Shown in pieces: positions 1 to 64,000 of a stretch of DNA of 64,000 bases. How positions within the stretch are numbered: the first letter of the stretch is position 1; every line of letters begins with the position of its first letter. Under the pieces are notes generated by a model. The model was not told where the DNA came from. It was given only the letters and a program-made list of their open reading frames with translations, and searched no databases. Location: positions 39,866,001-39,930,000 of the forward strand of contig NC_135808.1 of the NCBI RefSeq assembly GCF_964213995.1, given 5' to 3'. A program made the position numbers and the translations under genes. The stretch is from Mustelus asterias. Its lineage: Eukaryota.

Positions 1-699
1 AATGTATTTATTTATTTAACAGGGAACTTTAACTAAACAAGTAACATGCCAAATAAAATAAGATTCTAATGGAATGCTGTTCAAATAAATACAATACTCA
101 TTCATTAACTGAAAAGAAAAGATAGAATTTAGTCACTCTCAAAAAATACAACCAAGTTTTGTGGCTTTCGGAAACGTTTGGAGATTTTCTGTGCATTCCT
201 TTGCCTGAAAGTTCTTTCTGCTTTGCTACCTTTTGCTCGTTAGATGGTGCACTCTCTTGAGACATATCTGAAGCAGGCCGAGTTGAGGGCTGCTCTCTCC
301 CTCTTGAGGTGTGAGAAGTGACAGTTCTTCAGTTGCTCTTCTGCTTTCCCTCCTTGCACTCTCTTTTATACCTGTGATGATCTATCAATTTTCCTGCAAT
401 CGTCTGATGCTGTCAACACCATCAAAATCAAATTTCATTGGTTACTGGTAATTGAAAATCTGCTTCAAATTGATTGGGCTAAATTAAAAAAAGGTTGTCT
501 TGTCAAGACTACTGATTAACTTTGAGTTTTTGATCCAAAGATTTCAGCTTGGACTCTGTATATACTTTGCATTTTAAACCTCCAAGCACTGAAACAAAGC
601 ACGAACTTTTAAAGGCACACCACAATGTTTTTTTTAATCCCTGGAGCATTTTTACAATTTTTTTAGATATCTTTACCAACATCAAATTCCAACTTCACA
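1..699 (-). mobile_element. Possible LTR-like sequence, truncated by the window edge
   Basis: The minus strand begins TGTGAAG at 699, then has two CCAAT boxes (477-473, 441-437) and TATAAAA (370-364), a U3-like layout. The other end is not in the window, so no TSD can be checked. Confidence 0.3.
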
Positions 700-887
700 A
701 ACTGAACTTTACAACACCATGAATTACCACAGAATTTCCAACTTCTATTTATAAGATAATTATTTCAAGGTATCATCCCACAATATCAGGGAGGGAGACA
801 TCTCCAATTCTAACCCTGATCATTAACTCGAGGACAGGTTGCAATACGCAGGAGACATAATTCAGTGTGAAGCAGATACATTTCATT

Positions 888-1160
888 AAAGCTTATTTAT
901 TAGTGTCACGAGCAGGCTTATATTAAGACTACAATGAGGTTACTGTGAATATCTCCTAGTTGCCACACTCCAGTACCTGTTCAGGTACACTGAGGGAGAA
1001 TTTAGCATGGCCAGTGCATCTAACCAGCACGTCTTTCAGACTATGGCAGGAAACTCGAGCACTCGGGCATGAGTCTCCAGACAGACTGTGACCCAATCCA
1101 GGAATCAAACCAAGGTCCCTCGTGCTGTGAGGCAGTAGTGCTAGCCACTGTGCCACCCAA
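888..1160 (-). mobile_element. tRNA-derived V-SINE with a non-CR1 (Rex1/Babar-like) 3' tail
   Basis: The minus strand starts GGGTGGCACAGTGGCTAGCACTACTGCCTCACAGC, the same head as the SINE at 32331, and ends CGTGACACTAATAAATAA. Confidence 0.85.
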
Positions 1161-1874
1161 ACATTAAAAAAAAAGATTTACTATCCCATCCTCTGAGCAA
1201 ATGACGTTCCCGGTAAGTCTGCATGTTGATAAATCAGCTATGATTCATTATTCTGTTGTTTTGGTATTTTCAGTCAGCGGAGCTCATCGTAATCTGCATT
1301 CACTGATTTGTCTGGATGTGGCTACTATGCAGCAGTCTATCCATTATTCTGTGTTCTAGAAATGTTATATCCTCATTTGGAAGATTTGTTCCAGTCAATT
1401 TAGTCTACTCAGACACCGTCCAGATTTGGACCTAGATCGTCATTCCTGCATTATTGCTGCATCAAAATGCAAGAACTTCCATCCTGGCAGTGCCTGGGTG
1501 GACAAATGGCTGCATTACCACGTGCTCAACGTAAATGGGGATAGAAACTTCTTACTGGCTGCTGTGTTACCATTTTTATTCTAAGTGCTGGGTAGACTTG
1601 AAACTGGGAGTGTTTCAAATCCGTTTCCTGGGCCCGTACGCACTCTGCCTGCAAAAATAACAGTAATTCCGAATCTCGCTGCAGAAGCCTGTGGGCGGGG
1701 CTTAACGTGCCCAAAACCCTGTACCTCCGATCGGAGACGCGAAGTGCACATGTACAGAATAACAAAATAGAATGCTGCTCCCCCACCCCATCCCTCCCGG
1801 ATCAGATAATTAGGCCCCACTGACATTCCCATCCCCAATATTGCTGTCCCCCTTATCCCCACCAACCACCCGCC

Positions 1875-2375
1875 ACTCAGACTGATCACAGTCCCTTCCC
1901 CACTTCCCCCGCAGAGATCGCAGGCAGAGTGGCAGTAGCCCCCTTCCCTTCCTCTGGATCACAGGCAGAGTGGCAGCCGCCCAACCTTCCCCCTCACTGA
2001 TCGCAGGTGGAGTGGCAGCCGTTCCATGGTCCACCCCCCACTGACTGCAGGCAGAGTGACAGCAACCCCCCTTCCGCCAAATGACCTCAGGGAGAGTGGC
2101 AGTGGTAGCCCTTCCCCCCACCGATCGCAGGCAGAGCGGCAGCATCTCGCCTCCCCCCCCCCCCCCCACCCACCCCCCGACCCATCTCAGGCAGAGTGAT
2201 TCCCTCCCACTCCCCACCCATCTGAGACAGAGTGATCGCCCCCTCACCACACCTATCTCAGGCAGAGTGACCCTCCTCCACCCAACCTTCTCAGGCAGAT
2301 TGATCCCCGCTTCCCTCCCACCCCGTAGCCACCTGCATATGGCCCCCATTTCCCCCTGACCCCGATCGCTGTACG
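1875..2375 (+). repeat. C-rich subterminal minisatellite (core GATCGCAGGCAGAGTGGCAG plus a C-tract)
   Basis: About 10 degenerate copies spaced roughly 35-45 bp apart. Fewer copies occur inverted at about 7280-7430. Confidence 0.8.
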
Positions 2376-2608
2376 ACAGCTCCCTCTCTCTCCCAAGTCC
2401 CTAGTCATCATAGAGGTACTGATTCACCCTCCCCCCACCCACATTAGCACACCTGCAAGTGCTCACTTGCCTTCCCCTCGATGCTAACAAACAAACTGAA
2501 CGTAACTTGCTGGGATGTGCTGCCAAACCACCTGTACCTGATCTGCCATAACAAGGGGCAGCGCGAGAAAAACACCAAGGATGGACAGGAAGGCAGTGCA
2601 GGAAAAAA

Positions 2609-4884
2609 ATGACCAAAGGTCCAGAACACAGATTCACTGAAGGCAACTTCGGGAGGCTGCTGGATGTGGCAGTGCAAAGGTGGGACACCGTCTTTCCCCC
2701 GGGGGGCTGACGGCAATGCAGCCTGGGGAGCAGTTGCCACTTTTGGCAGTGCCCTGGCACTAGCCCCCAGAACAGGGATGCAGTACCGCAAGAAGGTCAA
2801 GGACTTCATCCAGGTAGCAAGGGTGAGTGCTTAACCCCATCTAGCATCTCCCCCCAAAACACCCACAGATCCTCCCACCCCCAGCACCCTGCATGCTTAC
2901 AACCGCCGGCCTCCAAGCAACTCTTTCCTCCCTACATCCCCAAAGAGGAGCACTGCACGTCCCTCTGACGGCCAGCCTCTGATACCTGCAGGAATCACGC
3001 CATCATTTCTTTCATGACTCCTTCTGTCCTCACAGAATACTGACCATAACACCCGAGAAAGAGTAAAGACACAGGGTGGTCAGCCAAAGGTCTGGGGCCT
3101 CAGCCCCTTTGAAGAGCAGGTTCTGGTGCTGTCAAAGGAAGGAGTGATCCGGGATGTCAGTGACAGCATGGTCGGGCTGTCGTGAAGAAGTGAGCACCTG
3201 TCAATTGTCCTCTCAATTTGAGGCAATTTCTAGAGTGCATGGGTTTTAGGTGCAAGGGCAAGGTTTAACGGAAATGTACGAAACATGTTTATTTACACAG
3301 AGGGTGGTGGGTGCCTGGAACTCTCTGCTGGGGGAGGCCATGGAGGCAGATATGAGAGTGACCTTTAAGGCACATCTTTACAGATACATGAATGGGATGG
3401 GAATTGAAGCATATGATCCTCGGAAGTGTAGGGGGTTATAATTCAGATGGGCAGCCTAGTCGCTGCAGGCTTGGAGGGCCAAAGGACGTGTTTCTGTGAT
3501 GTAACTTTCTTGGTGCTTTGTTCTATGTTCACTGGAGAAATGTGAATCAAGTTTTTTGCATCCGGGTTCCCCTTCCTCCCTTGCACTTAATCTTGTGTCC
3601 TTTGTTGCAGGAACAGATCCAGATGCCCTGGGGCCTTCTGCCATATGCGGCCCGCACTGTGGCTCCCGCCCATCCTGCCTCAAGCAGCACCTCAGAAGAG
3701 ATGGGTGAAGGGACCTTTGTGGTTGGCACCAATTTAGCGTCAGCTTCTGCCTCACAGCTCACTGTTCCAGATACTGTCATGTCGGTGGGTCCAGTTAGTG
3801 GTGAGGCTTCTGGGTCACTCTCTGGTGAGCATGACACATCTGATAATGTACATCGGGTTGAGGAGGGAATGTCCGAAGCCTCTGGCACGTGGGGCCCTGC
3901 TGGAGGTGAGGACTCAGCTGGCCCCAGGCTACATGCCGGGCCTTTGCGATCACTTCTCCCTCAGCTGCTGAATATGCAGCAACAGAGCCAGGGAATGCAG
4001 GAGGGGCTGATGGCCACACTGGACCGACTGTGAGGCAGTACGGAGGCGTCCCTGAGCTTTCAGGTGGACCAGCTATTGCCTGTCTTGTGTGGTTCCCAGG
4101 CCAATACTGCAAGGGTGGCATCCACGGTGGAAAGCCTAGGGCAGGGAATCCTCACCATGAGTGGCAGGCTCCAAACAATAGCCGAGTCTTTACAGGCGAC
4201 AGCTGAGTCCCAGAGGGCTGCTGCTGAGTCACAGCTGTGCCCCAGAGGGTCGCAGCTGAGTCACAGTGGGCCATGGCTTAGGGACTCAACAGAATTGTCG
4301 AGGTTCTGTGGCCCATGGTTGAGAGGCTTGAGAGGGCAGCGCTGAGACATGGTGGGCTACGGCAGCAGCCCTTGAGAGCGTGGCCCCTTCTCAGAGGGCA
4401 TTTGATGCGGCCATTGAGAGGTGACCCCTGACTCAGGTGGCCATTGCTAACGGCTCGGCCACCATGAATAGGTTGGTGGGTGATCCTCCAGGACTGGCAA
4501 GGCCAGGTGACGCTGGAGTTTCTGGAGCTCACTGCAGAAGTGCCACCATCCCATGGAGTGACCCAGGGGTGCACAGAAACCCCAAGGGAGGAGAAAGGGC
4601 TCAAGCCCATCCTGGGGACTTCCAGTCAGGAGACTGTGGCTGTTGCTACACCGTCTGTCTCCCCCCTACGTGACGCTGTGGCCTCTCAGGGGCAGCAGGA
4701 TGAAGAGGGTATCATGGAAATGTTGCAGACACCTGGAAGCCAGCCAAGGCCCTCAAGTCCAGGGCGTCCAAAGGACCCCGGCCAAGCATGTCACAGACCA
4801 TGGGGAGTGGTAAGCAGCTGGCTCCCTCCATCTCTGATGTATATTCTGGGGAGACACACGCCACGTAAGGTTAGGAAGTTATAA
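2609..4884 (+). pseudogene. Harbinger Myb/SANT-like DNA-binding protein gene, 3 exons (about 2609-2822, 3036-3189, 3611-4884), disrupted
   Basis: Translates as HRFTEGNFGRLLDVAVQRWDTVFP..AWGAVAT..RTGMQYRKKVKDFIQVAR|GTGAGT, then HNTRERVKTQGG..LSPFEEQVL. Canonical GT/AG sites are present, along with stops and frameshifts. Confidence 0.75.
3235..3526 (+). mobile_element. CR1 3' fragment inside intron 2 of the Myb-like gene
   Basis: FTQRVVGAWNSL ORF2 C-terminus, followed by the 3' UTR hairpin and a TTTGTTCT tail. Confidence 0.85.
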
Positions 4885-5446
4885 TTGCACTAAGATGGCA
4901 CGGGTGAAGTGCTGCTCTAATTTGATAGATTTATAAACACCTTAATGTTTTCTGTTCACACATTTTTATATTAGAATTTATTATATAAACAGCTTTATTG
5001 TAATCATGAAATGCTTTTTCACCACTCACCTGTGACTAATTTGTCTTGGATTTGCCTCAAACAGTATTTCTCTTGCCTTGGCGGTCGATGGAGGGATGCT
5101 TCATGTTGATATCGGTTGGGGAGGCCCCTCAACACTGCGTCACTGAGAAAATGAGACCATTGTCTCCACAGAACCCACGGGCGATTCCCTCCCCTCCCCA
5201 CCCAAACCACCCCAGGGCCCTGTATGGGGGTTTAGAGATCCATTACCCACTACACAGACGTGGGCCCAGGTGCCAGCGTTTGTGCAAAGCTCAGGTAGCA
5301 GTCAGATTAGTTTACACCACAGCATCATCATAATGGTGCTTTGCGAGCCATTATCACCTTCCTGCCTGCCTAAGAAACTCACTGACACAGCGTCTCCAGG
5401 CCCACCACTTTAGTGTGATGATGTTACAGGCGATAGAAGGACTTGA

Positions 5447-5661
5447 GAGGTGAAGACTCAGCTGGCCCCAGGCTATAGGCTAGTCCTCTGAGATTACTTC
5501 TCCCTCAGTTGCTGGAGAGCTGCAACAGAGTCGGGCAATGCAGGAGGGGCTTATGGCAACACTGGACAAAATGTGAGGGTTGTGCGAGGAGTCCCAAAGC
5601 TTTCATGTGGACCAGCTATTGCCTGTCTTGCGTGGTTCCCAGGCCATGATTGCTAGGGTGG
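5447..5661 (+). repeat. Locally inverted continuation of arm 2 (direct paralogue of about 3903-4120)
   Basis: GAGGTGAAGACTCAGCTGGCCCCAGG...GACCAGCTATTGCCTGTCTTG matches 3903-4120 on the same strand. Confidence 0.8.
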
Positions 5662-5805
5662 AGTCAGCTGAGTCCTCACCTCCGGCAGGGCCCCACATGC
5701 CAGAGGCCTCAGATGTTCCCTCCTCTACCCGGGTGGAGCCAGCTGAGTCCTCACCTCCGGCAGGCCCCCACGAGCCAGAGGCCTCAGATGTTCCCTCCTC
5801 CACCC
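5656..5805. repeat. 75-bp tandem duplication at the inversion junction
   Basis: Two near-identical copies of GGGTGGAG(T/C)CAGCTGAGTCCTCACCTCCGGCAGG...CCCTCCTC(T/C)ACCC. Confidence 0.9.
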
Positions 5806-7764
5806 GATGTACATCATTAGACGTGTCGTGCTCACCAGAGAGTAACCCAGATGCCTTACTACGAACTGGACCCACCAGTGTGAGAGTATGTGGGGTGGTG
5901 GGTTGTGAGGTACAAGCTGATGGCAAAAAGATGCCACCCTCGGAGGCCCGTTCATCTGCTTTCTCTGAGCAGTCATCAGAGTAGTCAGGGACAGGATGGG
6001 AGGCAGCAGCACTGGGGCCCAGAATGCCAGATGACCCTAGGGCATCCAGATCTCTTCCTGCAACCGAGGACACAAGGTTAAGTGCAAGGAAGGGAGAGGA
6101 ATCTGCGATGCAAGAAACGTGCTTGGCATTTCTCCATTGAATGTAGAACAAAGAACAAAGAAAATTACATCACAGGACCAGGCCCTCCGGCCCTCCAAGC
6201 CTGCAACAATCATGCTACCCATCTGGATTAATACCTCATACCCTTCCGGGGACCATATCCCTCTTTTCCCATCCCATTCATGTCTTTGTCAAGACGCCCC
6301 TTAGAAGCCCCTATCGCATCTGCGTCCAGTACCTCCCCTGACAACAAGCTCCAGGCACCCACCACACTCTGTGTAAAAAAAGCTTGCCTCGTACATCTGC
6401 TTCGAACCTATGCCCCTTTGTAATTCCCTCAAACTGAGTGGAAGATTGACAGGTGCTCACTTCTTGACTTCAGCCCGACCATGCTGTCACTGATAGCCCA
6501 GATATCCTCCTCACCCGAGATCTCCAGCACCCACTCCTCAAATGGGGAGAGGATTCAGAGGTCATGCTCACCATCCCCGGTCTTTGCCCCCTCCCAACAG
6601 TTATGGGCACTCTTCTCCTTTGAGGATTGAAGGAGCAATGATGGCACAACTCTGCCACTCTACCTGCAGAATATCAGGGGGTAATCCTCAGAGGGCAAGC
6701 GCTGTGATGCTCTTATGGAGGAGGAAGCAGGTACTTGGGCCAGAGGCTGGAAGCATGCAGAATGTTGGGGGCTGGGGGGACCTGGGGGTGATTTGGGGGA
6801 AGTTGTTAGACAGGGTTAAACACTCATGCTTGCTGCCTGAATGAGGAAATTGACCTTTGTTTTGGCACTGCTTCCCTATTCTGGGGGCCACTGCCATGGA
6901 ACTAACAGAGGTGGCCACTGTCTCCCAGGCCACTTTGCCATCACTTCCTCTGGGACGGCGTCCTGCTGGGTGGAAGAGGGTGCCTAGCCTTGTCTCTACA
7001 GCATCTAGCAACCTGCTCAGGGCCGCGTCTGCAAATCTGGGCGCTGCCTTCTAAGACATTTTTTTTCCTGCAACGCCTGCCTGTCTGTCCATCATTGGGG
7101 TTTTTATGGAGCTGCCACTTGTTAAGGCATCGCCACTGCACGCAGTTTGGAAGAGCATTCCAGCAAGTCAAATACAGTTTTCGTGTTACCATTGAGGGGA
7201 AGACAAGTGAGCATTTGCAGCTGTGCTGATGGGGGGGGGGGGGGGGGGTGGGGTGGGGGGGGGTTGCTGGTGGGTCGGGCATCTCTGCCTCTCTGATGAT
7301 TATGGGCAGGGGAGAGAGAGGGAGGTGTCAGATGCCCATTGGAGCCAGGGAGAAATGGGGGTCATCTGCAGGTGGGTCCGGGGTGGGGGGCTGAGGGGTG
7401 GGCTGCTGCCACTCTGCCTGCAATTGATGGGAAAGGAGCCGTGATTGGTCTGGGCGGCAGGCCACGAACGGTCTTGGTGGAGGAGGGTTGGGGGACAAGA
7501 GGGTCAGTAATGTTGGGTGGTTGCAATGTCTGTGCGGGCCAGGGAGAGGCATTATCCGGCCCGGGAGGGATCTGGCAGGGGAGCTGCATAATTTATTTTG
7601 CTGCGCATGCTCAATTTGCGACTCCGATCGGGCTGCAAGCTTTTGGGTGACTTAAAGCCCCGCCCACAGCCTTCTGCAGCGGGAAATGCGCTCGCTCAAA
7701 ATTGGATCTGAAACTTTCCCAGTTGCTACCCAGCACTTGGACAGAAAATGGTAAAATACCACCC
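5662..7764 (-). mobile_element. PIF/Harbinger-derived element, arm 2 (inverted), Myb/SANT-like pseudogene starting at ATG 7059
   Basis: The minus strand gives MS*KAAPRFADAALSRLLDAVETRLGTLF..AWETVATSVSS..RIGKQCQNK. It is colinear with arm 1, including the same intronic CR1 fragment (about 6145-6415). Confidence 0.75.
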
Positions 7765-8087
7765 AGAGTGCACAACATTGGCCTGAAAACTCGCCCAAAA
7801 AACGATCTGGAACTCTTCCATATTTCGACGAACCGATATTTAGAAAAAATCTCGTAAAGTTCCGCCCGATGGACGGAGTGGGTTCCTTCCAGTGTTTTGA
7901 CTTTCTATCTTTCTATGATTCTTTGTAATTCTCCTTTGCTGTTTTGTAATATTATCTTTCTTTAATACATCCACTCATTTTTTCTTCCTTATGTTCCTCC
8001 AATACACTCTGTCCTGGAACATTTATTACCCTGTCCTGCTCCTTTTCATGAAAATCTCAGTTACTGATACAACAGTCTTTAATAAAG

Positions 8088-8250
8088 ACCTAGACATTGA
8101 AAAGAGGAGCAGGCGTAGGTCATTTGTTCCTTTGACCGTCCTCCAACATTCATCGTAATGAAAGGCTGATCCTTCAAATCAGTGGCCAATTCCCTCTTTC
8201 TCCTTGTATCCTTTAATCCATTTAGCCCGAAGAGATACATTTAACTCCAT
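8088..8250 (-). mobile_element. Old CR1 3' fragment
   Basis: GGAGCAGGCGTAGGTCATT..., the reverse of the CR1 3' end seen at 22030-22070. Confidence 0.6.
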
Positions 8251-8384
8251 CCTGTCAATGAGCCCATAGGTAAAACATATGAGTGCCATCAGGGAATAGT
8301 TTGAAACGCAAACAGAGGCTGATGTTTGGAATTCTTTGCTGCTGACGGTCGATCGATTCATAATGCGATATCGAGTTTAAATAT

Positions 8385-8574
8385 TTTGAAGTAGAATGAT
8401 AGTATAAACCTTACGCAATCTATTTTTTAACGACTGTGAACAATACCAATCTCCATGGGACCCGCCGGTCTCACCGGGGGTTTCTCTTCACAATAAATAA
8501 TGGGGTGTTTTCAGAATTATCTCTCTGAACAAAACGACGCGTGGCCTTAAAACAGAGACCAATCGGCGGGAAAA
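8385..8574 (+). promoter_or_regulatory. Putative promoter/5' UTR of the GPCR gene
   Basis: Lies directly upstream of the ATG and is colinear with 50358-50545. It includes CAATACCA, TCTCACC and an AT-rich CACAATAAATAA box about 80 bp before the ATG. Function is inferred only. Confidence 0.45.
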
Positions 8575-8695
8575 ATGCATGAAAGTTCGTCGTGTTCTAA
8601 AGAACCATCAGTTCCACTAGACGAGCGGGTGCTGCGGACACTGGAGAAGATCGTGGAAATATATTATCCGGTCCTCGCTGCAGTGGGTATTGCTT
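8575..8695 (+). CDS. GPR139/GPR142-like class A GPCR, exon 1
   Basis: AAAAATG start; MHESSSCSKEPSVPLDERVLRTLEKIVEIYYPVLAAVGIA plus 1 nt, then a GTAAGT donor. The phase-1 join to exon 2 is in frame (T+TC = Phe, then NLVAIVIL). Confidence 0.85.
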
Positions 8696-9370
8696 GTAAG
8701 TCTGTATAGAATTATTAAGTCTATGTACTGTAATTCCATTACTGTTTTGTGACGTAAAATCCTCTTTTTTTTCTCCCGGTTTTACCTAGTAATGCTCTAT
8801 GTGCAGTTTTAATCACATAACAAGTTTTCCTCTCTTACTGTTATTTAGATTTACTTCCCCAAATGCACCACCAGCAACCTATGATTAAAGAAGTCTTTGT
8901 GCTGCTTTACGACTCTCTCCTCGCTTCACTAGTTTTCTTTGTAAATGACAATGTACAGGTATTACGTTTATTACATGTGCTTATACACTGAACATTTCTC
9001 TCAGGACAGAAAGAACTGTTGATTGATTCAGTAAGGCACTTCAGGTTGCTGCTGAATGCGGATAGTTGGCAAATGTTGAGAGTCAAACAGAACCAAGTTC
9101 GTGCCAAATATACCAAAAGACATGCAATATTGCTTTCAGTCTGCCAATTCCTCTTGCCAATTCCATCAGTATCTCTGTGGGATTAGTAAAGGTCCTTGTC
9201 TTTTTATTCAACTTTTTTGAGTTAAAATTAAATGGCTGCATTTTTGGTTAACTCGGAAATGTTACATCGCAGGTAATATTATATTGTTTAATGCCAGTCG
9301 GTTTTGACTACCCGTGTTTGAGATATTGGTGAAAGAAGTCTCACGTTAGAGGAGCAGTGTAAGTTGTTGC

Positions 9371-9725
9371 ACTCTTTAACCTGGAATAGCTGTATAGAGA
9401 TCGGGAGCAGGAAACTGTGCTGATTCTTCTCTCTAACCCAGGATAACTGTAGAGAGATCAAGAGCAAGAAACAATGCTGATTTTTTCCTCTAATCCAGGA
9501 TAATTGTATAGAGACATCAGGAGCAGGAAGCTGTGCTGGTCTCTCTTTCTGACCCAAGATAACCGCAGAGAGGGCAGGAGCGTGAAGCGTTGCTGAATCA
9601 TCTCTCTAACCCCGGATAGCTGTACAGAGAGTAGGAGCAGGAAGCTGCGCTGATGCCTCTCTCAAAAACAGGATAACTGTATTGAGATCAGGAACACAAA
9701 CCCCTGAATACTCATCTCTCAGGAA
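9371..9725 (+). repeat. Intronic minisatellite, about 6 units of ~58 bp
   Basis: Consensus CTCTCTAACCCAGGATAACTGTATAGAGATCAGGAGCAGGAAGCTGTGCTGATT. Confidence 0.9.
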
Positions 9726-10125
9726 GATACATCACAAATGCATTTCTCAACTTTTTAATTAACGACCACAGAGTTATCCTTCTTCTCTCTGTGCCATTTT
9801 ACTTACTCTTTCAGAAATCGTCCATTTTACTGATATCTCCCAACGTTGAAAACTATGTTTCCTTGTTTACGATCAATTACTGATCATTTCTCACATGAAT
9901 TACTTTTATTTCATGCTTTAATTCTCCACTTATATTGTGTAACTAATTGCTGATTATTTTGCAGTAAAAGTGGTCTGGAACAGAAAGAGATGTCACATGG
10001 ATAATAATTAGATGCATCAATGAATTCAGTCACAAAATTCCACAATACATCCAGAACTCCATCAAACTGCAGATTTTGCTCCCCGATTCCTGTATAATTA
10101 TATTGTTTATTCCCCGTTCATGCAG

Positions 10126-11036
10126 TCAACTTAGTGGCGATTGTGATCCTGTCTCGGGGCAAGTGCGGACTTTCGAAATGTGTCAATCACTACCTGATGG
10201 CCATGGCAGCGTCTGATCTACCGGTTGTTATCTTCGATCTGATATTGAGACACATTACTGCTCTTCATTATTTTATGCGTTCCTTTTTTTATTCCATTCC
10301 TGTGTGTAATATCCACGCCGTCATACTTTACGCAGTCACAGATTGCTCAGTCTGGTTCACCGTCCTATTTACATTTGATCGATTTGTTGCCATTTGTTGC
10401 CAGAATCTGAAATCTAAATATTGCAATGAGAAAACGGCAAAAATAATTATCGGAGTAGTGACTGTGCTGAGCTGTCTCAAGAACGTTATTTGGTACTTCA
10501 TGTATACAAGTAAATATTCGCTTGTCAATGACCCCTGGTTTTGTTTCGTTGATAGCAGTATTCGTATGTCGCTGGTATGGAGAATAATTGAACTTGTCCA
10601 TTATCTTTTCACCCCCTGTATCCCATTTGTCCTTATTCTACTGTTCAATGTTTTAACTGTCAGGCACATCATAGCTGTCAATATGGTCCGCCAGAGACTC
10701 CGGGGCCAACGTAGTGGAGAGAATCAAAATGATCCAGAGGTGGAGAGCCGGAAAAAATCCATCATTATAATGTTTGCAGTATCCGGGAATTTCATATTGT
10801 TGTGGGCTGCTTTTCTGACCTATTCCGTCTCTTATACAATCAGATGGTTAAAAATTACTTCTGGATTTTTACATTACATAGTTAGAGAGATGGGATTTAT
10901 ACTTCAGCTTCTCAGCTGCTGCACCAACACTTGTATTTATGCAATGACACAATCTAAATTCAGAGTGCAGTTCAAGAATATAATGAAATACCCTTTGGTT
11001 CTATTTGTTAAATTTCTTGTTAAAATAGTTATTTAG
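10126..11036 (+). CDS. GPR139/GPR142-like class A GPCR, exon 2 (TM1 end to C-terminus; 343 aa in total)
   Basis: TGCAG acceptor and an open frame with 7TM hydrophobicity. Motifs: TM2 YLMAMAASDL, TM3 Cys...TFDRFVAIC, ECL2 PWFC, TM6 FILLW, TM7 CCTNTCIY, helix 8 FRVQFK. Confidence 0.92.
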
Positions 11037-11439
11037 CCACAAAGAAAATCCTTTGTGACCTGAGAATTCTGCATACTCAGAAATGAATCGCATCTGATGG
11101 TAATGTGTATAAATTAGAAAACTCCCAGAGACCTTCAGAGAGCGTGAGAAATGAGAAACGGAGTGGATACATATAAAGAATACGTCAACTTATCGTAAAA
11201 AGACCAACTGAAGTTTAGGTTGCCACTGTTACGAGCAGAGTCGGTTTTAAAGAGACTTAAATTCTTGAGAAATGTAGTGTGGAAGATTTGAAACATTTCA
11301 GTGAAGGCTTCCCCATCCACAGTTGAAGAGTCAAAGACTAAGTCGTGGAATCTAAAATTTTAGATGATGGAGAGTGATCATAGGGAGACAGACTACCATC
11401 TGACAAGTCGTTGGGAATGGAGGTTAGTAAGATCCATAG

Positions 11440-12100
11440 AGATGGTCAATCAGGATTCAAGGTGGGCAGAGGTTGGCGGTTCAGCATTGAAACTATTGGT
11501 GTTGATGCAGTGAGGTAGATGAGTCGTCGGCAATCTGTGATTGGAACAGAATCTCGAAAGCATGGCCGTCAAGTATATTTATGAGAATGTAGAGGAAGAA
11601 AAATCGATTAGAGAAAGGATTATCAATAAATGGGAAACAATGGGATGTTTTTCAGGAGATGGTAACAATGATGTTTCTGAAGACTACAGATTGTGATATC
11701 CGTTCAATAAGACGAGGGAAGAAGGGGACGTTTGGAATAGTTAGAAGCTGTGAAGGGAAGAGATGGGATGGGCAGGTAATTGATCTGAAGGAGAAAATGA
11801 ATATGTATTGAATATAAGAACACAGAAAAACGAATTGAACATTGAACGGTAGATGCATAGCAGTTGCATGAAACTGAGGTTGAATATCGAAGGCTGTTGC
11901 AAGACTCGGTGTTTAGATATTTGGGGAAGTGACTGTGGACGCGGAGGTTGACAGAGATTTTGTTGCTCCAGAAACTGCCAGAGGAAGTGAATTAAACCGA
12001 AAAACGCTGCTCAAGCAATCACGGGCCGATTGCCAAAAGGACAGGAAACTGATTGAGTGAATGGGCAGGGAAATTATTTTTAATCCCAGAGACACGCAGA
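11440..12100 (-). mobile_element. Very old L2-like LINE relic
   Basis: Purine-rich on the + strand, with a degenerate reverse 'ADD..Y' RT motif near 11515-11535. A paralogous relic lies at about 62160-62560. Confidence 0.4.
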
Positions 12101-12899
12101 TAAAATGTTTTTGTTCCTGACATTAGCAGAGCAACCAGAGTAATCAGATTCCAGAATTGAAATCAACTGCAACAACAACTCTTGTTTCTATCGAACCTTT
12201 TTGGATACATAAACATCACCAGTCGTTTCAACAGCGCATTGGAAAGAAAAACTAACAGTATGGCATCTCAAGGTATAAGGTAATTTCCAGGCCGATCGAC
12301 TCAAACTTGGTTAGATGAATGGGTTTTAAGGCATGTTACGAGGAAGATCTTGTGTTAGACAAACGGAATTTTTAGGGAGTGAATTCTGCGCTCAGAACAT
12401 TGAGAATTTGAAGCACGGCCACCAAGCCTCGAACAATTAAATAAAAACTGTTCAAGAGGACAGGATCAGATAATCCCAGATATCTATGAAAGTTGTAAGG
12501 ATGTGAGAGATTGCAGAGAGAAGGAGACGATGATTTGCCAAGGGAGGCACTATCGGTCAGGGAGTACGGCGTGATGGGCTAGGTAAAAGTGAGGATGGGG
12601 CAGCAGAACTTTGCATGATTCAAGTTTATGACACGCAGAATGTGAAATGCCAGTCAGGAATGTGTTCCCAGATGCAAACGTATCTACTGCTTGTAATGTA
12701 TCACCTACAGTCATCCTGATTTCAAATAAAATGATAAAAAACATCATGCTTTACCAGGTCTCCGAGTGAATCTTTTTGTGCTTATTCACCAACTAGATAC
12801 TTTTGAAGTGCTGTCGCTGCGGATGATTGGACTACTATTTTGTGTAAGGCAAGGTTGCACATTTTGATTCGAACTTTTGTTCTGAATGTTCAAAAATAA

Positions 12900-14295
12900 T
12901 TACCTTTTGGGTCCATTTATTGTACTCATATTTTGACAGTTGATAACTCTATTTTCACTTTCTTACCTTTTATTTTTTCGCATATTGTTCTCACATTCAT
13001 CTCACATTTCAATCTATGCATTTTCAATGAACTTTGGCACGTTTTTTTCTGATTCGTTGAAAACATTTTAATCTTTTTCGCTTTAAATATTTTGATGAGA
13101 AAAAGATTCATTTGCCTCCATTTCCAATTGAAATTTCGAACATTTTCTTTGGCAAGTTTAAAGGTTATCTTACTGATTATTGCATGGCTTCTTCCGATTT
13201 TTAGTCAACTGATTATCTTGATTTGGCACATTCCCCACACGGTAAGCGTATGTTTTTGTGGATACATCAAACAATTGCCGTCTGTTTTATGTTGATGTTT
13301 TCTTAAGCGATACTCATGCATGTCATTCTGCAGATCTCAATGACAATTTCATCAAATTTCAAATTTGGAATTATTCTCACATGTTTCACTTGATGTATTC
13401 TTTAGCTTTCGAGCAATTTTCAATGTTTTGAATTCGACACACATTCGACACACATTCAACGCACTCTTCACAATTTTCAAATATTTCTCACAATTTTGGG
13501 CAAGGTGCTCCTGTTTTAATTTTCTGTATTTCACAAAGTATTCTCAATTTTTTCAATATGAATGGATTTTACACATATTTCTGACAATCGAAAAGTTTTA
13601 ATTTCACTGGTTGTTCTCACGTGGTTCACTCTTTGAATATTGCCAATTCTCCTCATTATCATTTTTTTCAATTATTCTGACAGTTTTCTCCATCTTTCTG
13701 GCATATTCTATTTCAAATAATGTTTTCGCATTTTAATGTTTCGAAATATGCACACATTTTGCTGCTTTTTCACTTCAAATAACTCTTACATTTTGCCTTG
13801 CTGAGTTTAAAAACAGTTCTACCATCGGCATTTTCCCTTTTCTGGCATTTTAAAATCACTGAATATTCCACATGCATTCCCATTTACAGCGGGGTTAGTC
13901 TAACATTTGTCAGCATTTCCACCTTTGAGTTACTAAATCATTTTTCTCATTTTCTTTTCATTCTCAGAATTATCTTTGTATTTTCATGTTCACGCTCATT
14001 TTTGATCAACTTTTCAAACTTTAAAGGTCTTCAAATTTTGATATCATTTTTGGTCAATGAAATTTTCAAATATTTTGGACAGATTTTTTTCTCATTTCAA
14101 CCCATTGAAATTTGCTCACTGTTTCGCATTTGGAACTCTTTAAAGTCGGAAGCATTTCTCTTACTTTCACTGTGATTCTTTTGTCACCCTTTTCTTGTTT
14201 CTTTGACGCTTTGAATTTTTCACGTTGATTCCACGTTCCACTCCTCAAATTTCAACACATTTATCTTCTAACTGCTGTCTCTCTCTCAGCAGCCC
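12900..14295. repeat. Unclassified T-rich strand-biased repeat, copy 1
   Basis: Rich in TTTTCA/TTCTCA. It is colinear with 31700-33325 and both copies end CTGTCTCT(C/T)CTCAGCAG. Confidence 0.65.
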
Positions 14296-14384
14296 ATGAC
14301 TACTATTACAACGGTATCATCAAATTACGTCTGTCTATTTTCTATCTCCGTCTCTGCATCAACATCGATGTTTCAGCCGACGGC

Positions 14385-16186
14385 ATCTCCCTGGCCCGAC
14401 ACTCAATCCTGAAACACCCAGATAGCAAAGACACCTATGTCAGACTCCGATTTATAGACTACAGCTCAGCCTTTAACACCATTATTCCTACGAGACATAT
14501 CTCCAAACTTCATGGCCTGGGCTGGGCTCCTTCCTCTGCAACTGGATCCTAGACTTCCGAAGCCGCAGACTGCAGTCAGTAAGGATTGGCAACAACACCT
14601 CCTCCACGATCATCCTCACGATGCTCTGCAAGGCTGTGTCCTCAGCCCCTTGCTATAATCCTTTGACTGCATGGCCAAATTCCCCCCCCCCCCCCCCAAC
14701 TCGCTTTTCAAGTTTACTGATGATAGCACTGTTGTGGTTCGGATCTCAAGCAATGACAAGACAGCGTGCAGGGAAGAGATACAGAATCTAGTGAACTGGT
14801 GCGAGACAATGATCTGTCGCTCAATGTCAAGACGAAGAGGGAGATAGTCATTAACATCAGGAACTGTAATGGATGGCATGCCCCTGCGTACATCATTGGG
14901 TACGAAGTAGAAATGGTCAAGAGCTTGTACGCGGACACAAATTTCTGTGATTCCTTAGATTAAATATTTCTTAGAATAAAATCAAATAAATGAAACAGGA
15001 CAAAACAGCACCCAGGCACAAAGTGTGAACAGACAAGCAGGTCTTTTAAAATGCAGAAACAAGGTTGACAAAAGGACTCAGGAACTCACATTAGCATACC
15101 CTTCCATTTAATTAAATTGGCTCCAAGGATATCAGGAAGCCCTTATCAAACAATTCAGAAGGTCTCCGAGACTTGGAAGACTTCCTGATATCCAATTAAA
15201 TACCTATTATATAAGAAACCACGGGGAGATTCGAGTCCATTGATAAACCCATCGGACAGCAACGATTACCATACCTAAACATTGATACTGTACTTAAAAC
15301 ATCAAACAGAATGGTCAGAGTCAAATACTGTAAACAAAACATTAACACTTGAATCATACAACGTGTCAAAGTCCGAGTATAACTGTAGCCCATTGCGGCA
15401 GGCTTTCAGAGTGCTTTCGGGACAGTGCCGTTTGTATGTCCTGATTGCACCTCCGTCGACGTTAATAAAGCTGTACCGCTGTTGAACCTGACTCTGAGTC
15501 CGAAGTGGTCGTGTTCGCCCACTCGCGCTAACAAGCTTCAGGTTTTTAAATGTCCAGATCACCACCAACCTGTCCTGGTCCCTCCATGCAGATGCTATGG
15601 TTAAGAAAGCTCACCAACGCCTTTACTTTCTCAGGAGACGAAGGAAATTTGGCATGTCTGCTACAACTCTCACCAACTTCGAAAGATGCACCATAGAAAG
15701 CTATATTACTGGTTGTATCATGCTCCTGCTCAGGCTCTTGCTCTGCCCAAGGCTGCAAGGAACTACAAAGGGTCGTGAATGATGCCTAGTGCATCACTCA
15801 ATCTTGCCTCCCTTCCATTGACACCGTCTAAACTTCCCTCTGCCTCAGAAAAATAGCCAACATAATCAAGGACCCCACGCACTCCGAACATATTCTGTTT
15901 CACCTCCTTCCCATGGGAAAAAGATGCAAAAGTCTGAGATCACGTACCAACTGACTCAAAACAGGTTCTTCCCTGCTGCCATCAGACTTTTGAATGGACC
16001 TCCCTCGTATTAAGTTGATCTTTCTCTACATCGTAGCTCTGAACCTAACACGACATTGTGCACTCTCTCCTTTCCTTCTGTATGAATGGTATGCTTTGTC
16101 TGTATAGTGTGCAAAAAGCAATACTTTTCTCTGTATACTAATACACGTGACAATAATAAATCAAATCAAATGAAATCAAATCAAAT
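14385..16186 (+). mobile_element. Rex1/Babar-like LINE, 3' part, split by a solo LTR
   Basis: [25 protein letters not shown] and VKKAHQRLYFLRR motifs; ends GTGACAATAATAAA(TCAAA)n. Confidence 0.85.
14926..15533 (+). mobile_element. Solo LTR, 608 bp
   Basis: TG...CA ends, perfect AGCT TSD (14922-14925 and 15534-15537), TATATAA at 15208 and AATAAA at 15464. Removing it restores the LINE frame VKSFRFL. Confidence 0.9.
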
Positions 16187-16510
16187 AATTGGCGAGGATT
16201 GCACATGCAAATCATTCCAAACAAATCTTTGTTGCATCACATGTCAATGACTGCATGTCTAATCAACTCTGAAATATTGCATTGCTAATCATGTGATCAG
16301 ACAGCTTGAAGACAGTCAAATTTAACTATTCGTTTTCCACTATGGTTAAAAAATTACACTTCAAATGAGGGTAGTAATTGCAGGAACAGTTTGCTAACGT
16401 TTTCCCAATATTTGACAAGATGTCATTAATGCTGATTATCTATCCATTGGTTAACTATTCTGATATTTCAAAATTCACTGTTCACACTCTAATCCTAAAA
16501 ACAATATCGC

Positions 16511-16845
16511 GCTCAGTAGCAGGAAGCTATGGTGATTCTTGTCGCTAACCTCAAATAACATAACAGAGATCAAGAACAGGAAATTGTGCAAAATCCTACC
16601 TCTAACCCACAATAACTATATAGAGATAAGGACCCTGTGCTGATTCCTCTCTCTAACCAAGGGCAATAGTATAAACGACATGAGCAGGAAACTGGGCTGA
16701 TTTCTCTCTCTAACCGAAGAGAACTGGGTTGATTTATCACTCTAACCGAAGATAACTGCATAGATTTAAGGAGCAGGCACCTGCGCTGATGCCTCTTGTT
16801 AACCCTGGATAACTGTGCCGAGACCAGAAGTAGGAATCCCTACTG
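16511..16845 (+). repeat. Paralogous ~58-bp intronic minisatellite (GPCR copy 2)
   Basis: Same CTCTAACC..GATAACT..GAGCAGGAA..GCTGAT units as 9371-9725. Confidence 0.85.
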
Positions 16846-17265
16846 TTTCCGTCCGTCATAAATGCACTTACTTAAAACTTTATGATGGACGGCCAGAACA
16901 TTTGCCTGGTGATTCTGGATATTATATTTCCTGTTTTCTATTTACCTCTTTTGCAAATATATCCTAAAGATTGAGATATTGCTTCATTATTTTTCAGTTG
17001 ATGATTGATTATTTTTTATATGAATTCCAATTCATTTATGTCATAGTTTGTTGCTGCCATTCATTTATGTTGTTGCTTAACTTATTGTTTAATATTGATT
17101 TGCAGTAAAATCAGTCTTGAACAGAAAGAGCTGTCAAATGGATATTAATTAGATTCATCAATGAATTGTGTCAAAATTTCCGCTTTTCATCCCATCATTC
17201 ATGAAACCATTGCGTTTGCTCCCAGGCTCCTGTACAATTGTCTTGTTTATTCCTCGATCATACAG

Positions 17266-18165
17266 TCAACTTAATGACGATTGTGATCCTGTCTCTTGGC
17301 AAGTACGAACACCTCAAATGTGCCACTCACCACTTGGTGGCCATAACAGCATCGAATCTCCTCTTTGTTATCATTGCCCTGATACTGAGACAATCCACGC
17401 TCTTCATTGTGTTGAATTTTATTTTTGATGTCCAATGGGCTGCGATATTCTCCTTTATGCAGTCACTGGCTGTTCTGTCTGATTCAACGTTATATTTGCC
17501 TTTGACTTACTTGTAGCCATTTGTTGCCGGAGGTTGAGGGCTAAACATTGCAACGAGAAAACAACAACTCCAGTGAAACGAATAGCGACTGTGTTGAAGT
17601 GTCTCAAGAACAATTCTGGTACTTTATATACACCAGCGAATATATTTACTCGCCAATGACCCCTGGATTTGTCATGTAATACCGAGTGTTTGTTATGCAC
17701 TGCTCTGGAGCGTAATTGAATGTGTTCATCTTGTTTCTAATCCCTGTATCCCATTTATCCTCATCTTACTGTTCAATGTTTTAACCATCGCTCACATGAT
17801 AGCTGCCAACATAGACTGCCAGAGACTCCAGGGCCAGTGGAGTGCAGACAATCAAAATGATCCAGAAATGAATAACTGTAAAAAAAATCCATCATTGTAA
17901 TGTTTGCTGTATCGAGGAATTTTAAGTTATTATGGGCTGTTTTACCGCATAGTTTGTCTGTTACCAAATGTGATGGCTGGGGTACCAGTCTATAAGACTA
18001 TAAGATTCCATTGTTACAGAAATTGGGTTTATACTTAAGCTTCCAAGTAACTGCACCAATACTTGTAATTATGCAATGACGCAAACTAAATTCAGAGTGG
18101 AGTTAAAGGAGATTATGAAATACCCTTTAGTTGTATTTTTAAGGTTAAAGCAGGTCTTCAGCAAA
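17266..18165 (+). pseudogene. GPR139-like GPCR pseudogene (copy 2, exon 2 only)
   Basis: TACAG acceptor, NLMTIVILSLGK..., through MTQTKFRVELKEIMKYP. TGA at 17480 plus several frameshifts. No exon 1 was found upstream. Confidence 0.92.
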
Positions 18166-18564
18166 AACAAAAATGCCTTCCTTTGTGACATACTCATTGT
18201 AAACTATATTCAAACAGTAACATTATCAAATATTCGTGTCTTTAAATTAGAAAGCGCCCAAATGCATTTAGAGAGAGTGACAAACAAATAAATAGTTGAT
18301 ACTTGAATATAATTGATCAAATGAACGTAAAAATTATAACTCAATTTTTGGTTGAGAGTATTGCGCGTGGATTTGGAATATGTTTGATTCAAAATGGCTT
18401 CAAAATCTTGGGAAGGAAGCTGGAAAGGTGAACTTGAAGGTTGGCAAAGCAGCAGTAATAGGCATTCGGCACATAGAGCCTGTCAGCATTCAATATGACC
18501 ATGACTGATCCTCTATCAGTATTTCACCATAAAGGAATGGATGCTAACTCACTATGTGCTGTAC

Positions 18565-21500
18565 AATGTTCGCTGTGACCAGGATCAAGATTCCCGAAGG
18601 TTGAGTTGCCTGCCTGATGTGCGAGTTCGGGATATCTCATGTGTGATGCAGAGGACTTGGAGTGGGAGGGTAAAGGTCCAGTTGACATAGTCCATGTAGG
18701 TACTAATGACAGAGGTAGAACATGAACAAAGTTTCTGCTCAGGGAGTATGAACAGCTAGGAGCTAAACTAAAAAGCAGAACCAAAAAGATAATTTTCTCT
18801 GGATTACTACCTGAGCCACAAGCTAATTGGCACAGGGTCAATAAGATTAAGGAGGTAAATGCGTGGCTCAGAGATTGGTGTGGGAGGCATGGGTTTGAAT
18901 TCATGGGGCATTAGCACCAGTACTGGGGAAGAGGGGACCTGTTCCGGTGGGATGGTCTTCATTTGAATCATGCTGGGACCAGAGTCCTGATGAATCGTAT
19001 AACTAGGGCTGTGGATAGGGCTTTAAACTAAACAGTTGGGAGGAGAGTTCAGTTTTATGGCGAGTTAGAAAATGAATGTTAAGGAGAGGGTAGAAATGCA
19101 GTTTGATGATGAAGGCTTTCAACCAGTTAAAGGAGCCGAGGGCTCACGTGAGGTTAATAAAGTTTCCAGACCATGTAATAGAACCGAGAGTATAGAAGGT
19201 GGCAGGAATCTAACTTCAGGCAGAGCAAAAAAGATGACAAGTATGAGAAATCAATGCAGGACTGATGGTATTGTACCGAAGTGCGCGCAGCATACAGAAC
19301 AATGTAAATGAGCTTGTTGCGCACATTGAAATTGGCCAGTACAATGTTGTGGGCATCACAGAGATGGGTTGCAAGGGGATCAGGGCTGGGATCTAAATAT
19401 CCAAGGATATGCGTCCTATCGAAAGGATTGACAGATGGCAAAGGGGCGGGGTTGCATTGTTGGAAGGAATGAAGTTAAATCGATAGCAAAAGTGATACAG
19501 GATCAAAAGGCATCGAATCTCTGTGGGTAGAGTTGAGGAATTGCAAAGATAAAAAGGCCCTGATGGGAGTTATGTACAGGCCCCCTAGCAGTCGTCAGTA
19601 TGTGGGACAAAAATTAAATCAGGAGATAGAAGAGGCATATAAAAAATTAATATTACAATTATCATGGAGGATTTTGTTATGCAGGTGGACTGGGAAAATC
19701 ATGTGGGTAGTGGATTGCAAGAAAATGAATTTGTGGAATGTCTAAGAGATTTTTTTTGGAGCAGCTCGTGACAGAGCCTACGAGGGAACATGTGATGTGT
19801 AATGAGGCAGACTTGATTAGGGAACTTAAGATGAATGAACCCTTCGGGAGCAGTGACCACATATGATAGAATTTAGGGAGATGCTGGAATCAGATGTGAC
19901 AGTATTACCATTAAATAAAGGTAACTACAAAGACATGAGGGAGAAGTGGCCGGAGTTGATTGGAAAGGGAGCCGAGCAGGGAAGACAGTGGAACAGCAAT
20001 GGCAGGGTTTGGGTGTTATTCGGCAGGCACCACAGAAATTCATCTCAAGGAGGAGGAAACATGCTAAGAGGAGAACGAGGCATTCATGGCTGACGAGAGA
20101 AGTCAAGGACAGCATAAAAGCAAAAGAAAAAGCATGCAAAGTGGCGAGGATTAGTGGGAAGCCAGAGGATTGGGAAGCCCTTTAAAGCGAGCAGAGGATA
20201 ATTAAAAAAGCAATAAGGGGGAGAAGATGGAAATATAAAAGAAGACAGGAAGAGTTTTTTTCAATATATAAAAGATAAGAGAGAGGCAAAAATAGACAAT
20301 GGACCACTGGAAAATGAGACTGGAGAAGGAATAATAGGAAATAAAGAAATGGCAGAGGAACTAAATAGTTACTTTGCATCAGTCTTCACGGTGGAAGACA
20401 TCAGTGGGATGCCAGAGCTCCAGGAGAATCAGGGGACACAGGTGAGTGTAGTGGCCATCACTAAGAGTAGGTTCTTGGGAAACTGAAAGATCTGAAGGTG
20501 AACAAGTCACCTGGAATGGATGGACTACACTCCAGGATTCTAAAAGAGATAGCTGAGGAATTTGTGGAGGCATTGGTGGTGTTCTTTCAGGAATCACTGG
20601 AGGCAGGGAGGGTCCCAAAGGACTGGAAAGTAGTTAACGTAACACCGCTGTTTAAGAAGGGAGCGAGGCAGCAGATGGGAAATTATAGGCCGGTTAGCCT
20701 GACATTCGGTCATTGGCAAGATTTTAGAATCCATTATTAAAGATGAGATTGCGGAGTACTTGGACATGCATGATAAAATAGGACTCAGTCAGCATGGCTT
20801 TATCAAGGGGAAGTCATTTCTTCTTTGAGGAAGTAACAAAGAAATTAGGTAAAGGAGAATAAGTCAGAAGAGGTGATTTATTTAGACTTCCAAAAGGCCT
20901 CTGGCAAGGTGTCGCATCGGAGACTGTTATATATGTTAAGACCCATGGTGTTATGGGTAAGATCCTGACATGGATGGAGGATTGACTGACTGGCAGAAGG
21001 CAGAGAGTGGGAACAAAGGCGTCTTTTTCTGGATGGCAGTGGTGACGAGTGCTGTCCATCAGGGGTCATTGCTGGGACCACAACTTTTCACGATATACAT
21101 TAACGACTTGGAAGAAGGAACTAAAGGCACTGTTGCTAAGTTTGCAGATGATACAAAGATATGTAGAGGGAGAAGTAGTACTGAGGAAACCGGGGTGGGA
21201 GGCGGGAGGGCGGGGGGTGGGGGAGTGGTGGGCTGCAGAAGAACTTGGACAGGTTAGTAGAGAGGGCAAAGAAGTGGTAGATGGAATACAATGTGGAAAA
21301 GCGTGAGGTTATGCACTTTGGAAGGACTTTGGAAAGACTATTTTCGAAATGGGGAAATGCTTCGGAAGTGAAAAACACAAAGGGACTTTGGCGTCCTTGT
21401 TTAAAATTCTCTTAAGGTTAACAAGCAGGTTCAGCTGGCAGTTAGGAAGGAAAATGCAATGTTAGTGTTCATATCGAAAGGGCTAGAAGACAAGAGCAAG

Positions 21501-22085
21501 GATGTACTTCTGAGGCTGCATAAGGCTCTGGTCAGACCCCATTTGGAGTTTTGTGAGCAGTTTTGGCCCCTGTATCTAAAGAAGGATGTGTTGGCCTTGG
21601 AAAGGGTCCAGAGGAGGTTCACAAGAATGATTCCTGGAATGAAGAGCTTGTCACATGAGGAACGGTTGAGGACTCTGGGTCTGTACTCGGTGGAGTTTAG
21701 AAGGATGAGGGGGATCTGCGAGGCCTGGATAGAGTGGACATTGAGAGGATGTTTCCACTAGTAGGAAAAGCTAGACACAGATGGCACAACCTCAGGCTAA
21801 AGGGACGATCCTTTAAAACAGAGATGAGGAGGAATTTCTTCAGCCAGAGAGTGGTGAATCTGTGGAACTCTGTGCCACAGAAGGCTGTGGAGGCCAGGTC
21901 ATTGAGTGCCTTTAAGACGGAGATGAGATAGATAGGTTCTTGATTAATAAGGGGATCAGGAGTTATGGGGAAAAGGCAGGAGAATGGGGATGAGAAAAAT
22001 ATCAGCCATGAATGAATAGCAGAGCAGACTCCATGGGTCGAGTGTCCTAATTCTGCTCCTATATCTTATGGTCTTATAGTCTATG
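18565..22085 (+). mobile_element. CR1 LINE, 5'-truncated within the ORF1 esterase, degraded
   Basis: HVGTND/DGLH esterase motifs, APE endonuclease, RT ([18 protein letters not shown]) and a TCTTATGG-type tail. Confidence 0.93.
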
Positions 22086-23429
22086 GACAGAGTATTCAGA
22101 ATTATTCAGTAGCCGGATAAATTAGGCATATGAAAGGAAATAACGTGGTGGAAATAACGTTGTGGGTGTAGGACAAAGACCACTGTTGGATGTAGAAGAA
22201 GTCGGTTGAAACACATGTTATATTCTACCATCTGGATGTAACCTCGACTCAATAATTATTGGATCACTATTTGATGATTGCATTGTTTATGATATGGTTG
22301 CTCTGGAATCATTCATCTGTTTGGCCAATTTTCATGTGGTGGACAAACTACAATAGATGTTATCAGATCAACCATCTGTTCTACGTTTCTCTCGATGTTT
22401 ATTTTTCTTCATTGAAATCATAATCAGTCGGAAATAATGATGCTGAGATGATCCAATGTCTCTCATTTTGTGATATTGCCCAATTTTTCATTTTATTTCC
22501 AATGAAAGAAACACGGCCACGTTATCTACAGTTTGCACCATTCCTCATTGTTGATCTAACGCATGGTCATCTTAGGTTACCTCGTGGAGCGGATTATATG
22601 CCCCAGGTGAAACTTGAGCCTTTCCCTCCACCACCTATCCCCATCCCCACCACCAGAATTAGCTTTCGAAAATTAATATTGTGAGTAAGTAAGAATGCTG
22701 CAGTTATAATTACAGATTTATGTTACATGAGAAAGGAAAATATTATTTTATTGATTGTGCATTCTCTTTGCTCCACACTGTTGGCCTAGAGATCTATTGG
22801 AAGAAACACACCTCATAATATGTGATAATCCTCAAATGAGGCAATGCTATGATTTGCACAAGTCAGTCGATGATTTTGTGTGCAATTTACATAATCACTC
22901 AACCATTTCCAGAGTAGGCCAGATGAAATTAAATTATTTACTGTGAGCAACTTGCTCACAGTTTTGCAATATCACGTTGATTTGCTCATTTGTGAAATTG
23001 CTGCCTAAATAGATTTAGCAAGATAATATGAAATAATAAGAAAGACTGCCTTGTGAAAACATAGAAATCTGTATCTGTCAGTATATGCAGACGTGTAATC
23101 AGTCGATTCTAGACCTTTCATTCACACTGCTGTAACCCGTGTGCTTATTGACTTGAATTCATGAATAGCTAATTGAGCTTTTTATGTCCCAAAAATGTTG
23201 TCGCTCTCAGGGGCCTTCACGTTTGCCTCGTGGTTTCACGGCTCTGTTACTTCTTGTGTTTTCCCATTAATTGTAGGAAAGGTACACTCTATCACTGTGT
23301 TATCTATAGCTTGGTGCGAAAAACCTAGGAAATGTCCTTCCATTCTATGGCAGCTATTTACTGTCCCGATAACATAAACTGGACTCGTTGTGAAACTGGT
23401 TACCAATTCCCTACGAGCTGGTCTGGCAG

Positions 23430-23790
23430 TGCTCAATGTTTTGACCACCAGACATATAGTGTGGGGCAACAGACTGAAGAGGACACTCCAATAAAGTAAC
23501 AATACTGAGGATCACAATGATTTACCGATGGAGAACAGAAGGAAATCGATCTGATGCATATCTCTAATTGATTTCTATTGTTATCGATGTTCTGTGCACA
23601 ATTTGGCGGCATTCAATTTCAGTGGAGAGTTTATAATGGCCCGCTCGCCACCATGGAGCACAATGGATGCACGCTTCAATGTTTGCATTCATGCACAGAC
23701 ACATTTACCTGTGCAGTGGCTCAGGCTGAATTCAGAGAGGAATTGAAGAATGTCATTAAATATCCAATGACTCTAATGACGTTAGGTTAC
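23430..23790 (+). pseudogene. Highly decayed GPR139-like GPCR relic (copy 3, TM5 to helix 8)
   Basis: LNVLTTRHIVWGNRLKRTLQ*SNNTEDHNDLPMENRRKSI and LQCLHSCTDTFTCAVAQAEFREELKNVIKYP align to the intact protein. Confidence 0.8.
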
Positions 23791-24235
23791 CACCATATTG
23801 GAACTCCTGGTACAATTTGTTGAGTTTTTGTTTCTAATAATATATTTTATGTTTTTAATAATTCTTCTGATTCTAATGATAAATCGTATAACATCGCTGT
23901 TGACCTTGTTCAAATCATGTAAGAGGTAAGTGTTCGTGTGATGTACTGACCAAACAGAAATGGGTGAAAGAATGATTGATTAATTTAATCAAAGAGGAGA
24001 TAAGGGAAGAAAGGGACTTTCCAACAATTACTTCGACTGGTGAACGAAATTTCGAGGGATTGTTTAGCTAATAAATGCAGAGACAGTCTAATGATTATTG
24101 AAACAAATCAAGGCAGAAAGAAAGTGTTGGAGGTGAGGACATATCAACTAATCAAGTGAGTATTAATGAGCAAAGAACAAGGAACAGTACAGCAAGGTAA
24201 AGACCCTTCGGCCCACCAAGCCTGTGCCCTCACAG

Positions 24236-24497
24236 ATCATAGAATCCCTACAGTACAGAAAGAGGCCATTCGGCCCATCGAGTCTGCACCGACCACAATA
24301 CCACCCAGGCCCTACCCCCATATCCCTATATATTTTACCCACTAATCCCTCTAACCTACGCATCTCAGGACAGTAAGGGGCAATTTTAGCATGGCCAATC
24401 AACCTAACCCGCACATCTTTGGATTGTGGGAGGAACCCGGAGCACCCGGAGGAAACCCACGCAGACACGAGGAGAATGTGCAAACTCCACACAGACA
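24236..24497 (-). mobile_element. HE1-like V-SINE (5'-truncated) inserted in a CR1 3' fragment (about 24170-24582)
   Basis: V-domain GGGTTTCCTCCGGGTGCTCCGG and a CR1-type tail GGGATTCTATG on the minus strand. Confidence 0.9.
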
Positions 24498-25794
24498 TAG
24501 AGATGCCTCTCTAATCTAATAATTTATTGTCTTTATGTGCTCTATATCCCTTTGCTCCCTGCTTATTCTTGTATCTATCCAGAAAAGAACATGTAATGTT
24601 GAAATATGGCCAAATATATTTTGGAATGGCTCACAGACTTTAATGAAGGAACATGAAAGGCTTAGATTTGAGGCCACCGAAGAAGCAGGCATCGAAGAAT
24701 CTGGAAAATAGTGGAGAACCAAGTCATTGCCTGCGCTTCAATGTCAAAGGAATCAGGAATCTGAGCCTGCAATTGATTGCGACTGTTTTTTAAGTATTGT
24801 ATTAGAACTGAATCAGACTCATTTAATCCACGTTACTGGTGCTCTACCTGCACTTGGGTCACGCTCTAGGCTATAGCAATCTTTACAAATTCCCTGCACC
24901 CTTGATCCAGAAATTACCCAATCGATCACAATACAATCTAAATCTATGAACAATGCTATCTTTCTCGCTGTGTCTGACTTTGTGCTTTCCTTTGGACCTT
25001 TGCATATAGATACGCAAGAGAACAGACTTATTGAAGCAATGTGTATTTTGGCTGAATCTAGGTAAATGCCATGGAGGTTAAACTAGTTTTCGCAGGATCA
25101 CACTATGTGCAAGAACAAACAGATAATTTGCTTTAATATATTGCTTGAGGTTGTGCAGCTTTACCACAAGTATATCTGCACCCTGTTACAGAATTGTATA
25201 TGCTCCAGTGGTTTTGTTGTCTTTAAGCTGCGAGGTTGCTTTTTCAACTTCTGTCCCCAACTGGGGTAGTTCTGAGATTTAATGGGACAGGGTATTGAGG
25301 ATTGGAGTTGAGGGCATTTGATGGAAGTCAGAATTTTGGTTGATGCGTTCTTTGAAATGTTCTCTCCAGTGATCACTGACTCTCTCCATTTCCTTGATAC
25401 GCCCACCCACATTATTGTCTCTCTGTGGGTGGTCCATTGAGTGCTGAAGCCATCTGCGGACTTAACAGTGATAAAGAAAATCGCCGCTGACGATGTTTTT
25501 CATGACTTGTTGGAACTACTGCATTTATTCCATGCACTATTGATTCTTTGCGATGTGGCTTTTACGCTCTATCGCTGAATTCAGCTCCTGCGGAGCTGCA
25601 GTTTTTCCCTTGAGCTGTGGTGCAGTTTCCAGTCAATTTAAATCTCCAGATTTATGTTCGTTCGTGCTCATGTTCGTCTATCCGTGACCGTTTGCTACTA
25701 TCCATTGCTCTCTCTCTGCTCTAAGTGCTCAGTCCTGCTGATTGAGTTCCCCGAATTCCAACTGTGATGGCATTTTAACAACAACGTTTTCAAG

Positions 25795-25885
25795 ATTAAT
25801 CATTAGTGTCACAAGTCGGCTTACATTAACTCTGCAAAGAGGTTACTGTGAAAATCCCCTAGTCGCCAGACTCTGGCGCCTGTAG
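25795..25885 (-). mobile_element. SINE 3' tail fragment (same tail as 888-1160)
   Basis: TTAGTGTCACAAGT..TTACTGTGAAAATCCCCTAGTCGCCA. Confidence 0.75.
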
Positions 25886-26239
25886 TCAAGTCAACTGTCA
25901 GTATAAACAATCTCTCTCTGATGATTCAAAGTCCATCTATTGACCTACCTGTTGAGCTCTGATAAAGGTGTGGAAAAGGCTTAGTTGCATATATTCTCTC
26001 ACATCTGGCTTCCGATTCCTGGACATCAACGGGATAGACTATTTTTCTGCATTGGAACACTCCAGAGAATAGTAAGACTCTGCTTCTCTCTCTGTTAGAC
26101 TTTTTATTAATCATTTCCGATTCAAGAACCCTTGGAAAAACTGATTGTATATCATCTTTCAAACTTGGTTTCAAATTCCTGCGCTCTTCTCGTCCTCAAG
26201 GGACCTCATGGTTCTGAATCTCAACAGACGTAACTGTGA

Positions 26240-28410
26240 TGTTATGGGACATGAATTGTGAATGACGGATTAGAAAGCATTACTGAAAGGAAGGACAGTG
26301 GACAGGCAATGGCAGACATTCAAGGAATGAATCGGTGAACTCCAGAAGTTATTTCTTCCTGTTTGATACAAGAATGGAAAAGGAACTGTGACCAAACCAT
26401 GGCTTAAAAGGGAAATTAGAGATAGTATAAGCTTCAAAGAAGAAGCATACAAATTGGTAAGAAAAAACAATAACTGGAGGATTGGGAGCAGGTTAAAAGT
26501 CAGCAAAGGACGACAAAGGGATTGATCTAGAAGTGGAAAATAGAGAATGGAAGTAGAGCGTGAAAGTAAGCTGTCAGGGAACATAAAAGCTGGCTGCATT
26601 GTTGTAGATATGTACAGGGAAAGAAAGATTGACAAAACAAATGAAGCTACCTTACAGTCAGAAACTGGAGAATTCCTTACTGGGAGCAAAGAAATGGCTG
26701 ACGTACTAAATTCACACTTTGGTTCTGTCTTCACAAAAGAATACGCAAATAATGTACCAGCGGTTCTGAGACAGCCAAATTTTAGCAAGGGGCTGAAGGA
26801 ACTCAGTATTAGTAGAGAAATGGTTTTGGGGAAATTGATGAGATTGAAGTTGGATAAATCTCGACGGTCCAATAATCTTCATCCCAGATTATTTAATGAA
26901 GTGGCTCTGGAAATTTTAGATAATTTGGTGGTCACTTTTCAAAACTCTTTGGAGTCTGTAATGCTTCCTACAGATTGGAGGGTAGCTCGTATAAGCCAAT
27001 ATTTAAAAAGGGAGGTAGAGAGAAAACGGTGAACAATAGAGCGAGCCCAACGTCGGTACTGGGAAAGTTGCTAGACTCCATTATCAAGGATTTCGTACTT
27101 CAGCATTTGGAAAGCAGTGGTATAATCAGACAAAATCAGCATGGATTTACAGCAGGCAAATCATGCTTGATAAGTTTATTGGAATTCTTTGAGGATGCAA
27201 CTAGCAAAGTTGACCAAGGAGAACCAGTGGATGTGAGTTATTTAGACATTCAGAAGGCTTTCGACAAGGTCTCGCAGAACAGATTACTATATGAAGTTAA
27301 AGTGCATGGGATTGTGGGCAGTGTCTTCAGATGGACGCAAACCTGGTTAGCAATTAGGCAGCAAAGTGTTGGCATAAATGAGTCTTTTACCAATTGGAAG
27401 GCAGTGACTATTCGGGTACCGCAGGGATCTGTGCTAGGTCCACAACTATCCATATTACATATTAACGATTTGGAAGGGGGACCTAAATGCATTACCTCCA
27501 CGTTTACAGAGGATGCAAATTTTGGTAGGGAGGTAAGCTGCGAAGAGGGTGCAGAGATAATTCAATGTGATTTGGACAGGCTGAGTGATTGGGTATATGC
27601 TTGTCAGATGGAGTATCATGTGGATAATTGTGAGGTTATCCACTTTGGTAGCAATAAGTGGAAGGCATATTATTGTTTAAATTGGTGTGAATTGAGAGAG
27701 ATGCATCAGCAAGACCTTGGTATCCTTGTGCTCAAGTCGCTGAAAGTGAGTACGTGCGCACTGCAAACAGTAAAAAAGGCCAATGGCACAGTGGCATCCA
27801 TGGAGGGAGTATTGAGTATAGGAATATGGATGTTTTACTGGAATTGTATCGGGCATTGGTGAGGCCACACCTGGGGTATTGTGTGCAGTTTTGGTGTCAT
27901 GATCTGAGGAAGGATGTCCGTTTTATAGAGAGAGTGCATCAAAGGTTTACCAGGCTGATTCCTGGGGTGGCAGTTCCGACATGTGATGAGAGATTGAATC
28001 GGTAAGTATTATGTCCATTGGAGATTAGAAGAGTGGGAGGGGAGCTCATATCAAATAATAAAATCCAAACAGGATTAGAAAGGATAGATTCAGAAAGCGT
28101 CTCCCTGATGGTCGGGAATCCAAAGTTTGAGGAGAATGGGTAAACCTTTTAGGACAGAGGTGAGAAGAAATTTCTTCAGCTGGTCAGTGATCAATCCGTG
28201 GAATTCGCTGCACACAAATTAGTTGAGAACAAATCGTGGTGCAATTTCAAGAAGAAATTAGATATAGCTCTTTGGGTGACAGTGGTCAACGTATATGGGG
28301 GAAGGCGGGTGTAGGGTATTGAATTTGATGATAAGCCATGATAAAATAATGGCGGAGCAGGCTCGAAGTGCCGAATGGCCTATTTCTGCTTCTATTTTCC
28401 ACGTTTCTAC
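26240..28410 (+). mobile_element. CR1 LINE ORF2 3' half, degraded
   Basis: RT motifs [24 protein letters not shown]; CR1 3' hairpin at about 28350-28400. Confidence 0.92.
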
Positions 28411-28499
28411 AAACCGGCTATAAAATAAGGTTTACATTATGTATCTGATAGGCTGATCATCTGATAAATTTAGCATCTGAGAGAAACCAGACTCCTGCT

Positions 28500-29300
28500 C
28501 ATTCTGTGTCTGGCTGTCTCTTCGACTAACTTTTCAGATTCAATCTGTTGCTCCCGACTTATGAGCTGAGCGAAAGACTATGAGCAGACAGAGAACGTGC
28601 CATTGTCTCACTAAATGGACTGGCCTCCAATTGACTTAGTAGCTCCTTCCCATTGAAACAAGTCTTTGCTTTTCCATTACCGTGTGGTCCGCGGAATACA
28701 GCGACCAGTTCATATAAAAAAAAGAGTTCTTCCACCAATCAAATATGTTGGCAAATTGAAACTTCAGGGCACTCTTAAAGAATCTCAACAGTGACAGATC
28801 TGAAAATCACATCACCATCATAGCTCCAGGAATCAGGGTCCTCGATGTGGACATTGCAACTCTAAGTGTGGCACGGTGTTCATCAGACAAAGTCAACTGG
28901 AAAACAAAATGGAGGGTTGTCGTTCTCTGGTCGGGCCTCAATAAGTCTTTCTCTGGGCCAAGGGCGCTTACCATGACTACCGGATTCCCCATAATATGGA
29001 CTCAGCGTGTTACTGACATCAGCGCATACCTTCCCGCATTTGAGACAACAAAACGAAATTATGAAAGGATTCTACACCGACATTTGACGACCCATACCCT
29101 GAGAATTCATAGGTGACAATTGGCTCTCGTCAGAGATTTCAGTACCAGAGCCGGAAGAACATTAATCACTGAATGGGGATGCTGGGCATGGAAGGGAATG
29201 GAATGTAAACTCCCACATTATCCTCCTCCTTCCGAATTGTCTAGAAAGAGCAACGTGCTGTTCCACCAGTGAAATAAGCTAAAAACTCAGAGCAACGATA
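28500..29300 (+). mobile_element. Very old LINE relic
   Basis: 29175-29298 is similar to 44365-44492 (GGATGCTGGGCA..AAACTCCCACA..CTCAGA.CAACGA). No usable ORF. Confidence 0.4.
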
Positions 29301-30189
29301 TATTGATTTGAACTTCCGGTCTAAACTGCCAGGTTATGTTAAGTGTCGGACATGAGCGTGGGACATCACTGAAGTCCACGCAGGCATGCGCATGTGCACT
29401 GAAAGAGCGCCAATTTTTAAAACCTCCAATCGAGGTTTTGAAAGCTGCCGGTCCTGAAGCGCTAAACTGCAATTGTACTGAAACTTCCGCCGCTTGCGCT
29501 GTTGTTAGGTAAGTTTTTGCCCTTATTTATTTGCATTTTTATATTTTGGTCTAGCTGCAGCACATGGGGGCAGCAGACATTCTTTGGGTTGGTTTTTCTT
29601 GTCGTACATGTTTTGACATATAAGTAAAGCAACGAAAGTGAAAGAATAATTTTTAAATTTATTTTACAACTTTGTCATGACAACTAATTAAAAATGTTCG
29701 TTCATATATAGCAAATTGGATGTCAATGTCTGGAATGAATTTCAGCATTTGGATTTCGCAATATATTATAAGCAGTACTTAAAAATATGTTTTAAGAGTT
29801 TCCCTGATGCAAATTTGATGCTTGTGTATCTAGGCTGGTTCAAATGCTAGGAAAGTGCATCCCTTGAGATGACATACGCAAGCCTCCTGTAATGTTCATC
29901 CCAATTTTAAGAATTGGAATGCAACGTTGATCCTTATGCAACTTGGCAAGTTCAAATGCTTTGAGAAAGCGTATCACTTAATATGACGTATACAGTCTCC
30001 TGTAAGCTGGTTTGAACTAAGTATTACAGAATTCAGTGCAGCTTGAAAATCTGGAGTCATCTTCTACCACCGCTGGGACATTGCACTTTTTCACGTGATT
30101 ATTAGCTGAAGTTCTTTTTGAGAGTTTGATGTATGCTGGAAGTGTCAGGCGACATGTAAAATCCACACCCTTCCCTCTTCCATTTTCCC

Positions 30190-31665
30190 ACTCCCCTCCT
30201 TAATAACTGTGGTCTATAGGTAAGGAAGTCTCGGATCCATTCGTGGAGGGAATAGCCGAGCACTGGGTCACGGAGTACGGAGATTAATTTTGTCGGAATA
30301 ATGGTGTTGAAGACTGAGCTGTAGGCAATTAATAGGAATCTGACATAGGTGTCTTTGATATCCAGGTGTTTCAGGGTTGAGTGTAGGGCCACAGGTCTGT
30401 TGTGCACCTGTTGTGGAGATAGGCGAAATGGTGTGGATCCAGGCAATCTGAGGGGCCTGAATTGATTCGTGCCCTGACTAACTCTTTGAAGAACTTCATG
30501 ATGATGGATGTCACAGCCACAGGACAATAGTCATTGAGGCACGGTGCTTGGCTTTTCTTTGGTAAAGGGATGATAGTCGTCTTTTTGAAACAGGTAGGGA
30601 CCTCAGATTGGTGTAAAGAGAAGTTAAAGATGTTTGCGAATATGACTGCCAGCTGGGACACACAGGGTCTGTGTGCTCATCTGGGTTCATTGGTGCCGGC
30701 GATTCTTCATGCCTTCATCTTGTAGCCTGTTATGTCTTGCAGTGCTTGTTATCGTTGGTTGGAGTCCATGTGACTAGCCTTGGACTAGCGTGGTCTGGTA
30801 CTGTGATTTGGCATCTTTGATTGATCTCCGTAGATTGTATCTGGGTTTCACGTATGGGTCAGGGTTGGCTGACTTGAAGGCCTCAGACCTGGACTTCAGC
30901 AAGCAGCGGATATCCCTGTTCATCCATGGTTTCCATTTGGGAAATCCATGGATTTGCTTCTTTGGCACACAGTCGTCTACACACTAACTAATGAAGTCAG
31001 TTTCTATAGTGGCATACTTGTTCAGATTGGTCACTGAGTTTTTAAATGTTGACCAGTCCACTGACTGGAAGCAGTACCGTCGGAGATCACCCAATTCCTG
31101 AGACCAACATTGCACGGCTCTCTTCATTGGATTCTCCTGTTTCAGGTTTTCCTTGTAAGCCAGGAGCAGGAGGACAGCCTGTGGTCTGATTTGCCAACCT
31201 GTGAGCGGGAAATAGGGCGGTCGGATATTTGTGTCGCTCTGCCCTAGAATGTTTGGCCCTATGGTGGAACAGGGGACGTGTTGGCTGTATCTTGATAGGA
31301 CATTCTTCAGCTTGGTCTAGTTGAGCTCCACAGCCATGATGAACAAGGACTCGGAATGTTTCATCTCAAGGATAGTTGTGGTGGCATATATTTCGTCCAG
31401 CATAGACTTCACGTCCCTATGGGGTGGGATGTAAACTACTGTCAGGATAACAGAGGTGAACTCCCACTGAAGTTAGTGGGTGCTTCATTTCAGCGTTAGG
31501 TATTCTCGGTCCGGGAAGCAAAAGCTCACCATAGTTCCTCTGTCTAGGCACCAAGGTTGTTAATAAGAAGGCAAACCCAACCACCTCTAATCTTGCCTGA
31601 GGCAGCTGTGCGGTCCATTGAGTGGATTCAGAAGTCATGTTGGAGGCCACAAGGTGAAGCAGAAG
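30190..31665 (-). mobile_element. Rex1/Babar-like LINE fragment (EN to RT)
   Basis: Minus-strand ORFs [56 protein letters not shown]. Confidence 0.88.
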
Positions 31666-32244
31666 TGAGCCAGCTTCGAAGTTATTCCGACTGTTTCCCA
31701 TATTTCAATCTGAGCTTTTCTCTATTTAACTCATTAGACTTGAATTATTTGCGATTCCATCACACTGTTCATTCTTTAAAATATTTGCGTTTTTAAATAT
31801 TGTAATATTTTCTTCCATTTGAACTCTGTTTCGTTGCTTATTCTGACTATCATTCTTAAATATTCTGATATTTCAGATTTCTTGCATCCAAATGTAACAC
31901 CTATTTTCTGATGAAGTTCAAAGTTTTTTTCTCCCATTTCCTATACTAATGTTTTCTCGAGCTATTCCACACTTTGCAATCTTTGGAATTAACTTATGTT
32001 CTAGGGATATTTCAGTTTTGTTTGAATCATTCTCATATTTGTCAATCTTTTTTTCTATATGTTCTGAAATGTTCCACTTTTTGAATTTAATACAATTCAA
32101 TGCACGCATATTTCACCCTTTCCAATTTAAACTGGTGCTTCTCCAATTTGACACAAGGTTCTCATGTTTGAATATTCAATGCTTCACAAATCAGTCTTGC
32201 ATTCATGGATCTTTGAATGATTATTTCTCATTTACTTACAATTT

Positions 32245-32325
32245 CAATCTTCGAAATCAACCTTCAATCAACCTTCGAAATCAATCTTTGAAATCAACCT
32301 TCGAATTCAATCTTCAATCAACGAA
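32245..32325. repeat. Short tandem repeat, ~13-bp unit CTTCGAAATCAA(C/T)
   Basis: About 6 degenerate copies immediately before the SINE. Confidence 0.8.
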
Positions 32326-32330
32326 ACAGA

Positions 32331-32660
32331 GGGCGGCACGGTTGCACAGTGGTTAGCACTGCTGCTTCACAGCTTCAGGGACCTGGGTTCGATTCCCGGC
32401 TTGGGTCACTGTCTGTATGGAGTTTGTACATTCTCCTCGTGTCTGCGTGGGTTTCCTCCGGGTGCTCCGGTTTCCTCCCACAGTCCAAAGATGTGCAGGT
32501 TAGGTTGATTGGCCATGCTAAAATTGCCCTTAGTGTCCTGGGATGCGTAGGTTAGAGGGGTTAGTGGGTAAATATATAGGGGCAGGGCCTGGGTGGGATT
32601 GTGGTCGGTGCAGACTCGATGGGTCGAATGGCCGCTTTCTGTGCTGTAGTGTTTCTAAGT
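32331..32660 (+). mobile_element. Full-length HE1-like V-SINE
   Basis: GGGCGGCACGG head, Pol III A box (TGGTTAGCACTG) and B box (GGTTCGATTCC), V-domain and CR1-type tail. Confidence 0.93.
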
Positions 32661-33589
32661 TTTCACTATTTATTCTCATGTTTCGCTCTTTAAAATTCAC
32701 TAATTCTCAGTGTTTTTCTTTCGATTATTCCCCCACGTTCCCCACATTTCCCCGCATAGTTAATTGTGAACTGATCACAGTCTCTTCTCATTTTTGATGA
32801 TTTAAATTATTCCCTCATTTTTTGTTACCAGTTCAAATTTAACATTCGCATTTGATTACTTGAGTTGACAAACAGTTCTCACATGCTCGTTTGCAATCTT
32901 TGATAATTCCACTTCGCTTTTCTTTTTTCACTGGGATTAGACAAAGTTTTGTCAACATTTTCATGTTTGAAATAATATTTCACATTTTTCTGGCATTTTC
33001 CACGATGAACCGCTCACGTATTCTTCACGTTTTCACTCATTTTTGATCAAACGTTGCTTTGTAAGTACTGTCAGGCTTTCACAACCATGAATCTGCCAAG
33101 TATTTTGAAAACGTTCTTTTCTTATTTTTTCACTGTTTGAACATTCCTCAATGGTTCTCACGTTTTGGAATCATTGAGCTCGAACGCATGTTATTTTATG
33201 TTCACTCATTGTTTCTCACGCTTTTTAAAGCATTTTTCACCATTGAATGTTCCACATTATTCCATTTTCACTTCTTGACATTTCCACACTCTGATCTCCT
33301 CACTCCTGTCTCTCCCTCAGCAGAACTTCCTTGTGCTCTTCCAATGCATTCAAAGGAGCAGAACCCGACACGGGAATCGAAGCGGGCGAGGGGCGGAGAA
33401 TGGAAAGCTCCATTGACCTCGGACGGGATTTGAGGTAACAGAATTTAAGAACATGCATTAGTTGCAGTCAGAGAAGCGAGGAAGGATTAAACCATTAAGA
33501 GTAGCTACATTATAAAATGTGGGACAGTGCATTATATCCTTTCAAATGCAGCCACAGATATTGAGGACATCAGATCGGTTACATTTAAA

Positions 33590-34500
33590 AAATCAAGAGA
33601 TATGAGCATCACTGTCAAAGCCAGCAATTTTGACAGACGTATTTGGTCTTAATAACGTAATGATGAGATGCATTCTTGAACCTTTGAATCATTCTGCTCT
33701 CCGCACACACATGGATGTGATGGAGTAAATTCCAGGATCTTGACTCCACGATAATGAACAAACAGTGATAGAGTGCAAGGCTTTGTCAATCTGTCGCTTG
33801 TAGCAGAATGTGCAACTGGTAAATCTTCACCATTTCTGATGCACATGTCCTCCCGTAGGACTGAGGGAAGGGGTAGGGACGGCGGAATTTGCGGGGGGGG
33901 GGGGGGGGGGAGGGGAGGGGGGCGGGGGGCGGGGTGGTGGTTTAGTTAGGAGGTAGAGACTGCGCGTTTGGAAAGTGTTTTCACAGAGGCTTTAAGGAGT
34001 TGCTGCAGTGCATCTTGTATATGGTACACACTTCCGAAACTATATATTGTTGATGAAGGGAGCGAATGTACAAGTTGTGGATAAGCTGTTAATTAAATTA
34101 CCTGTTTCTCCTGGATCTTGTCGAGTTTGGTGAGTGTTGCTGAAGTTGCACTCATCCGGGCAATTGCAGGGTATCAAATCGCACTCCTCACCTGCGCCCT
34201 TTCGATGTGGAGAGGGTTTGGGGAGTCAGAAGGTGAGTTACACTTGACAGATTTCCTAGCCTCTGACCTGCTCTTATAGCCAAAGTATTTATGCGGCTGG
34301 TACTGTTCAGTTTTCTGTCAATGGGGGAAGAATAGCTTCTACCTTGCTGAGTTGCTAATTTACTTGCTATTTTATGGTGAGAATATTACCCGATACTTCT
34401 AAGCCGAAGCCGGAATGTTATTCAGGTCGACTGGCTATGAAAAGATGCTGTTTCAATAATTGACAGGCTAGTTTTCGTACAGATCACGATGCAATTTTCA
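33590..34500 (-). mobile_element. Old LINE 3' relic, probably CR1/L2 group
   Basis: Degenerate GAGTTGCTGCAGTGCATCTTGTATATGGTACAC and GAGTCAGAAGGTGAGTTAC blocks that resemble old vertebrate LINE 3' ends. Confidence 0.5.
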
Positions 34501-35124
34501 GCTAAAATCCTGACTGAGTTTTATGTATTAGACTTACTCATACCGCTCGAAGCATGACTGCCCAATACATTGGACGCTTACAAGGAACACAACACAGTGA
34601 AGGAAAATACATTACATACATTCAAAAAGTCAGAACAAGTTTGAAAAACCTGCTTTCGAGGCCCTCAAAATAATATTAAGGTAATTCTGGAAAACACAAT
34701 AGATGCATTCAATGGCACCAGAGTATGTTGCAGGAACTTAGATACAAGGAAAGGAATCCAAATCTGGCCTTTTGAGCAGCGCGGATTTGTTTTTGTTTCA
34801 GATTGCAGCTGTCGGAGTGATTTGTAGATCTCCATCACTGCCCCTCACAACTTCACCTGTCAGTGTCCGAATTCTGGAATTTACTCCGTGAATATTTCTG
34901 CCTCTGCCTAATTTCCTCGATATCCGCGTTTACAACACGATCTAGGTCCATAGGGTACGAAAAAAAAATAGCTTAAACCTGATGAAAACAGAAGTTCAAT
35001 GTCAAATCAAATGGTTCATTTCAGTATACCACACCTTAGTAAAATGTGAAAGATTTCGAAACAGAGCAGGAAAGATCCGCAAAAATGGTTCTAAGGATGA
35101 GGAATTCAGAACTAAAATTCACCC

Positions 35125-35432
35125 ATAGAAACCCTATAGTGCAGAAAGAGACCATTCAGCCCATCGAGTCTGCACCGACCACAATCCCATTCAGGCCCTA
35201 TCCCCGTAATCCCTCTAAACTCCGCATCCCAGGACATTAAGGGGCAATTTAGCATGGCCAATGCACCTAACCACTTTGGACTGTGGGAGGAAACGGGGGC
35301 ACCCAAAGGAAACCCATACAGACAGGGGGAGAATCTGCAAACTCCACACAGACAGTAACCCAAGCCGGGAAACGAACCCGGGTCCCTCGAGCTGTGAGGT
35401 AGCAGTGCTCGCCATTGTGCCACCATGCCGCC
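35125..35432 (-). mobile_element. HE1-like V-SINE
   Basis: Reverse complement of 32331-32660. Confidence 0.92.
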
Positions 35433-36001
35433 CCCGATACGAAGGCGTGAAATGAGCGAATAGATAGATGGTTCCAAGGCAGGGCCAGATCAGAACTGGA
35501 AACGAATTGGTTGATATTGAGTGAGAGGTTGGAGATTGCTGCCCCCCCCCCCACCCTCGCCCCTCCTCAATGGAGTTGACTCAGAATCCTGGGAAGACCC
35601 ACATCAGGTTTTCTTCCTCATCAACGAGAACCAATTTCAATGATCTGATTGACCCATTGCAGTACAATAATCATGTTTAATCTGAACTAGATTTTAATCA
35701 TTGAAGTCTCTGGCCGATGACTTGACGGAATGACAAAATGCAAACTTCATTCGCAATATGGCAGAATTTGTATACACGTGGTCTGGGAATTATCAATGAA
35801 CGATGAAGACGTAAGCAAAAATATGGAGCCTAAATGTGGAAAGTTGCTGATCCTGAGACCAACCTGGGTCTTCGAGGCAGAAGACGTTCTTGCTATTGGG
35901 TGTTTCAAATTACAGTGGATTAATGTTAGGGTTGTATCAGTCTCCATATGTGAGAACCCCAAAGCACATAAATTGTAGAGGGATTTATTTGAGTTGGTTT
36001 A

Positions 36002-36340
36002 GGTGACACGGTAACCAGGACTGTTGCATTGCTACGCCGGGGACCTGGGTTTCGGCCCTGGGTGATGGTCTCCACGGAGTTTTCATGTTCTCCCCGTGTC
36101 TGCGTGAGAAGAACCCATCCAAGGGCTCCTGTTTTCTCCCACAGTCCAACCGATCTGCAGATTAGATGGGTTGGCCATTCTAAATTTCCCCCTAGTGCCA
36201 AAAGATATGTAAGTTAGGTCGATTGGTCTTGGGAAATGCGCGGGGCTACTGGGGTAGGCCTACTTACATGCCCCTTTGTAGAGCCGGTGCAGACTTGATG
36301 TGCCGAATGGTTTCCTTCAGATGTTTTGGAATTCTATGGT
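36002..36340 (+). mobile_element. HE1-like V-SINE, diverged
   Basis: Degenerate head, V-domain and GGTGCAGACTTGATG..GGAATTCTATG tail. Confidence 0.8.
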
Positions 36341-36694
36341 ATTTGGTTGTGGTTACACTCCCAAATACCATAGAAGTGGTGCTTCTACGCAGGGTATCAA
36401 GGGTATTTTAGCTCAAGCATGAGTAACTACCATGCATTACTGAATCAGGATAAAATGTAAGCATGTTGACCAATGTGTTTTCACTCCGGCACATTTTAGA
36501 ATTTGACAGGGTTCGGTTAGCATTAATGATCTTCAGCATCCTGAATTTTACCAGTATTGAAAATGAGCATTATAGCCTACATTCGTGATTGCAAAAACGT
36601 ACCCTGTTTTCTTTTAGAGTTGCAAGCATTTGAGGAGTTGGCAAAAGGTTAAGGCGATGGACTGCTCATTAATTGTGCTTGGTGCGAAGTTAAA

Positions 36695-36972
36695 GTTCAA
36701 CTGTGAAGTCATAAGTAAGGCTTACATTAACACCTAAATGAAGTAACTGTGGAATTCCCCTAGTAGCCACAGCCCAGCGCCTGCTCGGGTCAGCGCACCT
36801 AACCAGCACGTCTTTCAGAATGTGGGCGGAAACTGGACCACCCGGAGGAAACCCACGCAGACATCGGGAGAATGTGCAAACTCCACACAGAAAGTGACCC
36901 AAGCCGGGAATCGAACCCGGGTCCCTGGCGCTGTGGAGCTGCAGTACTAATCGCTCTGCTACCGTCCCGCCC
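36695..36972 (-). mobile_element. V-SINE with the non-CR1 tail
   Basis: Same structure as 888-1160. Confidence 0.85.
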
Positions 36973-37077
36973 CGCTTGGTTGACGGTGGTTTTCGAATAT
37001 TTAATTCATTGCTTCTTAACATTTATCCCTCGTGAATATCTCTGTCGAGTTTCTGAAATTGTTTTAACTTTGCTTCT

Positions 37078-37640
37078 TAATTCTTCCTTCCAGTCTCTCG
37101 GTATCGAGGATGACTCTCTTCCATTCGCGTTCTCAGGTGGCTGATAATTCCAATGCAAATTCTAACACTTGAGCAGATGGTGTTTGAAGTGTTGGACAAA
37201 TCGGCTCTTCGGATTTTTGTGTGCTGCGTTCAAAACTTCGACTCTTGATGAAGCCTATCGAGTGCCTTCCCGAACACATTTTCTCTATTTTCGTCAGTCA
37301 CGAACCATGGTCTTGGACGAGTCTGGCCAGACGTTTGGCCTCTTCAAGGATGTTCAGAGGACACCTGCAAAGTCTTTCCACTCTCCTCCTTGTAGTTACC
37401 TGTGGTGACTGAGTTCCGAATATAATCGTTGCTGCGAGAGTCTTGTGCCAGATAGAATAATTACTTTTTCCCGCCCCGTGGGACTGCTTTTGAGTGAGTA
37501 GCGCCTCAATCGGGGATAAGGTAGCTTGGGGAACGTCGCTTCTGTTGGACCAACTTTCTTAACCCGAAATTGGAGAAACTCGCAAAGGCAGGCTGGTGGT
37601 AATTTTCCAGTTCTTTGAGGGTTCTGCTGTAGTTTGTCCA
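37078..37640 (-). mobile_element. RTE-like LINE 3' fragment
   Basis: TTCTTCC..CAGTCTCTCGGTATCGAGGATGAC, which resembles a reversed RTE-type 3' end. Degraded. Confidence 0.55.
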
Positions 37641-37689
37641 AATCTTTGAAGTATATAAGCTTATTAGAGTTACTAAAAGGGATTATGAA

Positions 37690-40600
37690 ATGATGAGCTG
37701 GATTCTGAGCCTCAGATATGGTGACACATCGGGGAGGGGGAGAGTTACCTGGACGCCGTGTTTCAGGAGGCAGTCACACCCCTTAGACTAAATAACTTGA
37801 ATTCAGCCAGTCGTCAGGGACAGAAGGGTATGGCTGCGAGTGAGGCAGGTAGCGGAACCCAGGAGATAGGGTTAGAGGAGCTCGGCCTTTGTCCTTGTCC
37901 AACTGGTTCGAGATTCTTGCTTCCTCTGAGGACGGAAACGGTGTCTGTAGGGAGGATGTGCCAACTGACAACAGCACCGTGCAGGGAGCCATTCAAGTGG
38001 GGGAGAGAAAAGAAATGTAGTTGTAATTGGGGATAGTATAGTCAGGGGCATAGACGATATTCTTTGTGACTAGGTTCAAGACTCCTGAATGTTGTGTTGC
38101 CTACCTGGTGCTTGGTTTCAGGATATCTCATCTGGGCCGCAGAGGAACTTAAAGTGTGAGGGTAAAGTTCCACTTTTTGTGGTCCACGTTCGTACCAATG
38201 ACACAGATAAAACAAGGGCCGAGTTTCTGCAGAGAGAGTATGAACAGCTAGGAGCTAAGTTAAAAAGCAGAATCAAAAAGGTAATAATCTCTGGGTTACT
38301 ACCAGAGCCACTAACTAATTGGCACATGGTGAATAAGATTAAGCAGGTAAATGCGTGGCTTAAAGATTGGTGTGGGAGAAATGGGTTTGAATTCAAGAGA
38401 CATTGGCATCAGTTCTGGTGAAGAAGAGAGCTGTTCAATGGGACGGTCTTCATCTGAATCATGCTGGGACCAGAGTCCTAGCAAATTGCATAACGAGGGC
38501 TTTAAACTGAATAGCGGGCAGGATACACCTGCAGGGCAAATGAGAAAACCCAAATTGAAGGAGGAGATAAGAATGCAGGTTAGCGGTGTGGTAGATGGTT
38601 ACAAGACAATAAAATAGAGGAACAGAATGGGTGAATGTTTTATGCACAAAGGAATTATAGGAGAGTGGGAAAATTACCAGCAGAATAAATTGAGAAGCTT
38701 TGTATCTAAATGCACGAAGCATCTGGAACAAAGTTAATGAGTTAACGGCGCAAATAGAAACAGAAGGGTATGATTTGGTGGTGATTACTGAGACACGGTG
38801 ACAAGGAGACCAGGTTTGGGGATTGAATATCCAAGGGTATTCAGCATTTCTGGAAGATAGACTTCAAGGAAAAGGAGATGGTGTAGCTTTGTTGGTGAAG
38901 AAAGGGATCAGTGCTGTAATGAGAAATGACGTAAGTATGGGAGATCAAGATATGGAATCAGTCTGGGTAGAAATAAGAAACAGTAAAGGAAAGAAATACT
39001 TGGTAGGAGTAATCTATAGGTCCCCAAGCAATAGTTCCACAGTGAGGCACAATATAAACCAGGAAATGCTGGGGGCTTGCAAGAAAAATATGGGAATAAT
39101 TATGGATGATTTTAATATGCACAAAGATTGGAAGAATCAAATTTGCAAGGGTAGCCTGGAGGCAGAGTTCATTGAATGTATTAGAAATTGTTTCTTGTAT
39201 CAGTATGTTGTGGAGCCAACCAGGGAGCAGGCTATTCTGAATTTGGCATTGTGTAATAAGAAGGGATTAACTGACGGCATCATAGTTAAGAATCCTTTTG
39301 GGAGCAGTGACCATATTACGATATGATTCAAAATGCAGTTTGGGGGTGAGAAAGTGGAGTCCCACACTAGCGTTCTGGAATTAAGCATAGGGAATTACAT
39401 AGGCATGAGGACAGTTTGGCCCGAGTGAGCAGGAGGGCTAAAAGGTAGGACAGCAGTTGAGCAGCGACAGTTGTTAAAGAAGTTACTCAAGTCCTCACAA
39501 CTTAAATATATTCCAGTGAAGAAACGAGATGGGGGGGGGGGGGGTGCGGTGCAGCATCCATGGCGAACCAAGGACGTCAAGGACAATATAAGGCCAAATC
39601 TAAGCTATGCCATATTGCAAAGGTCAGTGGCAGGCTGGAAGATTGGTAAACTTTCAAACATAAACAAAGGGATACCAAAAATTAATAAAAATAGCTGACA
39701 TAAATTACAAATAAAACTAACGCAAAAATATGAAGACGTAATGCAAAAGATTTTATAGATATATAAAAGGGAGGAGAATCACTAGGATGAATGTTGGTCC
39801 CTTGGAAAATGAAACCGGAGAGCTAGAAGTGGGGAACACTGAAATAGCAGAGATGCTAAATCAATACTTTGCCTTAGTTTTCATGGTGGAGGACATTACG
39901 ACCATTCATCCAAGAATGTGCAACTCAGAGGTAATAGAAAGGGTAGAACTTAGAACAATCAACATCGTTAGGGAAAAAGGTACTCAGCAATCTATTGGGA
40001 TTAAGGCAGATATGTTCCCCCATGCCCGATGGGGTATTAAAGAAAGTGGCAGCGGAGGTAGTGGACCCATTGTTAGAATATTCCAGAATTCCCTGGGCAC
40101 ATGAAAGGTTCCAATAGATTGGAACAATGGTAATATAACACCCTTATTTAAAAAGTGGGGGAAGCAAAATGAGGGAAATTACAGACCGGTTAGTTTAACA
40201 TCTGTTGTTGGGAAAGCTTTAGAATCAATTATCAAGGAAGGAACATCAGGAAAGTCAAAACGCTATCCATCAGACTCAGCATGGTGTTATGAAAGGGAAA
40301 TTAAGTTTCAATAAATTGTTAGAGTTCTTCGAGAATGTAACAAGCAAAATAGATAATGGGAATCCTGTAGATGTAGTATATCTGGACCTCCAGAAAGTGT
40401 TTGATAAGGTGCCGCACAAACAGTTAATTCACAAAGTTAGATCACATGAGATTAGGGGTAATTTATTAGCTTGGATGGTGACTGGCTGATGGACAGAAGG
40501 CAGAGAATCAGGATAAATGATTTTTTAAAGAAGTAACTAGTGGGGTGCCACAGGGTTCAGTCCTTGGGCCACAGCTATTTACAATCTATATTAATGACTT

Positions 40601-41520
40601 GGATACAGGGATAGAATGCTCCATAGACAAATTTGCAGGTGACACATAAAATAGGCGGGGCAGTAAGTTGCAATGAAGAAAGAAGAAGCTTACAAATGGC
40701 TACAGATAGGTTAGGAGAGTGGGCCAAAATGTGGCAGATGGATTTGAAAGGGGATAAATGTGAAGTCATGCATCTTGGTCAGAAAAATGGGAAGACGACT
40801 TATTATCGAAATGGGGAGAAACTTCGCGGTGCTCTAGTGCAGAGGAATCTGAATATCGTCATTCATGAGTCACAGATAATAAAGAAAGTGAATGGAATGT
40901 TGGCATTTATAGCTAAAGAAATAGAATATAAATGTAAGGATGTATTTTTGCAACTTGATAAGCCGTTGGTGAGGCCGCACCTGGAGTATTGTGCACCGTT
41001 TTGGTCCCCTTATTTGAGGAAAGATGTAGTGACATTGGAGACAGTCCAGAGGAGGCTCACTAGATTGATTCCAGAGATGACGGATTTGTCATATGAAGAG
41101 AGATTGAAAAGTTTAGACCTTTACCTTCTGGAATTCAGAAGAATGAGGGGCGATCAAATTGACGTATACAAAAGATGATAAAAGTCATGGATAAAGTAGA
41201 CATGGAGCAGATGGGGCATTCTAGGACGAGACGTCATAGTCTTAGGATCAGGGGTAGCAAATTTAAAACAGAGTTGTGGCAAAACTACTCCCAAAGTGTT
41301 GTGACTCTGTGGAATTAGCTACCCCAAAGTGCAGTGAATGCTGGGACAGTGAGTAAATTTAAGAAAGAGTTAGACAGATTTTTAATTAGTAATGGGTTGA
41401 AGGATTATGGGGAGAAGGCAGCGAAATGTGGCTGAGGAGCATATTAGCCATGATCGGATGGCAGAGTGGACTCGATGGGCCTAATTCTACTCCTACATCT
41501 TAAGAAATTATGAATTTATG
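37690..41520 (+). mobile_element. CR1 LINE with ORF1 SGNH esterase and degraded ORF2
   Basis: IGDSIVRG, HVRTND and GLH motifs; EN (YLNARSI, GSSDH); RT; 3' tail. Confidence 0.93.
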
Positions 41521-41721
41521 AAATGAAAGTTACAAGGCACATATAAAGATGAGAAGTGGCGATATTGTCAATGACGATGCGTGAATGGCTGACGTTAATA
41601 ATTACCTTGCCTCTGTGTTTACAATAGGAAAGGAGGATAGCTTGCTGAAAGGTTCGAGGATATTGATTGTGGATCGGGGGCAAGGAAGTAAAATGTCGAT
41701 GATGAGGAAATTACTGGCAGG

Positions 41722-43578
41722 CCGAGAATCACGAGAAGGCCTTGGCAGGTAAGATGAAGGAGAACCCTAAGGCGTTCTATAAATATGTGAAGAGCAAACA
41801 GATGAGATATGAAGGAACAGGACCTATAAAAGGTGAGGGTGAGAACGTCTGTACAGAACCAGAAGAAATAGCAGAGGTGCTCAATGAATATTTTACCTCG
41901 GTATTCACGGTGGAAAAAGACCTGGGTAGTTGTACTACAGGATTGAGGCGGACTGAAAAGATTGAGTATGTGGATATTAAGAAAGGGGATGTGTTGGAAA
42001 TTTTGAATAGCATCAAGATAGATAAGTCGCCGGGACCGGGTGGGATGTACCCCAGGTTACTGTGGGAGACGAGGGAAGAGATTGCAGAGTCTCTGGCGAT
42101 GATCTTTGCATCATCAATGGAGACGGGAGAGATTCCGGAGGATTGGAGGATTGCGGATGTGGTTCCTATATTCAAGAAAGGGAATAGGGATAGCCCAGGA
42201 AATTACTGACCGGTGAGTCGAACCTCAGTGGTTGGTAAGTTGATGGAGAAGATCCTGAGGGACAGGATTTATGAACATTTAGAGAAGTTTAGTATGCTCA
42301 AAAGTAGTCAGCACGGTTTTGTCAATGGAAAATCGTGCCTTACGAGCCTGGTGGAGTTCTTTGAAAATGTGATGTAACACATTGACGAAGGAAAAGCGGT
42401 AGATGTGGTTTACATGGACTTCAGCAAGGCGTTCGATAAGATCCCCCATGCAAGACTTCTCGAGAAAGTGAGTGGGCATGGGATCCAAGGGGCTTGTGGA
42501 TTCAGAATTGGCTTGCCTGCAGAAGGCAGAGAGTGGTTGTAGACGGGTCTTTTTCTGAATGGAGGTCGGTCACCAGTGGAGTACCCGAGGAATCTGTTCT
42601 GGGACCCTTGCTGTTTGTCATTTTCATAAATGACCTGGATGAGGAAGTGGAGGGATGGGTTGGTAAGTTTGCCGACGACACGAAGGTTGGTGGTGTTGTG
42701 GATAGGTTGGAGGGATGTCAGGAGCTGTAGCGTGACATAGATAGGATGCAAGACTGGGCGGAGAAGTGGCAGATGGACTTCAACCCAGATAAATGTGTAG
42801 TTGTCCATTTTGGCAGGTCAAATGGGATGAAGGAGTATAATATCAAGGGTAAGACTCTTAGCAGTGTAGAGGATCAGAAGGACGTTGGGGTCCGGGTCCA
42901 TAGGACTCTTAAATCGGCCTCGCAGGTAGAGGAGGTGGTTAAGAAGGCTTATGGTGTGCTGGCCTTCATCAATCGAGGGATTGAGTTTAGGAGTCAGGAG
43001 ATAATGATGCAGCTTTATAAGACCCTCGTCAGACCCCACTTGGGGTACTGTGCTCAGTTCTGGTCGCCTCATTACAGGAGAGATGTGGAAATGATTGAAA
43101 GGGTGCAGAGAAGATTTACAAGGATGTTGCCTGGATTGGTTGGCATGCCTTATGAGGGTAGGCTGAGGGAGCTCGGTCTTTTCTCCTTGGAGAGACGAAG
43201 GATGAGAGGTGACCTGATAGAGGTGTACAAGATGTTGAGAGGTAAAGATCGGGTGGATTCTCGGAGGCTTTTTCCCAATGGTGAAATGGCTGCTACGAGA
43301 GGACACAGGTTTAAGGTGCTGGGGAGTAGGTACAGAGGAGATGTCAGGGGTAAGTTTTTCACTCAGAAGGTGGTGGGTGAGTGGAATCGGCTGCCATCAG
43401 TGGTGGTGGAGGCAAACTCGATAGGGTCTTTTAAGAAACTTCTGGATGAGTACATGGGACTTAATAGGATTAAGGGTTATAGGTAAGCCTATATATAAGC
43501 CTAGGTAGGTAGGGACATGACCGGCGCAACTTGTGGTCCGAAGGGCCTGTTTGTGCTGTATTTTTTTCTATGTTCTAT
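41722..43578 (+). mobile_element. CR1 LINE ORF2 3' part, fairly young
   Basis: KENPKAFY..KSPGP..KFADDTK..FFTQKVV with few stops; TTCTATG tail. Confidence 0.95.
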
Positions 43579-44358
43579 AACCCTTAAAAGTATTGATAGG
43601 CAGAGGGATCTGGGTGTACAGGTACACAGGTCACTGAAAGTGGTAATGCAGGCAGAGAAGGTAGTCAAGAGGACATACGGAATGCTTGCCTTCATCGGCC
43701 TGGGCATTGAGTTTAATAATTGGCAAGTCATGTTGCAGCTTGATAGAACCTCAGTTAGGCCACACTTGGAATATAGTGTTCAATTGTGGTCGCCACATTA
43801 CCAGAATGTTGTGGAGGCTTTGGAGAGGTTACAGAAATGATGACTAGTATGGAGGGCATTAGTTATGAGGAGAGGTTGGAGAAACCTGGATTGTTCTCAC
43901 TGGAATGACGGAGGTTGAGGTGTGATCTGATAAAAGTCTGAAAGGTTATGAAAGGCATGGACAGAGTGGATATTCAGAAGCTTTTGCCCAGGGTGGAACA
44001 GTCAATTACTGGGGACATAGGTTTAACGTGCGAGGGGCAAGGTTTAAAGGAGATGTACGAGGTAGGTTTTTTACACGGAGGGTGGTGGATGCCTGGAACT
44101 CGCTGCCGGGGGTCGGGGGGGGGGGGATGGGGGGCGGGGGATAGGCGTGGGGGGGGTGTGGGGGGAGGTAGTGGAAGCAGATGCGATCGTGACTTATAAG
44201 AAGCGTCTTGACAAACACATGAATAAGTTGGGAATGGGGGGAAATGATCCCCGGAACGGTAGGGGGTTTTAGTTAAGTCAGGCAGCATGATTGGTGCAGG
44301 CTTGGGCGGCCAAAGGGCCTGTTCGTATGCTCTAATTTTCTTTGTTCTTTTGTTCTAT
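43579..44358 (+). mobile_element. CR1 3' fragment (same type as the fragment in the Harbinger intron)
   Basis: QRDLGVQVH..RPHLEYSVQ; TTCTTTG tail. Confidence 0.92.
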
Positions 44359-45464
44359 ATCTGGATGTGGATGCTGGGCAAGGAAGGAATATGGATGCAA
44401 ACTCCCACAGTAGCCTCCCCTGACAAGTAGTCAAGGGCAAGCACCATCACCTTCCAGCAATGAGAGAAGAAACAAACCTCAGAACAACGAAAAATTTGCT
44501 TTTGTTCGATGCATCATCATTCGAGCAGCATATCAGAGATCCTCACGTCACCCGCACCACGACAGGTTCTGAGGACGATTGGACCATGTGCACCTTAACC
44601 CATCCACAATTTCCATCAGCACTCTCAGTGCTGCCAGAGAATTACCAAAGAATGCCTCAACAATTCCAGCAATGTGGCCCTTCTCATTCAGCGGCTCACT
44701 GCCAGTATATCTAACTCTCGCCACCTGCATTTACGGTGAGCCCACTGTCTAGTATACCTTGAACTCCATCATGACAAGCAGCACTGGACAGGTAGCTGAT
44801 CTTTGAACGGGGAAACATCAGGATTAGCTTGACGAAAATGTTCAAGGGATACCTGAAGCGGGGGTGAATTGAAAAAATTTCACCAAAATTATACTGCAAT
44901 GGCAAGCAAATAGAGATTCTGAAAGGATGTTGATGTCTCGAATATAATGGAGTGCTGGATTTCTCAAACAGTTTCTATCACCCCTTTGTGAACATATCGA
45001 GATTTACAGCGAATTAAAGGAAAACAAATACGCGTGTGGGTGGCGGGGGCAGACGGCTGGGGGTGGGTGGGGCCGGGCGGGGGAGAGCGAATGATGAGGG
45101 AGCAGAAAAAGAAGGCGTTTGAGTAGAAACCAGGATCAGATTATAACTTAACTGCGATTTATTTATCGTGTTTTTTCTGATCCTGAATCGCCGATCCAAC
45201 TGGCCAGCACCGAACAGGGCAGTGCACTCCTGAGGCCGTCAGTCCAGTTCTGCAGAACCTTTACGGAAGGGGGTCACGCCCACTTTTTTACGATACTGAC
45301 TTCGTAATTCAGGTGACTTTAAAGGTCCAGCCACTTTCAAAACAGGAAGAAGATAAATTAATCAGGTGAGGGGTTAGAAATTTATGATGGGGGTCTCGGG
45401 AGCGTTGGAAATCGACTAATTCGGTATGCGTGTTGGGTCAATCATTCGGAGAGTATTTATATAA

Positions 45465-45870
45465 GTTGGCTGGACGGATGGTTTGTGATGCAGCGTGATG
45501 CCAGCAGCACGGGTTCAATTCTCGTATAGGCTGAGGTTGTTCTTTGAAGCCCTCCTTCGTTCCCTGGCCGCTCGCCAGAGTTGCATTTAGCTCTCAAAAT
45601 GGTGGCAGTCTATGATCAACTGGAGTTGTGGCGACTTTATCTTTATGGTAATCCAGAAACCGAACGTAGTGCTCTAGAGACCCGAGTTGCAATGCCACCA
45701 CGGTAGCCTTTGAAAGGTGAATTCAATAAAATAAACATCTAGAATTCTCGTAAAAGCTCACCTGGTTCGCGGATGTACTTTCGATAAAGAAATCTGGTCA
45801 TCCTGACCTCACCTGACCTGTACGAGACTCCAGGTCTACAGACCTCTGAACTGGCCAGCAAGACATGTAA
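45465..45870 (+). mobile_element. Two adjacent old tRNA-derived SINE relics
   Basis: B-box-like GGGTTCAATTC at about 45510 and GACCCGAGTTGCAATGCC at about 45680. Confidence 0.5.
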
Positions 45871-46589
45871 CAAAAAAGTCTGACTGCGGGAAGATGTAAA
45901 TCACTCGTCCATTGGACAGAAAGGTGGAGAATATAATACAATCCAGAAAACATGAAGATCTTGGAGAGTGCAAAAAGCAGGAGATGGCCCTATCAATACT
46001 GAACATTGTTAAAGAACGGGAACAATTACAGTGCATGTCCTCAGACACTTAAATATAGATAAGTTGGTTAAGCAGATATATGATAATTTCCTCTAATAGC
46101 GCAGATATAGAATGTAAGAGCAGGGAAGCTATCCTAAGAGCTAAATTTTAGCTAAAAGGCAGCTTCAATACGATGTACAGTTCTCATCACCACATGAAAG
46201 GCAAATGTAATTTCACTGGAAAGTGTGCAAGGAAGGTTACAGAAGGTGTTGCGTGGATTGGAAAATATTATCAGTGCGGAAATATTAGACGGGTTGGAGT
46301 AGATCAGAAGAGTATCTGATGCAAAAATTGAGACGTATCAAGTTTTACGTGACTGAGTACCCCATTTACCGTGAAAGAGTGTTCCAAAACCAAAGATTTA
46401 AAATATTTTCCAAAAGGATTCAAGGGGAGATGCAGGAAACATGTTTCACTCTGTGGCGGTAGAGTCTTGGAACTCTCTCTGAAAGTTTGGTGGAGACAGA
46501 AATTCTCATCATATTAAAAACGCACGAGCACTTGAAGCGTTGTGACTGACAGGACTGTGGACGATTTCTGCTTTTCTCATGGTACAGAC

Positions 46590-49500
46590 ACCATAGAACC
46601 ATAGAACCATAGAAAATTACAGCTCAGAAACAGGCCTTTTGGCCCTTCTTGTCTGTGCCGAACCATTTTTTGCCTAGTCCCACTGACCTGCACTTGGACC
46701 ATATCCCTCCACACCCCTCTCATCCATGAACCCGTCCAAGTTTTTCTTAAATGTTAAAGGCATTTACCACTTTATCCGGCAGCTCATTCCACACTCCCAC
46801 CACTCTCTGCATGAAGAAGACCCCCTAATATTCCCTTTAAACTTTTCTGCTTTCCCCCTTAACCCACGCCCTCTGTTTTTTTTTCTCCCCTAGCCTCAGC
46901 GGAAAAAGCCTGCTTGCATTCACCCTATCGATACCCATCAAAATCTTATACACCTCTATCAAATCTCCCCTCAATCTTCTACGCTCCAGGGAATAAAGTC
47001 CCAACCTATTCAATCTCTCTCTGTAACTCAGCTTCTCAAGTCCCGGCAACATCTTTGTGAACCTTCTCTGCACTCTTTCAATCTTATTTACATCCTTCCT
47101 GTAACTAGGTGACCAAAACTGTACACAATACTCCAAATTCGGCCTCACCAATGCCTTATATAACCTTACCATAACACTCCAACTTTTATACTCGATACTC
47201 CGATTTATAAAGGCCAATGTACCAAAGGCACTCTTTACGACCCTGTCCACCTGTGACGTCACTTTTAGGGAATTTTGTACCTGTATTCCCAGATCCCTCT
47301 GTTTAACTGCACTCTTCAGAGTCCTACCATTTACCCTGTACGTTCTTCTTTGGTTTGTCCTTCCAAAGTGCAATATCTCACACTTGTCTGCGTTAAATTC
47401 CATTTGCCATTTTTCAGCCCATTTTTCTAGTTGGTCCAAATCCCTCTGCAAGCTTTGAAAACCTTCCTCACTGTCCACTACACCTCCAATCTTTGTATCA
47501 TCAGCAAACTTGCTGATCCAATTTACCACATTATCATCCAGATCATTGATACAGATGACAAACAACAATGGACCCAACATCGATCCCTGCGGCACACCAC
47601 TAGTCACAGGCCTCCACTCAGAGAAGCAATCCTCCACAACCACTCTCTGGCTTCTTCCATTGAGCCAGTGCCTAATCCAATTTACTACCTCCCCATGTAT
47701 ACCTAGCGACTGAACCTTCCTAACTAACCTCGCATGAGGGACTTTGTCAAAGGCCTTGCTGAAATCCAGGTAGACAACACCCACCGCCTTCCCTTCATCC
47801 ACTTTCCTGGTAACCTCCTCGAAAAACTCCAATAGATTGATCAAACATGACCTACCACGCACAAAGCCATGTTGACTCTCCCTAATAAGTCCCTGTCTAT
47901 CCAAATATTTGTAGATCCTATCCCTTATCACACCTTCCAATAACTTGTCTACCACCGACGTCAAACGTACTGGCCTATAATTACCCGGATTTCTTTTGGA
48001 ACCTTTTTTAAACAACAGAACAACATGAGCCACCCTCCAATCATCCGGCACCTCCCCCGTGAATACTGACATTTTAAGTATGTCTGCCAGGGCCCCTGCA
48101 AGTTCAACACTAGCTTCCCTCAAGGTCCGTGGGAATACCCTGTCCGGTCCTGTGGATTTTTCCACTCTGATTTGCCTCAAGACAGCGAACACCTCCTCCC
48201 CTTTAATCTGTAACGGTTCCATGACCTCCCTACCTGTTTACCCTATTTCCGTAGACTCCATGCCCGTTTCCTCAGTAAATACGGATGCAAAAAAACCATT
48301 TAGTATCTCCCCCATCTCTTTTGGTTCCATACACAGTCTACCACTCTGGTCTTCAAGAGGACCAATTTTATCCCTCACTATCCTTTTGCTCCTAACATAC
48401 CTATAGAAGCTCTTTGGATTTTCCTTCACTCTGTCTGCCAAAGCAACCTCATGTCTTCCTTTAGCCCTCCTGATTTCCCTCTTAAGTAGCTTCTTGCACT
48501 TTTTATACTCCTCGAGCATCTGATTTGTTCCTTGCTGCCTGTACATTTCATACAACTCTCTCTTCCTCTTAATCAGTGTTACAATCTCCCTCGAGAACCA
48601 AGGTTCCTTATTCCTATTTACTTTGCCTTTAATCCTGACAGGAACATACAAACTCTACACTCTCAAAATTTCTCTTTTGAAGGCCTCCCACTTTCCATTT
48701 ACATCCTTACCAGAGAACAGCCTGTGCCAATCCACACTTCCCAGATCCCTTCTCATTTCATCAAATTTGGCCTTTTTCCAGTTCAGAACTTCAACGCGAG
48801 GACCAGATCTATCCTTATCCACGATCAGGTTGAAACTAATGGCATTATGATCACTGGATCCAAAGTGTTCCCTCACACTCACATCCATCACCTGCCCTAA
48901 CTCATTTCCCAATTGGAGATCCAATATCGCATCCTCTCTAGTTGGCACCTCTATATACTGATGTAGAAAATTCTCCTGAACACATTTTACAAACTCTACC
49001 CCATCTAAACCTTTAACAGTATGGGAGTCCCAATCTATATGTGGAAAATTAAAATCCCCTACTATCACAACTTTGTGTTTCTTGCAGTTGTCAGCTATCT
49101 CTCTACTGATTTGCTCCTCCAATTCTCGCTGGCTATTGGGTGGTCTATAATACAACCCCATTAATGTGGTCATACCTTTCTTGTTTCTCAGCTCCACCCA
49201 TAGGGCCTCTGTCGACAAGCTCCCTAACCTATCCTGCCTGAGTACTGCTGTAACATTTTCCATGACCAACAATGCCACCCCCCCCCACCTTTTATCCCTC
49301 TGCCTCTATCCCGCCTGAAACATTGGAACCCTGGAACATTGAGCTGCCAGTCCTGCCCCTCCTGTAGCCAAGTTTCACTAATGGCTATAATGTCATATTT
49401 CCATGTGTCTATCCACGCCTTCAGCTCATCTGCCTTCCCCACAATACTCCTGGCATTGAAATAGACACACCTCAAAATATCATTTCCACCACACTCTACC

Positions 49501-49985
49501 CTTCCATTTGTGATTTTGCTTGAAGTAACCTGTCTTTTTACCCCTGCTCCACTATCTGCTCTGGCACTCTGGTTCCCATCCCCCTGCAAATCTAGTTTAA
49601 ACGCTCCCCAATAACACTAGCAAATCTCCCTGCAAGTATATTGGTCCCCTTGGAGTTTAGGTGTAACCCGTCTCTCTTGTACAGGTCCCACCTGCCCCAG
49701 AAGAGGTCCCAATGATCCAAGAATTGGAAACCCTGCCCCCTGCACCAGTTCCTCAGCCACGTATTCATCCGCCCAAGCATCCTACTCCTGCTCTCACTGG
49801 CATGTGGCTCAGGTAGCAATCCTGAGATTACTTCCCTTGGGGTCCTGCTTTTTAACTTCCTTCCAAGCTCTTTGTACTCACTCTTTAGGACCTCCTCACT
49901 CTTCCTTCCCACGTCATTGGTACCGATGTGTACCACGACATCTCGCTGATCACCTTCCCACTTTAGAACGCTGTGCACGCGATGG
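46590..49985 (-). mobile_element. CR1 LINE, 5'-truncated in the ORF1 esterase, near-intact ORF2
   Basis: Minus-strand ORFs 49592-49990 (esterase), 48655-49589 (EN) and 46837-48222 (RT, 461 aa); (CCATAGAA)n tail. Confidence 0.96.
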
Positions 49986-50545
49986 AACAAATCGCCTCAC
50001 TCGTGTTGTGATTTTCTGATTCTATGATATCCTCCCTCTCCAGCTTTGTAACATTATCCTTAATCAGTATCCCACCTCCTCCTTTACCTCTTTCCTTCTA
50101 TTCCCTGTGCCATCTTCTTCCTGGTAATTTACTCATCTGCCCCGATCTCCTCAGGCCTTTTACTCTGCTCATTGGATGCAGAGGTGGAAGTAACTCTGTT
50201 ACTCCCACATCCAATGAGCGCCTATAACGAACTGTACGTAAGAGAATTGAGTGAAATCAGGGAGTAATTCTACGCAGAGAATGGCAGATATTGAGACCTA
50301 ACTTCCACAGTGATTGACGTTAAGATCACTTTTAATGTTATATGTGAGATTGAGAGATTTTGGAGTATACAGTACACTTTACAGAATCTGTCTCTTTGCT
50401 GATTGTATACAATACCAGTCTCCCTGGGAACAACTCATCTCACCAAGGGGTTTCTGTGCACAATAAATAAGGGATTGCTTTTAATATTATTTCGCCAAAC
50501 AAGACGACGGTTGGCCTGAAACATGGAGACCAAAACGCAGGAAAA

Positions 50546-50632
50546 ATGTATGAGAGTTGATCATTTTCTCAAAAACCGACAAGTCTTTTGAATAGTCAGA
50601 TACTGCATGCATTCGAGAAGATTCAGAAAGTA
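50546..50632 (+). pseudogene. GPR139-like copy 4, exon 1 relic
   Basis: GGAAAAATG context; MYES*SFSQKPTSLLNSQILHAFEKIQKV is colinear with exon 1 at 8575. It is truncated by a SINE-like fragment and the donor site is lost. Confidence 0.8.
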
Positions 50633-53600
50633 GGGGAGTAGAATCCGTGGCATCTGCAGTGGTGGGATTAGAACCCGGTCCCCAGAACATATCTCTAAGT
50701 CACCGTCTCCCGTGAATATGATTGCTAACCCAATGATTAAACTGATTTCTCAATTATTTTTTCTGTTGATCAGTCCGAAAACGCGAAGTGATATCCTCTG
50801 GAAATCCAAAACTTTGGAACATGCGAACGAGGTGGCTCCCCAGAGCCTTCATTTTTTATTGATAAGATTTTGTCAGCTTGTTTTAATCAAATTATTGTGA
50901 ATGGCTAATTAGTTGATATTTTGCAAATAATGGGAGAAGGGGCAACTCCATTTGTTCTGGCGAATTATCAATCTTCTTTTAAGCTTTGGAAAAAGTCCTC
51001 ATTAAACATGTCTCATCTTATTGCCTGTACAAGAGTCTCATGAATTAATAAAGACTCAACAGTCGAGGACAACCTGTATTCCTCATAGGGAGGCAGTCCC
51101 ATGCTATGCCATTCCTTTCCTAGCTGTTACAACACGTCAATTCTCTCAGAGGGATGGCTAATGGCAAAATAGAAAAATGAAATAATCTATTGCTAAGTAA
51201 CCAATGATTATTCTTTACTTTTCCCTCAATTACCAGTTTGAGCAGTTGAAAACAACAACAACAGCAATATCAACTCTGAGGGCCATAATGATAACGAGAG
51301 TCAAGCATACTGGGAATTTTGGTCAAGTAAAAATTAAACACGGATGCAGGTCAGAAAGGCTGCAGTGAGTTGTGACCTGTCCTGGGAGATGTGAGCTGAT
51401 GCTTCTTGTTTGGTGCAAATAAGGGTAGTATTTTGGACTATGCTATCCTTTCCGACGCTGACGTTTCCAATTGCATTCCATATTTGGCGAGGCTACGTGA
51501 TGTCCGTGCAGTTTGGCAGTTGTTTACATGTAACAACCTTGGTTGTAATGGAACGTTGCGATCAGTTGCGAGTGCCATCATTGGTTGAGTGCCAGAGAAC
51601 CTTCTAGAAGAATGTCAGATGTTTAGAATAAAGAGATGTGTTTATGTCTTTGCCTTCAGTGGAAATTGGAGACTCACCTTCACAAACTGTACCTTGAAGA
51701 ATATCTTCAGAGAAAACCACGAGGAAATATTTGCATCCGAGAGCAGACTAGTCAGTTCACTGAAACAGGGTAGCATTTGTTTTGAATAAAAAAATAGTCA
51801 TTGTTAGAGTTAGATGTTTAAAGTTAAATGGGTTAAAGTGTTGTAACTGATCTGAGATTTTTGAAGCATGGGTATGTAAAGTATTGAATAAAGAGAAACA
51901 TTACAGGGTCAGGGAGGTCTCTGATCGCGTGCAAGGCATTCTGAAGTGGGAGGGTGATCAGCCAGGTGTCATGGTACACATTGGTACCAATGACGTAGGA
52001 AGGGAGAGTGATGAGGTCCTGAAGAGTGAGTATAGAGAGCTTGGTAGGAAGTTAAAGAGCAAGACCACGAGGGTAGTAATCTCAGGATTGCTACCTGTGC
52101 CACGTGCCAGTGAGGGTAAGAGTAGAATGCTCAGGCAGCTGAACACGTGGCTGAGGAACTGGTGTAGGGGGCAGGGTTTCCGATTTCTAGATCACTGGGA
52201 CCTCTTTTGGGGCAGCTGGGACCTGTACAAGAGAGACGGGTTACACCTGAACTGCAAGGGGGCCAACATACTTGCAGGGAGTTTTGCTCGTGTTATTGGG
52301 GAGGGTTTAAACTAGACTTGCAGGGGGATGGAACCAGAGTGCCAGAGCAGATAGTGGAGCGGGAGTGAAAATAAACGATGTTAATAGTTCATGCAAAATC
52401 ACAAATAGAAGGGTTGTGTGTGGTGGTAATAATCTTCTGAGGTGTATCTATTTCAATGCCAGGAGTATTGTGGGGAAGGCAGACGAGCTGAGGGCGTGGA
52501 TTGACGCATGGAACTATGACATTACAGCCATTAGTGAAACTTGGCTGCAGGAGGGGCAGGACTGGCAGCTCAATGTCCCAGGATTCCGATGTTTCAGACT
52601 TGATTGAGGCAGAGGGATAAAGGGTGGGGGGGGGGGGGCGGTGGCATTGCTTGTCAGGGAAAATGTTACAGCAGTGCTCAGGCAGGACAGATTAGAGGGC
52701 TTGTCTACCGAGGCCATATCGGTCGAGCTGAGAAACAGCAAAGGTATGACCACATTAATGGGGTTGTATTATAGACCACCCAACAGTCAGTGAGAATTGG
52801 AGGAGCAAATCTGCAGAGAGATAGCAGACAACTGCAGGAAACATAAAGTTGTGATAGTAGGGGATTTTAATTTTCCACATATAGATTGGGACTCCCATAC
52901 TGTTCAAGGTCTAGACGGGTTAGAGTTTGTAAAATGTGTTCAGGAAATTTTTCTGAATCAACATATAGAGGTACCAACGAGAGAGGATGCAGTATTAGAT
53001 CTCCTATGAGGAAACGAGTTAGGACAAGTGACGGAAGTGTGTGTCGGGGAACACTTTGGTTCCAGTGATCATACCGCCATTAGTTTCAACTTGATCATGG
53101 ATAAAGATAGATCTGGTCCTCGGGTTGAGGTTCTAAACTGGAAAAAGGCCAAATTTGAAGAAATGAGAAATGATCTAAAAAGCGTGGATTGGGACAGGCT
53201 GTTCTCTTGCAAGGATGTGATTGGTAAGTGGGAGGCCTTCAAAGGAGAAATTTTGAGAGTGCAGAGTTTGTATGTTCCTGTCAGGATGAAAGGCAAAGTG
53301 AATAAGAATAAGGAGCCTTGGTTCTCGAGGGAGATTGGATCTCTGATCAAGAAGAAGAGAGAGATGTATGACATGTATAGCCAACAGGGAGCAAATAAGA
53401 TGCATGAGGAATATAAAAAGTGCAGGTAACTACTTAAGAAATCAGGTGGGCTAAAAGAAGACATAGAACATAGAACAGTACAGCACAGAATAGGCCCTTC
53501 GGCCCACGATGTTGTGCCTAGCTTTATCTGAAACCACGATCAAGCTATCCTACTCCCTATCATCCTGGTGTGCTCCATGTGCCTATCCAATAACCGCTTA

Positions 53601-54993
53601 AATGTTCCGAAAGTGTCTGACTCCATTATCACTGCAGGCAGTCCATTCCACACCCCAACCACTCTCTGCGTAAAGAACCTACCTCTGATATCCTTCCTAT
53701 ATCTCCCACCATGAACCCTATAGTTATGCCGCCTTGTAATAGCTCCATCCACCCGAGGAAATAGTCTTTGAACGTTCACTCTATCTATCCCCTTCATCAT
53801 TTTATAAACCTCTATTAAGTCTCCCCTCAGCCTCCTCCGCTCCAGAGAGAACAGCCCTAGCTCCCTCAACCCTTTCCTCATAAGACCAACCCTCCAAACC
53901 AGGCAGCATCCTGGTAAATCTCCTCTGCACTCTTTTCCAGCGCTTCCACATCCTTCTTATAGTGAGGTTGCCAGAATTGCACACAATATTCCAAATATGG
54001 TCTCACCAAGGTCCTGGACAGTTGTAGGATTACCCCACCGCTCTTAAACTCCAGCCCCCTGTTAATAAAAGCTAACACACTATAGGCCTTCTTCACAGCT
54101 CTATCCACATGAGTGGCAACCTTTAGAGATCTGTGGATATGGACCCCAAGATCTCTCTGTTCCTCCACAGTCTTCATAACCCTTTGATCCTGTCACCAAC
54201 ATTTAAATTAGTCCTACCAAAATGAATCATCTCACATTTATTAGTGTTAAACTCCATTTGCCATTTTTCAGCCCAGCTTTGCATCCTATCTATGTCACTT
54301 TGCAGCCTACAACAGCCCTCCACCTCATCCACTACTCCACTAATCTTGGTGTCATCAGCAAATTTACTGATCCACCCTTCAGCCCCCTCCTCTAAGTCAT
54401 TAATAAAAATCACAAAGAGCAGAGGACCAAGCACTGATCCGTGTCGCACTCCGCTAGCAACCTGCCTCCAGTCCGAAAATTTTCCATCCACCACCACCCT
54501 CTGTATTCGATCAGATAGCCAATTACCTATCCAATCTGCCAACTTTCCCTCTATCCCACACCTCCTTGCTTTCATCATAAGCCGACCATGGGGGACCTTA
54601 TCAAACGCCTTACTAAAATCCATGTATATGACATCAACTGCCCTACCTTCAGCAACACACTTAGTAACCTCCTCAAAAAATTCTATCAAATTTGTGAGGC
54701 ACGCCTTGCCCTTCACGAATCCATGCTGACTATCCCGGATTAATCTGCATCTTTATAAACGGTCGTAAATCCCATCCCTCAGGACCTTTTCCATCAATTT
54801 ACCAACCACCGAAGTAAGACTACCGGTCTATAATTACCAGGGTCATTTCTATTCCCTTTTTTAAACAGAGGAACAACATTTGCCACTCTCCAGTCCTCTG
54901 GCACCATCCCCGTGGACAGTGAGGACCCAAAGATCAAAGCCAAAGGCTCTGCAACCTCATCCCTTGCCTCCCAAAGTATCCTAGGATATATTT

Positions 54994-57703
54994 AGAACAT
55001 AGAACATAGAACATTACAGCGCAGAACAGGCCCTTCGGCCCACGATGTTGCACCGACCAGTTAAAAAAAAAAACTGTGACCCTCCAACCTAAACCAATTT
55101 CTTTTCGTCCATGAACCTATCTACGGATCTCTTAAACGCCCCCAAACTAGGCGCATTTACTACTGATGCTGGCAGGGCATTCCAATCCCTCACCACCCTC
55201 TGGGTAAAGAACCTACCCCTGACATCGGTTCTATAACTACCCCCCCTCAATTTAAAGCCATGCCCCCTCGTGCTGGATTTCTCCATCAGAGGAAAAAGGC
55301 TATCACTATCCACCCTATCTAAACCTCTAATCATCTTATATGTTACAATAAGATCCCCTCTTAGCCGCCGCCTTTCCAGCGAAAACAATCCCAAATCCCT
55401 CAGCCTCTCCTCATAGGATCTCCCCTCCATACCAGGCAACATCCTGGTAAACCTCCTCTGCACCCTCTCCAAAGCCTCCACATCCTTCCTGTAATGTGGG
55501 GACCAGAACTGCACACAGTACTCCAAGTGCGGCCGCACCAGAGTTGTGTACAGTTGCAACATAACGCTACGACTCCTAAATTCAATCCCCCTACCAATAA
55601 ACGCCAAGACACCATATGCCTTCTTAACAACCTTATCTACTTGATTCCCAACTTTCAGGGATCTATGCACACATACACCTAGATCCCTCTGCTCCTCCAC
55701 ACTATTCAAAGTCCTCTCGTTAGCCCTATACTCAACACATCTGTTATTCCTACCAAAGTGAATTACCTCACACTTCTCCGCATTAAACTCCATCCGCCAC
55801 CTCTCGGCCCAACTTTGCAACCTGTCTAAGTCTTCCTGCAAACTACGACACCCTTCCTCACTGTCTACCACACCACCGACTTTGGTGTCATCAGCAAATT
55901 TGCTAATCCACCCAACTATACCCTCATCCAGATCATTAATAAATATTACAAACAGCAGTGGCCCCAAAACAGATCCCTGAGGTACACCACTTGTAACCGC
56001 ACTCCATGATGAATATTTACTATCAACCACCACCCTCTGTTTCCTATCCGCTAGCCAATTCCTGATCCAATTTCCTAGATCACCCCCAATCCCATACATC
56101 TGCATTTTCTGCAGAAGCCTACCATGGTGAACCTTATCAAACGCCTTACTAAAATCCATATATACCACGTCCACTGCCTTGCCCCCATCCACCTCCTTGG
56201 TCACTTTCTCAAAAAACTCAATAAGGTTAGTAAGGCACGACCTACCTGCCACAAAACCATGCTGACTATCACCTATCAATTCATTACTCTCCAAATAACT
56301 ATAAATCCTATCCCTTATAATTTTTTCCAACATCTTGCCGACAACAGAAGTGAGACTCACCGGTCTATAATTCCCGGGGAAGTCTCTGTTCCCCTTCTTA
56401 AACAATGGGACAACATTCGCTAACCTCCAATCTTCTGGTACTATACCAGAGGCCAACGACGACCTGAAGATCAGAGCCAGAGGCTCTGCAATCACTTCTC
56501 TTGCCTCCCAGAGAATCCTTGGATAAATCCCATCCGGACCAGGGGATTTATCTATTTTCAGACCCTCCAGAATATCCTGCACATCCTCCTTATCAACTGT
56601 AATACTGTCTATTCTACTCCCTTGCAACCCAGAGTCCTCCTCAGCTATATTCATGTCCCCTTGCGTGAACACCGAAGAGAAATATTGGTTCAATGCTTCA
56701 CCAATCTCCTCCGGTTCCACACATAACTTCCCTCTGCCATCTATAACTGGCCCTAAACTTGCCCTAACCAACCTTCTGTTCTTGACATACCTATAGAACG
56801 CCTTAGGATTCTCTTTAACCCTATCCGCCAAAGTCTTCTCATGTCCCCTTTTAGCCCTTCTAAGCTCGCTCTTCAACTCCCTCTTAGCCAATCTAAAGCT
56901 TTCTAGTGCACTACCCGAGTGCTCACGTCTCATCCGAACATAAGCCTCCTTTTTCTTTTTAACCAACAAAGAAACTTTTTTGGTGCACCACGGTTCCCTA
57001 GCCCTACCAATTCCTCCTTGCCTGACAGGGACATACCTATCACAGACTCGCAGTAGCTGCTCCTTGAAAAAACTCCACATGTCGGACGTTCCCAGTCCCT
57101 GTAATCTCCTAGTCCAACCTATGTTTCCTAATTCTCTCCTAATAGCCTCATAATTACCCTTCCCCCAGCTAAAACCACTGGCCCGAGGTTCATGCCTATC
57201 CCTTTCCATCACTAAGGTGAACGTAACCGAATTGTGGTCACTATCACCAAAATGCACACCAACTTCCAAGTCTAGCACCTGGTCTGGCTCATTTCCCAGC
57301 ACCAGATCCAATATAGCCTCACCTCTAGTTGGCCTGTCTACATACTGAGTCAAAAAACCTTCCTGCACGCTTTGAACAAAAACTGACCCCTCCAGCGAGC
57401 TAGAGCTATAACAATTCCAGTCAATATTAGTCAAGTTAAAATCCCCCATAACAATTGCCCTATTACTTTCACTCCTAAGCAGGATTGACTCCGCAATCCT
57501 TTCCTCAACCTCTCTAGAACTTTTAGGAGGTCTATAAAAGACTCCCAACAGGGTGACCTCTCCTCTCCTATTTCTAATCTCCGCCCATACTACCTCAACA
57601 GATAAGTCCTCATCAAACCTCCTCTCTGACACTGTGATACAATCTCTGACCAATAATGCTACCCCTCCCCCTCTTCTACCTCCTTCCCTACTTCGACTAA
57701 AAC
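54994..57703 (-). mobile_element. CR1 'C' nested in B, youngest copy
   Basis: Flanked by ATTT (54990-54993 and 57704-57707); (CATAGAA)n tail. Confidence 0.95.
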
Positions 57704-57710
57704 ATTTCAT
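55089..57710 (-). CDS. CR1 ORF2 (partial APE endonuclease plus reverse transcriptase), uninterrupted 873 codons, 5'-truncated
   Basis: [35 protein letters not shown]; no stops or frameshifts. Confidence 0.9.
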   Translation of the reverse strand: MKCFSRSREGGRRGGGVALLVRDCITVSERRFDEDLSVEVVWAEIRNRRGEVTLLGVFYRPPKSSREVEERIAESILLRSESNRAIVMGDFNLTNIDWNCYSSSSLEGSVFVQSVQEGFLTQYVDRPTRGEAILDLVLGNEPDQVLDLEVGVHFGDSDHNSVTFTLVMERDRHEPRASGFSWGKGNYEAIRRELGNIGWTRRLQGLGTSDMWSFFKEQLLRVCDRYVPVRQGGIGRAREPWCTKKVSLLVKKKKEAYVRMRREHSGSALESFRLAKRELKSELRRAKRGHEKTLADRVKENPKAFYRYVKNRRLVRASLGPVIDGRGKLCVEPEEIGEALNQYFSSVFTQGDMNIAEEDSGLQGSRIDSITVDKEDVQDILEGLKIDKSPGPDGIYPRILWEAREVIAEPLALIFRSSLASGIVPEDWRLANVVPLFKKGNRDFPGNYRPVSLTSVVGKMLEKIIRDRIYSYLESNELIGDSQHGFVAGRSCLTNLIEFFEKVTKEVDGGKAVDVVYMDFSKAFDKVHHGRLLQKMQMYGIGGDLGNWIRNWLADRKQRVVVDSKYSSWSAVTSGVPQGSVLGPLLFVIFINDLDEGIVGWISKFADDTKVGGVVDSEEGCRSLQEDLDRLQSWAERWRMEFNAEKCEVIHFGRNNRCVEYRANERTLNSVEEQRDLGVCVHRSLKVGNQVDKVVKKAYGVLAFIGRGIEFRSRSVMLQLYTTLVRPHLEYCVQFWSPHYRKDVEALERVQRRFTRMLPGMEGRSYEERLRDLGLFSLERRRLRGDLIVTYKMIRGLDRVDSDSLFPLMEKSSTRGHGFKLRGGSYRTDVRGRFFTQRVVRDWNALPASVVNAPSLGAFKRSVDRFMDEKKLV

Positions 57711-58732
57711 CAGGCCCAGGGGACTTATCGACCTTCAGTTTATTCAAAACTGTCAGTACATCCTCCCTCCAAACAACTATTTCCTCCCGCCTATTAGCCT
57801 GTAAAACCTTCTCTTCCTCAAAAACATGGCCCCTCTCCTTGGTGAACACTGAAGAAAAGTATTCATTCATCACCTCGCCTCTCTCTACTGACTCCATACA
57901 CAAGTTCCCACTACTGTCCTTGACCGGCCCTTGACCAACGTGAGATTGCTTTGGCAGACGAGGTGAAGGATAATCCTAAGAGCTTCTACAGGTATATTAA
58001 GAGCAAAAGGATAGTAAGGGATAAAATTGGTCCTCTTGAAGATCAGAGTGTTGGCTATGTATGGAACCAAAAGAAATGGGGAAGATATTAAATGGGTTTT
58101 TTGCATCCGTATTTACTAAGGAAACTGGCATGGAGTCTATGGAAATAAGGCAAACAAGTAGGGAGGTCATGGAACCTATACAGATTAAAAGGAAGGAGGT
58201 GCTTGCTGCCTTGAGGCAAATCAGAGTAGATAAATCCCCAGGACTGGATAGGGTATTCCCTCGGACCTTGAAGGAGACTAGTGTTGAAATTGCAGGGGCC
58301 CTGGCAGATATATTTAAAATGTCGGTATCCACAGGTGGGGTGCCGGATGATTGGAGGATAGCTCATGTTGTTCCATTGTTTAAAAAAGGCTCAAAAGGTA
58401 ATGCGGGAAATTATAGGCCGGTACGTTTGATGTCAGTAGTAGGTAAATTACTGGAAGGACTACTAAGAGATAGGATCTACAAATATTTGGGGAGACAGGG
58501 ACTCATTAGGGAAAGTCAACATGGCTTTGTGCGTGGTAGGTCATGTTTAACCAATCTATTAGAGTTTTTCGAGGAGGTTACCAGGAAAGTGGATGAAGGG
58601 AAGGCAGTAGATGTTGTCTCCATGGACTTCAGTAAGACCTTTGACAACGTCCCGCATGGGAGGTTAGTTAGGAAGGTTCAGTCGCTAGGTATAATGGAGA
58701 GGTTGTAAATTGGATTAGACATTGGCTCAATG

Positions 58733-58796
58733 TGGCTTTTGCTACCAAATAAACCTGTTGGACTTTAACCTGCTGTTGTTAAACTTCTTACTACTT
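58733..58796 (+). mobile_element. 64-bp insertion, Penelope-like terminal-repeat fragment
   Basis: TCAATG TSD (58727-58732 and 58797-58802) and the sequence CCAAATAAACCTGTTGGACTTTAACCTG. The family assignment is from recall. Confidence 0.7.
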
Positions 58797-60214
58797 TCAA
58801 TGGAAGAAACCAGAGAGTGGTACTGGAGGATTGCTTCTCTGAGTGGAGGCCTGTGACTAGTGGTGTGGCACAAGGATCAGTGCTGGGTCCATTGTTGTTT
58901 GTCATCTATATCAATTATCTGGATGATAATGTGGTAAATTGGATCAGCAAATTTCCTGATGATACAAAGATTGGAGGTGTAGTGGACAGTGAGGAAGGTT
59001 TGCAAAGCTTGCGGAGGGATTTGGACCAGCTAGGAAAATGGGCTGAAAATGGCAGATGGAGTTTAATGCAGACAAGTTTGAGGCATTGCACTTTGGAAGG
59101 ACAAACCAAGGTAGAACATACAAGGCAAATGGTAGGACACTGAAGACTGCAGTAGAACAGAGGGATCTGGGAATACAGATACATAATCCCCTAAAAGTGG
59201 CGTCACAGGTAGATAGGGTCGTAAAGAGTGCTTTTGGTACATTGGCCTTTATAAATCAAAGTATTGAGTATAAGAGTTGGAATGTTATGGTGAGCTTGTA
59301 TAAGACATTGGTGAGGCCGAATTTAGAGTATTGTATGCAGTTTAGGTCACCTAATTACAGGAAGGATATTAATAAGGTTGAAAGAGTGCAGAGAAGGTTT
59401 ACAAGGATGTTGCCGGGACTTGAGAAACTGAGTTACAGAGAAAGGTTGAATAGGTTAGGACTTTATTCCCTGGAGCGTAGAAGAATGAGGGGAGATTTGA
59501 TAGAGGTGTATGAAATGATGATGGGTATAGATAGAGCGAATGCAAGCACGCTTTTCCCACTGAGGCGAGGGGAGAAAAAAACTACAGGAGATGGGTTAAG
59601 GGTGAAGGGGATCAAGTTTAAAGGGAATATTAGGGAGGGGCTTCTTCACACAGAGAGTGGTGGGAGTGTGGAATGAGCTGCCAGATGAAGTGGTGAATAG
59701 TTAAGAAAACCTTGGACAGGTACATGGATGAGAGGGGTGTGGAGGGATATGGTCCAGGTGCAGGTCAGTGGGACTGGGCAGAAAAATGGTTCGGCACAGC
59801 CAAGAAGGGCCAAAAGGCCTGTTTCTGTGCTGTAATGTTCTATGGTTCTCTGGTTCTATTCCATGTAAATGTATCTGAGTCACCTTCTGTCCTTTGGTTT
59901 CTGACATGCACAGGGAACGTACCTGGGACAAGGTTTACGTTTATAGATGGTAACACCAGAGTAACTGAAACATCTTCTCATGAAATTAAGAGTTCCTGAT
60001 CAGTGACAGCTTTGTGACAGTATTTTGAGTGGTTAACAAAATCTAAATGCCTCCTTATCACAGGATTAACAGAAAATTGCGTTGTTAACGTTCTCAACTT
60101 AATACAAAGACAATAATAGGAAATTGACCTGATAATGGCCAGTTTTAAAATCTAGTGCCAATTTTAAATTAGATGTGTCCCCCCTCTCTCTATCTCATCG
60201 AGTACAATGATGTC

Positions 60215-60415
60215 GAGACCAAAAGCAGGAATCTGTGCTGACACCTCTGTCCAACACAGAGTAACGGTGTACAGATGAGGAGCAGAAAGCCTTGGCTGAT
60301 TCCTCTCTCCATCCCAGGATAGATATATAGAGATTAGGAGCAGGAACCTTTGCTGACTCCTTCCTCTAAACCAGGATAACTATACAGATAACTGTACTGA
60401 TTCTTCTCTCTCTCT
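60215..60415 (+). repeat. Paralogous ~58-bp intronic minisatellite (GPCR copy 4)
   Basis: About 4 units of GAGCAGGAA..GCTGA..CTCT..CCAGGATA. Confidence 0.8.
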
Positions 60416-60822
60416 TACTTAGGAAATTATAGCATCGCTGCATCATCTTATTCATTACATAACAAAGGCCAGAACTGATGCTGGGGCGTTTTGTCCATTC
60501 TTCCGTTTCATTACTCACTCCATATTCCAATAACTTCCCAAGAAAGGCAAAAAAATGCTGATCATTTATTATTCGTCGAATGAATTACTATTCCTCCATG
60601 AGTCGCAGTATGTTCCGTCATTTGTAATTAGTTTGTGGAATTCATTGCTGATTTTTTGTAGTAGAGTCTGTCTCGACTGTAAAGAGCTGTCACACTGATA
60701 GTAGTTAGAACCATCAATGAGATAAGTCACAAAATGTAATATTTGAACCTGTATTACGCCAAGCTGCTGCTTTTGCTCGTAGACTCCGGAATAATGTTCA
60801 CGTTTATTCTCCGTCCATACAA

Positions 60823-61713
60823 TCAACTTGATGGCAATTGTGATCCTGTCTCGAGGCAAGTGCAGACTCTGCAAATCTGTCAGTCACTACCTGCTGGCCA
60901 TGGTTAAGGCTGATCTACTGGTCGTTATACTTCATCTAATTCTGAGTGATGCACCTGTTGCTTATTGGGTGAAGCTATGTTTCTTTCCACTAATTAATAT
61001 CCACTGTGTCCTCATTTATGCGGTCGCAGACTGTTCGGTCTGATTCACTGTCAGGTTTATTTTTGGTCTATTTGTGGCCATTTCTTTGCGAGAAGCTGAA
61101 GGACAGATATTGCAAACAGAAAACAACAATTATACTGATAGGAATCGTATTGGGGTTAATTGTCTCAAGAAGATTTTGCATCTCTTTATGTATACAAATG
61201 AATACAGGCTCGTCCGTTGCCTCTGGCTTACTTTGTAAAACAAAGTGTTCGTTCTTCAATGCAGTGGAGAATAATTGAACTTCTTCATAATGTGTCCACT
61301 TCATTTGGCCAATTTGTCCTAATTTTACTGTTCAACATTTTAACCGTCAGACACATCATTGCAGGCAAACATTGTCAACCAGGGACTCTGAAGCCAGCGC
61401 AGTGGAGAGAATAAAAACCAAAGCTGGAAAATAATGTATCTTTGTTATGTTTACCATATCTGGGAATTTTATAGTATTATCGGCCGTATTTCTGAACTAC
61501 GCTGTCTGTTTCCAAATAACATGGTGGGGCTTCAGTTCTGTAAGACTACACTGCAAAATTGGATGAATAGAATGTTTGCTTTAGCTTCTAAGTTGCTGCA
61601 TCAACACCTGTATTTGTGCAATGACACAAATTAAATTCAGAGTGCAGTTGCTCAAGATGATGAAATACCCTTAGGTTATATCTGTTAAATTATTGGTCAA
61701 GATAGTTCTTTAG
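60823..61713 (+). pseudogene. GPR139-like GPCR pseudogene (copy 4, exon 2)
   Basis: NLMAIVILSRGKCRLCKSVSHYLLAM... through to TAG at 61711. The acceptor is mutated (TACAA), with TGA at 61041 and frameshifts. Confidence 0.93.
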
Positions 61714-62581
61714 TGTGAACATAATCACTCCCTGCTTTGTAATACAATATTCTGTTTACTGTACGCTCAAAAAGATACTGCACTTGACATTAATTTCGAT
61801 AAAATAGAAAGCGTCCAAATGGATTTTGAAACGGTGACTAAATTACAAATGGTTGGACGCATGTAAGTTATCAGTCAAATAATTGTGAAAATACCAACTG
61901 AATTCCAGGTTGCAACTGAAAGGAGCGCAGCTGGGTTACCCCGTTTTAAGAAGGCTTCAGAGTTCATGTAGAGAAACTAGAGAGACGGAAGGATTTTTTT
62001 CGAGTTACAACCCGAAGAGGTCCACAGAGCGATTCACCGGATATACAATTTTAGATTGTGCAGAGAGAGTGGTGAGAGACAGACTAAGATATTGTCCAGG
62101 AATTCCTTAGTGCGGTCCAGGGTGACGGTAAATGGAGACGCAGGCCCGAGCGGGGACGGAAGGTTCAGTTTTGAAATAATTGGTGTTGATGCAGTGTGAA
62201 GGGTGGGGTCTGAAATTCATGAATGGAACAGAATCTAAGGAAGGTGGCGGATTGACATTCCTCCCAGTATGTAAAGGATAAAGGAGGAATCAGGGAAAAG
62301 ATTATCTTTAAACGTGGAAAAAATGCATGTTTGTTTATAGTGACGGCAATGGTGCTGTTGCAGATATTGGACTGTCAGTGTGTGAAAAGAGTTAAAACTG
62401 TCGGTTGGTATATGAAGAATCGAGTTTCTGAAGGTTAGAGGTCGATTAGCGGAACATTTTGGATCAGCAAATAAATTATTTCGATGGGGAAAATGAACAT
62501 GGAATTGGTGGAGGATATAGGAAAACAAACTTTACCTTGGTGAGTTGTTCCATAAAATCAGAATACTATGGATAATGGAAA

Positions 62582-62906
62582 TCATAGAATCAAAGAACCC
62601 CTACAGTGCAGAAAGAGGCCATTTGCCTTATCGAGCCTGCACGGACAATAAGCCCACCCAGGCCATATCACCGTAACCCGCATATTTTCCCTGCTAATCC
62701 CCCTGACACGAAGGGGCAGTTGAGCATGGCCAATCCACCTAACCTGCACATCTTTGGAGTGTGGGAAGAAACGGTACCATCCGGAGAAAACCCACACACA
62801 GTGAGAACGAGCAAACTCCACACAAACATTCACCCAAACGTTAAAACGAACCTTGGTCCCTGGCGCTGTGAGGCATCAATGCTAACCACCGTGCCACTGT
62901 GCCAAC
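62582..62906 (-). mobile_element. HE1-like V-SINE
   Basis: Reverse of the SINE head, V-domain and CR1 tail. Confidence 0.9.
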
Positions 62907-62932
62907 CTAAGTGTAAAATTAAAGCAAAAAAT

Positions 62933-64000
62933 ATAGTCATAGAGTCATAAAGGTTTACAGCATGGAAACAGGCCGTTCGGCCCAACTTGTACATGCCACC
63001 CTTTTTTTTCAACCCCAAAGCTAATCCCAATTGCCTGCATTTGGCCGATATCCCTCTATACCCATCTTACCCATGTAAATGTCTAAATGCTTTTTAAAAT
63101 ACAAAATTGTACCCGCCTCTACTACTACCTCTGGCAGCTTGTTCCAAACACTCACCACCCTCTGTGTGAAAACATTGCCCCTCTGGACACTTTTGTATCT
63201 CTCCCCTCTCACCTTAAACCTATGCCCTCTAGTTTAGACTGCCCTACCTTTGGGAAAAGATATTTACTATCAAGCTGATCTGTGCCCCTCACTATTTTAT
63301 AGACCTCTAAAAGACCACCCCTCAACCTTCTGCGCTCCAGAGAAAAAAGGCCCAGTCTACCTAGCCTCTCCTTATAACTCAAACCATCAAGTCCTGGTAG
63401 CATCCTAATAAATCTTTTCTGCACTCTTTCTCGTTTAATAATATCCTTTCTATGATAGGGTGACCAGAACTGTACACAGCATTCTAAGTGTGGCCTTACT
63501 CATGTCCTAAAGAACTTCAACAAGATGTCCCAACTCCTGTATTCAATGTTCTGACCGATGAAACCAAGCATGCTGGATGCCTTCTTCACCACTCTGTCCA
63601 CCTGTGACTCCACTTTAAAAGAGCTATGAACATGTACCCCTAAATCTCTTTGTTCTGTAACTCTACCCAATGCCCGACCATTAACTGAGTACGTCCTGCC
63701 CTGGTTCAATGTACCAAAATGCATCACCTCGCATTTATCTAAATTAAACTCCATTTGCCATTCGTCAACCCACTGGCCCAACTGATCAAGATCCTAATAC
63801 AACCGGAGATAACTTTCTTCACCATCCACTATGCCACCAATCATGGTATCATCTGCAAACTTACTAACCATGCCTCCTATATTCTCATCCAAATCATTAA
63901 TATAAATGACAAATAACAGTGGACCCGGCACTGATCCCTGAGGCACACCACTGGTCACAGGCCTCCAGTTTGAAAAACAACCCTCTGCAACCACCCTCTG
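62933..64000 (-). mobile_element. CR1 ORF2 3' part (continues beyond the window)
   Basis: GVPQGSV.GP, KFADD, FTQRVV; (GTCATAGA)n tail. Confidence 0.95.

Follow-up and report, generated by a model that had tools for sequence, protein, structure and literature searches.

What kind of receptor is encoded by the cluster of intact and decayed G protein-coupled receptor (GPCR) genes in this 64,000-bp stretch of Mustelus asterias DNA (the window), and is it, as a first-pass annotation proposed, a tandem array of GPR139/GPR142-like paralogues? We located copies with tblastn and with an nhmmer model built for the family, and together with Pfam these searches confirmed one intact two-exon GPCR gene and three pseudogenes in the window, with E-values (1e-38 to 1e-160) that exclude chance.

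Intact receptor gene and pseudogenes in the window

The intact gene (8575-11036, + strand) has a CDS of 1,032 nt coding for 343 aa. Exon 1 (8575..8695, +) starts with the ATG, encodes the N-terminus and the first half of TM1 and is followed by a phase-1 GT donor at 8696, and exon 2 (10126..11036, +) follows an AG acceptor and encodes the rest of TM1 through to the C-terminus, including the TAG stop. The start originally annotated, 8385, lies just before the promoter module and not at the ATG. The intron contains a 57-bp tandem repeat (9372..9693, +), of which further arrays lie near 16513-16836 and 60193-60411 and which is limited to the window's own subfamily. The product is a class A (rhodopsin) GPCR, as it matches Pfam 7tm_1 (E 1.7e-19), carries the class A marks N42, D71, DRF 125-127, C101/C180, P207, W267 and N308/Y312, and has an AlphaFold model (pLDDT 90) with seven transmembrane helices and an ECL2 hairpin; P6.50 and P7.50 were missing when class A features were checked. 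Its best PDB sequence match is human GPR139 (E 3e-8). A fold search with the model placed it nearest to the peptide/chemokine-receptor-like class of solved structures (GPR15, opioid, CCK, CCR) and did not single out GPR139, which ranked 20 among similar class A matches.

Pseudogene 1 (~17266..18150, +) is a whole exon 2 that carries 8 frameshifts and 5 stops; its nucleotide identity to the closest intact paralogue is 78%, and a search for its exon 1 found none. Pseudogene 2 (23406..23778, +), a 3' fragment reaching from TM5 to helix 8 (62% nucleotide identity, 11 frameshifts, 4 stops), derives from a more distant subfamily member. Pseudogene 3 (~60823..61713, +) is again a whole exon 2 (80% nucleotide identity, 8 frameshifts, 6 stops), to which a promoter module with a broken exon 1 at 50251..50662 (+; nhmmer E 7e-28) probably belongs; its intron would then span about 10 kb, of which 6.7 kb are LINE ORF2-like. 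All copies in the window lie on the same strand, as first annotated, but this holds only locally: in the cluster around it, copies are found in either orientation. Open reading frames at 1.8-7.3 kb were considered as part of the receptor cluster and rejected as mobile-element-like.

LINE ORF2-like sequence makes up 29% of the window (18,260/64,000 bp), three of the four exon-2 copies in the 124 kb around it are broken, and near-identical copies are present on small contigs. These observations would fit an amplification that was largely neutral and driven by repeats, in which few genes work and assembly duplicates swell the counts.

A large family in cartilaginous fishes

A 35-nt motif from TM3 has 1,606 exact matches in the M. 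asterias genome and a TM7 motif has 347, the reversed control giving 0 and the TM7 control likewise 0; 32 of 43 TM7 matches have an adjoining TM3 match. Most of the many matches lie on high-numbered contigs, some with identical scores, and the copy counts may therefore be inflated by duplicate haplotype scaffolds. Among 60 sampled TM3-motif copies on chromosome-size scaffolds, however, exon 2 is open in 45, and an exon 1 lies within 8.9 kb in 34 of these 45. The motif count and the sampled open share together suggest roughly 1,000-1,350 or more open copies, clustered on many scaffolds. Two sequencing runs turned out to be genomic, with contigs that read through the intron; many other contigs stack on the TM3 motif, a depth that does not measure copy number.

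A set of 5.8 billion proteins was searched with paralogues of the window gene as queries. Among 50%-identity representatives, 124 proteins reached E<=1e-30, and sharks, rays and one chimaera all carry family members. The 103 distinct CDS fall into 93 clusters at 99%, with a median identity of 60%. This diversity, the open copies on chromosome-size scaffolds and an overall coding dN/dS of about 0.35 led us to reject an assembly artefact, and the same findings, with the 124 representative proteins, make neutral amplification, already weakened, highly improbable. The tandem birth-and-death array and the cartilaginous-fish expansion inferred from the window thus both held up and were understated: the copies number at least 1,606 by motif genome-wide. 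The repertoire was also rightly called uncharacterised. A literature search found no description of the family, and GPR139 was not found in the supplements of PMC8455134 (24 files) and PMC13188829 (8 files).

The family is a clade separate from GPR139 and GPR142

GPR139 and GPR142 are class A orphans activated by L-Trp and L-Phe (PDB 7VUG, 9M42) and resemble the family in having two exons with a phase-1 intron in TM1; exon 2 starts at the corresponding position in GPR139, GPR142, the single-copy relatives orphA and orphB, and the family. The family also keeps W6.48 and often H5.43, but unlike GPR139 it has a conserved Asp at 3.37 (69/77 rows) and a Cys-bearing ECL2. Unlike the family, true GPR139 (C23) and true GPR142 (C12) are each single-copy in M. 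asterias and are the sole two matches at E<=1e-22 in the genome. In a careful tree of 33 rows, built without the OR, TAAR, V1R, V2R and T2R families, GPR139 and GPR142 stand apart (100/100) and the family groups with a salamander orphan, P0236 (100/100). A quick tree of 91 rows, from which 15 of 106 rows had been left out as near-duplicates, agrees on a separate family clade. In the best tree, the family and the salamander gene are joined with orphA and orphB (95/94), a placement that the AU test described below leaves tentative. The sequence data therefore place the family as its own clade, and the paralogy to GPR139/GPR142 initially proposed was not borne out.

Nearest to the family in the tree are single-copy vertebrate orphans with the same intron, namely P0236 and a coelacanth clade, P0242. 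The latter we take to be probably GPR210A/B of PMC6504862. OrphA differs from the family in being one conserved gene that ranges from shark to reptiles and whose pocket is fixed, and a large expansion of the group was seen only in cartilaginous fish. RefSeq names family members "probable GPR139", a name that it also gives to another, distinct orphan present as one copy in fish, amphibians and reptiles.

An expanded GPR139/142-type repertoire that senses aromatic amino acids (Trp/Phe), as the initial annotation suggested, would agree with the best PDB match, with the intron in common, with the retained pocket residues H187 and W241 and the change of F109 to Y, and with an AU test that leaves a sister position to GPR139+GPR142 unrejected (p 0.128). 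In the pocket, GPR139 residues D84, E108, F109, H187, W241, R244 and N271 correspond to R, L, Y, H, W, F and F in the window gene, so that two of seven are identical (H187, W241) and one is conservative (F109 to Y), the W166 column not being reliably aligned. D84, E108, R244 and N271, which matter for GPR139 agonists according to PMC5430874 and PMC12775434, show little or no variation in 6 GPR139 rows but vary across 77 family rows. Given these replacements, and the single true GPR139 and GPR142 elsewhere in the genome, a carry-over of the Trp/Phe ligand is unsupported and this explanation is very unlikely.

Pocket and outer loops are variable under purifying selection

In 27 disjoint pairs, pairwise dN/dS was 0.60 for outer loops, 0.37 for the pocket, 0.31 for other TM positions and 0.26 for the inner face, and no region exceeded 1. 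Intact copies are under purifying selection, and among close paralogues the pocket evolves no more quickly than the remaining membrane portion. Across the family, column entropy is 2.45 bits in the pocket (positions assigned by generic numbering) and 2.52 in the loops vs 1.39 at other TM positions and 1.32 on the inner face (p 5e-8). Pocket and outer loops are thus variable and the inner face is conserved.

These patterns bear on two further explanations. Receptors for endogenous neuropeptides or hormones, or reproductive receptors (sperm, oviduct, pheromone-linked), might have multiplied along with their ligands, which would suit the predicted peptide-receptor fold and the kinship of the GPR139 lineage to invertebrate MIP, proctolin and FMRFamide receptors described in PMC12208981. 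However, such receptors are here single-copy with a fixed pocket (GPR139, GPR142, orphA), and a thousand variable pockets would require a thousand ligands, so that we regard this as quite unlikely. Innate immune sensors of microbial or damage peptides, of the kind that leukocytes and mast cells carry as formyl-peptide receptors or MRGPRs, would be in line with the peptide/chemokine-receptor-like nearest structures and with outer loops as the fastest-evolving part, but an arms race would be expected to raise dN/dS above 1, and we know of no immune GPCR family of comparable size.

A common promoter module

The intact gene has a proximal promoter module (8407..8499, +; module score 29.0 vs threshold 9.9) with an upstream block, a TATA-like AATAAATA at 8492 and, near 8450 and 8469, O/E-like palindromes in degenerate form; the published O/E consensus is not matched in this promoter even when 1 mismatch is allowed. 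The module was recovered leave-one-out in 34/39 family promoters and is retained across subfamilies under 80% protein identity, which again argues against neutral amplification. Within one mismatch, the published O/E consensus occurs in 19/39 proximal regions vs 1/39 distal and 2/39 intronic ones, although the most frequent promoter palindrome is compatible with a 4-bp spacer no less than with the 2-bp spacer of O/E sites. Homeodomain TAATKR sites occur in 31/39 and TATA in 29/39 promoters vs shuffled means of 20.6 and 12.2, counts that are not independent as the promoters share descent. Octamer, E-box and GTCAC motifs showed no such excess in the promoters. One compact TATA promoter module, enriched for O/E-like and homeodomain sites, is therefore common to the family, and it left no trace in the single-copy relatives orphA, orphB and GPR142 (0/3).

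Ebf and forkhead factors act outside the nose too, and Ebf sites also drive B-cell genes, a point for immune sensors. Six V2R-like exon-1 upstream regions of the same shark, which may lie away from the true start sites, lack the module (scores <=6.5, threshold 9.9), one of the six having an O/E-like distal match; this difference from V2R-like genes weighs against a chemosensory role and likewise speaks for the immune explanation. Three other class C genes do not carry the module either. The joint enrichment of homeodomain, O/E-like and TATA elements points away from immune sensors, which we consider unlikely. Mouse OR promoters are marked by O/E, homeodomain and TATA enrichment (PMC3247239), and O/E-like sites were present in all 39 V1R promoters studied (PMC3247230).

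A likely chemosensory repertoire

To our knowledge, vertebrate GPCR families this large are otherwise chemoreceptor families. Like OR, TAAR, V1R, V2R and T2R, the family is very large, clustered and rich in pseudogenes, and it resembles chemoreceptor repertoires in pairing a variable pocket with a conserved inner face and, less clearly, in its compact TATA promoter. Unlike those five families, it stems from a peptide-receptor lineage and has its coding sequence split by an intron; among 11 members, Pfam detected 7tm_1 in all, a weak nematode Srx match in 3 and none of the OR, TAAR, V1R, V2R or T2R families at E<=0.1. Nematode srw genes are chemoreceptors derived from peptide receptors. GPR139 proteins themselves show Srw/Srx matches, and Atlas neighbours include echinoderm and rotifer clusters; these invertebrate expansions of the FMRFamide/MIP-receptor lineage (nematode Srw/Srx; echinoderm, rotifer clusters) are probably independent of the present family.

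Judged from sequence, this two-exon class A family of cartilaginous fishes is likely, at a probability of roughly 60%, to be a chemosensory repertoire, expressed most probably in microvillous neurons of the nose. Within the chemosensory reading the nose is the somewhat favoured organ, while solitary cells of taste, skin or gill, or somatosensory neurons, remain serious candidates. In a catshark brain-plus-olfactory library, no GPCR is among the 50 most specific genes, V2Rs being likewise missing (PMC11979771). Each subfamily would bind different waterborne ligands, for which the peptide-receptor-type fold of the model suggests peptides or polar molecules of another kind in place of the Trp/Phe of GPR139. 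By analogy with shark microvillous neurons, all members might signal through one conserved route, from Gq/Go to PLC and TRPC2, and the shared promoter could let each sensory cell choose one or few genes.

Published surveys credit cartilaginous fishes with only a few dozen olfactory receptors, known shark repertoires comprising 6-13 OR, 3-5 TAAR, 2-4 V1R and 8-43 V2R (PMC10116579), and a relative paucity of GPCRs is claimed for them in PMC8455134. Whatever the family's job, about a thousand or more open class A copies under purifying selection contradict the latter claim, and the RefSeq name "probable GPR139" is a systematic mislabel of both the family and the separate single-copy orphan. If the family is expressed in the nose, the large olfactory organs of sharks would be reconciled with their tiny known repertoire. 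More tentatively, and at somewhat under even odds, it may be the cartilaginous fishes' own main olfactory family, with 1,000 to 2,000 genes from a peptide-receptor lineage beside GPR139. If so, the repertoire of the shark nose would be rodent-sized, and a fifth independent vertebrate olfactory family would have stood behind a wrong database name.

The receptor gene of the window and its broken relatives

The forward strand of the window carries an intact receptor gene of two exons (8575-8695 and 10126-11036), which encodes 343 amino acids. Its product belongs to the class A GPCRs, with a match to Pfam 7tm_1 at E 1.7e-19. The AlphaFold model of exon 2 (pLDDT 90) displays seven helices and an ECL2 hairpin. 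The top PDB sequence match of the receptor was human GPR139, at a weak E value of 3e-8. A fold search with the receptor model led to peptide and chemokine receptors, and PMC12208981 links GPR139 to invertebrate peptide receptors; that the family consists of endogenous peptide or reproductive receptors is considered quite unlikely. On the same strand, psi1 (about 17266-18150) and psi3 (about 60823-61713) are whole but broken second exons with 8 frameshifts and 5 stops and with 8 frameshifts and 6 stops, respectively, and psi2 (23406-23778) is a 3' fragment with 11 frameshifts and 4 stops, each counted against its nearest intact paralogue. This inventory agrees with the first-pass annotation, which had described one intact two-exon GPCR and three same-strand pseudogenes. 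A promoter with a broken exon 1 (50251-50662, forward strand) most likely forms part of psi3. Sibling genes from other parts of the cluster are closer relatives of the broken copies than the intact window gene is, and one of four exon-2 copies in the 124 kb around the window is open. A 57-bp tandem repeat in the intron (9372-9693) marks the window's subfamily and occurs on contig C8 only; its 22 matching loci all belong to that subfamily.

LINE ORF2-like DNA makes up 18,260 of the 64,000 bp, including on the reverse strand an open ORF2 of 881 amino acids with endonuclease and reverse transcriptase domains (55092-57734). Together with ORF1-like GDSL esterase frames (38089-38418 and 51851-52312), it is typical of CR1/L2 elements. 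A GC-rich element present as two inverted, 70% identical copies (about 2314-3926 and 5734-7390), bordered by common short repeats and with a weak Myb/SANT match in one copy (E 0.046), resembles Harbinger accessory genes.

Copy number and distribution of the family

A protein search of the same shark's genome (G000, 3.68 Gb), in which the window lies on C8, gave 5,960 first-look candidates; the 130 that were scored showed 57-100% identity and were spread over dozens of contigs and both strands. When the TM3 motif was searched as a 35-nt pattern, 1,606 exact matches (792 + 814) and none for the reversed control were obtained. Most of the matches are on contigs with high numbers, and duplicate haplotypes among these may raise counts. 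As the pattern was present in just 29 of 60 intact exons chosen by protein search, 1,606 is a lower bound. A TM7 pattern had 347 matches (control 0), and 32 of the 43 listed on C4-C11 had a neighbouring TM3 match, which by scaling would correspond to about 2,150 copies. From 36 to 45 Mb, C8 holds at least 48 motif-bearing copies. Exon 2 was open in 45 of 60 copies taken at even steps from the first 100 TM3 matches listed, and for 34 of these 45 an exon 1 ending in a phase-1 donor was located no more than 8.9 kb away. If this sample, drawn from five chromosome-size scaffolds and, being motif-picked, biased to intact copies, is typical, 1,008-1,353 of the 1,606 copies would be open. The number of matches, together with the broken copies, bears out the earlier proposal of a birth-and-death cluster within an expanded family. 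PMC8455134 states that cartilaginous fishes are poor in GPCRs.

With a profile built from 11 paralogues, 2,659 of 7,995 scored proteins reached E<=0.001; the 120 matches listed were all from sharks and nearly all named 'probable GPR139'. There were 124 representatives at 50% identity with E<=1e-30. The 20 looked up included sharks of several orders, one stingray, one skate and one chimaera, so that members occur in sharks, rays and a chimaera; lower-scoring ones came from salamander, coelacanth, teleost, amphioxus and snail.

Relationship to GPR139 and GPR142

The true GPR139 (C23) and GPR142 (C12) of this shark were the sole two matches at E<=1e-22, and their identities were confirmed. Two single-copy orphans share with them and with the family an intron in TM1. 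The first, orphA (L092, C25), is 60% identical to coelacanth P0242 and belongs to a conserved single-copy clade of sharks, fish, amphibians and reptiles, with no mammal or bird relatives among the 120 matches listed; it may correspond to GPR210A/B of PMC6504862. RefSeq also labels this clade 'probable GPR139', and some of its models contain TMEM183A fusions. The second, orphB (L093, C5:28.7 Mb), has a 19-kb intron and a long branch beside the orphA clade. In a careful tree of 33 rows, whose bootstrap had not settled completely, the family and a salamander orphan formed one clade (100/100) that joined orphA and orphB (95/94), and GPR139 and GPR142 were grouped apart (100/100); a quick tree of 91 rows, with 15 near-duplicate rows left out, agrees. 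The earlier label GPR139/GPR142-like is not supported as a grouping; the AU test did not reject a sister position to GPR139 and GPR142 (p 0.128). From the salamander gene we infer that the lineage predates the jawed-vertebrate split and expanded in cartilaginous fish.

Binding pocket and selection

Pocket residues of GPR139 are given in PMC5430874 and PMC12775434 as D84, E108, F109, H187, W241, R244 and N271, where the window gene has R, L, Y, H, W, F and F. Across 77 family rows these columns vary except W6.48, and Asp occupies 3.37 in 69 rows. That the family, like its namesakes, responds to Trp or Phe appears very unlikely. Column entropy was 2.45 bits at 31 positions assigned to the pocket by generic numbering, 2.52 in outer loops, 1.39 at other membrane positions and 1.32 on the inner face. 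For 27 disjoint close pairs (dN 0.048, dS 0.139), dN/dS was 0.37 in the pocket, 0.60 in outer loops, 0.31 in other membrane positions and 0.26 on the inner face, with no region above 1. From these values copies are held under purifying selection, with relaxed loops and with pockets that differ between subfamilies; positive selection is not evident at this regional level. Neutral amplification is highly improbable as an account of the family; a role as immune sensors is unlikely. One subfamily (L033, L036, L045-L047, L084-L090) has in exon 1 a longer N-terminus built from short repeats with many glycosylation-type WN-x-T sites, altering the outer face of the receptor.

Promoter and probable function

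Of 61 upstream regions, 39 were kept after thinning at 80% protein identity. Relative to shuffled, distal and intron controls, O/E-like, homeodomain, forkhead-like and TATA motifs were enriched in the last 250 bp ahead of the ATG. The O/E consensus printed in PMC3247239 occurred with up to one mismatch in 19 of 39 proximal regions versus 1 and 2 of 39 in the distal and intron controls, and a 36-bp module (palindrome and TATA) scored above the 95th percentile of the controls in 34 of the 39 regions when each was left out in turn. By score the module was absent from upstream regions of orphA, orphB and GPR142 and from one divergent family member, L102. A composite Lhx2/Ebf logo is described in PMC5608512. 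Three observations speak against an olfactory code: no O/E site with one mismatch or fewer occurs in the promoter of the window gene, a 4-bp spacer fits the palindrome no worse than the 2-bp spacer of O/E, and the module was not found upstream of six V2R-like genes in the same shark. What the module shows is control that is shared and conserved; it does not identify the organ. AGTGACT, a 7-mer from the promoter block of the family, was also seen upstream of two V2R-like types out of four (L162-L165), possibly by chance.

No published description of the family was found in the mainly open-access literature searched, and the main text of PMC11979771 does not mention GPR139. Catshark olfactory neurons are described in PMC10116579 as all microvillous and TRPC2/Go-positive, with v2r1 in only part of them. 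The family is probably (roughly 0.6) a chemosensory repertoire, and within this reading the nose is the likeliest organ; its receptors would bind ligands and signal by a G-protein route, and each cell would choose one gene of the family.
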